Assembly (NCBI GenBank): GCA_905178155.1
Contig: CAJINV010000012.1
Location: 2,196,166-2,260,165, forward strand
Length of the DNA stretch: 64,000 bases
Direction of reading: 5' to 3'
Origin: Amoebophrya sp. A120
Lineage: Eukaryota; Protista; Dinoflagellata
Shown: positions 1-64,000 of the stretch, piece after piece
Layout of the letters: every line of letters starts with the position of its first letter
Numbering within the stretch: position 1 is the first letter of the stretch
Notes under the pieces: model-generated
What the model was told of the DNA's origin: nothing
Database searches by the model: none
What the model saw: the letters and a program-made list of their open reading frames with translations, nothing else
Made by a program: the position numbers and the translations under genes

Positions 1-1916
1 CCGCCAATATGCCCACAGAGAAGATCGGCGCGCCGGGCTACAGGCTTGCTAACCCGACGTGAGCCAGAGGAGCAGCGACGCGCGCGCAAACCATTACCAA
101 GAAAATCCAAATTTGCGGGGGGCCCCTAAAGGCCGCGGGTACTGTACAACGAGGCTGGCGGCGCACACCAACCGCGCCGCCCCAACCCACCCTCCCTCGC
201 TTGGCCTCTTCGATCGGCGCAAAGCAGACTGGCAGAAGTGGCGGGGGCGCGCGGGGGTCGCGGGCGCGCGCCCGTTTCGCCCCGGCAGGAATGGGACTGG
301 GCGCGCAGAACCCCGGCCCTTTGTAATGTACAAACTAACCCGCCGGCGCCCGCGGCGCGACAGGCGGGGGGGCCCGGCGGCCCATGTTTCACGGCCTCGG
401 GGCCTCGGCGATAGAACAAGCAGGAAGCGCGCGGGACTGACTGGCCGGCCCGGGCCTGGCCATGGTCTTTTCCTCCCTTGTCCTCCTTGTTCTTGCTGGT
501 ACTTAGGAGGCGGAACCGGCGCCGGGCGCTGTCAGACCTGTCGCCCCCGCGGGGGGGCGAGCGGGGGCAGGGGCAAAAGGCACGCCACGGGCTGCCCAGC
601 GACTTGTCCTCAGCCTTGCCTTCGGGCTGATCAACCTGCTAGCCCCCACAAACAACCCACCGCCGTCGGCCGCGCTCGGGCGGTGTCTGCGGCATTGACC
701 TCCTTGAATAAGGGGCCCGACAATACCATACGAGCCGCGGGCCCGGCCAGCTCACTAAGCCAAACGACGCCTCTGCTGCGACCCAAGCCCCATTCTTGTT
801 CGCCAAGTCGTGGCCGTTGGGCGCGGAGCTGCGCGCCATGGCAAAGAAGCGAAGCACTGCAGCTTATTTCATACATTACTTAATTTTTTGGCGTTGCGAC
901 TGCAAGCAGACACGCCTCGGCCTCTCAATTTGAAATCGCAACTCTCCAGCCTTTCCCTCGGTTCTCAATGCTTGTTCTCTCAATCACTTCTTCCTCTCGA
1001 AGTTCACCCTCACACCCCACAAGCAAGTTTGCTTAGGGAAAGAGCCCTCACTAACTCGGGACCAAAGACGAGCCGACCCTTCCTTCAATTCACGGCAGGC
1101 GAGAACATTCGCAGAAGAATGTCGACGACGAGCAGAGGTCTAGCATGTATCTTGCGTTTCTAATCTGGAAAAGCAAGCCTTTCTTTCATCTCACATGTCC
1201 TTTTAGTTGTTCTACGTAGTAGCAAAGCCTTAGCTTCAACATCGCCTGGCGCGACTACGCCGATGCTCAAGAATGTTTCTTTCTAGGCCTAGGCTGGTGG
1301 TGAAGTCTTTATTCCAAATAGTGTACATCCTCGTTCTGTTTCGTATTTGTAACAAAACAAAACAGAAGGGCAGAGGATCGGGATTCATTTTTCAGTACTC
1401 TTGTCTCGACTCTTTTTGCATTTCTTTGGCAAAATATCGATATGCTATCTCCAGAGGTACTAGTGCTGGTAGGAGATAAATACGCTGTGAAAACTTCCCA
1501 CGCCCGGATGTGCCTCATCTGTCCGGCAGCTCGGAAAGTCTGCGGCTAGAGGCAAAACCACAGCGCCAGGTCTATGACAAGCACAAGTATGATATCCACT
1601 TCTCTAGAAGTAGCTCCTATCTCTGTATTGTATTTCCAAAAGTAACTTCGAGTAGATATTATATTCCGCAAAATGTTGAAAAGAAGACTTCAGAGCCTAC
1701 CAGGAGTGCTGTCCGCTCCATCTTGGATAGATTATCTATATCTGCTTCTTTGTTCGTCCACTGAATCTGTTGAAACTGATAAAAGTCTGTTCCTGCTTCA
1801 ATAAAAAATTACATGATGAGCCTCCAAATGACACGGCTACTGTTTTCGTCTCTGCCGCGTCACAACTCCTCCCAAATCCAAGTGTACGATTCTCCACCTC
1901 CGCTTCAAAACACAAC

Positions 1917-4900
1917 TCACGCCCGCCCCTGCGTCGCGATGTAGCAGTCGGTTAATTCCGCTAATTCTTTTGCGATCGCCTCCTGCTCCGGGTTCAAAAT
2001 CGCAGCTTCGTTCAAAATCGGCTGCCCGCCCGGACCGGTATTCTCGCTGAAGAACTTGTCCTCCCACCGAGCGAATTCCTGGTACTGGTCGGAGACGTAG
2101 CGGAGGATGTTTCGGGATTCCATCATGTCCTGGGTGGAAATACCGTCCTGCTCGTACACGTGGAGGTAGGAACGGGACTTGTACCTGATTTGCATGTCGA
2201 TGTCGTGTTTGTCATGCAGAATATGCTATCAGATCTCAATAATGGTACTCACCATGTGCATGACAAGTTTCCGTGCACTAGACAAGCATCATCATTAGCC
2301 ATCACATGATCTTCAAAAGCCGTATAATTCTACAGTGAGTCCCAGTTGGCGCAAATTCGGTCGAACGCTTCGTGGATTGCCGTTGTGTTGGACACAAACG
2401 TGACTGAATCCCCCTGGCTATCATATGTAAAAACGTCCCCACCCCATAGTCAAGATGGGATATCTCCTAGACAAACCGACGAGCTTCTGTTGCTGTGCAT
2501 GACAAGTTTGGCGTCGTAGTGTAATCTTGTTTAGCTAGCTCCAGCAGCATCACAGATCTAGCTTATCATTCTGATTCGAACATCACGAATTCCAGAACAC
2601 GACCAGGAAATGCTTCTCATGGGGTTCCGTATGAGAAACACTTTAACTTTTACCATGCAGATTGGCATGACAAGTATGGGGTGGGAATGTTTTTACATAG
2701 GATACTGGCTCTCGTGTGGCACGGCGCAAATGGAGGAGGAAATGCTGTTTGGGATCCAGTCCGGAAAGTAGTGGTCAAATCGGGAGCCCGGCTTGTGCAG
2801 ATTGTAAATGACTTCATCCACCTCGGAAGAGTAGATGTTGCCTCGAAACGCGGCGAAAGAGGCGAGGAATCGGGCCTTCAGAATACCTGATAGGTAGATT
2901 AAGATAGCATCGTGATGATCATGACGTACTGGTTGTACGACTGCAACACAAATTTTTGCATCCGGCAATATGATCACCTCCATGCGCATCTTCATATTTA
3001 AACAAACGAAACTCGCGACGAACGGCAAATTATACCTTCCCTCGGATCCCCCGGGTTGAGTGGGTCGCATTTAATGCAAACGTTGTCCTTGGAAATCATT
3101 TGTTGCGCCAAATCCAGGACGGAAAATTTCCTGTATTCCTTGTTCGCCGGGCTGGTTAGTGGTGCGAAGGAGGATATGGAAGCGTCAGGTTTGAAATCGT
3201 CAAAGTTGAAAGAATTTGTAACGCATAAAATGCATGACCCGAGGCACGTGTGTTGCAGAGCAGGCAAGTGAGGCTGATTGTAAGCCTGTTTGGGGTTACA
3301 GCTCGAGCTGCTAAAGTAGCATGAGAAAATCGCTCTTCTTTGCCTAAACACCATGACAGAGTGGATTTACGGACCGCCGAAATTTGTCTTGCGCCACTTA
3401 GAAACTGGGTCCCAACTGGCATCCATTTTATGCATGACAAATTTTTGTCGATTTCAACTCTGACACATCCATAGAGGAACAGAGAAAGTGGGCGTTTTTG
3501 AACGGGACGAGGTTGTATCAAATGCAAATACGTCCGGGTCTGGAGAAGTGGTGAACTTGTTATGCCAGCTTTGTATTCGTGGAAAATATGTATTGCAGAA
3601 CCAACAAAAGTCGCAGGCACTTTTGTCATGCAAAAACAAAAAGGCAGCTTCTCACGCGGATTGCGTATAAGAAAGCGCTCTGGAGAGTTCTTGTCATGCT
3701 GGGCTGCATTCGGAAATAGTTCCGTCATCCACATTTTGGCATCACAGGTTTCCAGACCCAGACATGTTTGCACTTGATAGGTTGGTCTGCATTTTTCTCA
3801 AATCCGCATCCAGGATACCAGGGAGGCGGAGACAGGAGGTGATACCTTTTGTTTAATAAATAAATGGCGTTTTTTGGGTTAAATTTTGTACCATGACAAG
3901 AATTTCTTCGACCGCACTACAAATACTTACCATCTACACCTAGATCTAGTCCATCTTTGAATTTATTTCCGAAATAAATACTTGTCAAGCAGCTGTACCC
4001 ACTTATCCTTACCTGTCATGCACAACCCCACGATGTTGTTCAGGTGACTCAGTTTTGGCACATCCACTTCACAGGTGTTTTGCACAATCTGCCCAAGTGC
4101 TGCATTGTCGTAGAGAAAGCACTGGTGGCAGTACTCTAGCAGATCCTGCATCCCCAGAGCGGCATTGTATCTGATAATGAATGTATGTATGAGTTAATTT
4201 TTTGTATTTTTTGTCAATCATGCAAGACGAGAGGTGTTTGTCATGCCATCCTCAGCATCAGAACCGGGTGCAAAAAAAAAAACAATACGGCTCCAGAATG
4301 ACGTCTGTAAGCCCGGGCGATGGCACCACGGTGAAGGACTGCAAAATGCACTTGCTTCCCTTGTCGAGGTAGTCGTATCTGTGATGCGTAGTTTGCATTT
4401 GACGGCACTTTGTCATGCATGGATCACCACTGCATTTTTTGCAACAGTAGCAGGAGCGTCATGCGAAGAAACTTTGTGATGCATAACTTCCGAAATAAAT
4501 ACAGTGTTTTCAGTAGCAGCCCTGTCAACCCGGATCCCGCACCGCCGCATATTGAGTGTGTGAATTGTACTCCTTGGAGGCACTCGCACTTCTCCACTTC
4601 TTTTCGTACGTTCTCGAGCACCTGGTGATGGAATAGTTCGTGGCGGTTTATTTCGGAGCATGAGCAACGGTTGTATTGTATACATGACAAAATCGAATCA
4701 CATTCACATTCAGCGTTGTGCATGACAAAGGACCACACTTCAAAGAGCGCTGACCTGATCCGCCAAGTCGGGCCCTTCTGTGTGAAAGGCTTTTGCGTAG
4801 CAGTTCCCTGATCCTTCGTCATTGCCAATTACGTTTTCTGGTCTGTACAGCCCTCCTAGTCCGTCACTCGTTATCTGCGCCAAATCGCTCATGTTGGTAT

Positions 4901-5321
4901 CTACCTGTTATCAACATGTTATGATTTTTCACATCAACCTTTGAACAATTTTACAACATCGAAAAAGCCACTGGATGAAGAGCGCGTCATCATCAAAGTC
5001 AAAGAAAATGAGTCCGCGTCAACATCCAAGGTTCCAGCCGTGTTCTAGTACTAGTATCGCCCTTGGGACGTAGCGGCCCGCGCTGCCCTCGTTGAAGAAG
5101 ACGTCAATGTGCTCTTGGTAGATGTCCCCTTCTTCCCCCGTGTACCTACCATTCATCTGTCCGCTGCCTTCGAAATTGATTTTGTGCTCGGACGCGATGT
5201 CCCGCCAGAACTCGTGGCCGATCGCATTTCCGCACTTCCCGACCTGAATGTGGATGATCTCACGCCCGGCGGCATGGCCGTGCTTCTTGGCCGGGTGCCC
5301 ACCCTTCTCTGGAGGAGGCAT
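1917..5321 (-). CDS. Divergent beta-like tubulin; 7 GT-AG introns plus 3 introner insertions
   Basis: Spliced translation gives [85 protein letters not shown] and YLHVY, colinear with tubulin. DLRK points to beta rather than alpha. Confidence 0.9.
2419..2704. mobile_element. Introner-like TIR element, family C
   Basis: Flanked by ctggc; ends tatcatatgtaaaaacgtcccc / ggggtgggaatgtttttacataggata; removal gives ESQ|GDSVTF. Confidence 0.9.
3175..3473. mobile_element. Introner-like TIR element, family B
   Basis: Flanked by gagga; ends tatggaagcgtcaggtttgaaatcg / cgatttcaactctgacacatccata; removal gives LCS|SFAPLT. Confidence 0.9.
3516..3779. mobile_element. Introner-like TIR element, family A
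   Basis: Flanked by ggttg; ends tatcaaatgcaaatacgtccgggtctgga / tccagacccagacatgtttgcacttgata; removal gives QTN|LVPF. Confidence 0.9.
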
Positions 5322-7125
5322 GGTTCTACTTGCGGGTGAAGTTGTGGATTGATTTCTTGACTTTACGATCTGCGGCGTCTCACACTGGTTTCGCTTTCGG
5401 CTCTCATGTACGTTGGGACACTTACTGCAGCTCAACGAGGTGCGAATTTTGGTTGACGCAAAATATCAGCTCAGAGCCTTTGTTCGTAGGAACTCAAAAA
5501 CAACGAACAAAAGCGAAACCAAAACAAGAAGACGACGACGACGAAAAAATAAAAGTCCGATGGACCCGAAAAACTGATGGATGAAGTAGAAGTACCGACA
5601 AAGGAGGAGCTAGGGCGCGGAGGTAGGAACCACAATCCTGGCACTCATTAACCCAGCCTCCCAAATGCTCACCACGAACAATTGTTGTGGCCGCTTAACA
5701 GATGAAAGAGCGCAGGAGCGGCTGACTACACTGCGACTGAGGCTACGGACTTTTGTTTTCCAAAGAATGAACCACGCGGCCAACATGCACCGCTATCAGT
5801 CTGACAGACTGCGAGCATGCTTCCAAACATGGCGGCCGATGGGGGAATAATGAGCAACATCACCAAGGGGCGGCCAAGGTGGAGCAAGACACTCACGCCG
5901 GGCGCCGCCAGCCGACCGGCAGTGCCTTCCTTGGGCTGGTCGGCCGGCGCGCGCACGAACGATCAAGGCGGGGTGGCGCGGGCGGGCGGAGTCGGCTGCC
6001 GAGCGCGCAACCCCGCCCTGGAGCCCAAGGAAGGCCGCGCCGAGCGGGGGGGGGCGCCCACCACGCTCGTGGCCCGGGGGCGTCTAACTACATACACTCC
6101 ACAGGCAGCAGCGCCGCCCCAAGCTAGCAAATCGGCCGCCTGGGAGAGGAGGCGCGGGCGCCTCTAGCTACGTGCCCCGGCGCCCGGCGGCACGCTGCGC
6201 CCAGCACGGGCGCGCCCGCAAATGCGGCCGGTGGCCACGCATCGCCCTGCCCCCGCCGGGAAGCCCCACGGGCGGACACGCAAAAAATAAAAAGGCCCGC
6301 GCGCGCCGTGCGTAGTTGTTTCGCGTCGGCCTCCTTGACGAAGGTAGCGAACCCAGGCGCCGGCCGCTCGGCTCGCGGCGCACGCGCGAAGACTTTGCGC
6401 GGCCGCCCCGCGGGCCGCCTTGCGGTACTAAAGTCGGGCGCCCTTTGCGGGACCGCTCGCGCGCGCCACGTTTTCCCCGAGGCGGCGGGGCGTGTGCAAG
6501 ATTATGGGCGCGAACATCGCGCCACTCGTGCCGCGTCGCAGAGGTTCTCGACTTGCGTCGCGATCAAATTGGCCACGCCCGGCAGGCCTCGAGAATCCAC
6601 CCGGGCCCGCCCCCCGTAGGCGGGGCGCTCCACGGGCGAGAGGCGCCAAACTGCGCCCGGTGGCAAGGGTGCACGGGCCCAAAAACGCGGGCGAAGGCGT
6701 CGCCCACCGAAAACGCGACAGCGAGAGCGCAAGCACTGGCGCCCCTCTCTTGGCATGCCGAGCTCTTCTCGTTGGATCTGGGCATAGTTCAGTTCCAACT
6801 ACATCACCAAATCTGTATGTGACACAAGAACACACGACACAACAACTTCCGTACTATTTGTCACAAGCTGGTGCAACTTGCGAGGTCCTCCGCTTATTTG
6901 CAAATTCAGCAGCATATTGAAACTTCTTCCGGCGCACACTAATTCATCAGCTCTCGTCTGCCATGGACAGTCATTGTTTGTAGAAAAATGTCGTGGCGGG
7001 CGCAAAAGGTAACCCAGCACACAAAAAGAACTTTCCAGTGAGTTTCCATCAAAAGTCGTGTCACCGTCATTGCAGACGCACGCAAATAAGCAGCAATTTT
7101 CCACTGCTACGGAAATCTTTCGCTT

Positions 7126-9913
7126 TCAAAAAAACACCCCTCTCTCCTCCCCTAGCGTTTTCCGGGCAATCAAGCTCGACAAATCTTCCTCCTTCGTTTT
7201 GTACTTTTTCCCACCTTCCCGTCTCTGCTGCTGCTGCCCCGCTAGAGTGAGCTGCTGCTGCTGACCCAACTTTTGTCGTTTGGCTTTTATCCTGCTTCTA
7301 TTTCCCGTCAAGTCCCCAGCTGCATCCTCGTCGGATTCATCTTCGGAACCACTTCTCCTATCTCCTCCCTTTACCAACTTTTCCGCTTTCAGCTTCTCCT
7401 GCACCTTGTCCCGGAGTTGTTCCGCTTTCGCAGAAAGTTCGGCGAGGTAGGACGAGGAGCTTGATGTCATCGTTGTGGTCGACGCAGATGTTCTTGAGCT
7501 GCCAGAAGCTCCTCCTACACCGGCGTTGTACGGAGGAGCAGCTGCTGAAGAAGAGGACGAAGTGGCTCCTGAAGATTTTTTCGCCGGCGCAAGCAGGTAC
7601 TCCATCAGATTCCCCTGCCATTTGGAGAAGCGTAGCCTCAAATAATTTCCGATCTGGAGGGTGAAGGAGGTGTTTTGTTGTAGATTCGCTTTACTGTGCT
7701 GTAGTACTGCGTCACCGTCTTTTTTCCGATTTGATGTTCTTGACGAGCTCTGCGTCTGCTCTACTGCTTGCCCGAGCACCACCTCCGTCGTTTTAGAAGT
7801 GTCGTCGAAGTCGACAACTTTGTCGTTGACCCGGATTTCGAACAAACTTCGTATCCTCTGTAGTTCTTGAGCTTCTTTTTCCTCGTCGTCACTGAAAGAC
7901 TCGTCGCTCCCAGCATTCTCGCTTTTGTCCTCGCTTTCGTCTTCGTCTACCTCTACGATGGTTTGCTTAATCTTGTTTTTCTTAGTCCTGCTTTTGCTGC
8001 TCCTTCCACCTGCAGCTCCAGGGGAGGTTTTCTTCCTTCTATCAGCACCCGTCCGACTGCTGCTTCTCGCAGAAGTACTAGATGATGCAGCTCCTGCGAC
8101 AAAGTTCTTCAATCTCACACTTCCATCCCTCGCAGACACGTCTACTCGCAACACCAATCTCGGCAATTTCGAGTACTGCAACTCCGGCAAGAGCATGGAG
8201 CCTATCAACACCGAGCCGTTTTGGTACACCCCGTTAGAATTCTTCCCGCCGACCCGGTTGTTCTTATACCTGCCCGCAAGAACGCCACCGCTGCTACCAT
8301 GATTCGGGAAGAAAAGAAACGGTGCTTCCTCCCTGCAAGTTTCCAGCTCTGCGAGAAACAGGTCGCTCTTTGCTTTCAAAGAAGTTTGACTGTTGTGGTA
8401 GTTTTTCTGCTGCCGCTGTTCGATCTGTTTCAAGTGCTTTTCGACAACAAATCGTGCTAGATAACTCGGCAGCTTTTTAAGCTCGTTCCTGACTTCCGGT
8501 GTCCACTTCTGTTTGCTAGCCTGGTCCTCCACAAATTTCCGGTTTTGCTCGTCGTTGGGATCATTCATGTGTTCCGGTCCTCGCCGGTCGTCGACACTTC
8601 TAGCAGCGCTTGGGCTTCTTGTCCCCGACGTGGTCCCAAACTGCACTGGCTCCCCAGTCAGGATGAACGGCATGCCGGCTTGGCCGGGAAGAAGATCCTC
8701 ATCGTCGAGTACTTCCTCTTCCTTCTCAATCGGAATAGTCGGGTCCGCTTCGCCGATTTCAATACCGAGCGCTTCCACGACTGCTTCGCCTGCCTGCCGG
8801 CTCATTTCATCGGCAGACCTTCTCTTATTTCGGGAAGATGCAGTCGCGCCGTGGTTCTTTGTTATTGTTATTGGGTTTGAACCTGTTGGCGTTTTGTTGT
8901 AAAACTTTTCCAAATCTTTCTGACTCACGTATTTGTTCTTGATCTTCTCCTTTTCATCCGCCGCCAGCTTCGCTTCCTGTTCTTGTTTCCTTTTCCGCAG
9001 CCAGTCTGCGGCGCTGGAGGTGGCGGCCGAATCGTCTTGCTGATCAGGAAGTCCTGCTGCTCCAGATAACGCTGCATTTTTCCCGATTATACCTGCGGCC
9101 CCTTGCTGCTGTTGATTCAACAGATTCGCCTGCTCTACTCCTGAGGATAATTGATGATTTGTCGCCCCGTAATTCGCGTCAGTCGGCGGAATTGGTATCC
9201 GTGTCCAAATTTCCGCGTTCACCGCGGCATTTCCGCTCTGCCAGATGGGCATCACATCCTGCGTTTCTTTCTCGAATTGAAACAAAACCCCGGAGTTCTG
9301 GTCCCAGATGAATAGCTGTTTCGTCTTCGATTCGAGGTAGTAGCATTTCGGAAAGGCGGTCGCGGATATGGGACTCTCAAGCGTTACACTCTCAGCTGTT
9401 ACATGAATTTGTCATGCAAAGCTACCATTATCATCCACGCGATCAAGCTGCTTCGCATGGTAAATGTGCGAAGGGCTAAGCAGCACCGAAATCTGTGCGG
9501 AATTTGTAATGCTAGAGGTGCAATTGTCCCCCTTTGACTTTTGCTATTCTTGCATTACAAATTCATGTGACAGTTGGGAATGTAACAATTGAGGGCCCCA
9601 TAGCGGATGTTTTTGGGTTGTGGTTCTCCGTGTCCACTTGCCAGCGGTCTATCGCATCCTTGTACAGCTCGAGGAGAGGATCTTCTTCCGCGTCAGGGGT
9701 TTGTTTTTTCGTGGCCTTTTTATCCAATTTGTTGCAACATCCAGGTCCTGTTTTATTTTTCTTTCCCTTATTGATGCCTTGAAATGGACCACGCCGTTGT
9801 TCCCTGCTGTCTTCATTTTCAACATCCGACAAACCCGAATCCTTGTCGCTGCTATCGTCGCTGTTGTTCGCGAAATCATCCAGAGAAACCGCGGAGAGCT
9901 GGGGGCCCGACAT
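7126..9913 (-). CDS. Hypothetical low-complexity protein, two exons
   Basis: ORFs 9563-9913 and 7126-9285 join in frame (PKTSA|TAFPKCYYLESK...LFQFEKE) after removing 9367-9602 plus one repeat. Confidence 0.8.
9367..9602. mobile_element. Introner-like TIR element, family E
   Basis: Flanked by gcgga; ends tatgggactctcaagcgttaca / tgtaacaattgagggccccata. Confidence 0.9.
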
Positions 9914-11703
9914 GTTTCTGTGTCGTCGATGAAGATTGAGGTTTTACTGGTAGATTTTGAGTACAAGCCCGGAGATGGAACAACTACATCAGGTCGCAGC
10001 TTCGAGCAGGGGGGGGCTACTCTTACGCAGGCATTAGATTCGACATCGACTTCGACTTCAAAGGTGGCACGATGTACGTAGTTCGCTGAGTACAGGAGGC
10101 TCACTGTAAAAAGACATGAATTCCTTCGAGGAATCGCAGCACGCAGATGAGGGGTCAGCTCCCAATCATATATTGTTTCCAAAAGCAAAGGACACTGGTG
10201 TTGGCGACCAAACTACATGGTGTGCGAAGATTTTTCATCTTCACGATTTACAAAAGATCGCATCTTCACTTTGCGCCCGCCCGTCAATGATCGGAGCTTC
10301 GAGTTTGATGAATTGAATGACGCGCAGGCGAGTGGGAACTAGCGGAACCAGGGATCAACACATTTTGAATCATGAAAAACTACAACTTGTACTAGATGAA
10401 CTCATGGAACATAACTTCATGCCCTCGCGGCCCTCCAGAAGATGAACAAGCAAAGGCGTTTACTACTAGTTATTAAAGGGAACAGCTTCTTTTTTTCATT
10501 CTTCAACCCGAAGCCGTTCTTCGAGGTACTAGACGACCACAACTTCATATGATTTTTGCTTGCGGTTTTTTCTTTCCAAAATCTTACAGTAGCTAATATT
10601 CAAGGGGGGGCAAATGTCTAAGAAGGCGGTGGTGTGGAGTGGTCGGGGCTTAGAGTTTTTTCATCCATTGAAAAAACTATTTTGCCCATGCTACGAGCCA
10701 CCGCCTTTCTTTTTTTGCTCCAGCCAGAGATGAAAGTCTTTGCGCAACTTTTACAAGAACCAGAGAGGCACTACTACTCAAAGTAGCGTCAGTTTCTTCT
10801 TGTGCTTCTTCATCTTGTGCAGCCAGCATCAACATCATACATAGATACATCACCCGGCCTGGTTTTGACATCAATTCTTGTTTTTCAGAAAGCGGGTAAG
10901 AGCAGCTCTGAGGAAATCTATTCTCGCAGAGCTTTTACCGCTGTGGTGCACTCCGCTACTAGACAATGGTGTAAACAGTAAACCACTCCTAGAGCAGTTC
11001 TTCTTGTGCTTTGGTCCGAATAATTTAGACCTACAAAGAATCGCAATCGTAAACCTAGACGAGCTACATTTATGCACAATTTCTCCGGTAAAACAGTTGC
11101 GACGGAGCAGGCGCAATTTTTGTGAATACATGTGTTCTAAATCTAGTAAAACGGGATGTGTTCTTTGTTCTTCGTTGGGCTGTGCATAGTAGAATGAATA
11201 GAACATCGGCATCGCCGCGGGTTCATTTTTTTGTCAAAAATGCGCTATGTTTGATTTTCCTCTTTGTTCCCACAACATAGAGAATTTTCCACAAAAAAGT
11301 CACCTAAAAGTTCGAGCAGATATTTGCTTTGTTAGAGCAAAAATCACTCTACTGTCGTGTATGTAGCACGTCTACATCACATTGCGAGACGATCACGATA
11401 TAGATATACAACTACTTCCCTTTCGTGTCATTACTTTCCTCCGTAAAAATCATGACAGACTGGAGGTGCCTTTGATCGATTAGACTGGGTATAGCATTTC
11501 AGTTTTTTTTCAAACCAAAACTTAGGGCCGACGAGTACGCAAAACATGAATATGTGAGGACTCTTTGTTGTTCCGAGCCAAAACCATCAACAAGTGGTTG
11601 GACAGAACTACAGCTATGTGAACGATTTTCAAAAAAAAACATTATGATTGAAATATCCTTAATTACGAAGCCGGCGGGTAAACTTCTACCCGCTTTTTAC
11701 CTC

Positions 11704-12489
11704 TTACACAAAGTCGTCATCGTCGCTTTGCTCCCCGGCGTAGACTACGTACTGCGGCTGCTGCTGGTATGCCACCGGCTGCGCTGGCTCCGCGTAGACG
11801 ATCTGTTTTTTGTATTTGTTTCATGATCTATTTCATTCTCATTTTTTGTCAACATGTAGAACCAATGCAAGAATGATCATGATGTTGACATCTACAACTA
11901 CTTGAAGTTCTTGTTGTATACATCACGCAACACAAATTTCTACCTCTTCCTCATAGACCGGGCCTCTGTAGCAGCACCAGACGGGAATAGCAATGGCGAA
12001 GATGATGATCAACAGGATGAGCAGGATCCAGAGCCAGAGCAACCGCAACCCATAGTTTGGATTCTCGTCAACCGGATGGCAGTGCGTGTTGAGGAACCTA
12101 TCCCGGTAGCAGTATATGCATTGCAAACGTATCGCACTCGTACTATTATCATTAATTGCAATCATGTATGACAAATCTTGTCCTTAAGGTAAAACAGCAT
12201 GACAGATGCCAGCTCTCATGCTGAGCAAATTTGTAATGCAATTTATACAACTAGTACGATGGATAATTTTGTAATGCATACAGTAGCAGTAGACGCCGCC
12301 AATCCACGTGTACCACCCCGCGATTGCTTGGTCGGCCAGCAGCAGCAGCGACAGTGCGGCTGCTGGTGCGGTGAGCAAGTTCTTGCTCGTCCCTGCACCT
12401 GGGGCTCTTCGGCTATTTTTGCCCTGCGTCCTCATGTTGGAAAGAGAGGAAGTCGCAAGAGCAGTCGTGGAGGTAGTGGCAGGAGACAT
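11704..12489 (-). CDS. Small membrane protein (signal-like segment, Cys-rich ectodomain, one TM helix)
   Basis: MSPATT...LLLLADQAIAGWYTWIGGVYCYC|YRDRF...LLWLWILLILLIIIFAIAIPVWCCY...EEE, then a GT-AG intron, then IVYAEPAQ...DDDFV*. Confidence 0.75.
12115..12280. mobile_element. Introner-like TIR element, family D
   Basis: Flanked by cagta; ends tatgcattgcaaa / ttttgtaatgcata. Confidence 0.88.
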
Positions 12490-14010
12490 TTTTTGTACTG
12501 TTGATTTGGTCTGGCTTTGAGAAAAAAAAGTCGTCAAGATAGAATATGATCCGCGAAGAGGTCGTTCACAGGCAAAAGTACGCTCTTAAAAATCGGAGCA
12601 GAGAGAAAATACAACTCGATTAATATTTTGGGAAGATTTTGTAGGGTCGTGATAGTGCTCTCGCTAAAAAGTAAAAGAAAACTTAGAAGAATAGAATCAG
12701 GTTGAAGACTCGTTATGGAAAATTAGCAGCTATGCGTTTGTTTTCTTGTCAAAATGTAAAAATACCTTGGCAATTGATGTTGTTGTAAATGGGAACTGTA
12801 GTTGTATCAGGTGACAAGATGGATGGACGTCCGCGTGGTAAAAATGCGCTACCCTTGCTATTTCCATTTCGTCCAAGCACTACCGGAAAATGCTGATCCG
12901 ATTTGTGTTTCTGCGTTAAGAGCTTATTTCTAATGATCTTCATCACCGACAAAAGTTATTTTTTGATCTTAACCTTGCGGCTACACAACTTCTACTCCAC
13001 CGACATGATGTGCACGATCATAGTGCGCATTTTTTTCAAGGACCAGGATGCTTTTTAATTTTACCAGAGAGATCGTCTTCGTCTGGCCGTTGTCACACGA
13101 AATTTGAGCCTGTATTTTTCGACAGATTCGTTCTACTTGATCCAGTTTTATATTTCAAGTGTCCCACTCACTTGATGGACTGACGTGCAACAACCGATTT
13201 CCTTTCGTTTATACTGTGGTCCGGGTGTGGTTCTTACCGAAATTTGTTGCACCGACTACTGAAACGACCGAGCAGATTGAAGGCCGCTCCACCAAGTCGT
13301 GACTCCCATCAGTCTGTTGCATGCAGTCAAAGTTGAAGTTGCGTCGACATTTACAATGTGAATTTTGTATATTCGATTTGATGAAGTTAGTCTACACGAC
13401 CGAGAGGGCTGCCTGTAGATGAAAATGGCTACTTTGCAAGCGTCGACATATGATACATAAGACACGCCGCGCCACTTGTTGGTCGTTTCAGAACACAGAT
13501 TGAACACATTTGCGCGAATTCGACTGCAACTTAATAACCTGGCCTCGTGACTCATTTTTATCGGTCTTGTTCGAGAAATCAGAAGCTCGACAGTGGTGAA
13601 TTCATGCACCGTCAGACAGGATTTGGTATTGCTGTATTTCAAAGATTCATCTCGCGGCGGGGGTCGAACTGAATTTAAGAAGAAGATACTGACTACTAGA
13701 GCTACTGGGTTAGAATCTTTTTAGAAATTGTTGAAGGAGACGAAACCTGCGACTTTTATCGAGTGCTTTGTTTAGTTTTTCCGTGCGAAACCCGCTGTAG
13801 TACTTCGTCTCGCGCGTCGATGGGATACACCTCCGCCGTACTAGGCACTTTAACTTTATTCCACACTCGGATTAGATTGAGGAAAACTTTCAGAGCATGT
13901 TTTTGTCGTGCTGCGGGTACTCGTTAATTATACACAGAATTTATTTGGGGTAAGGGTATCTAGTCTTGTTTCCTGCGAAGAACGATACGTAGTTTTTTTC
14001 TCATCCAGAC

Positions 14011-17000
14011 TCACGGTTGGAACCCCTGCTGTTTCAACTTTTTCCCTTGTCTTTTCCGTTCCTTTTTTTCTGCTCGCTCCTTCATCCGCTGAATTTGCTC
14101 TTCCACGGAGTTTTTGTTCTCCGCTGGTTGCACGTTCCCCACGCCGTTCTCAAACCCCCTTCCGTGGTAGAATTTCTGCGCCAGGGACTTCATCCGTTCC
14201 GCGCGCTCGTCCAGGATTCGCTGCTCCTTTCGCTCTTTGTGCCGTCTCTTCCGCGCGGCCTCCGCGGAAAGAATGGTAGAATCGGCCGAGGAAGAGTCGC
14301 TGTCAGATGAATCTTCATCCGTTTCCTCTTCCTCTTCGGAACCATCTTCCCCTTCCTCTGGTGACTTATCCGTCGTTTGTTTCTTCGAAGAAACGGATTT
14401 GTTGTCGTCGTCATCGGCAGATTTTGAGGTCCCAACGGAATCTCTCGTCGCGGACCGGGATAGTTGCCCCGGCTTTTGATGGCCGCTCCCCGTGTCCGAC
14501 TTCTGATCTTCGTCTTTGGAGGATTTTTCACCCTTGGACGATTTTTCGTCGAGATTTTTCTCGCTGGCAGTTCCGTCTTTGGAAGATTTTCGCTCCCCAG
14601 AAACGTCTTCGATGGCTAGATCGTCTTTCTTCTTTTTCTTCCTTTTCTTCTTCCCCTGTCCCTCCACTCCCACCTTCGTCCCGTAGTTTTGGTTGTCCGT
14701 CATGCGCGCGAAAAACTGCCGGTTTTCCTCCTGCGCGATGAACACCTTGATCTGCGCCCAGATCTGCCGCCCGAAGCAGTACGCCACGATCCCGGATAAC
14801 ACAAGGATCACGATAAAAATCACCGCAAACACCTGCGCAATGACGTCCGCGCTGTCCTCGTCTTCCTTGTTAAGAGCCGCGGCCGCGGCGGCTGCGGCGT
14901 CCCGCTCCTCCTTCGTGCAGTACAAAGGCGCGGGGTTTCCGCCGCGACAGCACCCCTTCTGCCGCACCCCCGCGGAATCACAGTACCCGTGCGTGAAGCG
15001 TTGTTGCAGATACTCACACCCCTCCGACCCCTTCCGGAAATTCAGCGCCCAGTGGTACTCGACTTCGTTGCAGGTAACCCCGCCCCCGTTCTCGTAGCCG
15101 CCGTCGATGGCGCAGCGCTGGTCGGTCACGTAGCGGTTCACAGTGACCATGTTCTCCGGCTGCCGCATGTTCGAGGCTCTTCTGATGTTCAACCCCGATA
15201 AGATGATCGAGTCCCGGGTGCTGCTCGCGTAGATTCGCATGATCAACGTCCCAATCCCGGTGGCGTGCGCGTACCCCTCCTGCGCGGGTTCGTTCAGCCC
15301 CTTTGTGTACCCGAGTTCTGTCATCGGGTTCCACTTCTTGTGGTAGATGTAGGGCTCGCGGACCAAGTACTCGTCAGAAATTTTTATCAAATGCAAAAGC
15401 GTATGGGTCTGGAAGATTCTAAACTTGTGATGCTGTCTCTGGATTCGAAAAAAATTTGTATTGCGTGACCAGTAAGAGGAGAAGATTTTGTGCTTCACGG
15501 AGATAGATAGATTTGTCATGCGGAATAGGCATGAGGAAGCGCTCTAAAAATCTGTGATGCTACGCCATGCATTACAGGCATTATGGATCATGCAAAATAT
15601 GCATGACAAGCCTTGCAATCTTCCAGACCCAGACAATTTTGCAGTTGATAATTTTGTTCTGGTTCCCGTTCGACTGCGACGGGGAATTCGACCCGACCGG
15701 GGTGTCGCCGTAATTCAGCCTCTGCACGTCCATCGTCATGTTGTAGGTCGTGTTTAAGGTCCAGGGATTTTCCTCGAGGTATTGAAACAGCTCGTAGCGG
15801 TACAATGCTCCGGGGACCAGGTTCTCCACGCGAATGAAGACTTGTTGGATGTGCGTGCAGGCCATGACCGAACGGAACGGCCGGGTGGGGGAGCCGCCTC
15901 GGTGCGTGCAGGGAGACAGAGCGAACTTCTCCGTCACGAGCTTCGCTTTGTACAGACCCGGCGTGTCGTGCGTCCCCTCCAAAGCGTACTCTCGTTCCGA
16001 CGCCACGCCAGTCCGTAAATTCGACGTTTCCCCGATGTCAAACATGGGGGTTCGGTAAAACTGCCGCCGTTGCGAGTCCGGAACGACAAGTTGCTCGATA
16101 AATCCGCTCATCACCAGCGGCTCCGTGTTCAACGCCATGCACTGAGCGCCGGTCGTTTGCGTTCTTTCCATGACGCCGTAGATCGCGTCGATCCCGGTGC
16201 CGCAAATCGTGCACCTTTGTTGGTTCATCGGGCGACAGCAGGTGGATTCATATTCCCGTTTGTACGCTAAGCACAGAATGTCGTTGTCGTACGCCCGCGT
16301 GAACGCTTCCAAATTGATGTCCCGGCAGAACCGCTGCGCGGGTTCTAGATAATTTCCACCCACCGCCATGCAGTCCGCGAGGGACTTGATCTGGATAATG
16401 GTCTCCTCCGTGTTTAAATACAGACTTTCCCGGATTTCGTACCCGCTGGTCAGCGTCCGCTTCACGCAGCGAAAACCCGCGGGCTCGTCTGCGGTGATCA
16501 TCCGATTATGCAATACAAATTTCCCGTACATGTACAAAACGCATGACAAATCTCGCTAACTTTGAGTGTCAAATTTGCCATGCTGACTAAGAGTGAAGAT
16601 CAGTTTTGTCATGTTGCGGAGACAGCATTTGTACGTGTACGGGAAAATATTTACTGTGGGTACAGATTCGCCGGATCGCACAGGTAGCACGTTTTGGGGT
16701 CGATGTCGATGCTATCAAATGTAAAAATGTCTGGGTCTGGAAGAATGCGCGATTTGTCATGCTTCTCTGGCATGACTCTTAAATCTGTCATGCAGGTTAC
16801 CCAAGAGCCCCACTTTCCTGTCATGCAAAAACGCGGTTTGTCATGCAGAATAGGCAACACCTAGAAGCTCAGAAACTTGTCATGCTGAGCCAGCACTTAT
16901 GGCTTCCTCATGATACGCCACCCAGCATCACAAGTTTCCAGACCCAGACATTTTTACATTTGATAGATGCGTGGGATGCCCGTGCCCATCCCGAGCGATT

Positions 17001-17598
17001 GGAGAGCACGTGAATCATTTTCGTCAGTGCTTTTTGCAATTCCAGTTTCGAAAGGACCAGCACTCATCTGTCGCAGCTTCTTCTCCGCGATCGCCTCGTG
17101 GAGATCGCGCTGCTCAATTTGTTCCTTCATGATTCGAAGTTTGTACTCCTCTGGGTCTTCGTAGGGCGTTGGCGGAAGCTTCTCCGGCGCCGGGCTTTGG
17201 TCGACAAGTCGGAGTTTCCGGTTGGACAGAAGGGAGTTTTTCACTTTCAGCTGGAGGTGTGCTGGCGTTGGTGTAGTTAATATCTTCGGGGAAGTCGAGG
17301 TCGACGTCTTCTGCTGCTGCTGGTGCTCGTCCTTCACGATAGCATTCGCTGGGGACGAGGATTTTTCCGTTTTCGCCAACATCCGAGTTGTGGTCTCGCC
17401 AGCATCCGGTGTAGTCCCTCGTGTAGGACGACCCGCGAGCGACCCATCGGCAGCGTACGGGTTTTCAACAACTCCAGGCGCATTTTTATCGGCGGAGACT
17501 GCTGTTGAGCTGCACCAGAAAACTACGGAGCTGCTGCCCACCAGGCTGCGGATCAGCTGGAGCATAAAGAACCTCCGGCGCTGGTGGAAAAAGCTCAT
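14011..17598 (-). CDS. Hypothetical type I membrane protein (signal peptide, Cys-containing ectodomain, TM, charged tail)
   Basis: ORFs 16954-17598, 15581-16549 and 14011-15519 are separated by three TIR elements; TM segment VFAVIFIVILVLSGIVAYCF. Confidence 0.78.
15385..15650. mobile_element. Introner-like TIR element, family A
   Basis: Flanked by atttt; family A TIR. Confidence 0.9.
16507..16662. mobile_element. Introner-like TIR element, family I
   Basis: Flanks ccgat/cagat; inverted repeat tttcccgtacatgtacaa / ttgtacgtgtacgggaaa; similar to 45159-45315. Confidence 0.85.
16713..16965. mobile_element. Introner-like TIR element, family A (young subfamily)
   Basis: Flanked by gatgc; perfect 30-bp TIR tatcaaatgtaaaaatgtctgggtctggaa. 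Confidence 0.93.
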
Positions 17599-18691
17599 TT
17601 TTCTCTGCCGGTGGGCCGTTCAATCAAATCGGGTTTCAAATTTGGTGAATCGTGAAAAAATCGTAAAAAGGACGAAACTTGTTGCATCAGGAGTAGGTAA
17701 ACTGGGGGTGTTTCTAAAACTTTCTAGAGGGACTACTAGATCGGGGAGATCATAGTACGTAAATTGCATGGAATAATCTTCTATGGGTGAGCGTGAGCTT
17801 TTCTTCTACTTACTTGCATGAATGTGGGCCTGTGCATACAGTTGTGTTCGTAAAAAGGTATCAACGCAATAGTAGACCGTCGCCATGGGCTTACGACACC
17901 TGACCAAGGCGTCCTCGTTGCACGACAACATACTGGCTGGATACTTTTCACGACAGAAGGCACGATGTTTTGTACGAAGTGCAGCGATGCTGGCGCACGA
18001 TACCGATTACCATTTTATCATTGTTAAAATATTTTATAGAGAACCGACGGCAGTGTAGTCCTGTGTTGTTCCTGTAAATTGGAGTAGTTCCTATGTTTAA
18101 TGTCTCTCTAAGTACTAGTGGAGGACCGAACATTTTCCGTGCCTGGTTCATCTAGTACTTCATCCATACAAGTACAACACGAACCGAAGGGCACAACGAA
18201 AGCGCGCACTTGACTCTGACGGTAGCAAATAAAAATCCAGCCACCAGCGGCGCACCGAAACACGAACAGCAGCTCCTGAAAGTGGCGAAATTGCAGACAT
18301 GATCTTCTAAGTCTTCTTGGTGGAAATAGTGCGAGCACTGCGATAGAATTCAGATGAGCCAAAGAATGCGGATTCAAAATCTTCTGAAGCTCTCCTTTGC
18401 CTTTTTTTACATTAACAGTGATATCCATCGTATTCATCAAAGCCAAAACCTATTCGTCGACACAAAGGAATCAGCATAAGTGGCCTAATATCTGCATGAC
18501 TATGAATAAGGCGCGCAGTCTCTATGTGTGTAAACGACACGACCAGAAGAAGAAGGTGGATCTGCATTGTTTCAAAACAAGCGGCCTGTTCTCCTGCTCA
18601 GCTTTCGATCATCACCAAACGAAACTATCTCCAGCTCCCCTCCGTCTGGTATAATCATGCCAAACAGCCAACACGACCTAAATCCGATTCC

Positions 18692-21600
18692 TCATGCAAC
18701 CAGCCAGTCGTCGTCTGCTCCATGCTCCTTCCCGGTGCTCATACTCCCACTGTGCGGCTTCGGCTTCGTCGGCATCACTTCGATCAAGTCCAACCCGTTC
18801 TCAATTTTCGCTAACCTCGACTTCAATACCTTCCAGTGTTCCCACGAGCCAACGAGAAAGCCGAGACACAGCGAACTGTTGATCTGGTCGAAACCTAGGG
18901 ACCCGCAACACTTCCCGGAGAGATCGGTTATGGGAAGTGCCAGGATTGAAATCGACAAAGTTGAGATAGTTTGTCATGCATAAAGCCGATACCAGTTGGA
19001 AGCCCAATATCCAAGCGGCGCATGGCAAATTTTCCGAGCACCGGATTCCAATTTGTCATGCTGTTTAGGGACAGAAGGCGTATTTTGTCATGCTACTAGA
19101 GCAGCTCTATCTCAAACCCTAAACAGGCTCACAATCGGCCTCACTTGCCATCCCGGCAAGACAGGCATTTCATGCCTTGCATTTTATGCATGACAAATCA
19201 CTTCAACTTTGTCGATTTCAAACCTGACGCTTCCATATCAGCCCGTCGCTCCATGTCGGTGTAGTCGGGAGCTATCCTGTGCAAAAGTATCGCGCTCGTA
19301 CAAATTGCGTTTATGCATTACAAATCTCTTTACTAAGGAAAATCCGCATTACAAATTTGATTTGTAACGCTAAGTGAATTTGTAATGCAATTTATACTAG
19401 TACGATACTTTTGCAGTTCATAGGAACGGTATCGGACCCGTTCGCCTGCGTGGTTTTCTGCAGCGCATCGAGAACAATGCAGTGGGGGTCGAAGTAGAGG
19501 AGTTGTTCGGTGGTGTTTTGCTGCGGATCGGTGCTAAAAACACACCCGGTAAACCAGTGCGCGGAGGCGCCCTCGTTGCCGGATCCGATACCGATGAACT
19601 CCGGTAGGCGGAAGAGGGCGGACAGTGCGGATTGGTATTGCAGTTGCTTGTTCGACTCGTCATACCCCAGTTGCCGGCACACCCAGAAGAGCACGTGCGT
19701 GTGTCGTTTTCTCTGTTGCCTCTGCACCGCCGGTGTGCCGCTGGCGTGCGACATGTCAGCGGATTTGTTTTTTGGTGAGGAAGTAGAATTGGATGCTGGT
19801 GCTGCTGACGTCGGGGCTTTTTGTTTTTGTTTTGACGAAGAACTACTACTAGGTGCCGCGCCCGAGGCCTCGCCTTCAAACCCAACCGGTCGGTGGTGGG
19901 GTCGTCCGTAGTTGTGTCTATTGCTGCTTATATTTTTACCTTGCTGCCGTAGTATTTCTACTTGTTGCGCGTAGTAGTTCCCATCGTAGTCCGCGTATCC
20001 GTAGCCCAAGTCCGCGGTGACGTGTTTTCTGTTCCGCTGCAAAGCCTATCAACTGCAAATATCCCCGGATGTCTGGAAGGATCCGAACTAGTGATGCGTG
20101 CTTCGGATACTACAAAGATCTGTGATGCATAACGTGCTAAAGATCGCGCCCACTTCTGGCCATGCTGAGAGGGCATTTCTCATGCAGAATACGCATCACC
20201 AAGGAGCTGCAGAACCTGTGATGCTAGGCCCTGCATTCCAGACGTGGGGGAGCTTGGAAAAACTGCATGCCAAATCTCGGAATCTCCTACATGACCCAGA
20301 CATTTTTGCATTTGATAAAGCCTTCTGCTGCATGGTGGTGTATCTCGTGTAGTCTATGCCGAGTGCATCCTGTTCCGCAGCCTCATCTTCACTCCCGAAC
20401 TGAATTGTGAGTAAAAACGTCCCCACACACAAGTCAAGATGGGGATCTCGCAACACAAATCCAGAAGCTTTGGGAGTCACGCATGGCAAGTTCCTCTCTG
20501 CAGTGTAGTGTAGTGACGCAAGTTCAGCCGCATCACAAACCCATCTGCCCATCCTGTTTCCAGCATCAGAAATTCCAAAACACGATTGGAAATGCCTCTC
20601 ATGGGGATGCACATGACAAATCTTCCTGCAATTGCAAATCTGCATGACAACTCCGGGGTGGGGATGTTTTTACTCAGGATAAAGTATGGATCTTGATCAT
20701 CCTCCCCCGCATCGATATTGTTGTAGTCGTTCGAGGATCCCGCAGCTGTTGTGCTATTGGAAAAATTATCGTTGTTGTAATTATAGGAACCACTACTACT
20801 TCCAGGAGCTTGATGGTGTTCTATTGGCGTAACTGTTGACCCCTCCCCCCTAGCGCGTGCTTTTAGTGATTGTTTTCTCTCTGCGAGCGAAGGTCCACTA
20901 CTGTTTGCCCCCGCAGTGTATGCATTGCAAAAGTGCCTGGGTCTGGAAGATTGTCAGATTTGTCATGCAGCTTTCCCATGACCCATGAGGTCTGGAATGC
21001 AGGGCCTAGCATGACAGATTCTGTGGGATCTTTCTCATGCCTATCCTGCATGAGAAACTGCCTCCCGACTTGGTCAAAACTGGACGACTTTTGGTAATCA
21101 TGCAACACAGATTTTTGCATGCTTCAGATTTAGCATGCCAAATTGCATTATTCCAGACCCAGACATTTTTACATATACATTTGATACAGTGTACATGGAT
21201 TCCAAATTGCTCTGCGGGAGATTTTATCCTGTGCAAAAGTATCGCACTCGTAGTGATTGCTGCTATGCATGACAAATCTCCTTTTTAAGGTAAAACAGCA
21301 TTACAAATTTCATTTGTAATCATACCAAGCAAATTTCAAATTTGTAATGCAATTGCTACTACTAGTGCGATGCTTTTGCACAGGATAGATTTGACCCAAC
21401 CACCACATTGTCCCCCGCTGCTCTACTCGAAGTGAACATGGACCGCAACACATCTTCGTACACCGGCCCGTCATATCAAATGCAAATATGTCTGGGTCTG
21501 GAAGAGTGGAACTTGTAATGCTGTCTGCGTATTCTAGAAATATCTGTGTTGCATGAGCAGCAAAAGGAGTCAGTTCTCGGCACGCGGAGAACGCATTTGT

Positions 21601-22394
21601 CATGCGTAATTAGCAGCAAGAAGCTCTCAAAAAATCTGTGATGCTACTAGCACCAGCATCACAAACCTGTCGGGTCATGCAAAATGTGCATGACAAGCCC
21701 CGTCTCTTCCAGACCCGGAGACTTTTACAACCCATACGTCAGAGAAGCACACGCTCCGCAAGTCCAGGTCCACCGGACACTTGTTGATCAACTTCGCGGC
21801 TACTTGCGCAGAGCTCGTTGGGCCGAACCAGGTCCCCGGCGGTTTTGAGAGTTTCTCGTTTCCGACCTTGCAGAAGTTGTGAATGCTGAAGGGCGCTGTG
21901 GGGCGGTCGTAGAACAAGGAAACGAAATCCTCCTCGTCGATCTCATCTTCCACGTCAGACATGTCCTCCTCCATTTGCTTCTTCGAATTTTGCTTCTTCA
22001 CGAAGATGCTGTGGTCCACCCGCCGGACCGCCTCCCCGACCATCATCTGCATCACGCGGATCATGCAGCCGAAACCCGCGTCGCCGGAGATTTGATAGCC
22101 GTCGTTGTCGTAAAGATCCTCGATGTTGTAACGGTAGGGGAACACGACGCGCGTTTGAAACGCTTTCCGAAATCGCTCCGCGTCTATTTTCGACGAAGCT
22201 CCCTGTTCGGGGGAATTCCCGTCGTTCAGCGCATCCATGAAATCAAATTCTTTCCCGAGAAACTCGACAATCACCAGTCGGTCTGACGTGCCCCCGGCGC
22301 AGAAGGCGACGACGTCAAACCCCCGACCGCCCACCGCCTTTTTCGTCCGCTCCCAGACGCCACGAGAAGCGGCCGCGATCCAACCAAAAACCAT
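18692..22394 (-). CDS. ATG4: ATG4-like cysteine protease (peptidase C54), split by 7 introners
   Basis: Motifs FPYR, GDAGFGCMIRVMQM (catalytic Cys), APFSIHNF, PGTWFGP, SAHWFTG, LLYFDPH (Asp/His) and NSSLCLGF appear in the expected order. Confidence 0.88.
18929..19237. mobile_element. Introner-like TIR element, family B (inverted relative to 3175 and 35599)
   Basis: Flanks tcggt/tcagc; family B TIR. Confidence 0.87.
19273..19422. mobile_element. Introner-like TIR element, family D
   Basis: Flanks ggagc/ggaac; ends tatcctgtgcaaaagtatcg / cgatacttttgcagttcata. Confidence 0.88.
20047..20317. mobile_element. Introner-like TIR element, family A
   Basis: Flanked by aagcc; removal gives QKA|LQRNRK. 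Confidence 0.9.
20403..20681. mobile_element. Introner-like TIR element, family C, eroded left end
   Basis: tgagtaaaaacgtccccac / gtggggatgtttttactcaggata; flanks degenerate (aactg/aagta); frame DPY|FGSE is restored. Confidence 0.82.
20919..21186. mobile_element. Introner-like TIR element, family A
   Basis: Flanked by cagtg; family A TIR. Confidence 0.9.
21225..21387. mobile_element. Introner-like TIR element, family D
   Basis: Flanked by gattt; ends tatcctgtgcaaaag / cttttgcacaggata. Confidence 0.92.
21474..21736. mobile_element. Introner-like TIR element, family A
   Basis: Flanked by cgtca; removal gives CFSD|GPVYED. Confidence 0.9.
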
Positions 22395-23628
22395 GCTTTT
22401 GCGTTTGGTTTTGTTCACGACAAAAACGGTGTTCAATTTCTCCTGGTGCCAAACAAGAAGAACCGGAAGACGAGAAAGAGGATGAGGACCCAAAACAGCG
22501 GAAGGAGAAACTTATTCGTCCATTCCTAACGCAGCTGCTTGCGGAGGGGGCCCGCCAGGGTCGACGGTTGTCCGGTTTGAATGTTTCATCTTTATGTGGC
22601 CATTTCGCTCGAATGAAGAATAGGGAGCTCCGGAACTGCAGGTGGGGCACGTACGTAAGTAAGTAGATTCTCCCGGGTCTAATGCGCAAAGCGGAAAAAA
22701 ATTGGTGAATACAGAAAACATGTTCACCGGGGGTGCTATACGCGATTTGTGGTTGATGTTGAGGGGAAAATAGGTAATGTACAAGGGGTGGTATTAGAAT
22801 GGGTTTGATGAGTCCTGAGATAGAGATTGTCGTCATTGCATTTTGTTTTATTTTTCAAAATCCACAGACGAGAAAGTGTAGCACACAACAAGTGCGGAAA
22901 AGGTAGCACTGATTCGAACGGCTATCGTGGTAGCAAAAACAAGATGAAAGTCGTACGAAGATAATGCCTTGAGACTATGGAGACTGTACGGAATTAAAAA
23001 TTTGCCGCGATGAACGAGCAACAGAATCCTCTCTCAACATGTTAACTCGGAAAAAACCGAAAACTTTTTAATATTTCCACACAGATGTAGCTATTACCTA
23101 CGCTCGGCGCCATCAATATACCGACTGGCTTATAATTGCTCTTTCTTGGACGTAAATCTGGTGGAGCAAAAGTCAAATGGACGGACGTACCAATAAACCG
23201 AAAATATTTTCTACTCTGCGTGAAGAAGACTCGTCAATGACACTTCTTTCAACTACGAGCGTTGCTGCGTGTCTCTTGCAGTAGAACCGCCATGAAAGAC
23301 GAGGAGCGAGAGGCATCTTCACATGAACATAGTCATGCGTGCGGAAAAAGAACATGTCCGACGGCGACGGTAGTAGCAACACCGCCACATTCGTCCAAGC
23401 ATTTGATGGGCTTGTTTCTCGGAAAAAAAATCTTCGTCTTTATATACCATTTATGTCTTTGTTGTAAAAAACTCCAAGTTGTGGATTTATTTGTGTGGAT
23501 GTGAATCAAAAAAAAGTTTCCAACAAGAACTACACGGGGGGTTCCGTTTTTTTCATTTTCGGTTGTACAAAAAACGCAATTGACGAGTTCCAGATCACGA
23601 CGAAGTAAAAAGTTGGTTCTTTTTTCCG

Positions 23629-26600
23629 TCACTTTTTGAACCCACCCTTCTTTCCGCCTTTCCCTTTTCCCTTCCCCTTGCCCGTCAGTTGCGTTTGTAA
23701 AAACCCATCGCCATCATCGCCCTCCTGTTGCCATTTTTGACTTTCGTACCCACCTGGCTGCTGCACCAGCGATTCCTGGAGGAAGTCAAATGAGCCGGAA
23801 GGTGGGCCGGAATGTTGCGGTTGCGGCTGGGGCTGCTGTTGTTCTTGTGCTGGCGGTGGTATTGATGCGCTACTGGTTTTATTTCCACCACCACCTTTTC
23901 CTCCTCCTTCGGAAACTACATTATTTTTCCCTTTATTCATCTCGCCCGGAAGATTATTACCGCCTTTATTCATCGTCCCCTTCTTCTTCCCGCTTTTTCC
24001 AGGAACATACGCCCCTCTCTCGCCCTTCCAACCCTTGGCGTCCTGCTCTTCTCTTGTCAGCGCCTGGTTGGATTTTGACTCCAGGGGTGCGTTGTTCAAA
24101 AAGGACGGGTTCATACTGTTGTAGGTCATCGGCGCGTATGGATTGCAAAAATGTCTGGGTCTGTAATGCTGTCTGCGAATTCTAAAAGTATCTGTGTCGC
24201 ATGAGCCGCAAGACGAGTCAGCTCTTGGCACGCGGAGAGGGCATTTCTCATGCGTAATTAGCATCAAAAAGCTTTCAAAAAATCTGTGATGCTAGCACCA
24301 GCATCAAAGACCTCACGGGTCATGCAAAATGTGCATGACAGGTCCCGACTCTTCCAGACCCAGACACTTTTGCAGTTGATAGTGCGCCGGGTTGCTGTAA
24401 TGGGTCCTTGTTATTTTCCGCCGCTTCCCTCCTTTTTTTCTCCGCCAGCTCCTCTCGCCCCGGTATTGAGAGGAAAAATCCCCCCACCCCATATGGAAAA
24501 GGTATGTTTCCAGAAATTTGTGTTGCGGATTTGAGGTCACAGATCACATCTGTCTTGCAAGAAGACGAGGGCAGAAGCGTCCGGCCCATTATGCAAGCGA
24601 TTTGTCATGGTCTTGGGCCTAAAGGGGAGCCTTTTGCCATGCTGAACAACTAGACCCATACGCGCCTACCTAGCCGGGGGACCTGGCCGCAATGCCTCTC
24701 TGCAATACAAAGCTGATTTGTGGCCACAAATCAGCATCACAAGTTTCCGCTTTGATATGGGGAGGGGGGATTTTTCATTTTGATACCCGGCCCGGCGTTT
24801 GCGGACGTCTTTTGCGCCCACTGGATCCGCAACGTGTGGCCCTTGATCTTCAGATTTCGGTACAGTTTATCGGCCGCGGCTTCTGCGCCTTCGCGGGTTT
24901 TGTAGTTGATAAACGCGCAGGACTGCTTTGGGATCGGCTTTACCGCCTTCAGTTCTCCGTGCACGTAGAAAACGCCGCGGAGATCTTGCTCGGTGATGGA
25001 GGGATCGACACCTGTGGGGAGGTATGGTGTCCTTAGGTCGTGTGTGATGTATTGATTTATTGCAGTTCTTTGTCATGCAAAAATCCTAGACGAGAATTTC
25101 ACTCTGTCATGCGAAATTCACTTCGGGATAGATACTTCTGAAAAAGAAAAGCTATATCTAGTATCCTGAGTACCTCCAACGTACAACGTGGTGATGGATT
25201 TGTCGTCTGGTGGCTTCAAGGTATACATTTCCTTTGCTTGTCGAAATATTTTGTTGGCCACCGGATCGTTGACACCGTGAAAACGGTCCCGGATTTTCTG
25301 ATTTGCCAACTCTCCTGTTTCCGGCATCTCGTGACGATACGGACACTCGTCGCCGCGGTTACAGGTACCTGATAGGGTGTATTGAACATCATCTTCATCA
25401 CGCTCACGCATGACAAGTCGCATTGTTTTCTACCTGATCTAGCATAGAAAATTGACTTCATCGCAAGTTGTTGGGAAATCTGTCATGCGACGTATCGTAT
25501 GCATCTTGAAAACCTAAACCAGAAAAAATATCAATCAATACCTTTCACGAAAAACGAGCAAATTTTCGCCTCGTTTCGCTTGTAGTAGGGATTTTTCCTT
25601 GCGTATCAAAAGGAAAAATCCCCCCGCCCCGTATCAAATGGGAAATCTGTGATGCAGGATTTGTGTACACAAATGCGCGCTGTCTTGCAATACGGCATCG
25701 CAGCCAGATCCGCAGCCTAGGGCGGGACGTTTTGGTCTAGTTGCTTAGCATTACACACAGCTGTCCCCTAGGCCCAACAGCATGCCAAACCGCTTCCATA
25801 AAGGCAGGGAAGCCTCTGCGTTTGTCTTCTTGCAAGACAGACGTGATTTGTGGTCTCAAATCAGCAAGACAAATTTTCGGAAGCATGCCTTTTCGATATG
25901 GGGAGGGGGGATTTTTCCTTTCAATATTGCGATTTTCATCAACATCGCGTTTTTCTCCTTTCCGTAAGGCAGTTCACCGGATTCTATTTTGGCCTGTTGC
26001 TGCTGGATGTAGTACTCCCGGTTTACGACACTGTCCGGCATATCTATCTTGTCCTGCTCGGCGAGATACCTGTTTTAGGTGGAAAGTTTTGTCGCAGAAG
26101 TTTTCATCTTCAAATTCTGTGGTGGGAGAAGGAGACAACTCGCCTAAACTAGACGCGGATGAACAAGAAAAACAGCAGGTTTTTTTCCAACACGCAGCTG
26201 TAGCGCTGCACGAGCATGATTCTTGGCGTAAGTGACACACGATCCTGCAGCAAGTTGATCTATCACGTGGGCCCCTCAGGTGGATATAGTATTTGTCATG
26301 CGAATCACAATCATGATCAAAACCATGTACAAGAAAATACTTGTCTCTGACTTGCACCGGCAACCCGTATTCCAGGTCGAACAGACACGTCTGGCAACAA
26401 TTTTTCAGTCGGCTGCACGTCTGGCACACCACTGTCGCTTTGTACCGCGCGTCGCCGCCGGGCTTCCACCGGAACAGGGTGAAGGGCCGCGTGCAGATTT
26501 TGCATTCCAACCCGAACGGCTCTTTCTCCATGCGCACAAACGGGTTGGGCCCGAGGCAGGTCTCGCACAGGATGGGGAACTCTGAGGTTTCCCACCCCTC

Positions 26601-26768
26601 CTTGTTGATGTCGGCTTTAATCACCATGTTATTATGCGCCTTTTCCAACGCGGACTGGGTGTTGCCGCTGGGCATACCCGTGCCCTCGGCTGGGATGCAG
26701 ACCACGGAAGAAGAAGACGCATGGGACCCGATATTCAGGTGCGTCTGGTCTGTCGTGCGGACCGACAT
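23629..26768 (-). CDS. RBM22: Pre-mRNA splicing factor RBM22/Slt11 (zinc fingers plus RRM)
   Basis: [22 protein letters not shown]...[16 protein letters not shown]...[18 protein letters not shown]; CCCH finger [14 protein letters not shown]; RRM TTLYVGG...CAFINY. GT-AG introns at 26071-26340, 25369-25541 and 25012-25173, plus 3 introners. Start codon uncertain. Confidence 0.93.
24137..24381. mobile_element. Introner-like TIR element, family A
   Basis: Flanks gcgcg/gtgcg; family A TIR. Confidence 0.88.
24464..24785. mobile_element. Introner-like TIR element, family F
   Basis: Flanked by cccgg; ends tattgagaggaaaaatccccccacccc / ggggaggggggatttttcattttgata. Confidence 0.9.
25604..25926. mobile_element. 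Introner-like TIR element, family F (inverted relative to 24464)
   Basis: Flanked by ttgcg; family F TIR. Confidence 0.9.
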
Positions 26769-27967
26769 CTTCGTCTGGTTGTGCCAGCTACTGGGAATTA
26801 AAAGGTAGTGGTGGCACTACGCAGGACAACGACCTCCGATGTGGATGTCAAGGTCGCGGTGTTGTACTTCCAAGCTCCTGTCGTCTGTGTGGCGGGCGGC
26901 CATGTGGTTCCTGGAACTTAGCGCATGTTCAATAAAAACAGTTTGGGGTAGTAGTAGTGCATATCCAACAAACCAAGTACCGCAATTTTTCGAGCTGCTT
27001 TCTCTTTCGATCAATCAAAAAATACAACCCTGTGCGTCGCTTACCCAAAATAAAGGTACAGTTTGTAGAGTCGCGTGCGCCGCCGTAGAATGTCCTATAT
27101 TGAAAAAAAACCTAAAGTTGCGATCTGCAGAGGCAACGAAAACCAATTTAGAAAACAGCTTTGCGCTTATTCAAGAGTACTATTCGTTGTCGGGGGCAGT
27201 CCGCAATCGTGTTAAATATCAATGAACAATTTTTTGCCAATGTGAAACGCTTGGGGGTCCTGACATTAATTAGTGGAATTTTGCATTGAGAATACACGGT
27301 CACCTCAAGGCAAGAAGAGCAAGACTGAAAACAGGAAAAAATCCGGAACATGTTCACAAATAGCAAGCACATACAACCCTCATTTTTCAAATCAATCATC
27401 TCATGCGACGACCCAATTTCATGTGTAAGTATCCAATTTGTATTTGAGCTAACAGGTACACATCAGTATAACGGATGATCGCTTTCTTGCCTTTTTCCCA
27501 AAATTTTGCTTGACCTGCAGATCGATCTCGTTTGCACCACTTTTCTTTTTCAAATGAACGTGAAGCACACCTTACTACACCGTCTTCAAAGCGAAAGTTT
27601 TGATCCTTTTGGTTCGCTGCCATTTTCTGCCATGTGTAGTAGGGACTCTCAAAGTTGTGGGGCCGTGTAGATAGTCCATCGAGCTCAAGGAACTACAGAC
27701 CACGTGAAACACACGACGATTTTGTCAGGGGATTTGTAACCAATTACACTCCTGATAGACATTCTTGGTCAAGGTTTGCACGCCGAGCTCCAGTTTCATC
27801 TTTGCTGTAGATTTTTCTTGACATGCAATCTTGCAAAAGGATCTCCCGACCAGAAACCGCTTCTCATTTACTTAGTGGTCATTTCGTCGATCGTTTCTAT
27901 TCAGACATCTTGCGTTCTTGTTCTCTACATCCTCTTGCGTATCCCATGCAGGAGCGTGTCGCTCGTT

Positions 27968-28073
27968 TGCTTAAGTTTATGCTCTACCAAAAAACGAATC
28001 TCTACTAAAAAAACGATGCTTAAGTTATGCTCTACAAAAACGAATCTCTACTAAAAAAACGATGCTTGAGTTT
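27968..28073. repeat. Tandem duplication of a ~46-49 bp unit
   Basis: tgcttaagtt(t)atgctctac(ca)aaaaacgaatctctactaaaaaaacga twice, plus a partial third copy. Confidence 0.85.
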
Positions 28074-28370
28074 ACGATTTTCTTGAGTTTAGGTCGATGT
28101 GCTTGAGTTTAGTAATTAACGAATTTGAGTTTGACACAAGAGCGGCAAGTCCTGCCATGAGATACATAAGGATTTGAAAATGAATCTTCGAAACGTAAAT
28201 TAAATCTGTGTGAAACTACACTTTTTATCGAGAAAGAATAAAAGTGAAACGAGGACTCTGATCGAAAGTACGTGTACGCTACCTTGCCACGACCACTCGT
28301 GGGAAACTTGCAAAATGGCACATGTCTAGAGTTTTTAGAAATCTACAAACATGACACGCCCTTGTCCTAT

Positions 28371-31300
28371 TTAGAAGTCAAAGTTCGCTCCGGAGAGCAC
28401 TGCGATGGCCTGGTGAATCGACTCAACCTCGCTTTCCATGGCTTCCTGGCGCACGTCAAAATTCTTCAGGAGAAAGTCGCAATCCTTGTGCAAAGCGGCG
28501 TTCTCGGCTTCCAGACCTGGGAGTAGTATAATTTCGAAATTATAGAAGTTTGCTCTTGTTGCACAAGCGGGGGATACTAGTGGTCGTGCTTCATTACTAA
28601 GTAGCCGCAAAGTTGCTACGGCACAGACACAGTGCAGAAGAGCTTGTCACAGTAAAGCATGCATGATCATATCAAGAGATATACCTTCCAGCTTCTCCTG
28701 TGCCTGGCTGAGCTCCAGGTTCTTCTGCTCCTTTTGCGACACCGCATCGGACTTTTCCGTTTCCTTTTGCGCGATGGCCTGCTTGGAGGTGTTGATGGAC
28801 TTTGTCGAGTCCGCAACCAGAGTCTCGTACTCCGTTTGCGCCTTCTGTTCGTCCTTTTTCGCCTCCGCAATGTCGTGTTTGCAATCGCTCATGATCATCT
28901 CAAACAGTCCGATCACGCCCGGCGCCTGCTCGCTCTTGCTGTAGGACGCCTGCTTCGGCGCCGGTTCCTGTTTCTGCTGCAAAAACGCCTGTCCGGGGAG
29001 GCCGCTGTTATAAAATGGAAAAAGGTCTGGGTCTGGAAGCTTGCTGGGTTTGTCATGCATATTTCGCATGTCCACTGATTGTCTGTGATGTATGCCATAG
29101 CATCACAGACTTCTAGAACACTCCCTGTTCATGATGCGATGCCTATTCCACATTAGGTATGCCGAACTAATTGAAATTTTTTCCGAATCCAGCGACAGCA
29201 TTACAAGTTGCAACCTTCCAGACCTAGACATATGTGCAATGCGTAGCCGTAGAACTTCGTCAATTTGGCTTTGGCTTTGTCCAACACCTTCAAGGTCAGC
29301 TCCTGGTTCTTCACCTCCTCTTTAAAGGCCGCGTTTTCCTCCTTGCGGGTTTCCGTTGCGGCAGTGTCAAAATGAAAAATCCCCCCACCCCACACTCAAA
29401 CTAGAAACTTGCGATGCGGATTTGTGGCCACAAATCAGCTTTGTCATGTAGAAGGGAAAAGATGCGGACTGTAGTGCTGGTTGGCGTGGGAAAGCCTTGC
29501 ACCTTCAGCATGACAGGGGGCAGCTGGAAGTGGGAAACAGCATGACAAATTGCCTGCAGACGAGGCCACAGCTGCGTCTCTTGGCCTTCTAGCATTACAA
29601 GGCGACTTGTGTACTCAAATACAGCATCACAAATTTCGTTTTCGATATGGGGAGGGGGGATTTTTCCTTTTGATAGGCAGCTACGGTTCCCTCCATCTCC
29701 TTGATGGAGGCCTGCTCGGCGGCGATCTGACCCTCCAGCGTCTCGATGTCGGACTGCAATTTCGCGATCGCTTTCTCGGTGTCTTCAATGAAAACTCCGG
29801 TGTCGGTTCGTGCGATCTCGTTGTCGGAGAGATCTTTGTTGCAGGTGTCTCGCTTCTCGAACTCTGCCTTCTTCTCTGCCGCAACTTCCTCGGCTAGTTT
29901 CGCCATCATCTCTTTAATTTTCGCGAAGGAGTCGAGCTGGGCAGAAATGGCCAAGGCAGAAAGTCTATGCATCGCAAAAGTTCTAGAATCGCACTAGTTC
30001 TTCTACGATCTAATGAAACAAACTACATTATACAGATTTGCAATACTTACTTGAGCTTCTAAATGCATCTTCAGATCCATGATCAGGAAGTCAATCTGTC
30101 ATGCATGTGAGAAGGGCCGAGTTCTTGTGCGAAAACAAAACTTCTACAACGCATAGAGCCTCTTGTCCCCGGTCTTTTTGGCGGCCTGCAGCAACTCCAT
30201 GATCGCGGCGTGCTTGCGCTCATTCTGCTGCTTCGAAGAGACGGAGGTTTGCAGGAAGGAGTAGTTCTTTGCGAAGATTTCACGAGACTCATCGGAGGTC
30301 AGGACACCTGCGTGGAGTTGAGTTGTTGTACAAATGGCAAAATTTAGATATAAGATTTTGATTAAAATTGAGGACGAGCCACAAGTTTCTGCATTCATCT
30401 CTAAAGCAAGGAGAGTGAGAGTGCGCCATGAAATCTAAAACTCGAAAAATCTTCTATACCAATCGCTTCCCCGACCGCCTTGATCTCATCGTTTCGGGTC
30501 TTTGACCTCTCCGCATGTCCGTCAATGGCGGTTTTGCACTTCTCTTCCAGCTATGCATTGCAAAAGTCTCGTACTAATTGCAATTATGCAATACAAATCA
30601 CCATCCCAAGGTAAAAAACCAGCATCACAAATTCCATTTGTCATGCTGAGGCGATTTGTAATGCAATTGCCACTAGTACGTTGCTTTTGCGATTCATACC
30701 AGCATGACCAAAAACTGCTCGTCCTCGGATAGTTGCTCCGTCGTCAATTTCTTGTCCTTCAATGCGTTGCTCTTCGCCACCTTCTATGGATTGCAAAAGT
30801 GTCTGGGTCTGGAAGACTGCATGTTTGTCATGCTTGTCTGGCATGACTCTTAAATCTGTCATGCACGCTACCCGAGAGCTCCATCTTTCTGTGATGCAGC
30901 CACGCAGTTTGTCACGCAGAATAGGCAACACGTAGAAGCTCAGAAACTTGTCATGCTGAGCCAGCACTTGCGTCCTCATCATGAGACGCCACGCAGCATC
31001 ACAAGTTTCCAGACCCAGACATTTTTACACTTGATACCTTCGCGTCCCCTAGCGCCTTCTGCGTGGCCGCCTTGTCCGCTTTCGACGCCGCAATCTCCTT
31101 CTCCTTTGCGGCGGAGGCTTTTTTAAAGTTCGCGACCGCGGTGGCTTCAGTGTCGACGCTGTCTTTTAATTGTTTGGAGAAGTCATCGTGCATTTGCTGC
31201 AAAACGCCGTAGATGCCACCAGACGCCGAGTTGTAGCTGTTCGCGCCCGCAACGCCGCCCTCCAAAGCGGTCGGTGCCTCGGGCTTCATCTCGGAGTAAT

Positions 31301-32268
31301 CACGCGGCTCCTGCTGCAGAAACCCGGGGTTCTTGTTCTTCAGGGAGCCTAAAACGGCCCAGAGGTCCTTCTTGAGCGCTTGGTCGAAGGAATGGCCGGA
31401 AGAAAGTTTCTCTTGCAGGAAAGAGAGCTGACGCTTCTGGCTCCGGTCGAGGAGGGCACCTGGGTAGAGAAAATTTGTAATGTGGAAAATCGACTTTAGA
31501 TCTAAATCATTGGAACCAGACCTGACCCGACAGTGGTCTCTCTTCATGGGAAGGGGATCAAAAAACGTTCTTCGCCGACTCCGAAAAGGAATAAACATTC
31601 AAAAGAACTCATCAGTACCATACCTCGTGTCTGCACGCCGCCCAGGACCTTCAGTGCCTTTCCTAAACTTTCTAAAGTGTCCTTCGTTTCGGCTTGGAAC
31701 TTTTCCGCCTCGGCTTTTTTATCCTGTGCAGAAGTATCGCACTCGTAGCAATTGCAGCTATGCATTACAAGTCTCTTCCTCAAGGTAAATGCGCATTACA
31801 AACATAATAGATTTCTCATGCTGAGAAAGTTTGTGATGCATTTCTACGATGAATACGATACTTTTGCAATTCGTACTTTTCCTTCGCGCGCAATTCCGTC
31901 ATCTGTGCCAGTTCCTCGGTGTCCGCTTTTATTTTCGCCTCTAAATTCTTGATCTCTTCACTCAACGACGCAATCAACCCGGTCTGCTCGTCAATCACAC
32001 CGTTCAATTTTTCAATTTTCTTCTGCGCCTTCTCCACGGCTTCGGTCTTCTCCCCTCGGTTTTGCCTGCACCAGCACTCCATCTTCTTGAAGAGTCGGTC
32101 GTCCTCCTTCGCCTCGGCCTCGAGCGTAGTTTGCATTTCGTCGAGGAGCTTCAACACCTTCTTGATCGGGTTCTCGCCAGCGGTTGATCTGGAAGCGGAA
32201 GCGGGCGCTAGAGTGGCGGCCAACAAGCCGGCCGTGACCCCGGCGCCAAAACGATGCCGCATCCTCAT
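28371..32268 (-). CDS. Secreted long coiled-coil protein of unknown function; 6 introners plus GT-AG introns
   Basis: Signal peptide, ENPIKKVLKLLDEM...MECWC, repeated (S/A)FLQ linkers, SGGIYGVLQQM, GVIGLFEMI, C-terminus AIAVLSGANFDF*. Confidence 0.82.
29009..29245. mobile_element. Introner-like TIR element, family A (aged)
   Basis: Flanks gctgt/gccgt; tctgggtctggaag / cttccagacctaga. Confidence 0.85.
29365..29675. mobile_element. Introner-like TIR element, family F
   Basis: Flanked by ggcag; left end is TGT. Confidence 0.88.
29966..30155. mobile_element. Degenerate introner, family D-like
   Basis: tatgcatcgcaaaag...gcata; flanks aagtc/gagcc; removal gives KRL|SALAISAQ. Confidence 0.72.
30552..30698. 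mobile_element. Introner-like TIR element, family D
   Basis: Flanked by ccagc; family D TIR. Confidence 0.9.
30785..31036. mobile_element. Introner-like TIR element, family A (young subfamily)
   Basis: Flanked by ccttc; interior very similar to 16713 and 46301. Confidence 0.92.
31720..31875. mobile_element. Introner-like TIR element, family D
   Basis: Flanks ttttt/ctttt; removal gives RAKEK|AEAEKF. Confidence 0.87.
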
Positions 32269-32706
32269 ATGCGGTTTTTTCCTCTCAATCTAAATTCTAC
32301 TGCAATTCGATGAAAATCAAAATTCTACAAAACTGAAAACGAACGAGAAGTTCCTAGTCGTCTTGGTTTCACCACGCAGATCCTTTTACTGACGCTGATC
32401 GTGGAAACACACACGACACTTGAGAAAAGACCAACAGATCTTAACCAAGGAATAGGCACATCAAACGACGGACCGATCGCAAAACTAAAATTTAAGTATG
32501 TCAAACAGAGCCGCGAGCGCGAAGAAAGAAAAACACGAAGGTGGTTCCCAGCCGGAAGAGCCATCCGCTTTTCAGCTCCCCTATTGCATTCTTTAGATTC
32601 TTAAAATTGTACGTTGTCTTTTGTGTTCATCATGATCTGATATCGCAAAAGGTTATTGTACAGATGCGTTTTTTTTTTATGCATGATGACATCGACGCCT
32701 CGACCT

Positions 32707-35700
32707 TCAAGAAGCAAAATAGCCACAGTCTCCTTCTCTTAAAAACTTCGCGCCAAAAACCTCCGGGTCGTTAAAGCTGTTCCATTCTACCTTGTCAAAA
32801 GAGACAAAGCTCCCCTCCTTCGAGCCGGACGTATTTTCACTGCCAAACACATCCCCCAATAGTGGGTTTTCACTCACTCGGAAAAACGCGTCGCCACCCC
32901 AGAATTTTGCGAGTTTCGGCGATTCAATCCAGCCGTATTGTTCCGCGGGCCAGTATTTGCAAATTCGGCCGGTCCTGCGCTGTGTCTGCGATTTCTCGTA
33001 GATAGTCGCAAGCATGGGGTCGGTGACGATTGGAGTTGATGTGCTGGTCGTGCTGGAGGCGTTTAGACTGTTGCTTCTGTTGATGGAAAAAGAAGGACGC
33101 TTCATCTGCAGAATTACTGGCTCCTCATTGGCTTCTATGGTTCTGTCCTGTTGGTATTTTTTGCTCGGGACAAGAACCGCTTTCTTGTTGACTTCCGAAG
33201 GTGCTTGCGCGGCAGCAACAAGAAGCACGGTCGCAGCTTCTATCTTTTGCTTACCGTTATTCCCTGCCTCCACTTCTTTAGATTTCTGTTTTTGCAACTG
33301 CTTCCTTAGCCTCTTTTTCTTGCTCTTCGACATAGGCGGTGGTTGACCGGCTGTTTTTAGATCGACGGTGTGCTGATGTTTTGCTTCGTCTGGATCTTTA
33401 GATTTAGAAGAGGGTGAGGGCCCGCTTTTATTGAAAAGACGAGCGAGTGGTAGTTGTACAACGCCGCTATCGTTAGATTTAGATGTTTTGCTGTTCCGGG
33501 TAAGAACTACGTTGTTAAATACCACAGCAGAAGGAGCTGCTACAGCGGTCTCATTTATCCCCAGAAAAAAAAACACCCCCATCGATCCATTTTATGCATT
33601 ACAAACACTGGCTTTTTTTTACATGTTTTGCAATGACACATTGGATGGAGATGGGTGTTTTTCCCTGGATATCGTCTACATCCTCTCGACGAGACGACCG
33701 CTCCCGGAGGTGTGTTGCTTTTGTCTGCATCTTCTCCGTATTCTCTGCTGGTGCCCTGTTTTCGTTACCTCCAGCCGCACTTTTGTTCTTCGGAAGCAAA
33801 ACGACGACATTGGTGTTTTTCTTGTCTGCAGGCTGCTTGTTGTGCTTGCTCTGGTTTATTTGAGCAGGAAGAACTATCCCTGATTCACCATTGGAAGTCA
33901 TTGCCTGCCATCTAGGACTTTCGAGTAGAACTACGGACTGTTTCGTGACCGCGGAGGGTGCAGAAGATGAGTTATTTTTTCCACCTCCTTTTTGCTTCTG
34001 GTTCTGGATTCCCTTGCTCTTGATGTGTTGCGTCGCAAGACCACTTCTTGAAGCCGACTTTTCGTGCGGATCGTTATTTGCGTTTTGAAAATCTAAGTCA
34101 TCTACAGCCGCTGCAGCTACCAGAACTGGCTCTTTTCCGATATTACCGACGTCATTCCGCTTCTGTTGATTTGAAGGAGGTTCTACCAGAGCCGCCTCGT
34201 CCACTTTACGTGCATTCTTCCGTTGTGAAGAGGCTATGGGGCTTATGCGGCTGCTGCTTCCTCTTCTTCTTACAGGACTCGCAGCGGGGGAGGTTTGTTT
34301 CTTTTCTACATGATCTGCTCCGTGCTGGCCCCTCCGCTCCTGGTCCAGCCCGGTGCGGGAAACTTCTTTCTTCTTCGGCGGTAACGGAACTAAAGCGGTG
34401 TTGGAAAAGCGTTTTGGTTTGTTCTTCCAATCGTGTAGTTCTACGGGCGCAGGAGCGGCACCCGAGACTTTCATTGCTCCTTGCGCCGTCGAGAAAATCA
34501 GATCACTGCTTTTTCTCCTTGCTCCTGCGCTTTGTTCCTGCTCGTTCGTATCTCTCTTTCTCACGGCTGTATTTGTAACCGCCACTTCTTCCCCTTTGAT
34601 GTGTGGCAACGGGACCAAACCTCGACCAAAAGGTCGAGTAGAAGTACTATGCTGATCATCATGATCTCCGTTCTTGCCGCCCGTCGTGCGCTTGGGATCC
34701 TCTCGCCGATCACGATTTGGGATTTTCCTGCTTTTGTCCTCTCCGAGTGGCACTCTAGCAGCTGAAGTTTGATTTGGGCTCCTGTGCTTCTTGTTTTCCA
34801 CATCGTTTTTCTTGTTGGAAGAAGAGGAGCTCGAGCTGGAAGACCCACCAGAAGAAGAGGAACTTGAGGATGACGAACTGGTGCTTGAAGAGGCCTGCGC
34901 AGAAGTTTTCACGCGATCATTCCGGTTTTGCTCCTTGTTTTCACCGTGATCAGCACTCCGTCCCGCCTGTTGTCCATCTTTTTTCACATTCACAATCGCT
35001 TCCAACGCTGCGGTGACCACTTTTCCACTTTTCAACTCACCAACTTCAAGGTTGAATACCGGTGGATGTTGTCGGGTAGAAGTTGCATTTCCCGCATTCT
35101 TTTTTATTTCGCTGGGTCTCAGGTGGAGACTCTTGTCATGATTCCCAGGGCGTTTCATTTCTGGCTCTTGCACATTCTGTCGCCGACTGCGACCGCCAGC
35201 CTCGTCAACCTCCTTTGCAGACGGAGGACTCCGGTCCACTCGCGAAACAAGCGCCATCTTCGGTATAGTCGGCCGATCTGGAGGAGGCACATCTTCAGGC
35301 TTGTTCCGAGCTGCAGCACCGGAAGCCGGTGGTCTTTTATTTCCCTCAACCCTCGTCGTATTCGCATTATTATTTGTTGGTTTCTGTGTCTGCTTCTGCT
35401 CGGAGTCCGAAGACGAGGACGACGAAGATGAGGACTCAGAGGAGGAAAGCGATTCGACGGAAGACTCGACGGAAATCTTCGGCTGTGTGATGTTGTGTTG
35501 TTTCTGTGTAAAAATGTCGCGATCATTGCTCTTATTTCCGATCTGACCATTCTTGTTAGTACCCGCAGCACCACCTCCGCGCTCCTTCCGCTCCTGCATA
35601 TGGATGTGTCAGGATTGAAATCGGCAAAGTTGAAATAATTTGTAATACATAAAATGCAAGGCATGAAGTGCCTGTCTTGCCGGGATGGCAAATGAGGCAG

Positions 35701-36977
35701 AAGATTGTGAGCCTATTCACGGTTTGGGATAGAGCTGGTAAAGGAGCATGACAAAAGCAGTCTTCCTCTTCTGTGCCCAAACAGCATGACAAATTGGATT
35801 CTAGTGCTCCGAAAATTTGTCATGCGCCGCTTACAAATTGGGCTTCCAACTGGTATCCATTTTATGCATGGCAAATCATTTCAACTCTGTCAATTTCAAA
35901 CCTGACGCTTCCATACTGCAGCTCCCTAGCGTAGTCCGCCGCCGTCGCGGCTCGCGCGGCGCGATTTTTCTTTTTCTGCTCTTCATCCAGTTCTTCCTCT
36001 TCGCTCGTTTTCGGCCGCGGACGCTTGTTTACTCTGCTGCTGTTGTTGTTGGCCGGCTTGCTCGAGTTCTTGTCCTTGTTGTCAGTTGAGTTCTTCTCTT
36101 GTACCGGTGGAACGGTCGGTCGGTCACGAGAATTTACGTTTTTATCCTTTTGGCCAATATGTTGGGAAGGAGCTACAGCGGATTTACTTTCATCCGAACC
36201 ACTATCGCTTGGATCGCTCCTGCCAGCGCTTTGATCGCTCCTGCCACCACGACGTGGTTCCTTTTCTTCCTTCTCCTTCTGCTTCTCCGCGGCCTCCTGC
36301 TGCATTCTCCGCTCTCTTCGTTGCTTTTGATTGAGCCTTTTTTTCTTCTTTCCCTTTCGAGTCTGTTTGTTCGGATTGTTTATTTTTCCGATAGTCGTTG
36401 TTCTGTTATCGACGCCCCGCCCTTGTTGTGGTCCAGCACCACCCACCTGCCGAGGACTTGCTCTAGCAGCTGGAACATTGTTTCTCCGATTTCTATTGCC
36501 GCTCCGCGGTGACCTCCCGCGCTCTCTGGTCCCGTAGTTGCCATCGTCGTCCTGGCGAAGATCATGATTGACGTCATCATTGTCATCCCCAATGGGCACT
36601 GTGGATCTGCGTTTGTTCTCCGCGGCGGAAGACGAACCATTTTTTTTCTCTTCCCCGTCTCGTCCAGACGACGCGGAGAAAGCACTCGTCCGCCGTCGCT
36701 TGTTGCGCTTGTAGTTCGACGGGGCCTCCAGCAGGGATGAACCGTTTTGGTGGTGGTTCTGATCATGGTTGGACTCGTCGTGGTGGATAAGTTTCTTCGT
36801 GTCCTCCTCTTTGACCTGAAAATCCGCCTGCACTTCGGCCTCGTCGCGTTCGATCACGATGGTGGAGCGGTTCCGCCTACTAGCCGTGTCATCCCCGATC
36901 AACTCTAAGTCGCTAATATCGAGGTCGCTGGCAACATTATCGCGGTGGGAAGCAGCGGGAGATGAGACTGACATCAT
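32707..36977 (-). CDS. Large, mostly disordered hypothetical protein; possible C-terminal cold-shock/OB-like segment
   Basis: ORFs 35862-36977, 33599-35599 and 32707-33582 are joined by two introners; the C-terminal TGRICKYWPAEQYGWIES...DAFF resembles a cold-shock domain (weak). Confidence 0.75.
33556..33671. mobile_element. Minimal 116-bp introner-like element, family J
   Basis: tatccccagaaaaaaaaacacccccatc / gatgggtgtttttccctggata; flanks tcatt/tcgtc; removal gives EDVD|ETAVAAP. Confidence 0.8.
35599..35915. mobile_element. Introner-like TIR element, family B
   Basis: Flanked by ctgca; family B TIR. Confidence 0.9.
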
Positions 36978-38122
36978 CGCTGGGTGGTGCCTTCTTGTTC
37001 TGCGAAAATAAAAAAGGAATCAAGCTTATGTTGATGAGTTTGTACGTGTAGGTTAATCGACAAATAAATTTTGATCATCACATCTTCTCCGGGCTCGTTG
37101 CAAGTACAACTAGCTCTTACTATTCCTTCTTCCAGTGGGCACAATACCAGTCAAAACGCATATTACGGCTTATGAGGCGAGGGCGACGCGTTTTCGTGGT
37201 GCTGAAGCTAGTAGATCCGCATCGAGACTACAACTGCAACTGGGGCGATCTCAACCTGAGTCTACTTCTTATCTACCTGATATTAAGGCACTACGGCAAC
37301 ATCTACCATCCCTTATCAACCGGCGCTCGCTTATCTGCTCGTACGACCGAAAAAAACTTGCCTGTGCTTGCAACAGCACATCAGCTCAGAAACAGGAGCT
37401 GTGGTCTAGGAGTGGTGGTGAGGGTCTTGTCTTGCTAGCAAAAACTTACATCGCACCGACGAAATCTTTACCCTCCTGTACCTTGTACCTTTTACCTTGA
37501 CAGAGAGCAAATCGCAGAGTGTGGTTTCATCTTGCAATGCCCATGATGGAAAAAAACCTTTCGACTTCATCGAGCGAACAAGAACACGCATAATTCTAGG
37601 CACAGCAGCCACACTTCTGCGCGCGACAGCTAATGCAGCACCTCATACAACGTGCAGCTTTTGTGAAGATTGATGAGGGCTAAAGACTTTCTATTCATTT
37701 CCAAATAACGCAAAGACTGTTTGTGTTCGCATCTAATATGCGTACTGCACGAGGACCTTGTTGGTTCTTTATTCTTGGAGGAAAAGCTAAAACAGAAAGG
37801 GTCAGTCGTCGACACTACAGCAAAGTGGCGCAATGTTCTTCCTCAACACCTCCGAAGATGTTGCTCGTTCTTTGTTCTTGACCGAGTGGTGCCACACATA
37901 CCTTCATGGAACAACCATAAAATCAAAACGTGCAGTGCCTGTTCATTTGTAGATAATTTTTACGTAACAAGCGATAGCGAAAATCCCTCGCTGTCGAAGT
38001 GCCATGTTTTTGGCTTTTGGCCAGACAAGGCCGCGCGAACCAAAAATACGTGTATCCTGATGTTGTTGTCCCGAACATTTGATCCACGTTTTTACTGCGA
38101 CGACTTACTACGGGCGCAGCTT

Positions 38123-41100
38123 TCACACCGAAGCATCGGTGTAGTAGCCAGCATCGTCGTCTTCCTCTCCGCCATGGAGGAGCCCTTGTTCGGGTTCGCC
38201 TATATTAGTCGCCAAGAACGGGGCCGCCGGCCGCGTCTGGTTACCCGCGGCCTCAGCTGCGGTCTCAGAAGATGCGGGTTGTTGTAGAAAGGACGGGGCT
38301 GTAGGACGAGAAGCTACTGGGTTGTCATTGACCATTCCGTTGGCAGCACCCGCCGCTCCCCTAGCCGACGTTGCTGTTAATACCAAGTTGATTTTTCTCG
38401 GCACAGACACTACAGACGACACCGAGGAGCTCATGCTTGTCTCATCGAAGTCGCTGTCTTCATTGTCGTTTGCCCCTAGTTGTGCTTCCGGCCTCCTCGT
38501 GGTCCCGGGAGAGCCGGCTGAATAGGTTTTCTCCAACATCTTCCGGTCTCTGTTTTTGTTTCGCTCCTGCTCTAAGATAGAAGATGCTCCCCTTCTACTA
38601 CTTCCGGCAGCGATGGTTCCATGATTTCCAGAATTCCGGTAATTTGCAGAAAGCGCATAGTTGTCGTTATTCATCTCCTGTGTCACTCGTCCCTCCGCAG
38701 CCAATATGCAAAAAAAAACTGTGTTAGTGTAAGTCTTTTGGGAAAGCAGCGCTACAAGTTTGTCTGCTATGACAGGAAAAACTTGTGATGCGCAGATAGG
38801 AAGGGAAAACACATAGGAAGCGAGCCGATCACGCATGTCGAACATGGAAAGTGTAAAGTAACTGTTTTGCATTTTCTGCATCACAGATTTACACTTACAC
38901 AGTTTTTTTCTTGCATAGCCAACTGGTTCCACCTCGCTTGCTTTTCCAGCTCCCCCAGCAACAGAAACTCGTTTTTGTTCGTGAAAAAAAGCAGCATCAA
39001 GTAGAAATGGAAAACCAAAAACAGCACTTGCGGACAGACGGAGAAGCTGGGGATTGTGAGAAAATTGTCAGATAGCTTGGTATAGAGGTGTGTCAGCCTC
39101 TTCCAACTTTCATACGCCTGGAGCCGTTCTTGACGTTCTACTTGTAGTCGTCCCGCGTGGTTATGTTCAATACCAACCGCGCTTCCACTTGGAGGATCCA
39201 CATCTTCAGATGGCGGAGTCAATAATGAACTTCCGGCTGCCCGCGCGCCGGCTTCGGAGTTGTATAGCGGATCGTCCCCCGGCCCGACACCGGCGAAGGC
39301 TTCCCGCAAATCTACTGGCCCGTCAATCTGGTTAAACCCTCCCCGCATCTTGGAGTCGTAGAGGAGATCTGGGATGGCGAGCCCAGACTCCTCTAGGGGG
39401 AGGAGACTGAGGGAAGAGCGTTTTTTATCTGCATGATGCGGGTAGTAGAACAAGCTTTGGTCGTCGTCGTCGTGCCCTCGTCTCAGGTTCTGCTCTCGTC
39501 CACCGTCATGGAATTCCTCAAACACTTCCACGGATTCCTCCTTCGCAGACCAAACGGTAAACGCGACGTGAACCAGCATGAGTACCAACACAAGCATCGA
39601 AGTCCAGAACGAGGTCTTCGTTTTCTGGCAGCAGTGTTGCTGTGCGAGAAAAAGGACAAAAAGCAACAGCCCGCCACCGCAATTTAGCAGGGCCTGCTTC
39701 CCGACGGCATACGCCACGGCGTCCGTGACGCAAGTCGGCGGGCCGCGAGGTAAGTGGTATGCTGTGGGCTCGTGAGAATAAGCAGAAAAAATTGCCCGTA
39801 GGTCCAGGTACCCGACGACCCAACTGATGCCGTGAACTCCGCAGAAAAACCAGAGCGCGCTGAGAAGCAGGAGATATCAAATGCAAAAATGTCTACTGTG
39901 TCTGGAAGGTTGGAACTTGTGATGCTGTCTCTGGATTCTAAAAAGATTTGTATTGCATGACCAGCAAGAGGACTCCATTTTGTGCTACGCGGAGAGGGCA
40001 TTTCTCATGCGGTAGAGGTATCACAAAGCCCTCATGAAATCTGTGATGCTACGGCATGCATCACAGACATCATGTCTCATGGAAAATATGCATGACAAGT
40101 CTCCAAATCTTCCAGACCCAGACATTTTTGCATTTTATAGGAGGCACTTTTGGCTCACCAAGAGTTTGCGTCTGGGGCTTTGTCTCGACGACGACGAGAC
40201 AGTACTAGTGGTGGACGTCGAGGGAGGGGCTGGCTTTTGTAGTTCTTCGTCTGCCGCAGAAGTGGTTGAAGTTTCTTGACGGCTGTTCTCCTGGCCGGAG
40301 CCCTCCGTAGATGGTACTACGACCGAGCTGCCCTTCATCTCGGGATCTAGTAGTTCCGGCGGTGCGGATTGTGTTGCTGTGTTCTTCTGCATCTGCTCAT
40401 CCTTAAGTAAGGGTAGTTTTTCTTGGTTAATACTGTGGTCCTGCAGTTCTTGGTCTTCGATCTCGATGGGAAGAACAGTCGCGTCAACAGCAAAACCATC
40501 TTCACCAGCATTTACATCCTCTTCATAATCATCTTCGTCCACAACGATCCTTCTCCGCCTGGCCAGCTGGTACTGATTCTTTGCCGTGCGGTACACCCGA
40601 AAAAGTAGGTACACAAACAAATACAGCTGCAAGAGCAGGAAGGAAAACGTCCGTTTAGAGCATTGCATCTGGTACTGGAAAAAAGCCTCGCCCAGTTTCT
40701 GTCGCAGAACGGAGAATTTGAATTGTAGTTGCCGCGCAGAAGTACTTCCACCCGACATCGCGTCGTCGTCAAGGGCTTGGCGAGGGGATGAAGTTGAGGT
40801 CAGCTGCAGCTGCTCCGGAATAATGTTCTTGAAGTTTACCTGTGCGAAAGATAGCTTCGATCGGCTTGTTGCGCGGGGTGCGCCTCGAGCAGGAGCAGGT
40901 GGAACACGAGCGGGGACTGGAGCAACACGCTGTGCTGGTGCTTCTTGGTCATTTACTTGTTGCGCCGCGTCACCGTTCATCTCAGCAGAGCTCCTTCGGA
41001 ACTTTCTTCTGTCCGCAGCTAGCATTCCTGCGACTCCAGCGTAAAACTTGTGCACACTCACCCCATCTTCCAAAATCCCGACGATGTTCTTGATTCGACT

Positions 41101-42081
41101 GCCCTGGTGGTTGAACAGAGACACCGCACTGGAGAAAGAGGAGGACCGATGGTTGACGAACTTCGCTGAGTAGCGAAGAAGATCGGCAAAATTATGCTCC
41201 TCAGGTGCAGGTCGTGGAGCACGTGGAGTTGTGTGACCCGAGTCGGCGTGCTGGTGCTGCGACAGAACAATCGTGGCTTCATCTTGTGCTGCTTGCTTCA
41301 CCAGATTCGAATCGTCTGCTGCCTGAATCGCGAGCGGCAGTGACTGTAAAACACTAGTCGCACTGGCCGCGCCGGGGAAGTCGTAGAGATTGTGATTGTC
41401 GTGGTCTTGTTCGTCTGGGGGGTTGTTTGTGTTTCTGTAGTTGAACAATGCTTCACTAGATACCAGTTTTCGCAGCGGCGCGGAGTACACTTTTCCGTAG
41501 TTCAAATAATCCTGCCTCGCGGTTCTCCCCCGGTAGTACTGCCCAAAGGTCGCTTGGTACAACAGAAAAGTGGCGCCAATGGCGAAAATTGACAGAACCT
41601 GGCAGTCGTCAGTCAGCTTCTTGATGTCGTGTTTAGAAGATGTTGGTGCTCCTTCTCGTCCTCGACCATGACCTTTTTTACCCTCATCTTTTATTCTCCG
41701 GCTGCAACACCTCTCGCAAAGTCGGCAGCAGCAGCAGCAGCAACAGAATCCCAATACGCCTCTGGCGATCGAGGAAAACCGGAGTAAAACGAGGAAGAGG
41801 GCGAGAATCGCTATCAGAAACGGGATGGCGATCCCGTGGATGAACCGTTGCTCGAAAGGGAGAAGTATCCCATCATCCTCATGCAACAATGCCGCACCAG
41901 GAGAAGCTCCCGCCTTGTAGTGTACCGTACTTCTGGGAAAATCCCCGTGCGGCCAAAGAACCTCCACGAAATCGAGAAAGCTGAAGTAAAAAAGCAGCAA
42001 CGTAGCAGAAACCGTCGTGAGGCACAGCCACGTGGAATACAGACAGGCCAGAGGCTTCATGTTCCTCGCTGGTTGCGACAA
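38123..42081 (-). CDS. Hypothetical multi-pass membrane protein
   Basis: ORFs 40135-42081, 38881-39717 and 38123-38932 are separated by two introners (junction KCL|LLSALWFF checked); several hydrophobic helices. Confidence 0.78.
38705..38917. mobile_element. Introner-like TIR element, family H
   Basis: Flanked by gccaa; tatgcaaaaaaaaactgtgttagtgtaa / ttacacttacacagtttttttcttgcata. Confidence 0.9.
39875..40139. mobile_element. Introner-like TIR element, family A
   Basis: Flanks ggaga/ggagg; family A TIR. Confidence 0.88.
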
Positions 42082-42728
42082 GACTTTCGGTTCACTGGTT
42101 GAACTTCTAACGATCTTGGTCTTAGCAGGTGCAGGTTTTAGTACGTGTTATCATTCATACAAAATTCTAGCTCAACAAATTGTAGTTCTAGTTCGCAAAA
42201 ATGTGATACCGGCAAGTGCGTATGGATCTTGATCGACCACGAACTTCCGAAACGTTAACGTTCCTTGAAAATAAGATCTGAATTGCCGGCGCAAGAAAAG
42301 ACGCCTGTTCCGCTATCGATGCTGCACGAGATTCTCTCTGTAGTTTCTGTCTGAGACAGATACGGACCTTGCTCGTCTTGTGGTCGAAAAAAATAAGACA
42401 AAAATTAAAATTGATCGTACTCGTCCAATTGATCCTGCTTAAGGTTGAGACGAACACGAACAGCTTTGCAAAGGATGTTGACTCATGCCGCTACCGCTGC
42501 TTCCGAATCCGCTCTGGCTTCTTTGAAGGCGCTGGAGCCGCTTCGAGAAAGTTTTTTGTTTTTTTTCACGACGAAGGTGCAAGTGTCTTTCAAAAAAATC
42601 CGAATCACGCACACGATACTCTTTCTGTTGTATGTGCAGCGGAAGCGGGAATCGAAAGATAGTACACAGCGCCATCGTGTTAATATCGTCGTTGTAGCTA
42701 CAACTTCTAGGACGGAAGAGCTGCGACG

Positions 42729-45700
42729 TCACGACGGTCTCGCGACTTCCGCCACGACTACCCTGGGAAACTGGGTCCAATCTAGTTTGAAGCCGAGCAG
42801 CTGAAACAGAATCTCCTCGTCTTCATCGAGATGGTGAGATGCGTCGTTCGTGTTTTCCTCTTTCCAAACAGCGGAACTGCCATGCTGGTACAGCTCCGCG
42901 ACCGCCAGCTCATCGTGCCGATCGTGCTGTCCGGCGGGAAGGTGTGATTTATTCCCATCCACTACCGGTTGAACTGTCAAACCCCGATGCTTGTTCATCA
43001 TCGAAACCATATTGGCACCAGTAGAACTTCGGTTCGCTAAACTTTTTCTTGCAGGAGCCTGCTGCTGGTGTAGAGTATGTGTATGGCCAGCATTCTGCGC
43101 GTCGTTGTGTTGACTGTCACCTTTACCAACATGTTCTTGACCATGAACATGCTTTCCACGAAGATGGTGTTCGCCATGAAGATCACGATGATCGTGATCC
43201 TCTTTTGTTTCGCCATAAAACGAAAACAATGACGGCCGACTTTTCCGCGTACTGGGTGGGCTGTGTGCTGTTGATGGGCCTTTGGCATGTAGTTGATGTA
43301 CATGCGTCCCTTGTTTTCCCTTCGCGCTAGTATGGTGCTTTGATGTAGTAGAAGCACCAGCAGTTGTGGACGTAGGAGCCCCGTGAGATGATGATGCTGA
43401 TCTACCTTTTGCGCTTTTTCCAGTTTTGTCATGCTTGTTACCAGCAGCACTTCGTAGCGACGAAAAGTCCAAAAACTCCTTTTCCCACTCCAGCACCCCT
43501 ATCCTGTGCAAAAGTATCGTAGTCGTACTAATTGCAAATATGCATGACAAATCTCCTTCCTAAGGTAAAACAGCATTACAAATTCCACTTTTCTTCTTGC
43601 CAAAATTTGTGATGCAATTTATACTAGTACGATACTTTTGCGATGCATAACCCCGTACTGCCATCGATGTTTCAAATTCTTGTCCACTGCGAGGTTCGTA
43701 TTAAATGCAAAAGTGTCTGGGTCTGGAATGTTGCCGGGTTTGTCATGCATATTTTGCATGACCCAGGATGTCTGTAATGCACGACCTAGCATCACAGATT
43801 TTTAGATGGCTTCCTGATGCCTACTCCGCATGACAAATGCCGTCCCCGCGTAACACAAACTAGACTCCTCTTGCTGGTCATGCAATGCAGATTTTTTTAG
43901 AGTCCAAAGTTCGCATCACAAGTTCCAACCTTCCAGACCCAGACATTTTTACACTTCATAGTTCGCTAGCTGATACGGTATCTTATTTTCGACGCTTTTT
44001 TGATCGTTTTCAACATGATCTATCCTGAGTAAAAACGTCCCCACACCAGAGTTGTCATGCAGATTTGCAATGACAGGAACATTTGTAATGCGCATCGCCA
44101 GGAGAGGCATTTTTAGTCGTGTTTTGGAATTTGTAATGCTGTAAACAGGATGAGCAGATGGATTTCTTATGCAGCTGGCCTTGCGAACCTGCACTACATT
44201 ACGGACTGCAACCTGTGATGCGTGACCCCCAAAAGTTCTAGGTTTGTGTTGCAAAATCACCATCTTGACTCTGGTGTGGGGATGTTTTTACTCAGGATAT
44301 GATCTGCGGCTATCTTATTCTTTTCAAGAAACACCAATTCCCGCCGCAACCGTTTCCCTTCGAATTCCTCCCTGACTTTGTCGTCAAAAACCGCTTTCCG
44401 CTTCCGAAAGAGCAGCTCAATCGGCCGCTGCAAGTCTCGTTTGTTCAGGATTTTTCTTGCGTCCGTTTCATCTTCGTAGGAAACATTGACAATTCGGTCT
44501 ACTCTCTGTCGCAGCTTGAAAAGCTTTTCTTCTTGAGTTTCACCCGCCAAGTCGTCTGGTGCTGTTTTTTTGCTCTTAGTCCCCTCGTCATCATCAGCCG
44601 CAACTTCACTGACCAGCTGGTTCCCAATCATGATGACTTCGTCGTCAAACAGGAGCTGTTGTGCAGTGCAAAAGTATCGCACTCGCATAAATGCATTAGA
44701 AATTTCCTCAGCATGAGAAATAAAATTTGTAATGCTGATCTACCTCAAGAAAAAGACTTGTAATGCATGATTGCAATACGAGATACTTTTGCACAGGATA
44801 GCTGCCGATCCACCGCCCAGCCCTGACGTTTCAAGTATTTGATTCGCCCCTGCTCCAAGCGCAAGTCTAATTCCACGTCTTCCAATCCCGCGTGCAATAT
44901 GCATCGCAAAAGTATCGTACTAGTACTACCTAGTTGTACTACTTGCATGACAAATTTTCCTAGCATGGCAAATGAAATTTGTCATGCTAGTACATTACCT
45001 AGGAAATTAGATTTGTCATGCCTGATTGCGATCACTACGAGTACGATACTTTTGCAGTGGATATGCAACTGCAAGTAGCAATCCGCGAACTTTTTCGGCA
45101 TAAAGGACATGGTGAAGCAAGGCACTTCCAATCGGTCGGCCCGACGGATCAATTTCTGTATGCAATACAAATTTCCCTTACATGTACAAGATGCATCACA
45201 AATTTCACCAATTTGGGACGTAAAACTTGTCATGCTGAACTAGGATCGAAGCCAAGTTTTGTCATGCGGAGACCGCACTTGTAGTTGTACGTGTACGGGA
45301 AATTTACTGTGGATATTCTGGAGTAGAGCGTCATTTGCCGTTTTCTTCTCGGTTGTCCAGGTGGGCACACTGGTAATTTTTTCCTTGCAAATGGCTAGAA
45401 CCACGTCTCCCTCTCGCATGCCCGCCTTGTAGGCGAGGGGGCGGGCCGCGGGGGGAAGGGCGGGAAGGGCCAGCGCCGGGGCGTGGTGGTGGCCGCTTGT
45501 ATAGTCCGCGGGTAGAACTACAAGTCGAGCGGCGCGAGGCGTTCCTGTTTCATCTCCATCATGCGGGGTGACGTGTTTGACTTTTTGTGCTTGCTCTACT
45601 TTATGTAGTGAGTCCGGCTGTTCTTGTTCCGGTTGTTCACTTTTCCCAGGAACGTGATTAAGTTGAAATCGCTCAGCGACATGTTGATCTTGCCTTCTTT

Positions 45701-48700
45701 CTCGCCCCCGAATCTCCTCCATCACGTACCGGAACCGTTTCTGCTGCTTTTCGTTTTCATTTTTCTGCTCGTGTCGGCCGTGGGCGGTGCCCGCGTTTGT
45801 GTGATCTAGGATGAACTCTGTGATGTTTTGTTCCAGATGGGAAAACAGCGGAGGAGCGGGGGGCAAGGGAGAAGTGCTGGTCATCTGTGTTTTGTAATTC
45901 CCACTTTCTTGTTCGTTGTCATGCTCGCCTGAAGCAGGAGTGCTGTCCTTCGCATGGTTAGCTTGTTCCCCATGTTGTCTGTGTGCATCGTTGTCTGTTC
46001 CGAGAGTCGGGTCGCTCTTTCGCTGGCCTGACGGAAGAAGATGAAAAGATGAAGACGCAGCTTGCTGTGGACGACCAGAGACTTCAGTTTGTTGAGAAGG
46101 GGATGCGCTGCGTTCTACTGGCGATTCCACTTCGAAATTCTCCCGATCCGCCATCTTGAACATGGTTTCCAGCAGCTGTTGCGAGTACAAGTTGGCGCTC
46201 TCCAAATGTACTCGTGCTGCGCCGAAGTGATTGTCAAATGTGGTTGCGCCAGCAGCGCCAATCATGATATCGCTAGTTGTAGTACCGGAGGACGGCTGAT
46301 GATGAACTGCAAAAATGTCTGGGTCTGGAAGAATGCATGTTTGTCATGCTTGTCTGGCATGACTTTTAAATCTGTCATGCACGTTACCCAAGAGCCCCAT
46401 TTTTCTGTCATGCAGAAGCGCAGTTTGTCATGCAGAATAGGCAACACCCAGGACCTCAGAAACTTGTCATGCTGAGCCAGCATTTGTAGCCTCGTCATGA
46501 GACGCCACCCAGCATCACAAGTTTCCAGACCCAGACATTTTTACATTTGATACTGCTGATGAAGCAGCAACGTGTCCTCTACCTCTGGAATTGAAATGGT
46601 CCCGAGATGCGTAGTCCGCAACACAACGTCCCGCGGCACAGGCGGAAATTTTGGACGAAAGGAGGGGTCCTCCGTGAGGGATTTCCGCGCGAGAACCGAC
46701 TGCTGCATCCTCCGTTTCGCGGGAAGTAGACCGCGACTTGCTTCTTCTGCTTCTTCGATGTCCGCGCCGAGGTCTAGGCTGCCTTCATCCTCGGACAAAT
46801 CGACGTCGACCCCCCGGTCGACAGCTAATGATGTTCTACGGATTATCTCCCCCTCAGAACCAACAAAAGCGCCATTTTTTCGACCTGCAAAGCCACTCTT
46901 TCCTTTTCCCTTTTTCGCTGCGTAGGCAGCGGCTTTTCCGAGGGCAAAAATGGTTGCGGCCCCTTTCGTTTTGCCCTTTTTGGAGATGGAGGTGGCTGCT
47001 CCAGCAAGAGACCTGCGGGCGGCCGATGGAATGGTTCCTGTAGCAGCTGCTGCTGAATCCAAATGGTCCTCATGATCTTCATGCAGTTTGTCGCCTTTGC
47101 CTTTTTTATGGCCTTTTTTGTGGTGGTGGGCCTGATGGTGACCGTGGTGCTTTAGGTGATGAAGATCTTCGTCATGGTCGTGCTCATCTGTGTGATGCGA
47201 TTCCCTGTCATGTTCAGTGTGCATGTGGCCGTGGCGCTTTTGCTTGCCGTGCTTATGCTTTCCCTTTCCCTTCTTACCGGTGCGTCTTTTCTTGTGGTGC
47301 GCGTCATCGTGGAGACCCTCATGTTGGAGGTGTAGCTCTGCATCTTCGTGCTCCATCTCAGCAGCGAGCGAAGTTGTAGCTTCAGCTTCGTATTCTAGAT
47401 TTCCATCATCCTCCTCGTGCTCGCCGTCCTCGGCGGCGGCCTCATCCAACTCTGTCTGCTGCGCAGCAGGCGGCCTGGCTTCGTAGTTTCCTGCCCCTGT
47501 AAAAACACCTTCACCTATGCCGGCTTCAGTTCCAGCACCAACATCTTCCTCGTCCACCTGTTGTACGGTCTCAAACTCGTCCACCACTTCTCCCACTTCC
47601 TATGGCGTTCTCAAACGTTACCCTCTCAATTGTTGCATGGATTTGTCATGCATACCCGACTGCACCACATCAAAAGCCTTAGCATGGATTTGTCATGCAA
47701 AACTCTCATCAGTATCTACATCATCAAGCTGCCTCGCATGACAAATGTCCGAAGAGCTGAACAGCATCTAAATCTTCTGTGCCAAACCTGTATTGCAAAA
47801 GGCGAATTCTTCCCCCTTGCACTCTTGCCATTCTTGCATTACAAATCCATGCAGCGGTTGAGATGTAATATTTGAGAACGCCACACTTCTATGTCTTCAG
47901 TTTCAACTCGAACCGGCTCCACTTCCAACTCGGTTACCAAATCCGATACGCCGCCCGCACTGGTGCCCAATTTTCTTTTCGTCTTCTTCACTTTCCGCTT
48001 CGGTTTATTTGTCGGCCTGCTAGATGAAAGAAGAGGAGGACCACCTACTTCGGAGGCAAGTTGAGACGGTAGCTCAGCATCCGCGGCTGCAACATCGCTC
48101 GTCTCCTCCCCGTTTTCATCCTCTTCTTCCACGCTATCCGCCGCACCACTGTCCGACGGTGTTTGCAACGCTAACAGCCCTCCATCCGCATTCATGAATT
48201 TTGCTTCTTCCGGGACGGCTTCGACTAGTAACAACCCGTTTTCAGCTAGTGCAGTTTTTTTCATTTCGTCCAAGAGCTCGGCTTCGTCATCTGCGAGTAG
48301 TGCCTCTGCTTCAATATCAACGTCCTCTGGTGGGAGAAGCGTCGCGGTCTGCAAAAACTCCGGCAACTCTTCCCTTTTCCGAATCACACCCATAGACTCC
48401 ATCGCCGTGGCAATTACCTCCTTCCCCTGATCCAGCAATGTAGCCGCGTTGGAGTCTTCAGACTTCAGTAGTTTGCTCGCCGGATCTCTTAATAGCGCGT
48501 CGATGTCCTGCTCCTGTTCCTTCTTCTTGCTGTCCTTGTAGATCCGCAGTTTCGACTCTTCCTTGAACAACGCAACCTCCGCCGCTTCTAGTTTCGCGTG
48601 GAGCACTTCCAGATCCTCCGGCATGGCGCTCTCAAACGTTACATTCTCAACTGTTTACATTAAATTTGTAATGCACCAATGGAAAAAGGGAAAGGGGAAA

Positions 48701-51258
48701 GGTTGCGCCTTTTGCATTACAGGTTTGGAGGAGATTATAATGCTATCTAGCGCGTCGAGAACTTGTCATGCGAAGCAGCTTGATCATGTAGATTCTGATG
48801 CCAATATTGCATGACAAATTCATCGAACAGTTGAGAGTGTAACGTTTGAGAATCCCATATCCGGCTCAATCAACGTCGAAACGTCGATCGCGTGCTCGAT
48901 TTGCTTCACCAGCTTCTCTATGAACTGCAAAAGTATCGTACTCGTAGTAATTGCTGTTATGCATGGCAAAGCTCTCTGTGTCTCCTGACGAGCGAGGTAA
49001 AACAGCTGCTCCTGCTGTTTCACAGCATTACAAATTTCATGTGTAATGCTGAGCCAATTTGTAATGCGATTTATATCACTTCTACGATGCTTTTGCAATG
49101 CATATTCTCCAACTTCCCCGCCCGGATTTTCGAGTGCCGCGCGAAGTGAATTTTGTCGTTCGCTTGCTTCAGGATTTTGTTGATCTCCTGTTGCTCTTGC
49201 TCGGTCGGTTTCAACACTTTATTCAGTTCTGTTGTGCCGAGCGTTTCTTCGTCGGCAGCTGCCGTGGTCGTCCCACCTGCCGCTGAAGAAATTATACCTG
49301 CAGTCGCACTCTTTTGAACTCTGTCCACCAAACCGGCAGAGTGATCTGCAATCGCGTTACCAATGCGATTTACGTGTCCCGGGGCGTCGGCGACGTGCTT
49401 ACTAACGTGATGCCTTACTGTTTTCACCGCATCGTGGCCGAGAATTTTATCAAACGTGGATTTCAAAAAATGCGTCACCGTATTTTCATCGCTGTCAAAA
49501 GCGCTGCTAGAAGAGGAAGAAGGCTGGTTTTTTTTCTTCTTCTTCTGACGGCTTTTATTTCTCTTTGTTCCTCCAGTATCCTTGTTGGTCAAAATTTCCG
49601 CTTGTTTCAGAATCGCTTTCTGCAACTCATCCTGCTCTTTTCTCTCGGTTGGCATACCCAGGGTTTGGTTTACCTCCGTTAAACGCTGCTGCAGCTCCAT
49701 CCGTTCCTGCAAGAGTAACAGACTTTCGTTTTTTTTCTTCTTCAAACTCGATTTCCGCTTCGGAGAAGAAGTTTTTTTTGCGGTCGTGTCGGTAGGTGAA
49801 GAAGTTGATGCAGGAGAAGCTTTTCTTTCGTCTTCGAACTCTTGTCCGCTAGTTGTGCCAGTAGTGCTTTCACGTCTCCCGCGTGAAGAAGTACCAGATC
49901 CCTGCTGCTCTCGCTTGTTGTTTCTTTTGATGCCTCCAAGAGCCGCTCCTTCATTTTCTGAAGAAGTGTCCCCGGCGATAATGCCGCCTCGCTTGATTTT
50001 CATCACTTTTGGCGCCACGATGTCGTCGTTCATTTTCTTCCGCAACACCTTATACATCGCAAAAGTATCGCACTTGTGTCGTTTGCGTTTCGAATTCGAT
50101 TCGTACTAAGCGCAGTCATGCATTACAAATTTCTTAGTCAAGGTAAGTCCGCATTACAAATTGTATTTCTCACGCCGAGAAAATAATTTGTAATGCATTT
50201 ATCCGAGTAGAAGTACGATACAGATACTTTTGCACAGCATACAATTTCGCACTGGCTGATTTTCTACCCAAAGCAGACGATCCACCTGGCCTTTCCAGCT
50301 GTTGCAGGAGTTCCGGTTTCTCCTTTTTCCGAATCTTCTCGATCTCGTCCTCGTGTGCCACAATCGGCGGGACGTTCATGCGGACCAGGGTTTCCTCCAG
50401 GATCTTCTTCATGAGGGCGTCGTGATCTAAAATTTCGGGCAGCACGGGCATTTCCGCACGCGGGGGGAGAGGGGACAAATTTTTGAGGTCGAGAGTGGAG
50501 GCGGCGGGCGGTGAGGGTGGTCGTGAGGAATCTGGCTCAACACCTTCTAGTTTAGCCGGCGCTCCCGGTAGAAGTTCCGCAGCCCTCTTGCCTGTGTTTT
50601 GTTGAAACCCCACCGGCACGCCTTGACGAGGAGGATCTTTTTCTGACGGCGATGATTTTACTTTTATTGCTGTTTGCTCTTTACTGTAGTTCGACGTACT
50701 CAGAGCTACTTTTTTTGGTCTAATATTCCCCACTTCAGGCGGAGGCGGCGCATCTTGAGCGGGGCTTTTTTTCTTGGTAACGGCTTTTTTCTTCTTTCTT
50801 CTCTTCTGCGCGGCGGAATCAGGACTGCTCGTGTGCTCCAGAATCAAATCATCCATGTGAACGCCGTCTTCCTGGTCATTGTCGTTTTCATCATCATCAG
50901 CTTCATCAAGGCTGGTTGGTGAAACAGCTTCACTTGGTCGCTGGTCAACAACAACGGTGTCGCGGTCATTCGCAAACAGGAACGCTGGCGGTGGTGGTGA
51001 ACCTACTCCTGTGCTCAGGAGAGTTGTAGGCTGTTCCGTATCAATTCTATCAGTCGGCAGTGGCACTTCTTCTCCATTTTCATGACGATACGAACTGGAA
51101 GAGGCTGATGACGCCGAGGACGACACCCGGTGCACGTGCAACTTTTTTTTCTTGTTGTCCTGCTGCAGAAACACACCCGGAAAGTCCCAGGGCCGCATGA
51201 TATACTCCTCTGGTACACCGACTGCGGAGGAGGTGCGATCGTTCTTTCTCGACGTCAT
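42729..51258 (-). CDS. Very large low-complexity/coiled-coil protein split by 11 introners; His-rich tracts and a PDZ-like fragment
   Basis: Frame continuity checked across 50051, 45159, 44898, 44660, 44021, 43699 and 43500; AYKAGMREGDVVLAI resembles the C-terminal half of a PDZ domain. Confidence 0.72.
43500..43649. mobile_element. Introner-like TIR element, family D
   Basis: Flanked by acccc; family D TIR. Confidence 0.9.
43699..43960. mobile_element. Introner-like TIR element, family A (inverted relative to 39875)
   Basis: Flanked by gttcg; family A TIR. Confidence 0.9.
44021..44299. mobile_element. Introner-like TIR element, family C
   Basis: Flanked by tgatc; tatcctgagtaaaaac / gtttttactcaggata. 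Confidence 0.92.
44660..44800. mobile_element. Introner-like TIR element, family D (inverted)
   Basis: Flanks gctgt/gctgc; left end is TGT. Confidence 0.87.
44898..45063. mobile_element. Introner-like TIR element, family D (inverted)
   Basis: Flanked by tgcaa; family D TIR. Confidence 0.9.
45159..45315. mobile_element. Introner-like TIR element, family I
   Basis: Flanked by ttctg; similar to 16507-16662. Confidence 0.88.
46301..46552. mobile_element. Introner-like TIR element, family A (young subfamily)
   Basis: Flanks ctgat/ctgct; left end is GAT; interior very similar to 16713 and 30785. Confidence 0.9.
47601..47885. mobile_element. Introner-like TIR element, family E
   Basis: Flanks cttcc/cttct; tatggcgttctcaaa / tttgagaacgccaca; gcatggatttgtcatgca repeated internally. 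Confidence 0.88.
48622..48859. mobile_element. Introner-like TIR element, family E (inverted)
   Basis: Flanked by tccgg; ctcaaacgttaca / tgtaacgtttgag. Confidence 0.9.
48919..49104. mobile_element. Introner-like TIR element, family D
   Basis: Flanked by ttctc; family D TIR. Confidence 0.9.
50051..50241. mobile_element. Introner-like TIR element, family D (aged)
   Basis: Flanks cacct/caatt; gcaaaagtatc / gatacttttgc. Confidence 0.82.
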
Positions 51259-52089
51259 CGCTGGTCTTTTTGCGTTGAATGCAGAACGGAAAATGAAGTT
51301 GTACAGATGTCGTGCTAGGGTATGACAGATTTTCAACAACTTCAACCAAGAATATTATATACGCGCTCCTGGTGCGCCAGCGCCCCATAATCTCAATTTC
51401 CAAAAGAAACACAAACACTTCTTTAAGACAGATAGGACTTCCATAGAGAAAACAGCTTTTCACATGTTGGCTTGTGATCGATGGAGTCTTGTTCTTTCAC
51501 CTCATGACGTCGGCATCGGCAGCCTCATCGGCGTTAGGACTTGACACGACCGAAATGGGATCCCGACGACCAACTACACGACGTTGACGATCATGTGAGA
51601 GCAGAATTGGGATGATTTTTTTCACGATTCAGGCGACGAAAGGTAAACGGATCATCAGTTGTCAAGGCGACGGAAGCAAGAACTTGGACGCGAACGATCG
51701 TGATATTGCTGGCTTATGCGCATATTCATACTTATCCCCATCGAAGATTTTCAAAACGTCGTCAATGAAGGCTGTCGCACAATCAGACCGATAGGACGAG
51801 CACGAGGGTGTAATCATCAAACTGTAGCAGTTGCTGATAATTCTAGAAGTTGCTACTGCTGTGACACTGTAACTACAAAGACTGCGCCCTTTCGTCTTCC
51901 ACACGCGCAAGAACAAGGACCTACTGACGAGAAAGAACAAAAACGGTCCTCGCAGCTATTTCGGCAGCCCGGTTGTAGTCATCCCGGCTCCTGTAGCAGC
52001 AGCGGTAGGCACAGATGAAGTGGCTTCGATAATTTTGGTTTGATTTACTTGTCCTGTACTGCAGCAGAGTAGCGAATCTTACAGTTTCG

Positions 52090-54189
52090 TCATCGAACAA
52101 GAAACGGGTTTATATTTGTTGGTGACGAGAACAAATTCTCATCCTCATCAGAATCCTCTGCGTAGTGGTCTTTTCTAATCCGATCGCTTTTGCTATTGCT
52201 CCCATCCCTTCTATCCCCACCACGACCTGACGATTTTCTATTGGCTCCACGACCAGCTGCACTTAGGGACATTTTGACTTTTCCCTTATTCTGCATTCTC
52301 TGATACAGTTTTTCGTAGGTCATTTCCTATCCTGAGTGAAAACGTCCCCACACCAGAGTTGTCATGCAAAAGTGCAATGAGAAGAGCATTTGTATTTATG
52401 CGCAGCTCCATGAGAGGCATTTCCAATCGTGTTTTGGAATCAATCTGTAATGCTGGAAACAGGATGCGAAAGTGGCTTTCTCATTCGGCTTCTCTTGCCA
52501 ACACTGCAGAGGAAAAGTTGTCATGCACAGCTCCCAAAACTTGGAGATTTGTGTTGCTAGAGTCCCAACTTGACAACTATGGGCAGCTGGGGATGTTGTT
52601 ACTCAGGATATTTCCAACAGTTTCACCATCGCTAAGGACTCATCACCCGCGCCTATCAAACAAAAAAAAGTTCGTCACGATCACTCATGCGCATTTTTGC
52701 AATACAAAATTTTCTGTCATGCGTAAAAATGCATCACATTCAAACTTCCTGAGGGATTTCCCTAGTGTTTCTGCAATACAGGGGAAAGCTGTGATGCTAA
52801 AAAAATTTGTAATGCAAAACCCGCAAGTTAGTGACAGTGACAAACTTTTTTCTCTCCATAGCGCCACTGCGGTGTTTAATACTTCTACCCTGATGTTGAT
52901 CGTGCCTACCCTTCCTTTCTCTGTAAGAATCCGTATCTCTACTTGCGCCGGCCATTCTTTCCTCCTCCACGGCTGCTTGTCGCTCCGCTTCCACCACTTT
53001 TTTCTTCTCTTTTCTTATCTGTTGCTCGATTTTCACGAGTTTTTCCTCGAAAAAGCTCCGCTGGTCGTTTAATTCCTGTTGGAGCAACTCTTTTTCCTGT
53101 TCGTGATAAGCTATCTCGTGCGTTTCCTGAAACTTTTCCTCCGCTTCTTGTTCTTTTGCTCGCAAGGTCTGTTCCCTTTGGTCTAACTCTTCTTCTAACT
53201 GCTTTTTCAACAGTCTCTGCGTCTCCTTTTCCTCGAAAAGTTCTTTTTGTTTCTGGAGCTCCTTCCTCCTTTCTTGGTCGATCTTCCTCGATTGAGAGGA
53301 AAAAGGTCGTGGTCCTGGTGCACCAGAATTATGGAGGTCGTACTCGTAGTGCTTGTTGTGCCCATGCTCGTAGTCGTGCTGGTGGTCGTGCCCATGATGA
53401 TGATAGTGATGATTTCGACTACCTCGATCACGTTCTCCCGGAGCCGCATGTCCATGTTGATGACCATGACCACCACTTGTACCCTTACTCGTCATTTTTT
53501 CCAGCTGAATTCTCTGCAACTGCTGCAGTTCCTGCAACTCCAAGCGCTGCTGCAAAATTTCCTCTTCCAGCTTCATTCTCTCGACCTTCTGCTCCTCTAA
53601 ACGGTGTTCCTCATTTCTCGCGATGTCGATCTTCTGTAGCAAATCCGTGATTTCCCGTTTTCCCCGCTCGATCGTGTCGGTTAAAACACCCACGATCTGC
53701 TTCGACGCGACCTCTTCCTTGGTAGGTTGCGGGATAGTATCCTGTACAAAAGTATCGCACAGCACTCGTATTGCAATCATCCATTACAAATTTTGTTCTT
53801 AATGCAAATCCGCATTACAAATTTCATATTTCTCATGCTGGGAAAATTTGTAATGCATTTATACGAGTACGATGCTTTTGCAATTCATAGATAGAGGGAT
53901 TCGGCAGCGTGGAGAGCGGATCGCGCTTTGATGTTGCAGCTGATGTCGACGTGGTGGAACCAGCAGACCTTGGCCCGCGGCCCCTCGATAGAGAACTAGA
54001 AGCTTCTCCTGCGCCGCCGCTGTTAGTTGTTGAAAACACCCCTTCAGAAGTAAAAACGTCCTCCTCATCGATCCCGCCTAGTATGGTGGTGTCGCCTTCC
54101 ACTTCGTCGAGAAAGCTGAGCCGCTTGGACAAAGTCGTGTTCTTCGTATCTGTTCTACTACCTCCAGTCAACAAGCTGCTCGCCGACAT
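52090..54189 (-). CDS. Hypothetical coiled-coil protein with His-rich tract; 3 introners; 5' end uncertain because it abuts the retroelement
   Basis: ORF segments 53833-54189, 52797-53780 and 52090-52323 are separated by TIR elements. Confidence 0.7.
52328..52610. mobile_element. Introner-like TIR element, family C
   Basis: Flanked by tttcc; family C TIR. Confidence 0.9.
52654..52860. mobile_element. Introner-like TIR element, family G
   Basis: Flanked by gcgcc; aaaaaagttcgtcacgatcact / agtgacagtgacaaactttttt. Confidence 0.88.
53738..53889. mobile_element. Introner-like TIR element, family D
   Basis: Flanked by gatag; family D TIR. Confidence 0.9.
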
Positions 54190-54897
54190 GACATCGAAAT
54201 CGTTGTAACTATTATGCAGGTGCCAATGCCCATACTGTATGGTCTTCGTCCGTTCACGGACCGATGGATGCCTACAGCGGCCCCCGCCCCCGAAGGGGGG
54301 CAAGGTCGCCGTTTGGTGGTGCGCGAGCACACACCCGAACGCTGAAACGCACCGCGAGCGTCCTTCAGAAGTGGCGGGGCGGGCAGTGGGCCTCACCCCT
54401 AGAGCACACATAGCCTTCGGCTCTGATGTGAGCTAGACTATACTCCCAATCGTGCTGCCTGAGGCCCGCCCTCCCGCCAGTTGTGATGCCTTTGCGGGGC
54501 TATGGTAGTGCCATACTTTCAGAACACTGTGGCAACTGTGGGGCCACGGAATCGTCCGGGACGCATGGTTTACTGCATGCGGTTTCATTCATTTGGGTAA
54601 GCGTGTGTGCCTTCAACCGATGTTGAATTGCATCACTCATCTGCGGATTAGAATGAAACGAATCATCATTCGAATCTGATGGGGATCGAGATTAGAAAGA
54701 ATCGCTCAAATGAATCAGACGCAGGGAGAGAAATGGGTATTCGATCGAAGAAATATATATTTTTTGAAAAGAATCTGGACGATGGAACTCATCCCACGAT
54801 AATACTTCTTGGAATTCAGAAACAGAACAGCTTGATTTGTCTGTCTGAGGTTCTTCTACCTGAGCCTTGTTTGACTGCAGTTCGCAATACAGCACTT

Positions 54898-55997
54898 TCA
54901 GAAACACAACACACAGGCTGAGGTCCGGGCTTGTCGCTTTTGGATCACGAGAGAGACGTGGTCAGCGAGGTCTAAAAAGTAGCGCATTTCCGTTGTGATC
55001 GCAAGAAAGTCTTCTGCTAGCGCTCGCGAGTCAGTGTTGCTGAGTCTCGACGCATGTTCTTTCAGTAGATCTCGTGTGCACTGCAGTCGTTTTTTGGCAT
55101 CCTCCAGGAGACGACCGATTACATCCTCCTCCACCGGTGGCACAGCTGCCAGGCACCACGGCGACATGCAGTGTTTTACTACACGGTAGGTCGGTGTGTC
55201 GGTGCCTGTAATGTTCTTTCGCTTATGCATGGTTATGGAGGGGGGCATGGAGCTAGAAGCGAAGTTCTGCATCATCACTAAGACATCACAAAATAGGGAG
55301 AAGCTATACCTTTTTGGTGTGGGGTGGGTGCTTGTGGTGTGTGTTGTGCCGTTGGTGCCGGTGGTGATCGGGCGGGCGCCAAATTACCTGTGTTTCGAGT
55401 TTGAGCTGATCGAATGCATCGCATGTGACTGCGCGCATACCAAAACACAGGCAACAGCAGGTCAAGACCTGAGAAAAAATAAGAGTACTTCTTCTCGGTG
55501 TTCTGTTTCTTGGCGTCATCGCTGGTCCCGATGGTTGTCTTCGAGGAGGAGGATGAAGACGCGGACGTCGAGGACGAGGGGGCAGAGTCACGGTCGTTGC
55601 AGAAGAGAATGAAGTCAACGGCTTCCCGGCCGTCGGTCCAGGGGTAGAGCCGGTCGGGCTTGGTCACCTGATCGTCGTAGCGGGCACGGGACGCGGAGAG
55701 CCGCGCGAGCGTGGTGTCGAGGCACTCCTCTTCGGACAGGCATTTCCGTAGGAATATCTTGCTGGCGCGCTCATTGAGTGCTTTCTTCAATTTCTCATCT
55801 TTGCACGCAGAGATAGCCTCGCGATACGAGTCTCCCCATAGTTTATCGCTCTGCGCCTGGACACAAACAGACGCATCATGTGAGATTATTTTCTGCATGG
55901 AGACGTAGTTGCAAAAGAAGATGGTGGCACTCTTTTCAAAATCCTGAAAGAACTCTTCTGGCGTCATCGGACTGCTTTCCTTCTTAAAGGGCAACAT
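54898..55997 (-). CDS. Unknown ORF(s) downstream of YR, probably part of the retroelement
   Basis: ATG-initiated 239-aa ORF abutting a 126-aa ORF; no recognisable domain. Confidence 0.4.
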
Positions 55998-56148
55998 GGC
56001 TACTACGTGGTCCTATGATGTGTCGCTGTGCTGTGGTCCCTGCTCAAGAACAAGACAGAGCATTTTTTGAAAGAAAAAGCGAAGCGCACTCGAAGTCGGC
56101 GCTGTTCGACAGAAACTGACCTCTTTTTTTGAAAAAATTTCCTTTCCA

Positions 56149-57281
56149 TCAATATTCATCTTTGTCGATCGGTTGACGAAGTTCTTCTGTGAGATAGTTG
56201 AGGGCTTCTTTGGCCACAAATAGTGGTGCGTCTAGATGATCCTTGTAGTCAAGTGTGTACCCACGAAAGCTGGCCATCCAGTTGTTGCTGCTCCAATCGA
56301 AATGGAGAGAAGTGCGCTTCTGTGTCTCATTTGGAACTTGATTGAGCTCTTTGATGTTGCAACGTGCCACTGCCTTGCGTACCACTAACGCAAGCGCTCT
56401 TCTGGGGCCATGTCCTGTGGTTCCTGCGTGTTTGGCCGCTAGCGCTAGCTTGGCGGCGGTGTAGGGGAGTGGCATGCCGCTGAGTCTCGCTGGGACGTAG
56501 GAGGGAAATTGGACCTGCGATACCGTTGAGCTGCACTTGGTTGTCACCAACGCGGTCGCCCACTTTGGGTCGTCTGTGTTGGGCTTGACGATGTCGATTG
56601 ACTGCATTGAGGCAGCTCGCAGTCCGGAGCAGACCCAGAAGCGCGCAATGTTCTTGTCCATTTGGTTGAGCAGTTTCACCCTGGCCGCTGTCACCGGTTT
56701 GGCTTTTGCGGCAGAGAATTGCTCCCGTAGCCGATTGACGGAGTTGGTGAGCAGCTTCATGTTGTCAGTGACTTCCATTTTGCCTGTTGTTGATTCAGAG
56801 GATGCGTCTGCTCACGAGTTGTCGAATGATGCAAGAAACATAGCGACGCAAGGTGCCACAAAAAGAAAGAAAAAGCACCTATTTGCTTTAGTCTGGAGAT
56901 GACCGCGCAGGTGTAATTTGCTTGGCTTCGGCTCATGTCCATCTCGATGAGGAACTCCGAGAAGCTGTAAATTTCTCGCAAGTAGGTGAACGCGGGGCAC
57001 TGGAGGCGCGTCATCGGTTCGCCGTATTTCGGGATGTAAATTCGGTCGCTGGGTTTGGTGGTGGTTAATGAATTCCACCAGCTAACGAACGACGTCCAAT
57101 GAGCTTCCCGCTGCTTGACAGATTGATGGGGAAAGCTCGCCTCCATCGGCCACACCCAGAGCTGATCTTGATACTCGAGGCGTGCATCGGGGTCCCTTGC
57201 TATGTTTTTAGCCCGTGGTGGATTTGCTGACGAGGGCTTCCTCGTACTTGAGCTTGAAGTTTTGGATGCGGGTCGCGGCAT
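56149..57281 (-). CDS. Tyrosine recombinase with a predicted 71-bp GT-AG intron (56808-56878)
   Basis: Catalytic motifs SGLRAAS, HGPRR and HFDW...FRGY; the splice ata g|gtgc...gagcag|ac joins the two ORFs as KQI-D-ASSEST. Confidence 0.8.
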
Positions 57282-59690
57282 TGTCGATCGCTTGCCTGAG
57301 TAATTCACCGTATTCAGCGGACCTGTTATCGGCGGATGTTAGCTTAAAGAGTGCCTGCATCAGAGATAGTCGCGTCAGCGCGTCCGCTGGATTGCGCTTT
57401 GTGTTGATGTAGTGAATGACTGGAGTAAATTCCAGCCCCCTCCATAGTTGAGCGATCATCGAAGACAAGACTGACCCGGCGACAGCCGATGATGCTCCGC
57501 TCCGCGAGTGATAGCGTATGCCGAGCCACAGTTGTCGATGTGGCTGATTCCTCTCGCATGTCGGATGTAGTTTTGCCAGAACTCTCCTGCAAGATAGACT
57601 GCAAGCAGTTCGCACACAAAAATCTTCTCGCCACGTAGCCCAGCTGGAAGCTGGGTGCTGCCTGGAGGACCGTTCGGGCCATGCGTGAAGTGGTACGAGA
57701 AACAGAGAGGAACTGGCTCATCGGCTGTGAAGATGACGCCCCCAACATATACATCGCTGCCTTCTGCTGCTGCGTCCGTGAAGATCTCTACCGTCGCGGC
57801 TCCATTCAGGCGCGCCGCAAGAGATAGCGGCTTACTTTCCTTGATAGCTTGCTTCGCCTCTTCAACCATGGCTGCTACTGCTAGCACGTGCGAATCGGTG
57901 CCCTGCGTGATGAGGTTGGAGATGACTCGCGGGGCTGTGTACTTGGCTAGTAGGCGCACGGCGGGACTGTGGTCTAGGCATCTTCTGGCGAAGAGGTGAT
58001 TGCAGGTGACTCCTAGTGCTTGCTGTACGTCGAGGAGGGCACGCGATCTGTCGAGGATCGCGCTCTGCATCCGTGTGACTGTGGTCACTGCTTTGGCGAC
58101 TTTTTCTGGCGCCATTGCGAATGAGACGTCGTCGGCGGAGCTGGTGGCGTCGACGCCTAGCACATCGGTGGGCACATTCCGTTGCGCTATGATGTCTTTC
58201 TTGTCGGCCGATGCGAGTCCGAGGAGGCCGAGAAACTGCTTGACTGCCTGGTGCGCTGCTGGGGCCATCCATTCAGGGGTGAACAGAGTGACGTCGTCCA
58301 CATAGCAGAGGCAGCTGATGCCGAGGCATCGCTCTATCATTGCTTCCACGTAGCCGCTGATTGCTCCGCAGTAATGGCAAACCGAATGGAGATTACCAAA
58401 GGACATGGCATTGCTGGTGAAGAATTTATAGCGTTGCTCCTTTGGGTTCCACGCTGCCATGTAGTATTCGCTGGGCTCGTTGTTGGGGAGTTGGAAATAT
58501 GCCTGCCATTTGTCAATTTTGCTGATGAATGGCGTAAAGCCACCTACTCGCTTGGTGCGTCCTTTGATGTTGACGCCCACCATTTTCCAATCCTGCCAGT
58601 TGCCGGATCGCTTCCTCTCCTGCTCCAGTTGTTCCTTGAGGTGCTTCTTGAGTTCGACCAGGGGCGGGGCCCGTCCAGGGCAGAGGCATGCGCGGCGCCT
58701 TTCAATGCAGACTGGGAGGTGGGGCATCGTCATGTGTTCTCCGTAGGCCGACGCCACTTTGTTCGCGTGTTTTTCGTTGGCGATTCCTCTTATTTTGGAG
58801 AAGTGCTGCTTCTCGTGGTCCCATCTTTGGCCGATGTGGAATATGGGGATGACTGTTTTCCCTAGCATCTGCTCCGGTGTTGCATCGGTTCGCATGAGAA
58901 CAGGGGCAGAGTTTGGATCGTCTGGGTTGAATATGTTGCCCTGGAGCTCGTCCCAGCCGCGCTGGAGCATCTCCGGCGTCTCGAAGGTGTACGGAGTTGT
59001 TCTTGTGAAATTGAGCTTGGCAAGGGCGTCGTCAATTTCTTCCTGCGTAGTGGGGCAATTTAGGTAGCGGAGGGTCTCGTCGGGGGTCATGTCCTTGGCT
59101 CCGTGCCAGATTTTGTATAGCTCAATCGGACCGCGGTGCGGGAGTCCCGTGTTGAGGCAGCCTTTGGGACCATATACCCGATCTGCCATCGTCTCGAGCG
59201 GTGGTTCGTCTTCCGGACCGGGCGGCGCCAGCTGATCGAGTACTACTTTGTTGACCGTGATGGCGTGCTGGAGGTAGTCGTGGCGTTTAGCGAGGTTCCA
59301 CCACATGAGAGGCTGTTTGATATATGTCTTGGTCTTGCATATGTCTGGCCGATTCCGCGCGTAGAATTCGCGTAGTGCTTGCACATGAGGCACCTTGGCC
59401 CGCTCTGCCTCATATTGCGCGAGGAGATCCTGTTGCTCGGGTCGCACCGAGTTGCTGCGGACGTCTTCCAGGGCCATCTGGAGGCGCTCCACCCTTTCCA
59501 GTTTTTCCTGTGGTGGGTGGTGGTATGCGTTGCCTATGAAGGGGGCTGAGACATGCATAGTAGGTCTTCTGATTACCAACATGGGCGCTATATTTATACC
59601 TGATTGGACGGCGCGGCGTATTTGGCTAGGTCTGCAATGACTTCCTCCGGGGTCGGGGCAAGAAGCGACATGGTAACTGCAGCGAGACAC
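57208..59690 (-). pseudogene. Reverse transcriptase plus RNase H, frameshifted by a 5-bp duplication at 57494-57503
   Basis: RT motifs KIDKWQAYFQLP, AMSFG, CYVDD, VLGV; RNase H motifs IFTDAA, CELLAV, HIDN, and NPADALTR in the shifted frame. Confidence 0.85.
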
Positions 59691-59991
59691 GAGAGGACGA
59701 GGTGTAGCATTTTCATTTGCTTTTGGGGTAGAGTACTAGTGTAAATGGCTAGCTGCTGCTGCTATTTGCAATTGTTGGCGCTTCGACACAGGTGCAACGA
59801 GGTCTGGGCTCGTGGATCCGATAGCGAGCGTGTAACAGAACTGCATTTTCCGAATGGCCACGACACATGATTGATTGCTGGGAACACTTGCTCACTTTGT
59901 CTTTTTACAAAAAACCACAGCCAATGGCGGAGGTTGCAAACAACTGTGCTGCGCGCGAAGACGCTGGTGATTTTGTGTTCTAATGGGGTAT

Positions 59992-62900
59992 TTACGCCTT
60001 CACCTTGTACAGAGCAGCAATCTTTTTGGTTTCTTTATGTCGTGACTCGCATGGTCGAGAAGCTGCGACTTTGCCTTTGCCCTTGACGTGCTTAAATTTG
60101 GGTCGACATTGGATCAACTGTTCGCTGCCATCCTTGGTTGTGCGTGTCAAGCCCATTTCTCTAGCTACATCGCACATGCACACGCCAGGTTGGCGTAGTC
60201 GTACTTTTGGATCTGGTCCATCAAAACTATCAGCTATTTGACAGATAGCCTGGCTCTCAATTTCATGAAAAGTGCTGGCTCGAGCTTCGCCTCGTTCTTT
60301 CAGCGATTTCTTCTTCTCCTGTTCCGCCTTTTTCTTGGCTTGTTTCTTGGCTTTCTGCTCCCGCAGCCGCTCCGCTTTGGTTTTAGCCGTGGTGGTTGTG
60401 GTCGTAGTCGTAGCAGCTTTTGTTGTTGTAGTAGACGCTGCTGCGGTGTTGCTCACTGATGTACCGAAGGAGAAATCCGAGGTGAAGGACGGGGGGACGC
60501 CGCCTGCGTAGCCCGTGCCACAGTGAATGCGTAGGCGTTGCAACGACTTCACATATTGCGCCGGGGGCGGCTTGCTCGATGGGTTCCCTAGCAGCAAGAA
60601 GTTGATGATCTCGTGAAATGCGACCACCGGGTTGATCTTCACCCAGGTCCCCGCTTGGGGAATTTTGCAGATTGGCGTCCGCATGCGGTGGCATTGCTCG
60701 CAATCCTGGTTCCAGAGCTTAAACACGTAAGGCGTTAGCAGTACAATCGAGGCGACACTGAAGTCTTTTAACGTTTTCGTCAATGTCGGCTCATCTGCGA
60801 CTTCTTGTCCAGTTACTTGAGACGTTGAGATAACCGCTTGCTTGCACTGCTGGAGCTCCTTTTTGGCCGTGGAGAGGAGTTCATACGTGACGCCGAAGAA
60901 CGATGGTTGTAGTCCAGCACCGCTGACCGCTTGGCGGAGAGACAGGGCGACGAGGATGCTGATCATCTGGTCTTTGTGCTGGGCGCCGATAATCGGGGCA
61001 GTCCACATGTCTTCTACCTTCGTTTTCGCTTGTGCGCGCGTATAGGGCACGTCGAGGGCCGGCTGATTCATCGCGATTGCCACTAGTGCTTGTTTCTGAG
61101 TCCGCTCATCGTTGTCGTCTCCGGAAATGAGAGAGGAGCCTTCGTGCAATATGTGGAATATGTTGCTGACCTTTGCATATTTTTCCGCGGTCCAAGAGCG
61201 GTGACCGTCGACAACTTGCATGAGGTGGCAGAACAGTACTGGGCTGAGTTTCACTGCCACATTGCCCACCGTCACGTAGAAGTGCGCGGAGTCAGCTTCA
61301 AAGTGCGGGGTCTTGTTGTTGTAGTGGTCGTAGTTTATGCCGATTGCTTCTTTGTAATATCTCCGGTTGGTGAGACGGCGCCGCTCCCACCCTTGGCGCC
61401 GAGTCTGTAGCTGACTCTGCTCGACCAGTAAGCGCGGTGGTGAGGCGGTTGATCGGATCCTGATCATCCTGCTCATTGTTCCGTCGTTGGCGGTTGCGAT
61501 CGTCACGCCGGCGCCGACTGGGGGACTGGGCTGGTGACTGCGATGCCGACGATATGCCTATGGGTGATCGCTGTCGCTGTCTTGGTCGCCGATCCCTGGC
61601 GAATGAGAATGGATCGCCTCCTCCTTTTCCAGCTCCTTTGGAACTCGTTTGCTGGAGCAAGGTCGTATTTTGTACTGGCGAGAAGGAGGATCTCCTGTAC
61701 CGATCGACCGGGTCGCCGGGCGACACAGATCGGCTGCAGGTGCGATGAGATGGGAGGATGCTGGCGGCTAGTTGGACTGGCCTGCTGTGTGGAGCCGCTG
61801 CTCTGCTTCCGCGTCCTCTGCTGTCTCTTCTGCGTTGTCGTCTTCCGCGACTGTCGCCTCTGCTGTCGCGTCGTCGCCGGTTGGGCGCCGTGCCCGTGGT
61901 TTGTTCTAACACGGTGGGCACTGCTGGCGCCGCGGTCGAGGAGGCCTGCGGGGGGTCCGTCTTTTTGCGCCGTGTGGTAGCAGCGGCGGTTTTTCGAGGC
62001 TGGGATGTGGACCGCGCGGCTGTTGATGTACGCTTCTTAGCCGGTTTCTTCGCCGATGGCTCCTCTTTCTCGGATTGGGCAGTAGATTCTGCTGCGCTGG
62101 TGGCATTGGTTTCTTCTGCTTCGATGTAGTCGTCCGAGAGTTCCTCGGCATCATCCTCTTCGTCCTCGTCCTCGGACGTTGTTGCTTCGACCTGATCAAA
62201 GGGGACTTCTTTGCGCTGGTCCAGATGGATGGGATGGAGATCGTCGTAGTGCTGCATGGCCTGCATTTCGTTCTCCACCAGAAGTTTCCGGAGCAGGTCA
62301 TTTTGTTTTGTGAACTCAGCGCCTGCTGGCTTGCAATGCTTCGGCTGGTAATACCTTTTTCGGTTGGTCTGCCCCAGGTGCACGGCCGCCCTGTGGAAGT
62401 GCCTCGCGTGCTCCCTCATCGTCCGGCTGTTGAGATCCTTGTGTAGCGGCCATATGATGCGGCAGAATTCCAGCCAGTCGAGGTACATCAGGCACAAAGT
62501 TGCTTCCAACTGCATGGGGCTTTCCGGAAATTGGTGGAGCTCATCAATGACGGCGCCTTGCATCGGCACTTGCGCATATCGCGCGAGGCGTCCCTCTATG
62601 TGTTCTGCTAGCCAGTTCGGGACACATCCTGCTCGTTTTGCATGATGCCAGGCGTATCGTACTGAGTGGGCTGGGAGTTTGAGGTCTTTCGGTATCGCCG
62701 TCATTAGCGTTAGTGACGTCTGGTCTCTCGCCGGGGCGGAAAAGCAAACTGCGTCGCTCAGTATGTCGCCGCGTGCCACGCTGTGATTAGTGTGTGATGG
62801 TTGATATTGCAATAGTGTGCGCTCAGAGGTCTGTTCTCATTAGTGGCGTTCGCATGACACGGATCTGCATGACAGACAAAGAGGAGAGAGAGGGGAGGGG

Positions 62901-63834
62901 GGGGATGTACCTTTTCCAGTATCGGTCGCTGCAATGCTTGCTCGTGAACGCGTGCTCAAGTGCGTCATCACCTGGGTGCTGTGGATAGGTGAAGTCGGGT
63001 CGTAGTGTCGCTCCTGTCAAAAGTGCTAATCCCGCATTCTTCGGATAGCATCTTACTCCCCAGTCCCCAGCGTCAAGGGACGCTGGGCACCTGTCTTTGT
63101 GGACGTTGATGAACAATTTGGATTGCAGGTCTCGGAGAGCCGACGCCGATGGTGCCCGGTCAAGTTGCACTTGTACTAATTCGAATCGACGCATTATTTC
63201 TTGGAACGGGAGTCCACTGCTAATTAAGTGTGATGCTATAGCCATCAGCTCCTTTTGGTACTCGTTCTTGCAGTCGGCCCCAGTAGTCCATGCGGTGGCT
63301 GTCGACGTAGACGTGCTGTGACCAGCTGAAACCTGTTGAGCTTCGATCGCCGACTGGGTCAATTTTCAACGGCGGGACCTTGAGGGGTTGCGTCGTCGGT
63401 TTGTCGGCTGCAATGGCGTTCTTCAGGATGCTTCGCGGGAGTACCTCCGCTGTTGTGCGCTCCTCCGCTTTCGGCACCGGTGGGAGTGCTGCCTCGGGTT
63501 GTGCGAAGACAGAGGATGTTGCTGGCTGTTTATCCGCTGGGGGAGCCGCATGCTTCTTCGGCCGTCCTCTGGCCTTCTTGGACGCGTCTTCTTGGTCCGA
63601 GCTTTTGCTGCGTGATCGCTTGTTGCCTGTGCTGGCTTTTTCTCCTGTGTCCGCCTTTTTGCTGCGAGCAGTTTTTTTCTTTTCGGTATTGGCCTTGCTT
63701 GTCGCTGGCTTGGCCTCCTCATCCTTGCCTTTTTGCTGGGAGGTACTGCTGGTCGCTGTGTTCTTTGCTGTGTGGTCGCTTTTGTTGCTGCTTTGTCTGC
63801 CGAACAGGTCGAGCTCGTCGTCCTGCGGCGCCAA
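59992..63834 (-). CDS. Gag-like/ORF1 region of the retroelement, with a predicted intron (62781-62910) and two apparent 1-bp frameshifts
   Basis: Four consecutive long minus-strand ORFs upstream of RT; frameshifts near 63362 and 61430. Confidence 0.55.
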
Positions 63835-64000
63835 CGGGGAGCATTGATTGAAAGTCGTTCCTGGGCTGCTCCGGATTTGTTTTCCCAGATCGAATATGCT
63901 CGGCCGAACTTGTAGTCGGCGAGCGTCGAGGTGGCTCGGCGCGGCGAGGAGGATTTCTTGATTGGGGACGGGCCAAGGAAGAGCGCCGTAGCTGTTTTTT

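Follow-up and report, generated by a model that had tools for sequence, protein, structure and literature searches.

Transposon-like elements in coding exons of Amoebophrya sp. A120 are missing from RNA and appear to leave at one register, probably by spliceosomal chemistry

How coding exons can take in repeated elements again and again and still give intact proteins is the question raised by a 64-kb window of Amoebophrya sp. A120 DNA (the whole stretch analysed, 64,000 nucleotides). A first-pass annotation had listed here 42 introner-like elements in 11 host genes, with TAT...ATA ends and a 5-bp flanking repeat, removed seamlessly and without GT-AG borders by a single system. An independent de novo scan for inverted ends with flanking repeats yielded 42 candidates, of which those at 4168, 24903, 27940 and 51048 were dropped as chance matches or canonical introns, and blastn with the remaining 38 added four overlooked copies (16507, 18929, 20919 and 29966), so that the final set again numbers 42, with lengths of 116-323 bp (median 248 bp). 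Both ends were exact in 33 elements, in keeping with the earlier ‘nearly all’, and the other nine were one base off; such variants, read along the transcript, include the starts TAC (16507..16662, family I) and TGT (47601..47885, family F) and the 3′ ends ATT (20403..20681, family C, imperfect repeat), ACA (44660..44800, family D, oriented opposite to the majority of its family), ATC (46301..46552, family A) and ATG (48622..48859, family F). The 5-bp repeat was perfect at 28 of the 42 elements, the same count as before, for example at 9367..9602 (family F), 20047..20317 and 20919..21186 (both A), 21225..21387 (D) and 35599..35915 (E), and imperfect at 18929..19237 (E, in an ATG4-like (Peptidase C54) gene), 19273..19422 and 50051..50241 (both D) and 39875..40139 (A), among others. 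Scan and blastn together also gave 43500..43649, 44898..45063, 48919..49104 and 53738..53889 (D), 43699..43960 (A), 44021..44299 and 52328..52610 (C) and 45159..45315 (I). By blastn the window families number 12, 11, 4, 3, 3, 3 and 2 members plus three single copies, all with relatives in other loci: 33556..33671 (imperfect repeat) belongs to a family of 6, and 38705..38917 and 52654..52860, placed by scan and family clustering, to families of 34 and 5, loci included. Family D, previously given 12 members, retains 11 plus a doubtful one (29966..30155) that has D-like ends and is without a blastn relative.

The elements have the marks of insertions by transposition. Across 455 candidates from the window and other loci, the flanking repeat was perfect at 5 bp in 316, compared with 0-12 at lengths of 3, 4 and 6-9 bp and 37 at 2 bp (31 expected), and its base composition is that of the flanks, as for the target duplication of a MITE. 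Insertion occurred both ways round, as in MITEs, with orientations of 99:80, 28:34, 16:23 and 18:20 in the four largest families. Terminal inverted repeats that begin with TAT and an A run, together with the direct repeats, are those of introner elements, and terminal stems were predicted in 34 of the 42 introns.

Frame reconstruction over the 42 element junctions placed them in 11 host genes, the number first annotated, all on the minus strand, which is the strand of every feature given here. When each element was cut out with 5 nt, 41 of the 42 junctions fell within the main open frame, whilst cuts with 3, 4 or 6 nt left 30, 32 and 28 in frame, respectively. In the tubulin gene, which carries elements of families C (2419..2704, one of four copies), E (3175..3473) and A (3516..3779), each with a perfect 5-bp repeat, deletion restored the conserved joins QTN|LVPF and LCS|SFAPLT as originally reported. 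The RBM22/Slt11 gene (23632..26770) contains three elements and three GT-AG introns, at 25012-25173 (GTAC), 25369-25541 (GTAT) and 26070-26340 (GTAT), and its spliced product is identical to A120 protein P0001 at 542/542 residues. This identifies the window as Amoebophrya A120 and hence the elements as a class already published (PMC7789003); the removal register with its near-constant bases, described below, is new here.

Comparison with RNA contigs covered stretches holding 20 elements, and at each of the 13 sites readable there the element plus 5 nt was missing, with GT-AG introns removed alongside, as expected of introner families and of seamless junctions that lose one repeat's length. At 12115..12280 (family D) the contig joins 12109|12281 and skips 171 nt (166 + 5), and at 15385..15650 (family A) it skips 271 nt (266 + 5) with no GT/GC..AG at any slide of the junction, exactly as claimed for this site. 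One contig lacks both 16507..16662, where a piece ends at 16501 and a 45-nt exon follows, and 16713..16965 (family A); a contig piece starts exactly at 21737, next to 21474..21736 (family A). A single 2506-nt contig spans a host gene at 28373..32270 (ends approximate) and drops three GT-AG introns (28517-28684, 30308-30459 and 31460-31623, all starting GTAT) together with six elements: 29009..29245 (A, joint 29003|29246), 29365..29675 (B, 29359|29676), 29966..30155 (29961|30157), 30552..30698 (D, 30546|30699), 30785..31036 (A, 30778|31036) and 31720..31875 (D, 31715|31877, in two RNA samples); the rebuilt and observed lengths agree (2244 = 2244), with an open frame of 703 codons. In RBM22, a contig gap of 694 nt equals the expected 694, and removal of the family B elements 24464..24785 and 25604..25926, beside the family A element 24137..24381, follows from this length sum and the protein identity.

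Imperfect repeats locate the cut. Five of them, in assembled contigs from two samples of one study, are compatible with one shared cut only, lying 1 nt ahead of TAT and 4 nt beyond ATA: the bases kept from the upstream copy number at least 4 at 16507 and 24137 (from contig pieces ending at 16501 and 24131, not from listed joints), at least 3 at 29009, 2-4 at 29966 and at most 4 at 31720. Because these ranges agree only on 4, a single register is indicated, and random cuts would suit all five about 2% of the time. We therefore hold a fixed cut at these offsets to be very probable, in which case the inferred intron of any element a..b is a-4..b+1 and reads N-UAU...AUA-NNNN. The earlier statement that one repeat copy stays behind is right as to length, but what is retained would be four bases of the upstream copy and one of the downstream copy. 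Likewise, ‘without GT-AG’ describes the dinucleotides in general, but 30785..31036 is a canonical GT..AG intron at exactly the inferred register, labelled as such by the read analysis, and the phrase hides the retained U+2 and A+3 of a canonical GUA start. The register follows transcription and not element orientation (24137 versus the reversed copy at 29009), and since it is shared by five sites from three families and one unassigned element, one removal system appears to serve the families, as first proposed. No register came out ahead when 74 imperfect repeats were put to a codon-likelihood test.

Base constraint was assessed in 431 oriented elements from the window and record JACKZZ01, 58 unoriented ones having been dropped. 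At the inferred register U occupies +2 in 431/431 and a purine +3 in 430/431, as in U2-type introns, and A occupies -7 in 429/431. The 5′ T, which gives U+2, showed no change where its mirror A showed 10 (p=0.002), and for the third base of the 5′ end there were 14 changes, 12 of them to C as in GTAC, against 2 at the A at -7 (p=0.004); the 389 elements outside the window alone gave 0:7 and 11:2 for these comparisons. Controls on the same strand and with the same base agreed, with 0 changes at U+2 against 14 at U+4 (p=1e-4) and 2 at A-7 against 10 at A-5 (p=0.04). Both exceptions at -7 among the called elements are A to G, with probably a third among the 58 dropped, one of which (L001:1360) could break the U+2 rule. 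Neither G at +1 (131/431 overall, 13/42 in the window; flank background about 0.30) nor terminal AG (34/431 and 3/42, near flank background) is enriched as in GT-AG introns. Elements were present in either orientation, and it is the direction of transcription that the constraints track. Of the six canonical introns with RNA support, five begin GTAT and one GTAC, which the N-UAU element start matches.

Taken as a whole, these data are best explained, with reasonable likelihood, by non-autonomous TIR DNA transposons with TAT...ATA ends and a 5-bp target duplication, which would sit in coding exons either way round, stay in the DNA and be removed from RNA at a fixed cut, likely by the major spliceosome, with no more than two or three fixed bases in place of the usual GT-AG rule. 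That the chemistry is spliceosomal is probable: the transposon end would supply U+2 and A+3 of the host GUAU/GUAC donor in an intron starting N-U-A-U, +1 could be any base of the target site, and the two ends would be held close by the end hairpin. As branch point we tentatively propose the leading A of the terminal ATA, at -7, and the 3′ cut would be placed by distance rather than by AG. Given the symmetry of the ends, a copy would become a spliceable intron wherever and whichever way round it inserted, and the protein would stay the same. In A120, U2, U4, U5, U6 and 83/89 spliceosomal proteins were found, U1 was not detected, and the predominant splice sites in Table S4 are all NT-NN pairs, according to the available text of PMC7789003; in Fritillaria, introns without GT-AG borders are taken out by a U2 spliceosome (PMC13326754, available text). 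An A120 spliceosome working without G+1, terminal AG and apparently U1, reading U+2/A+3, a branch A at -7 and a 4-base 3′ ruler, is conceivable, though we would not yet lean towards it in this full form. If it is real, each TA..TA copy with a 5-bp duplication is a perfect intron from the moment of insertion, whatever its site or orientation, and the harmless invasion of exons by tens of thousands of copies would be explained.

Removal may instead be spliceosomal at the same register with the branch elsewhere, variable or inside the element, the A at -7 being kept for docking of the 3′ site or through CpG-related mutation bias at its mirror base. The A-to-G exceptions at -7 fit this reading, as do the many 5′ TAC variants that create CG and the six canonical introns, which lack a fixed A at -7. 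Element ends lack seven canonical-style bases and have neither a common branch consensus nor a pyrimidine tract. Folding predictions place the A at -7 within the stem as a paired base (mean pair probability 0.69), whereas a branch A has to flip out of the helix. Against this, changes on the same strand are five times as frequent at A-5 as at A-7 (10 versus 2), and we regard a branch elsewhere as rather unlikely.

The predicted terminal stems in 34/42 introns, with G+1 and AG unconstrained, also suit a specialised, non-spliceosomal RNA machine that would read the end hairpin and cut and ligate at fixed offsets, as proposed for euglenids, whose introns with TIRs and repeats exist with their mechanism open (PMC11282704, available text); the failure to detect U1 in A120 points the same way. 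However, across the 431 oriented elements the conserved bases persist where their pairing partners have been lost, and base identity thus outweighs pairing; the element start is moreover the host's GUAU/GUAC minus its G, and 30785 is GT-AG at the same register. Bases flanking both cuts are at background, unlike the euglenid pyrimidine|purine consensus. Such a machine is accordingly an improbable agent here.

The first-pass annotation had left RNA splicing and DNA excision undecided. Programmed excision of the IES-like or repeat-mediated kind, by which genes would be cleaned in the expressing stage and RNA copied from cleaned DNA, accounts for the seamless loss of one repeat length, and the DNA run compared is from outside the intracellular stage, with contigs that drop rare variants. 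In that one run, among the matches listed, elements were retained: contigs pass from exon into element at 8/8 pieces, a single contig spans 29966..30155 whole and intact, and depth was 0 for the joined form of one true joint. Programmed-excision systems (ciliate IES, piggyBac-like) use a fixed target word such as TA or TTAA, whereas the repeat word here differs at every site. The junctions at 16507 and 24137 lie on the 1-base side of the repeat and not at the 3-base homology expected of repeat-mediated deletion, and both register and conserved bases go with the direction of transcription whichever way round the element lies. Because the DNA keeps the elements and cut and bases follow transcription, the balance now leans strongly to RNA splicing, and excision from DNA is very improbable. 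Reverse-transcriptase template switching has hardly any claim, for although direct repeats around a hairpin are a well-known source of spurious introns and the contigs derive from cDNA, removal is needed to keep tubulin, RBM22 and other genes in frame, switching would keep the downstream copy where 16507, 24137 and 29009 keep an upstream base, and purifying selection on U+2 in the transcript direction requires a cellular process.

Lengths of 116-323 bp leave no room for an enzyme gene, and mobilisation would be in trans, by a Ginger/IS3EU-like DDE integrase. No transposase was found among 105 scanned of 129 long ORFs from the loci or 24 window ORFs, and the window plus 694 kb of loci yielded no autonomous element sharing these ends; among the longest blastn matches, no locus overlapped the window host genes to offer an empty orthologous site. 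According to the available text of PMC7789003, no transposase was found in A120 there either. The mobiliser, first described as unresolved, has a candidate class in print, since A120 fam38 is listed as Ginger with a 5-bp TSD and TA/TA termini (PMC12130899, supplement file 8, available part), and a Ginger-like integrase is, by this likeness, a candidate with about an even chance of being the right one. IS3EU/GingerRoot elements, as described in the available text of PMC10045372 and PMC6839031, share the TA..TA termini (occasionally TG..CA), the TIRs, the lack of a target sequence and the GC-rich targets, but they make 6-bp TSDs, whereas 0/455 candidates here have a perfect 6-bp repeat. Ginger2 makes 4-5 bp TSDs (PMC10045372), like the 5 bp found here, whilst Ginger ends are TG..CA and not TA..TA.

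The closest known system is the A120 introner elements themselves (Farhat et al. 2021), from the same genome, for which the available text of PMC7789003 describes inverted-repeat ends starting with TAT and an A run, lengths of about 240 nt, 3-5 nt direct repeats, RNA support and many families, as here; the 5-bp repeat, the one register, the constant U+2 and the near-constant A-7 are derived in the present work, and the NT-NN pairs of Table S4 fit this register, although they are not read that way in that text. The A120 families of Gozashti et al. (2025; PMC12130899) are also TIR DNA introners, fam38 having LTR-integrase-like homology, but in the available rows splice-site origin is inconsistent (co-option of both sites, the 5′ or the 3′) and TSDs range from 2 to 5, without a common register. 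Euglenid nonconventional introns resemble the A120 elements in their end-pairing stem, junction repeats and lack of GT-AG, but have a pyrimidine|purine junction and leave as circles (PMC11282704, available text), whereas in A120 +1 is free and the GU-like U+2/A+3 is kept. Introns of Fritillaria borealis (PMC13326754, PMC11282704; available text) are transposon-derived, with TIRs and TSDs, and undergo U2-type removal without GT-AG, as proposed here; in Fritillaria certain end pairs (AG-AC, AG-AT) are still preferred and U1 is kept, whereas in A120 positions +1, -2 and -1 are free.

The inverted-end and flanking-repeat scan, after removal of four false candidates and addition of missed copies by blastn, recovered 42 elements of 116-323 bp in the window, the same number as in the first-pass annotation, and on rescanning a perfect 5-bp repeat again flanked 28 of them. 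The TAT and ATA ends described there as nearly universal are both exact in 33/42. Families of 12, 4, 3, 3, 3 and 2 members and three singles (with relatives at other loci) were reproduced, but family D, first counted as 12, comprises 11 plus the element at 29966, whose ends are D-like but which has no relative by blastn. Taking out each element together with 5 nt placed 41 of the 42 junctions within a main frame (30, 32 and 28 for 3, 4 and 6 nt respectively) and yielded the 11 host genes first proposed, all on the minus strand and including tubulin, an ATG4-like peptidase and RBM22. All 42 elements lie within coding sequence, whereas ∼32% of the element-free sequence (1-54,500) falls outside the approximate gene spans (p ∼1e-7). 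An Rfam search of the window returned no match. Two very GC-rich stretches (1-900 and 5800-6800), mutually dissimilar by blastn, lie either side of the tubulin gene, and 54900-64000 is a GC-rich block of minus-strand ORFs free of elements which, with a weak reverse-transcriptase match at 57459-59735 (PF00078, E 1.4e-6, just under the cut-off), looks like a retroelement.

RBM22/Slt11 is a spliceosomal factor that touches U6 and the intron close to the 5′ splice site, and its own gene (23632-26770) bears three elements; the 542 aa product has long extensions at the N- and C-terminus. Once spliced, it is identical at 542/542 residues to a protein named by NCBI as Amoebophrya sp. A120. The window elements are the A120 introners already in print, for which the sections of Farhat et al. 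(PMC7789003) covered here describe, with support from RNA, TAT ends and direct repeats of 3-5 nt, and report that the splicing signature is not clear, that the border position is unknown and that neither U1 nor a transposase was detected. Table S4 of that paper gives nine predominant A120 pairs, with T second in all nine. The earlier statement that the class is already described was therefore upheld.

Removal was assessed in contigs from four runs, X3-X6, labelled RNA by guess only, no run covering this stretch being recorded as RNA; we accepted them as RNA because GT-AG introns were dropped and depth was uneven. The element plus 5 nt was absent from these contigs at 13 or more of 20 elements within the stretches compared, among the joints listed, in line with the junctions first predicted. 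In X3 the skipped length was 171 nt for 12115 and 271 nt for 15385, the exon left between 16507 and 16713 was exactly 45 nt, and a 694-nt stretch corresponded to RBM22 minus three elements (+5 nt each) and three canonical introns. A single 2506-nt contig of X6 lacked six elements in addition to three separate canonical introns; the rebuilt length agreed (2244) and a 703-codon frame opened. Two raw RNA runs (X9 and X10) placed 5 and 0 reads on the stretch. A coiled-coil gene with a signal-peptide-like start (28373-32270) had a contig depth of 145 in X6 vs 2-5 in X3-X5, possibly reflecting stage-specific expression, contig depth being a poor measure of this.

Where the flanking repeat is imperfect, the base retained in mRNA tells which copy supplied it. 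At least four upstream-copy bases were kept at 16507 (piece end 16501) and 24137 (piece end 24131), and joints in RNA contigs gave at least three at 29009, two to four at 29966 and, in two samples, at most four at 31720, so that four is the only value common to the five sites. At these sites, therefore, the intron consists of the final upstream-copy base, TAT...ATA and four downstream-copy bases. The expectation that one repeat copy remains at each junction thus held for its length, but what remains is four upstream-copy bases and one downstream-copy base. The family A copies at 24137 and 29009 face opposite ways, which shows that the register tracks transcription. A TA-G acceptor register (cut four bases before TAT and one after ATA), giving GC..AG at three sites, was excluded by 16507, 24137, 29009 and 29966. 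A codon test favoured no register, a stop arising only with one or two upstream bases kept, at 20403, and the RBM22 protein is identical under every register at 24137 and so cannot locate the cut. Searches of the literature on these introns and on the transposon class gave no statement of the register, nor did the portions covered of PMC9860276, PMC11282704 and PMC11453091; figures of PMC7789003 (Fig. 3, S19-S25) and Roy et al. (2023, Curr Biol) may show part of it, and a further 37 A120 rows in the table of PMC12130899 may be relevant. The splicing of the published elements has been an open question since 2021, which a single register makes directly testable, and it would allow ∼30,000 A120 introns to be re-annotated at their true borders.

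An independent set came from a search for the family A end in metagenome contigs, which yielded 141 loci of record JACKZZ01 (694 kb once merged), which may not be the same strain and whose copies are up to 93-94% identical to window elements. Among 455 TAT..ATA candidates in these loci the flanking repeat was perfect at 5 bp in 316, vs 0-12 at lengths of 3, 4 and 6-9. A second pass, blind to the three end bases, gave 494 elements, 447 of which were retained at ≥4/5 repeat matches; a codon model, which called 37/42 window elements correctly and none wrongly, oriented 389 of these (58 were dropped), making 431 with the window. In the 389 loci elements the first T had 0 changes at the 5′ end vs 7 at its 3′ mirror, and the third base 11 vs 2, so the asymmetry first noticed in the window repeats outside it (with the window, 0:10, p=0.002, and 14:2, p=0.004). 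Same-strand counts of the same base agreed (U+2 0 vs U+4 14; A-7 2 vs A-5 10). The exceptions at -7 among called elements are two A-to-G changes; there is probably a third among the dropped elements, one of which could break the U+2 rule. Positions 4-14 of the inverted repeats showed no 5′/3′ asymmetry, position 7 (p=0.04) not being significant over 14 tests. G at +1 (131/431) and a terminal AG (34/431) are both at background, in keeping with the proposed removal without GT-AG, but 30785, whose repeat ends AGG, reads GT..AG exactly at the register inferred here. Judged by dinucleotides the elements are not canonical U2 introns; canonical introns with RNA backing start GTAT or GTAC in 6/6.

A short motif, TGTCATGC / GCATGACA with variants, has 130 occurrences across the 9.7 kb of elements (42/42) vs 13 across 43.7 kb of sequence outside them, and is found in 421/431 oriented elements, on both strands and with a tendency to point inward. 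It is also present in 3/6 canonical introns, and was noted for those at 25012-25173, 25369-25541 and 26070-26340 and for tubulin introns. It could be a common transposase or splicing-factor site, or some GT-AG introns could be decayed elements.

Insertion would have involved a DDE integrase-type enzyme making a 5-bp staggered cut in GC-rich targets without sequence preference. Orientations within families (99:80, 28:34, 16:23 and 18:20) show insertion both ways and so eliminate simple reverse splicing as the way the elements spread. The TA..TA ends resemble those of IS3EU/GingerRoot, whose own target duplication is 6 bp rather than 5 bp in the parts of PMC10045372 and PMC6839031 covered, and A120 fam38, with TA/TA termini and a 5-bp duplication, is classed under Ginger (PMC12130899, supplement file 8, in part). 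No Pfam match to a transposase or integrase was found in the 105 of 129 long ORFs from the loci that were scanned, the end motif of family A had 0 matches in viral contigs, and neither the window ORFs nor the long-element candidates supplied a mobilising enzyme. Six such candidates had TAT/TAC ends and a 5-bp repeat: in three the ends belong to separate short elements, one (L054) is a chance pairing within internal D-family sequence, one (L004) stretches across host genes, and one (L056:11017-11988), in an RPB1 gene, is a family A copy with a ∼700 bp insert and no 150-codon ORF. That copy and a second with a ∼250 bp insert (L054:5793-6298) retain their ends and 5-bp repeat, which suggests that removal is governed by the ends rather than by length. 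Elsewhere in the loci, two neighbouring ORFs (L010:2628-6083) match the C-5 cytosine DNA methylase family.

Taken together, the elements probably work like U2 introns that keep just U+2, A+3 and an A close to the 3′ end. A terminal hairpin, predicted in 34/42 introns, would keep both intron ends close, U+2 and A+3 would replace the GUA donor, and the A at -7 would act as branch nucleophile, with the 3′ cut at a fixed distance past it. In solved structures of the active site, G+1 is paired with the terminal AG; if the elements are spliceosomal, both would be dispensable once the hairpin fixes the geometry. Against a branch role, the -7 A is itself predicted to be paired in the stem, and the six canonical introns have no fixed A at -7. 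The failure to detect U1 and the flat codon test also weaken the proposed mechanism. Spliceosomal removal at the same register from a branch point elsewhere, which overlaps the reading we favour, is a real though lesser possibility, and a separate hairpin-guided RNA cutter of euglenid type, to which the predicted hairpins would also be suited, seems rather unlikely. Excision from DNA is very improbable: repeat-mediated deletion is disfavoured because the 16507 and 24137 junctions are not in the longer 3-base homology, and the element-free DNA junctions sought following the first-pass annotation did not appear among the best-supported contig joints of one DNA run (X1), where the joint at 12115 has depth 0, depth is flat at ∼45 outside elements and 8/8 contig pieces listed pass from exon into element, one covering 29966 entirely. 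A reverse-transcriptase artefact is scarcely credible, since template switching too is disfavoured by those homology-skipping junctions.

The U2-like reading has possible parallels in Trichomonas and Giardia, where the distance from branch to intron end is short and fixed, and in group II introns, which branch at -7/-8. In strain A25 the predominant pairs are all TT-NN and the repeats begin TTA (PMC7789003, Table S4), so that, as far as that table goes, A25 elements may provide T-T-A at +1 to +3, hence U+2 and A+3 again, and may represent a convergent solution. A precedent for the A120 elements comes from Fritillaria, in which, according to the portion of PMC13326754 available, the U2 spliceosome processes transposon introns that are not GT-AG.

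Follow-up and report, generated by a model that had tools for sequence, protein, structure and literature searches.

An intron-confined 10-bp motif common to introners and GT-AG introns of Amoebophrya sp. A120

Introners and GT-AG introns of the locus

The window, a 64,000-nt stretch of the Amoebophrya sp. A120 genome, holds a tubulin-like gene, an RBM22-like gene, a small membrane-protein gene, a coiled-coil gene and a retroelement, and one protein that it encodes is identical to A120 GSA120T00007227001. Genes here are interrupted by GT-AG introns and by TIR introners, and both contain a motif with a 10-bp core, GCATNACARR (best form GCATGACAAA; exact copies counted as GCATNACAA). Divided by class, TIR elements take up 9,672 nt of the window, exons 28,257 nt, GT-AG introns 2,218 nt, intergenic DNA (untranslated regions included) 14,092 nt and the retroelement without its predicted introns 9,288 nt; no Rfam match reached gathering score. 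Motif copies were scored with a matrix, a score of at least 9 counting as a site.

The 42 introners of the window form 11 families (clusters) and all lie in coding sequence. They are listed by coordinates, strand and kind.

2419..2704; -; TIR introner, family A
20403..20681; -; TIR introner, family A, one end decayed
44021..44299; -; TIR introner, family A
52328..52610; -; TIR introner, family A, removed with one 5-bp duplication
3175..3473; -; TIR introner, family B
18929..19237; -; TIR introner, family B
35599..35915; -; TIR introner, family B
3516..3779; -; TIR introner, family C
15385..15650; -; TIR introner, family C
16713..16965; -; TIR introner, family C, six sites
20047..20317; -; TIR introner, family C, variant sites only
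20919..21186; -; TIR introner, family C
21474..21736; -; TIR introner, family C
24137..24381; -; TIR introner, family C, variant sites only
29009..29245; -; TIR introner, family C, opposite orientation
30785..31036; -; TIR introner, family C
39875..40139; -; TIR introner, family C
43699..43960; -; TIR introner, family C, opposite orientation
46301..46552; -; TIR introner, family C, RNA contig skips 257 nt
9367..9602; -; TIR introner, family D
47601..47885; -; TIR introner, family D
48622..48859; -; TIR introner, family D
12115..12280; -; TIR introner, family E (about 150 nt)
19273..19422; -; TIR introner, family E, strong RNA hairpin (z = −7.8)
21225..21387; -; TIR introner, family E
30552..30698; -; TIR introner, family E
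31720..31875; -; TIR introner, family E
43500..43649; -; TIR introner, family E
44660..44800; -; TIR introner, family E, RNA contig skips 146 nt
44898..45063; -; TIR introner, family E, RNA contig skips 171 nt
48919..49104; -; TIR introner, family E
50051..50241; -; TIR introner, family E
53738..53889; -; TIR introner, family E, RNA contig skips 157 nt
16507..16662; -; TIR introner, family F
45159..45315; -; TIR introner, family F, RNA contig skips 162 nt
24464..24785; -; TIR introner, family G
25604..25926; -; TIR introner, family G, variant sites only
29365..29675; -; TIR introner, family G
29966..30155; -; TIR introner, old, single, one interior site
33556..33671; -; TIR introner, short, old, one exact site 45 nt from the end
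38705..38917; -; TIR introner, single in window
52654..52860; -; TIR introner, single in window, RNA contig skips 212 nt

The sequence-only reading had taken the TIRs of different families to be unrelated, which is true only of the part inward of about base 11: all families have ends in TAT-N7-AAA and a 5-bp target duplication. Among the 84 element ends, bases 1–3 are T, A and T in 81 each, and bases 11–13 are A in 71, 68 and 82. In a pooled set of 462 elements (31 clusters), gathered by a finder that demanded a match of at least 3 of 5 nt in the target duplication, the duplication is perfect in 337. By prediction, 374 of 417 elements lie in coding sequence. The elements are removed from RNA without GT-AG: in contigs from runs of one study guessed to be RNA, seven skips equal the element plus 5 nt, and removal leaves the reading frame open in 11 of 11 genes.

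These properties match the introners of the same organism in the excerpted text of Farhat et al. (2021, PMC7789003), which describes families of A120 non-canonical introns of about 240 nt, with inverted repeats of TAT, seven free bases and AAA, direct repeats of 3–5 nt, a hairpin and removal without GT-AG. That excerpt speaks of terminal repeats only, and mentions no interior motif, phasing or motif common to canonical introns.

The GT-AG introns are as follows, with matrix scores in brackets.

5321-1917; -; tubulin-like gene, coding sequence, seven GT-AG introns
4905..5051; -; tubulin-like GT-AG intron without motif; position matches the start of AT5 model P0072
4622..4754; -; tubulin-like GT-AG intron, exact motif 4720, second site 38 nt off; position common to P0049
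4379..4502; -; tubulin-like GT-AG intron, exact motifs 4410 and 4474; the acceptor itself is GCATCACAG
4171..4288; -; tubulin-like GT-AG intron, exact motif 4238; position common to P0049, P0060 and P0063
3846..4012; -; tubulin-like GT-AG intron, weak sites only (best 8.6); position common to P0037, P0048, P0060 and P0073
2887..3035; -; tubulin-like GT-AG intron, variant site GCAACACAA (14.7); position common to P0050
2185..2333; -; tubulin-like GT-AG intron, exact motifs 2209 and 2258; position common to P0042
11803..11943; -; small membrane-protein gene GT-AG intron, variant site (13.5)
25012..25173; -; RBM22-like GT-AG intron, sites 25070 (exact) and 25104, 34 nt apart
25369..25541; -; RBM22-like GT-AG intron, sites 25408 (exact) and 25480
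26070..26340; -; RBM22-like GT-AG intron, exact motif 26293; single-copy DNA within an unbroken DNA contig, 25899-28019
28517..28684; -; coiled-coil gene GT-AG intron without motif
30308..30459; -; coiled-coil gene GT-AG intron without motif
31460..31623; -; coiled-coil gene GT-AG intron, one-mismatch site (11.4); an RNA contig piece ends at 31457
62781..62910; -; retroelement GT-AG intron, predicted, inexact sites GCATGACAC (62852) and GCATGACAG (62867)

All seven tubulin GT-AG positions match a break in a relative's translated exon, compared with none of three introner positions; the relatives sharing them are 74–82% identical in protein, and the intron at 4379..4502 has a position common to P0048 (82% identical) that is missing in P0049. 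AT5 reportedly has almost exclusively canonical introns. A search with RBM22 exons gave two distant fragments, uninformative on A120 intron positions. An exact copy was confirmed in each of the seven tubulin and RBM22 introns for which the motif had been claimed, one RBM22 intron starting at 26070 rather than 26071. The retroelement intron fared differently: its two supposed motif copies are GCATGACAC and GCATGACAG, not GCATNACAA, and the argument that they favour a functional mark carries little weight, because the copies are inexact, the intron is only predicted and it is one of four retroelement introns, the other three having no site scoring at least 9. We found no RNA contig over 62781-62910 and no relative of the retroelement in the second assembly.

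Confinement of the motif to introns

Across the window, GCATNACAA has 108 matches against 2.69 expected, with 96 in TIR elements, 9 in GT-AG introns, 2 in exons, 1 in the retroelement outside its predicted introns and none in intergenic DNA, bearing out the claim that the motif is rare in exons and between genes. A second assembly was sampled over 433 kb, as 53 segments into which 61 long loci had been merged (70 short loci, and 13 long ones belonging to other assemblies, were omitted); the loci were selected with a triple-motif pattern that biases the sample toward element-rich loci, and their GT-AG introns and intergenic DNA are predictions. There the predicted intergenic DNA has 0.14 motifs per kb, so neither sample shows the upstream-of-gene enrichment of a promoter transcription-factor site.

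Nearly every introner has the motif: window elements contain an exact copy in 38 of 42 cases and a site scoring at least 15 in all 42, and in the second assembly the motif is present in 400 of 421 elements. That it marks every introner family is true of the 11 window families; in the pooled set it is found in 27 of the 31 clusters, the other four being single copies. Elements of 0.8–1.2 kb keep their sites close to their ends.

In GT-AG introns the motif is enriched and optional. An exact copy is present in 7 of 14 in the window and 19 of 93 in the second assembly, and a matrix hit in 10 of 14 and 33 of 93, or 43 of 107 together. The second-assembly frequency compares with 18 of 267 intergenic tiles (p = 2e-10), and GT-AG introns totalling 19.6 kb hold 28 sites, where permuted 9-mers average 0.72 and reach at most 5. 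A lack of enrichment over intergenic DNA, which the sequence-only reading had named as fatal to its proposal, is thus not what we observe. Presence falls with intron length, from 12 of 17 introns below 140 nt to 1 of 9 above 250 nt (trend p = 0.0007), and motif-bearing introns are clustered by locus (p = 0.035) and found in element-rich loci (p = 0.005).

Because 64 of the 107 GT-AG introns have no site scoring at least 9, the motif is dispensable for this class; it marks a minority of ordinary introns, mostly short ones, and the term intron-defining is too strong with some 60% lacking a good site and the distance to splice sites free. No fixed distance to donor or acceptor was found (13–187 nt from the donor), and a core splice signal, expected in all introns, on the sense strand and at a fixed distance, does not fit such a distribution. 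Introns with the motif do not have weaker splice sites than those lacking it (donor 5.7 versus 5.1). A branch-like YTRAY occurs in 3 of 43 motif-bearing and 19 of 64 motif-free introns, a deficit that we distrust because a 5′ control is equally frequent in motif-free introns.

Beyond A120, no second species carrying the motif was found in a scan of 20 of 64 parts. Inspected matches in non-Amoebophrya metagenomes (two by sequence, six others by spacing) were tandem repeats or chance, as were 33 loci from a scan of viral contigs. We found no description of the motif in the literature; GCATGACA turned up once in a paper on Amoebophrya, as a RACE primer.

Geometry and conservation

As the sequence-only reading had stated, the motif lies on both strands. 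Exact copies in window elements are 53 sense and 43 antisense, and sites in GT-AG introns are 31 and 34 (binomial p = 0.80), without the sense bias expected of an RNA intronic splicing enhancer. Copies are typically 31–33 bp apart: same-strand spacing is 30–34 nt in 14 of the 21 families having a pair, and 7 of 13 pairs in GT-AG introns are spaced 31–35 nt (p = 1e-4). An outward-pointing site lies 35–38 nt from the element end in 10 of 22 families and 46–48 nt in 6 of 22, with end phasing at a period of 10.5 (Rayleigh p = 0.0014) in a test that is broad, periods of 9–12 all giving p < 0.01; a 16-nt lattice of window spacings received no support from end distances (p = 0.17). Strand symmetry, the 31–33-bp spacing and the placing of outward copies some 37 or 47 bp inside the ends together point to DNA.

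It is very unlikely, on this evidence, that the motif is read on RNA, with paired copies extending the hairpin, or with a protein or small RNA for which the central CATG makes either orientation acceptable. Element RNA does show pairing between mirror-image copies (z = −3.7 and −7.8), and the G form, a pseudo-palindrome, includes UGCAUG. Yet neighbouring pairs in GT-AG introns are same-strand in 13 of 22 cases, many sites are single, five motif-bearing GT-AG introns show no folding excess over shuffles (z = −1.1 to 0.6), and phasing with a period of about 10 bp is a property of DNA. The RBFOX element, UGCAUG, is an intronic splicing enhancer and is likewise intron-restricted, optional and position-flexible, and the G form preceded by T contains TGCATG; the A120 motif differs in that it has no strand bias, its copies are helically spaced, and its core is 10 bp long, the middle base varying freely in elements.

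Within elements, private differences amount to 2.8% in the core and 6.4% in matched interior runs, also when CpG is left out, so the motif changes less than its neighbours; equally fast decay was the second outcome that the sequence-only reading had named as fatal. Mismatches between the two copies of the target duplication (6.5%) bracket the post-insertion rate at 3–6%, and for this reason conservation inside elements is inseparable from selection on transposing lineages; used as an age proxy, these mismatches did not separate interior rates (6.5 versus 6.6%). In GT-AG introns, base 9 is a purine in 37 of 40 copies and base 10 in 34 of 40, base 11 is T in 9 of 40 (73% in elements), and G occupies the middle position in 32 of 40 (47% in elements). 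With the motif masked, 42 of 43 motif-bearing GT-AG introns have no element homology, by a weak test that recovered 23, 15 and 2 of 40 elements mutated at 15%, 25% and 35%; of the 1,954 published families, its library includes only a few.

These figures already contradict the idea that decayed introners left the GT-AG copies behind as neutral relics, which we regard as highly improbable. Element-to-GT-AG intermediates exist (about 5 of 21 GT-AG introns with homology hold element fragments), the element library is incomplete, and some decay occurs, because motif-bearing introns cluster by locus and in element-rich loci and the excess of one-mismatch copies in the second assembly matches that of exact copies (26 versus 24). 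However, exact and one-mismatch copies are in excess at 11.6:3.9 in the GT-AG introns of the window, a ratio that is no poorer than that of the elements and implies divergence of a few percent, yet no TIR, duplication or homology is left. Neutral relics are unlikely because the core and pair spacing persist while conservation drops sharply to randomness at base 11, homology is missing and the tubulin intron positions are common to relatives. Direct repeats at the junctions of motif-bearing and motif-free GT-AG introns are alike (2.6 versus 2.4 nt). Of the two origins that the sequence-only reading had offered, the transposase-binding site surviving in old introners thus fails as a neutral relic, whereas the host factor reading DNA gains from strand symmetry, helical spacing and a 10-bp core kept in introns at positions shared with relatives.

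Candidate readers of the motif

Our best explanation, which we judge about equally likely to be right or wrong, is that a host protein recognises the intron-confined GCATNACARR in double-stranded DNA, binding as pairs separated by about three turns of the helix, and helps to mark introns for co-transcriptional splicing. That the reader is a protein, that it acts on DNA and that it has a part in splicing are inferences; that it is encoded by the host, and not by one transposon family, is suggested because families with different inner TIRs and element-free introns have the same site, although the families may share deep ancestry and so are not fully independent evidence. A host protein of this kind would bind paired copies of the motif, and its presence would mark intron DNA during transcription. 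In introners, with three to six copies behind each end, it would aid assembly of the end complex, make non-canonical hairpin introns spliceable, or both; one or two copies in short GT-AG introns would act as an enhancer, not an obligatory signal.

Short repeats behind transposon ends have precedents. TIR DNA transposons and MITEs (hAT, CACTA, Mutator) have subterminal repeats, and host factors have sites in transposon ends, such as IHF in Tn10 and Mu and IRBP in the P element. The A120 motif resembles these: it is short, recurs in either orientation on the inner side of the TIR, keeps helical phase with the end and is more conserved than the interior; unlike them, it is common to families with different inner TIRs and is kept in element-free GT-AG introns at old positions, and the elements are removed from RNA. 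A subterminal site of a transposase, or of a domain common to related transposases, with GT-AG copies derived from elements and kept by a domesticated or still-bound transposase serving the host, deserves weighing, and we find it doubtful. It would account for the end phasing, for subterminal arrays behind both TIRs, in long elements too, for the TAT ends and 5-bp duplication common to all families, for a degenerate in-register motif copy inside the TIR end (10 of 84 ends score at least 9), for the element-like pair spacing of GT-AG introns and their link to element-rich loci, and for the intermediates. A transposase, however, should be specific for its cognate TIR, and here inner TIRs are family-specific and the motif is not; GT-AG copies favour a middle G and keep an intact core outside elements, where decay would be expected; and insertions would be required in 2.2 kb of old introns yet none in 14 kb of intergenic DNA. 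Inspection of five long elements revealed no transposase ORF, and no autonomous element was found. The excerpted text of Farhat et al. likewise reports no transposase found in A120 and calls the mobiliser of the elements an open question (PMC7789003).

Alternatively, a host DNA-binding protein could serve chromatin architecture, polymerase pausing or insertion targeting in gene bodies instead of splicing, which we think unlikely. Introns are where gene bodies can afford such sites, and free splice-site distance, clustering by locus, the motif-free majority of GT-AG introns and the near-exclusive placement of elements in coding sequence all agree with it. The dependence on intron length suggests a tie to intron processing instead, and a window whose intergenic DNA, untranslated regions included, is motif-free is not what such roles would predict.

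Marking of introns for splicing by a host protein also admits a bolder form, which we offer tentatively: A120 introns may be partly defined on DNA, with a protein on phased GCATGACAAA recruiting or timing a U1-less spliceosome, and introners may spread because three to six sites license the excision of any hairpin-ended insert without GT-AG. In the excerpted text of Farhat et al., U1 snRNA is undetected in A120 and A25, and more than 60% of introns in both are spliced without canonical ends by a mechanism stated to be open (PMC7789003). The motif is a first shared interior cis-signal for such introns, a 10-bp site with defined spacing present in both intron kinds. Should a DNA-binding protein of the host read it and aid splicing, introns would be marked on DNA; if the reader is a transposase domain, the motif would point to the missing mobiliser and its domestication.

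Two known sites have similar letters. The canonical SOX2-OCT4 composite element, a bipartite double-stranded site that reads nearly the same on the reverse strand (TTTGTNATGC) and whose HOXB1 probe contains TTTGTCATGC in the excerpted source (PMC4551974), is an animal enhancer element, and we have no evidence of SOX or POU proteins here; the likeness is most likely coincidental and serves only to illustrate how a two-part site may be built. The apicomplexan AP2 site TGCATGCA is truly palindromic and has been studied for its regulatory role upstream of genes, unlike the A120 motif, which is missing from intergenic DNA; the two nevertheless have in common a non-coding setting and a CATG centre in sister lineages, with TGCATG shared by the G form.

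Motif counts in the window and in a second assembly

GCATNACAA occurs 108 times in the window, against 2.69 expected. By class, TIR elements account for 96 copies, GT-AG introns for 9, exons for 2 and a retroelement for 1. The intergenic DNA, 14,092 nt in all, has none, bearing out the sequence-only reading of a motif rare in exons and intergenic DNA. A scoring matrix derived solely from element sites matched 10 of 14 GT-AG introns, 0 of 88 intergenic tiles and 2 of 152 exon tiles. An exact copy is present in all seven tubulin and RBM22 introns in which the motif had been noticed, whereas among the seven other GT-AG introns a variant site is found in three and no site in the remaining four. 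The two copies claimed for retroelement intron 62781–62910, one of four predicted, are the variants GCATGACAC and GCATGACAG; contigs of presumed-RNA runs do not span that intron. Many GT-AG introns (window 4379–4387; predicted ones in loci L036–L107) end in TCACAG, and the acceptor at 4379–4387 is itself the motif variant GCATCACAG.

Metagenome contigs were scanned with a triple-motif pattern, and matches came mostly from one assembly (prefix JACKZZ01), which carries the same element families as the window at 70–94% identity. The replication set comprised 61 loci, selected as motif-rich and merged into 53 segments (433 kb). An element finder that ignored the interior motif regained 42/42 window elements and found 421 here, 400 of them with GCATNACAR. 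After retraining with the window left out, a gene model recovered all 14 window GT-AG introns exactly, plus 16 false calls, which, judged by inspection, would be dropped by filtering for flank length and disruption of the frame. After filtering, 114 GT-AG introns were predicted, 21 with element homology; among the other 93, the matrix matched 33, versus 18 of 267 intergenic tiles (p = 2 × 10−10), extending the enrichment over intergenic DNA beyond the window. Exact sites per kb numbered 1.09 in these GT-AG introns (predicted without RNA), 0.14 in intergenic DNA and 0.03 in exons. Several intergenic matches share stretches with runs of elements and may mark missed genes. On an unrelated contig, L060 (1573–1660 and 4507–4594), a long inverted repeat with motif-containing 21-nt tandem units is probably a different foldback element.

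The motif is a real cis-element of the known introner system and apparently previously undescribed. We found no description in the Amoebophrya introner and non-canonical-intron text of PMC7789003 including its text supplement, in PMC12130899 (passages; 12 of 14 supplements) and PMC9860276 (passages; part of the supplement), or in passages of PMC6482013, PMC12005148, PMC11282704, PMC11453091 and PMC4551974.

Arrangement of sites inside the elements

The motif, noted in every family despite unrelated TIRs, is present in 27 of 31 clusters, whose inner TIRs do differ, and missing from four. Elements mostly hold 3–6 sites in both orientations. Same-strand pairs are spaced 30–34 nt in 14 of the 21 clusters that have such a pair, and the outward-pointing site nearest the end lies at 35–38 nt in 10 of 22 clusters and at 46–48 nt in 6. 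Outward sites are phased to element ends (Rayleigh p = 0.0014 at 10.5; periods 9–12 equally good); the same cluster analysis found no phasing of inward-pointing sites. Five elements of 0.8–1.2 kb retain sites close to their ends around unrelated interior DNA:

L038:2129–2941, long introner
L048:433–1641, long introner
L066:6184–6998, long introner
L085:4448–5573, long introner
L088:8429–9576, long introner

These resemble cargo-bearing MITEs, some having interior repeats of their own; no transposase open reading frame was seen in the five.

The TIR end is a degenerate in-register motif copy (TAT-N7-AAA versus T-GCATNAC-AAA), scoring at least 9 in 10 of 84 ends. TIR bases 4–10 (e.g. 30552–30698, 43699–43960) draw on few shared words that recur across families, and these vary independently at the two ends of an element, as if ends were exchanged.

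Single-copy differences, counted in columns where the three nearest relatives agree (391 of 462 elements entered), amount to 2.8% in the core, 6.4% in matched interior and 4.8% in TIR bases 15–30; the core changes less than neighbouring bases, also when CpG is excluded. Selection by the host does not follow from this alone, because transposing lineages would likewise retain a needed site. All 42 window introners lie in coding sequence (1917–54189; chance about 5 × 10−9), as do 374 of 417 second-assembly introners (L035–L107) in predicted exons.

Age of the GT-AG introns and reading of the motif

The seven GT-AG introns of the tubulin-like gene (5321–1917, minus strand) all match an exon edge in at least one relative, edges being inferred from the alignment stop and junction residue in short protein calls made on relatives' DNA (P-numbers):

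4622: edge in P0049
4379: edge in P0048 (82% identical); P0049 reads through
4171: edge in P0049, P0060 and P0063 (74%)
3846: edge in four fragments
2887: edge in P0050
2185: edge in P0042
4905: edge in the AT5 model, P0072

The three tubulin introner positions are read through in P0050, P0037 and P0040. Judged from these inferred edges, none of the seven introns arose by in-place conversion of an A120 introner, in agreement with the 98.6% canonical figure for intron positions common to A25 and A120 in the text of PMC7789003. In P0049, an exon call from a close relative, residues 1–26, orthologous to intron 4622–4754, form an intron-derived leader with MHHE and LSC, which the motif could encode in one orientation or the other.

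Against this reading of the tubulin introns, GT-AG introns with the motif tend to share loci (p = 0.035) and to lie where elements are abundant (p = 0.005), and about five predicted ones (L061, L066, L073, L083, L102) hold element fragments with sites, so elements are able to deliver the motif. The proposal of a transposase site surviving in old introners fails in the sense of a neutral relic, although such fragment-bearing intermediates exist; a transposase site later retained by the host is rather unlikely.

Pooled, 43 of 107 element-free GT-AG introns hold a site. With the motif masked, 1 of these 43 matches any of 22 family profiles, in a test that finds just 15 of 40 elements at 25% mutation. 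Among 40 exact 7-base cores, G is the middle base in 32, and a purine stands at base 9 in 37 and base 10 in 34, whereas T occupies base 11 in 9, compared with 73% of element sites (58% when weighted by family); the conservation boundary is therefore sharp. Exact-site excess is 11.6 in the window (4379 acceptor counted) and 24 in the second assembly, and one-mismatch excess 3.9 and 26. Sub-threshold introns outscore intergenic tiles (p = 9 × 10−5) and contain an excess of half-sites, TTTGTG and TGATGCA among them. That the GT-AG copies are neutral relics is, overall, highly improbable.

GT-AG sites are strand-symmetric (31:34), and 7 of 13 same-strand pairs are spaced 31–35 nt (p = 1 × 10−4), pointing to a protein that would read double-stranded DNA. 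Reading at the RNA level is very unlikely: the five motif-bearing GT-AG introns tested fold no better than shuffles. The two elements tested do fold far better. The binder would most simply be a host protein, since families whose inner TIRs differ share the site and old introns free of elements have retained it. Site frequency falls with intron length (12 of 17 introns shorter than 140 nt have one, 1 of 9 longer than 250 nt; p = 0.0007); with confinement to introns and the U1 lack reported for A120 in the text of PMC7789003, this suggests that the site may help in recognising introns. Sites stand at no fixed distance from splice sites. A host factor with a role other than splicing is unlikely. 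We give about even odds to a host double-stranded-DNA-binding protein aiding intron recognition, optional for GT-AG introns. The earlier idea of an intron-defining signal read on DNA fits the symmetry and helical spacing but not this optionality, and intron marking on DNA is less likely than not.

Genes and retroelement of the window

Eleven genes were annotated, all on the minus strand and open once 14 GT-AG introns and 42 TIR elements are taken out, every element together with a single copy of its 5-bp duplication; at seven places, contigs of presumed-RNA runs (single study) omit the element plus 5 nt. The elements fit the introners in the text of Farhat et al. (PMC7789003). Past about 54,240 (to 64000) lies the retroelement, with a reverse transcriptase frame at 57459–59735 and an RVT_1 match under the curated cut-off; its layout suggests the tyrosine-recombinase type, and Pfam gave no recombinase match. 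Two motif-free, GC-rich (65%) intergenic stretches, at 1–1000 and 5800–6800, contain long imperfect inverted repeats.

At 517 aa, the tubulin-like protein obtained by splicing agrees with A120 model GSA120T00007227001 except for two insertions in the model (13 residues); in the public model P0071 the additional segments (11 + 2 residues) fall at GT-AG intron 2185–2333 and introner 3175–3473 and are likely mis-set splice sites. Identity of the spliced protein to its orthologues is 91.9% for A25 and 95.1% for AT5. This divergent tubulin (1917–5321) is 60–67% identical to dinoflagellate relatives and appears as a distinct family.
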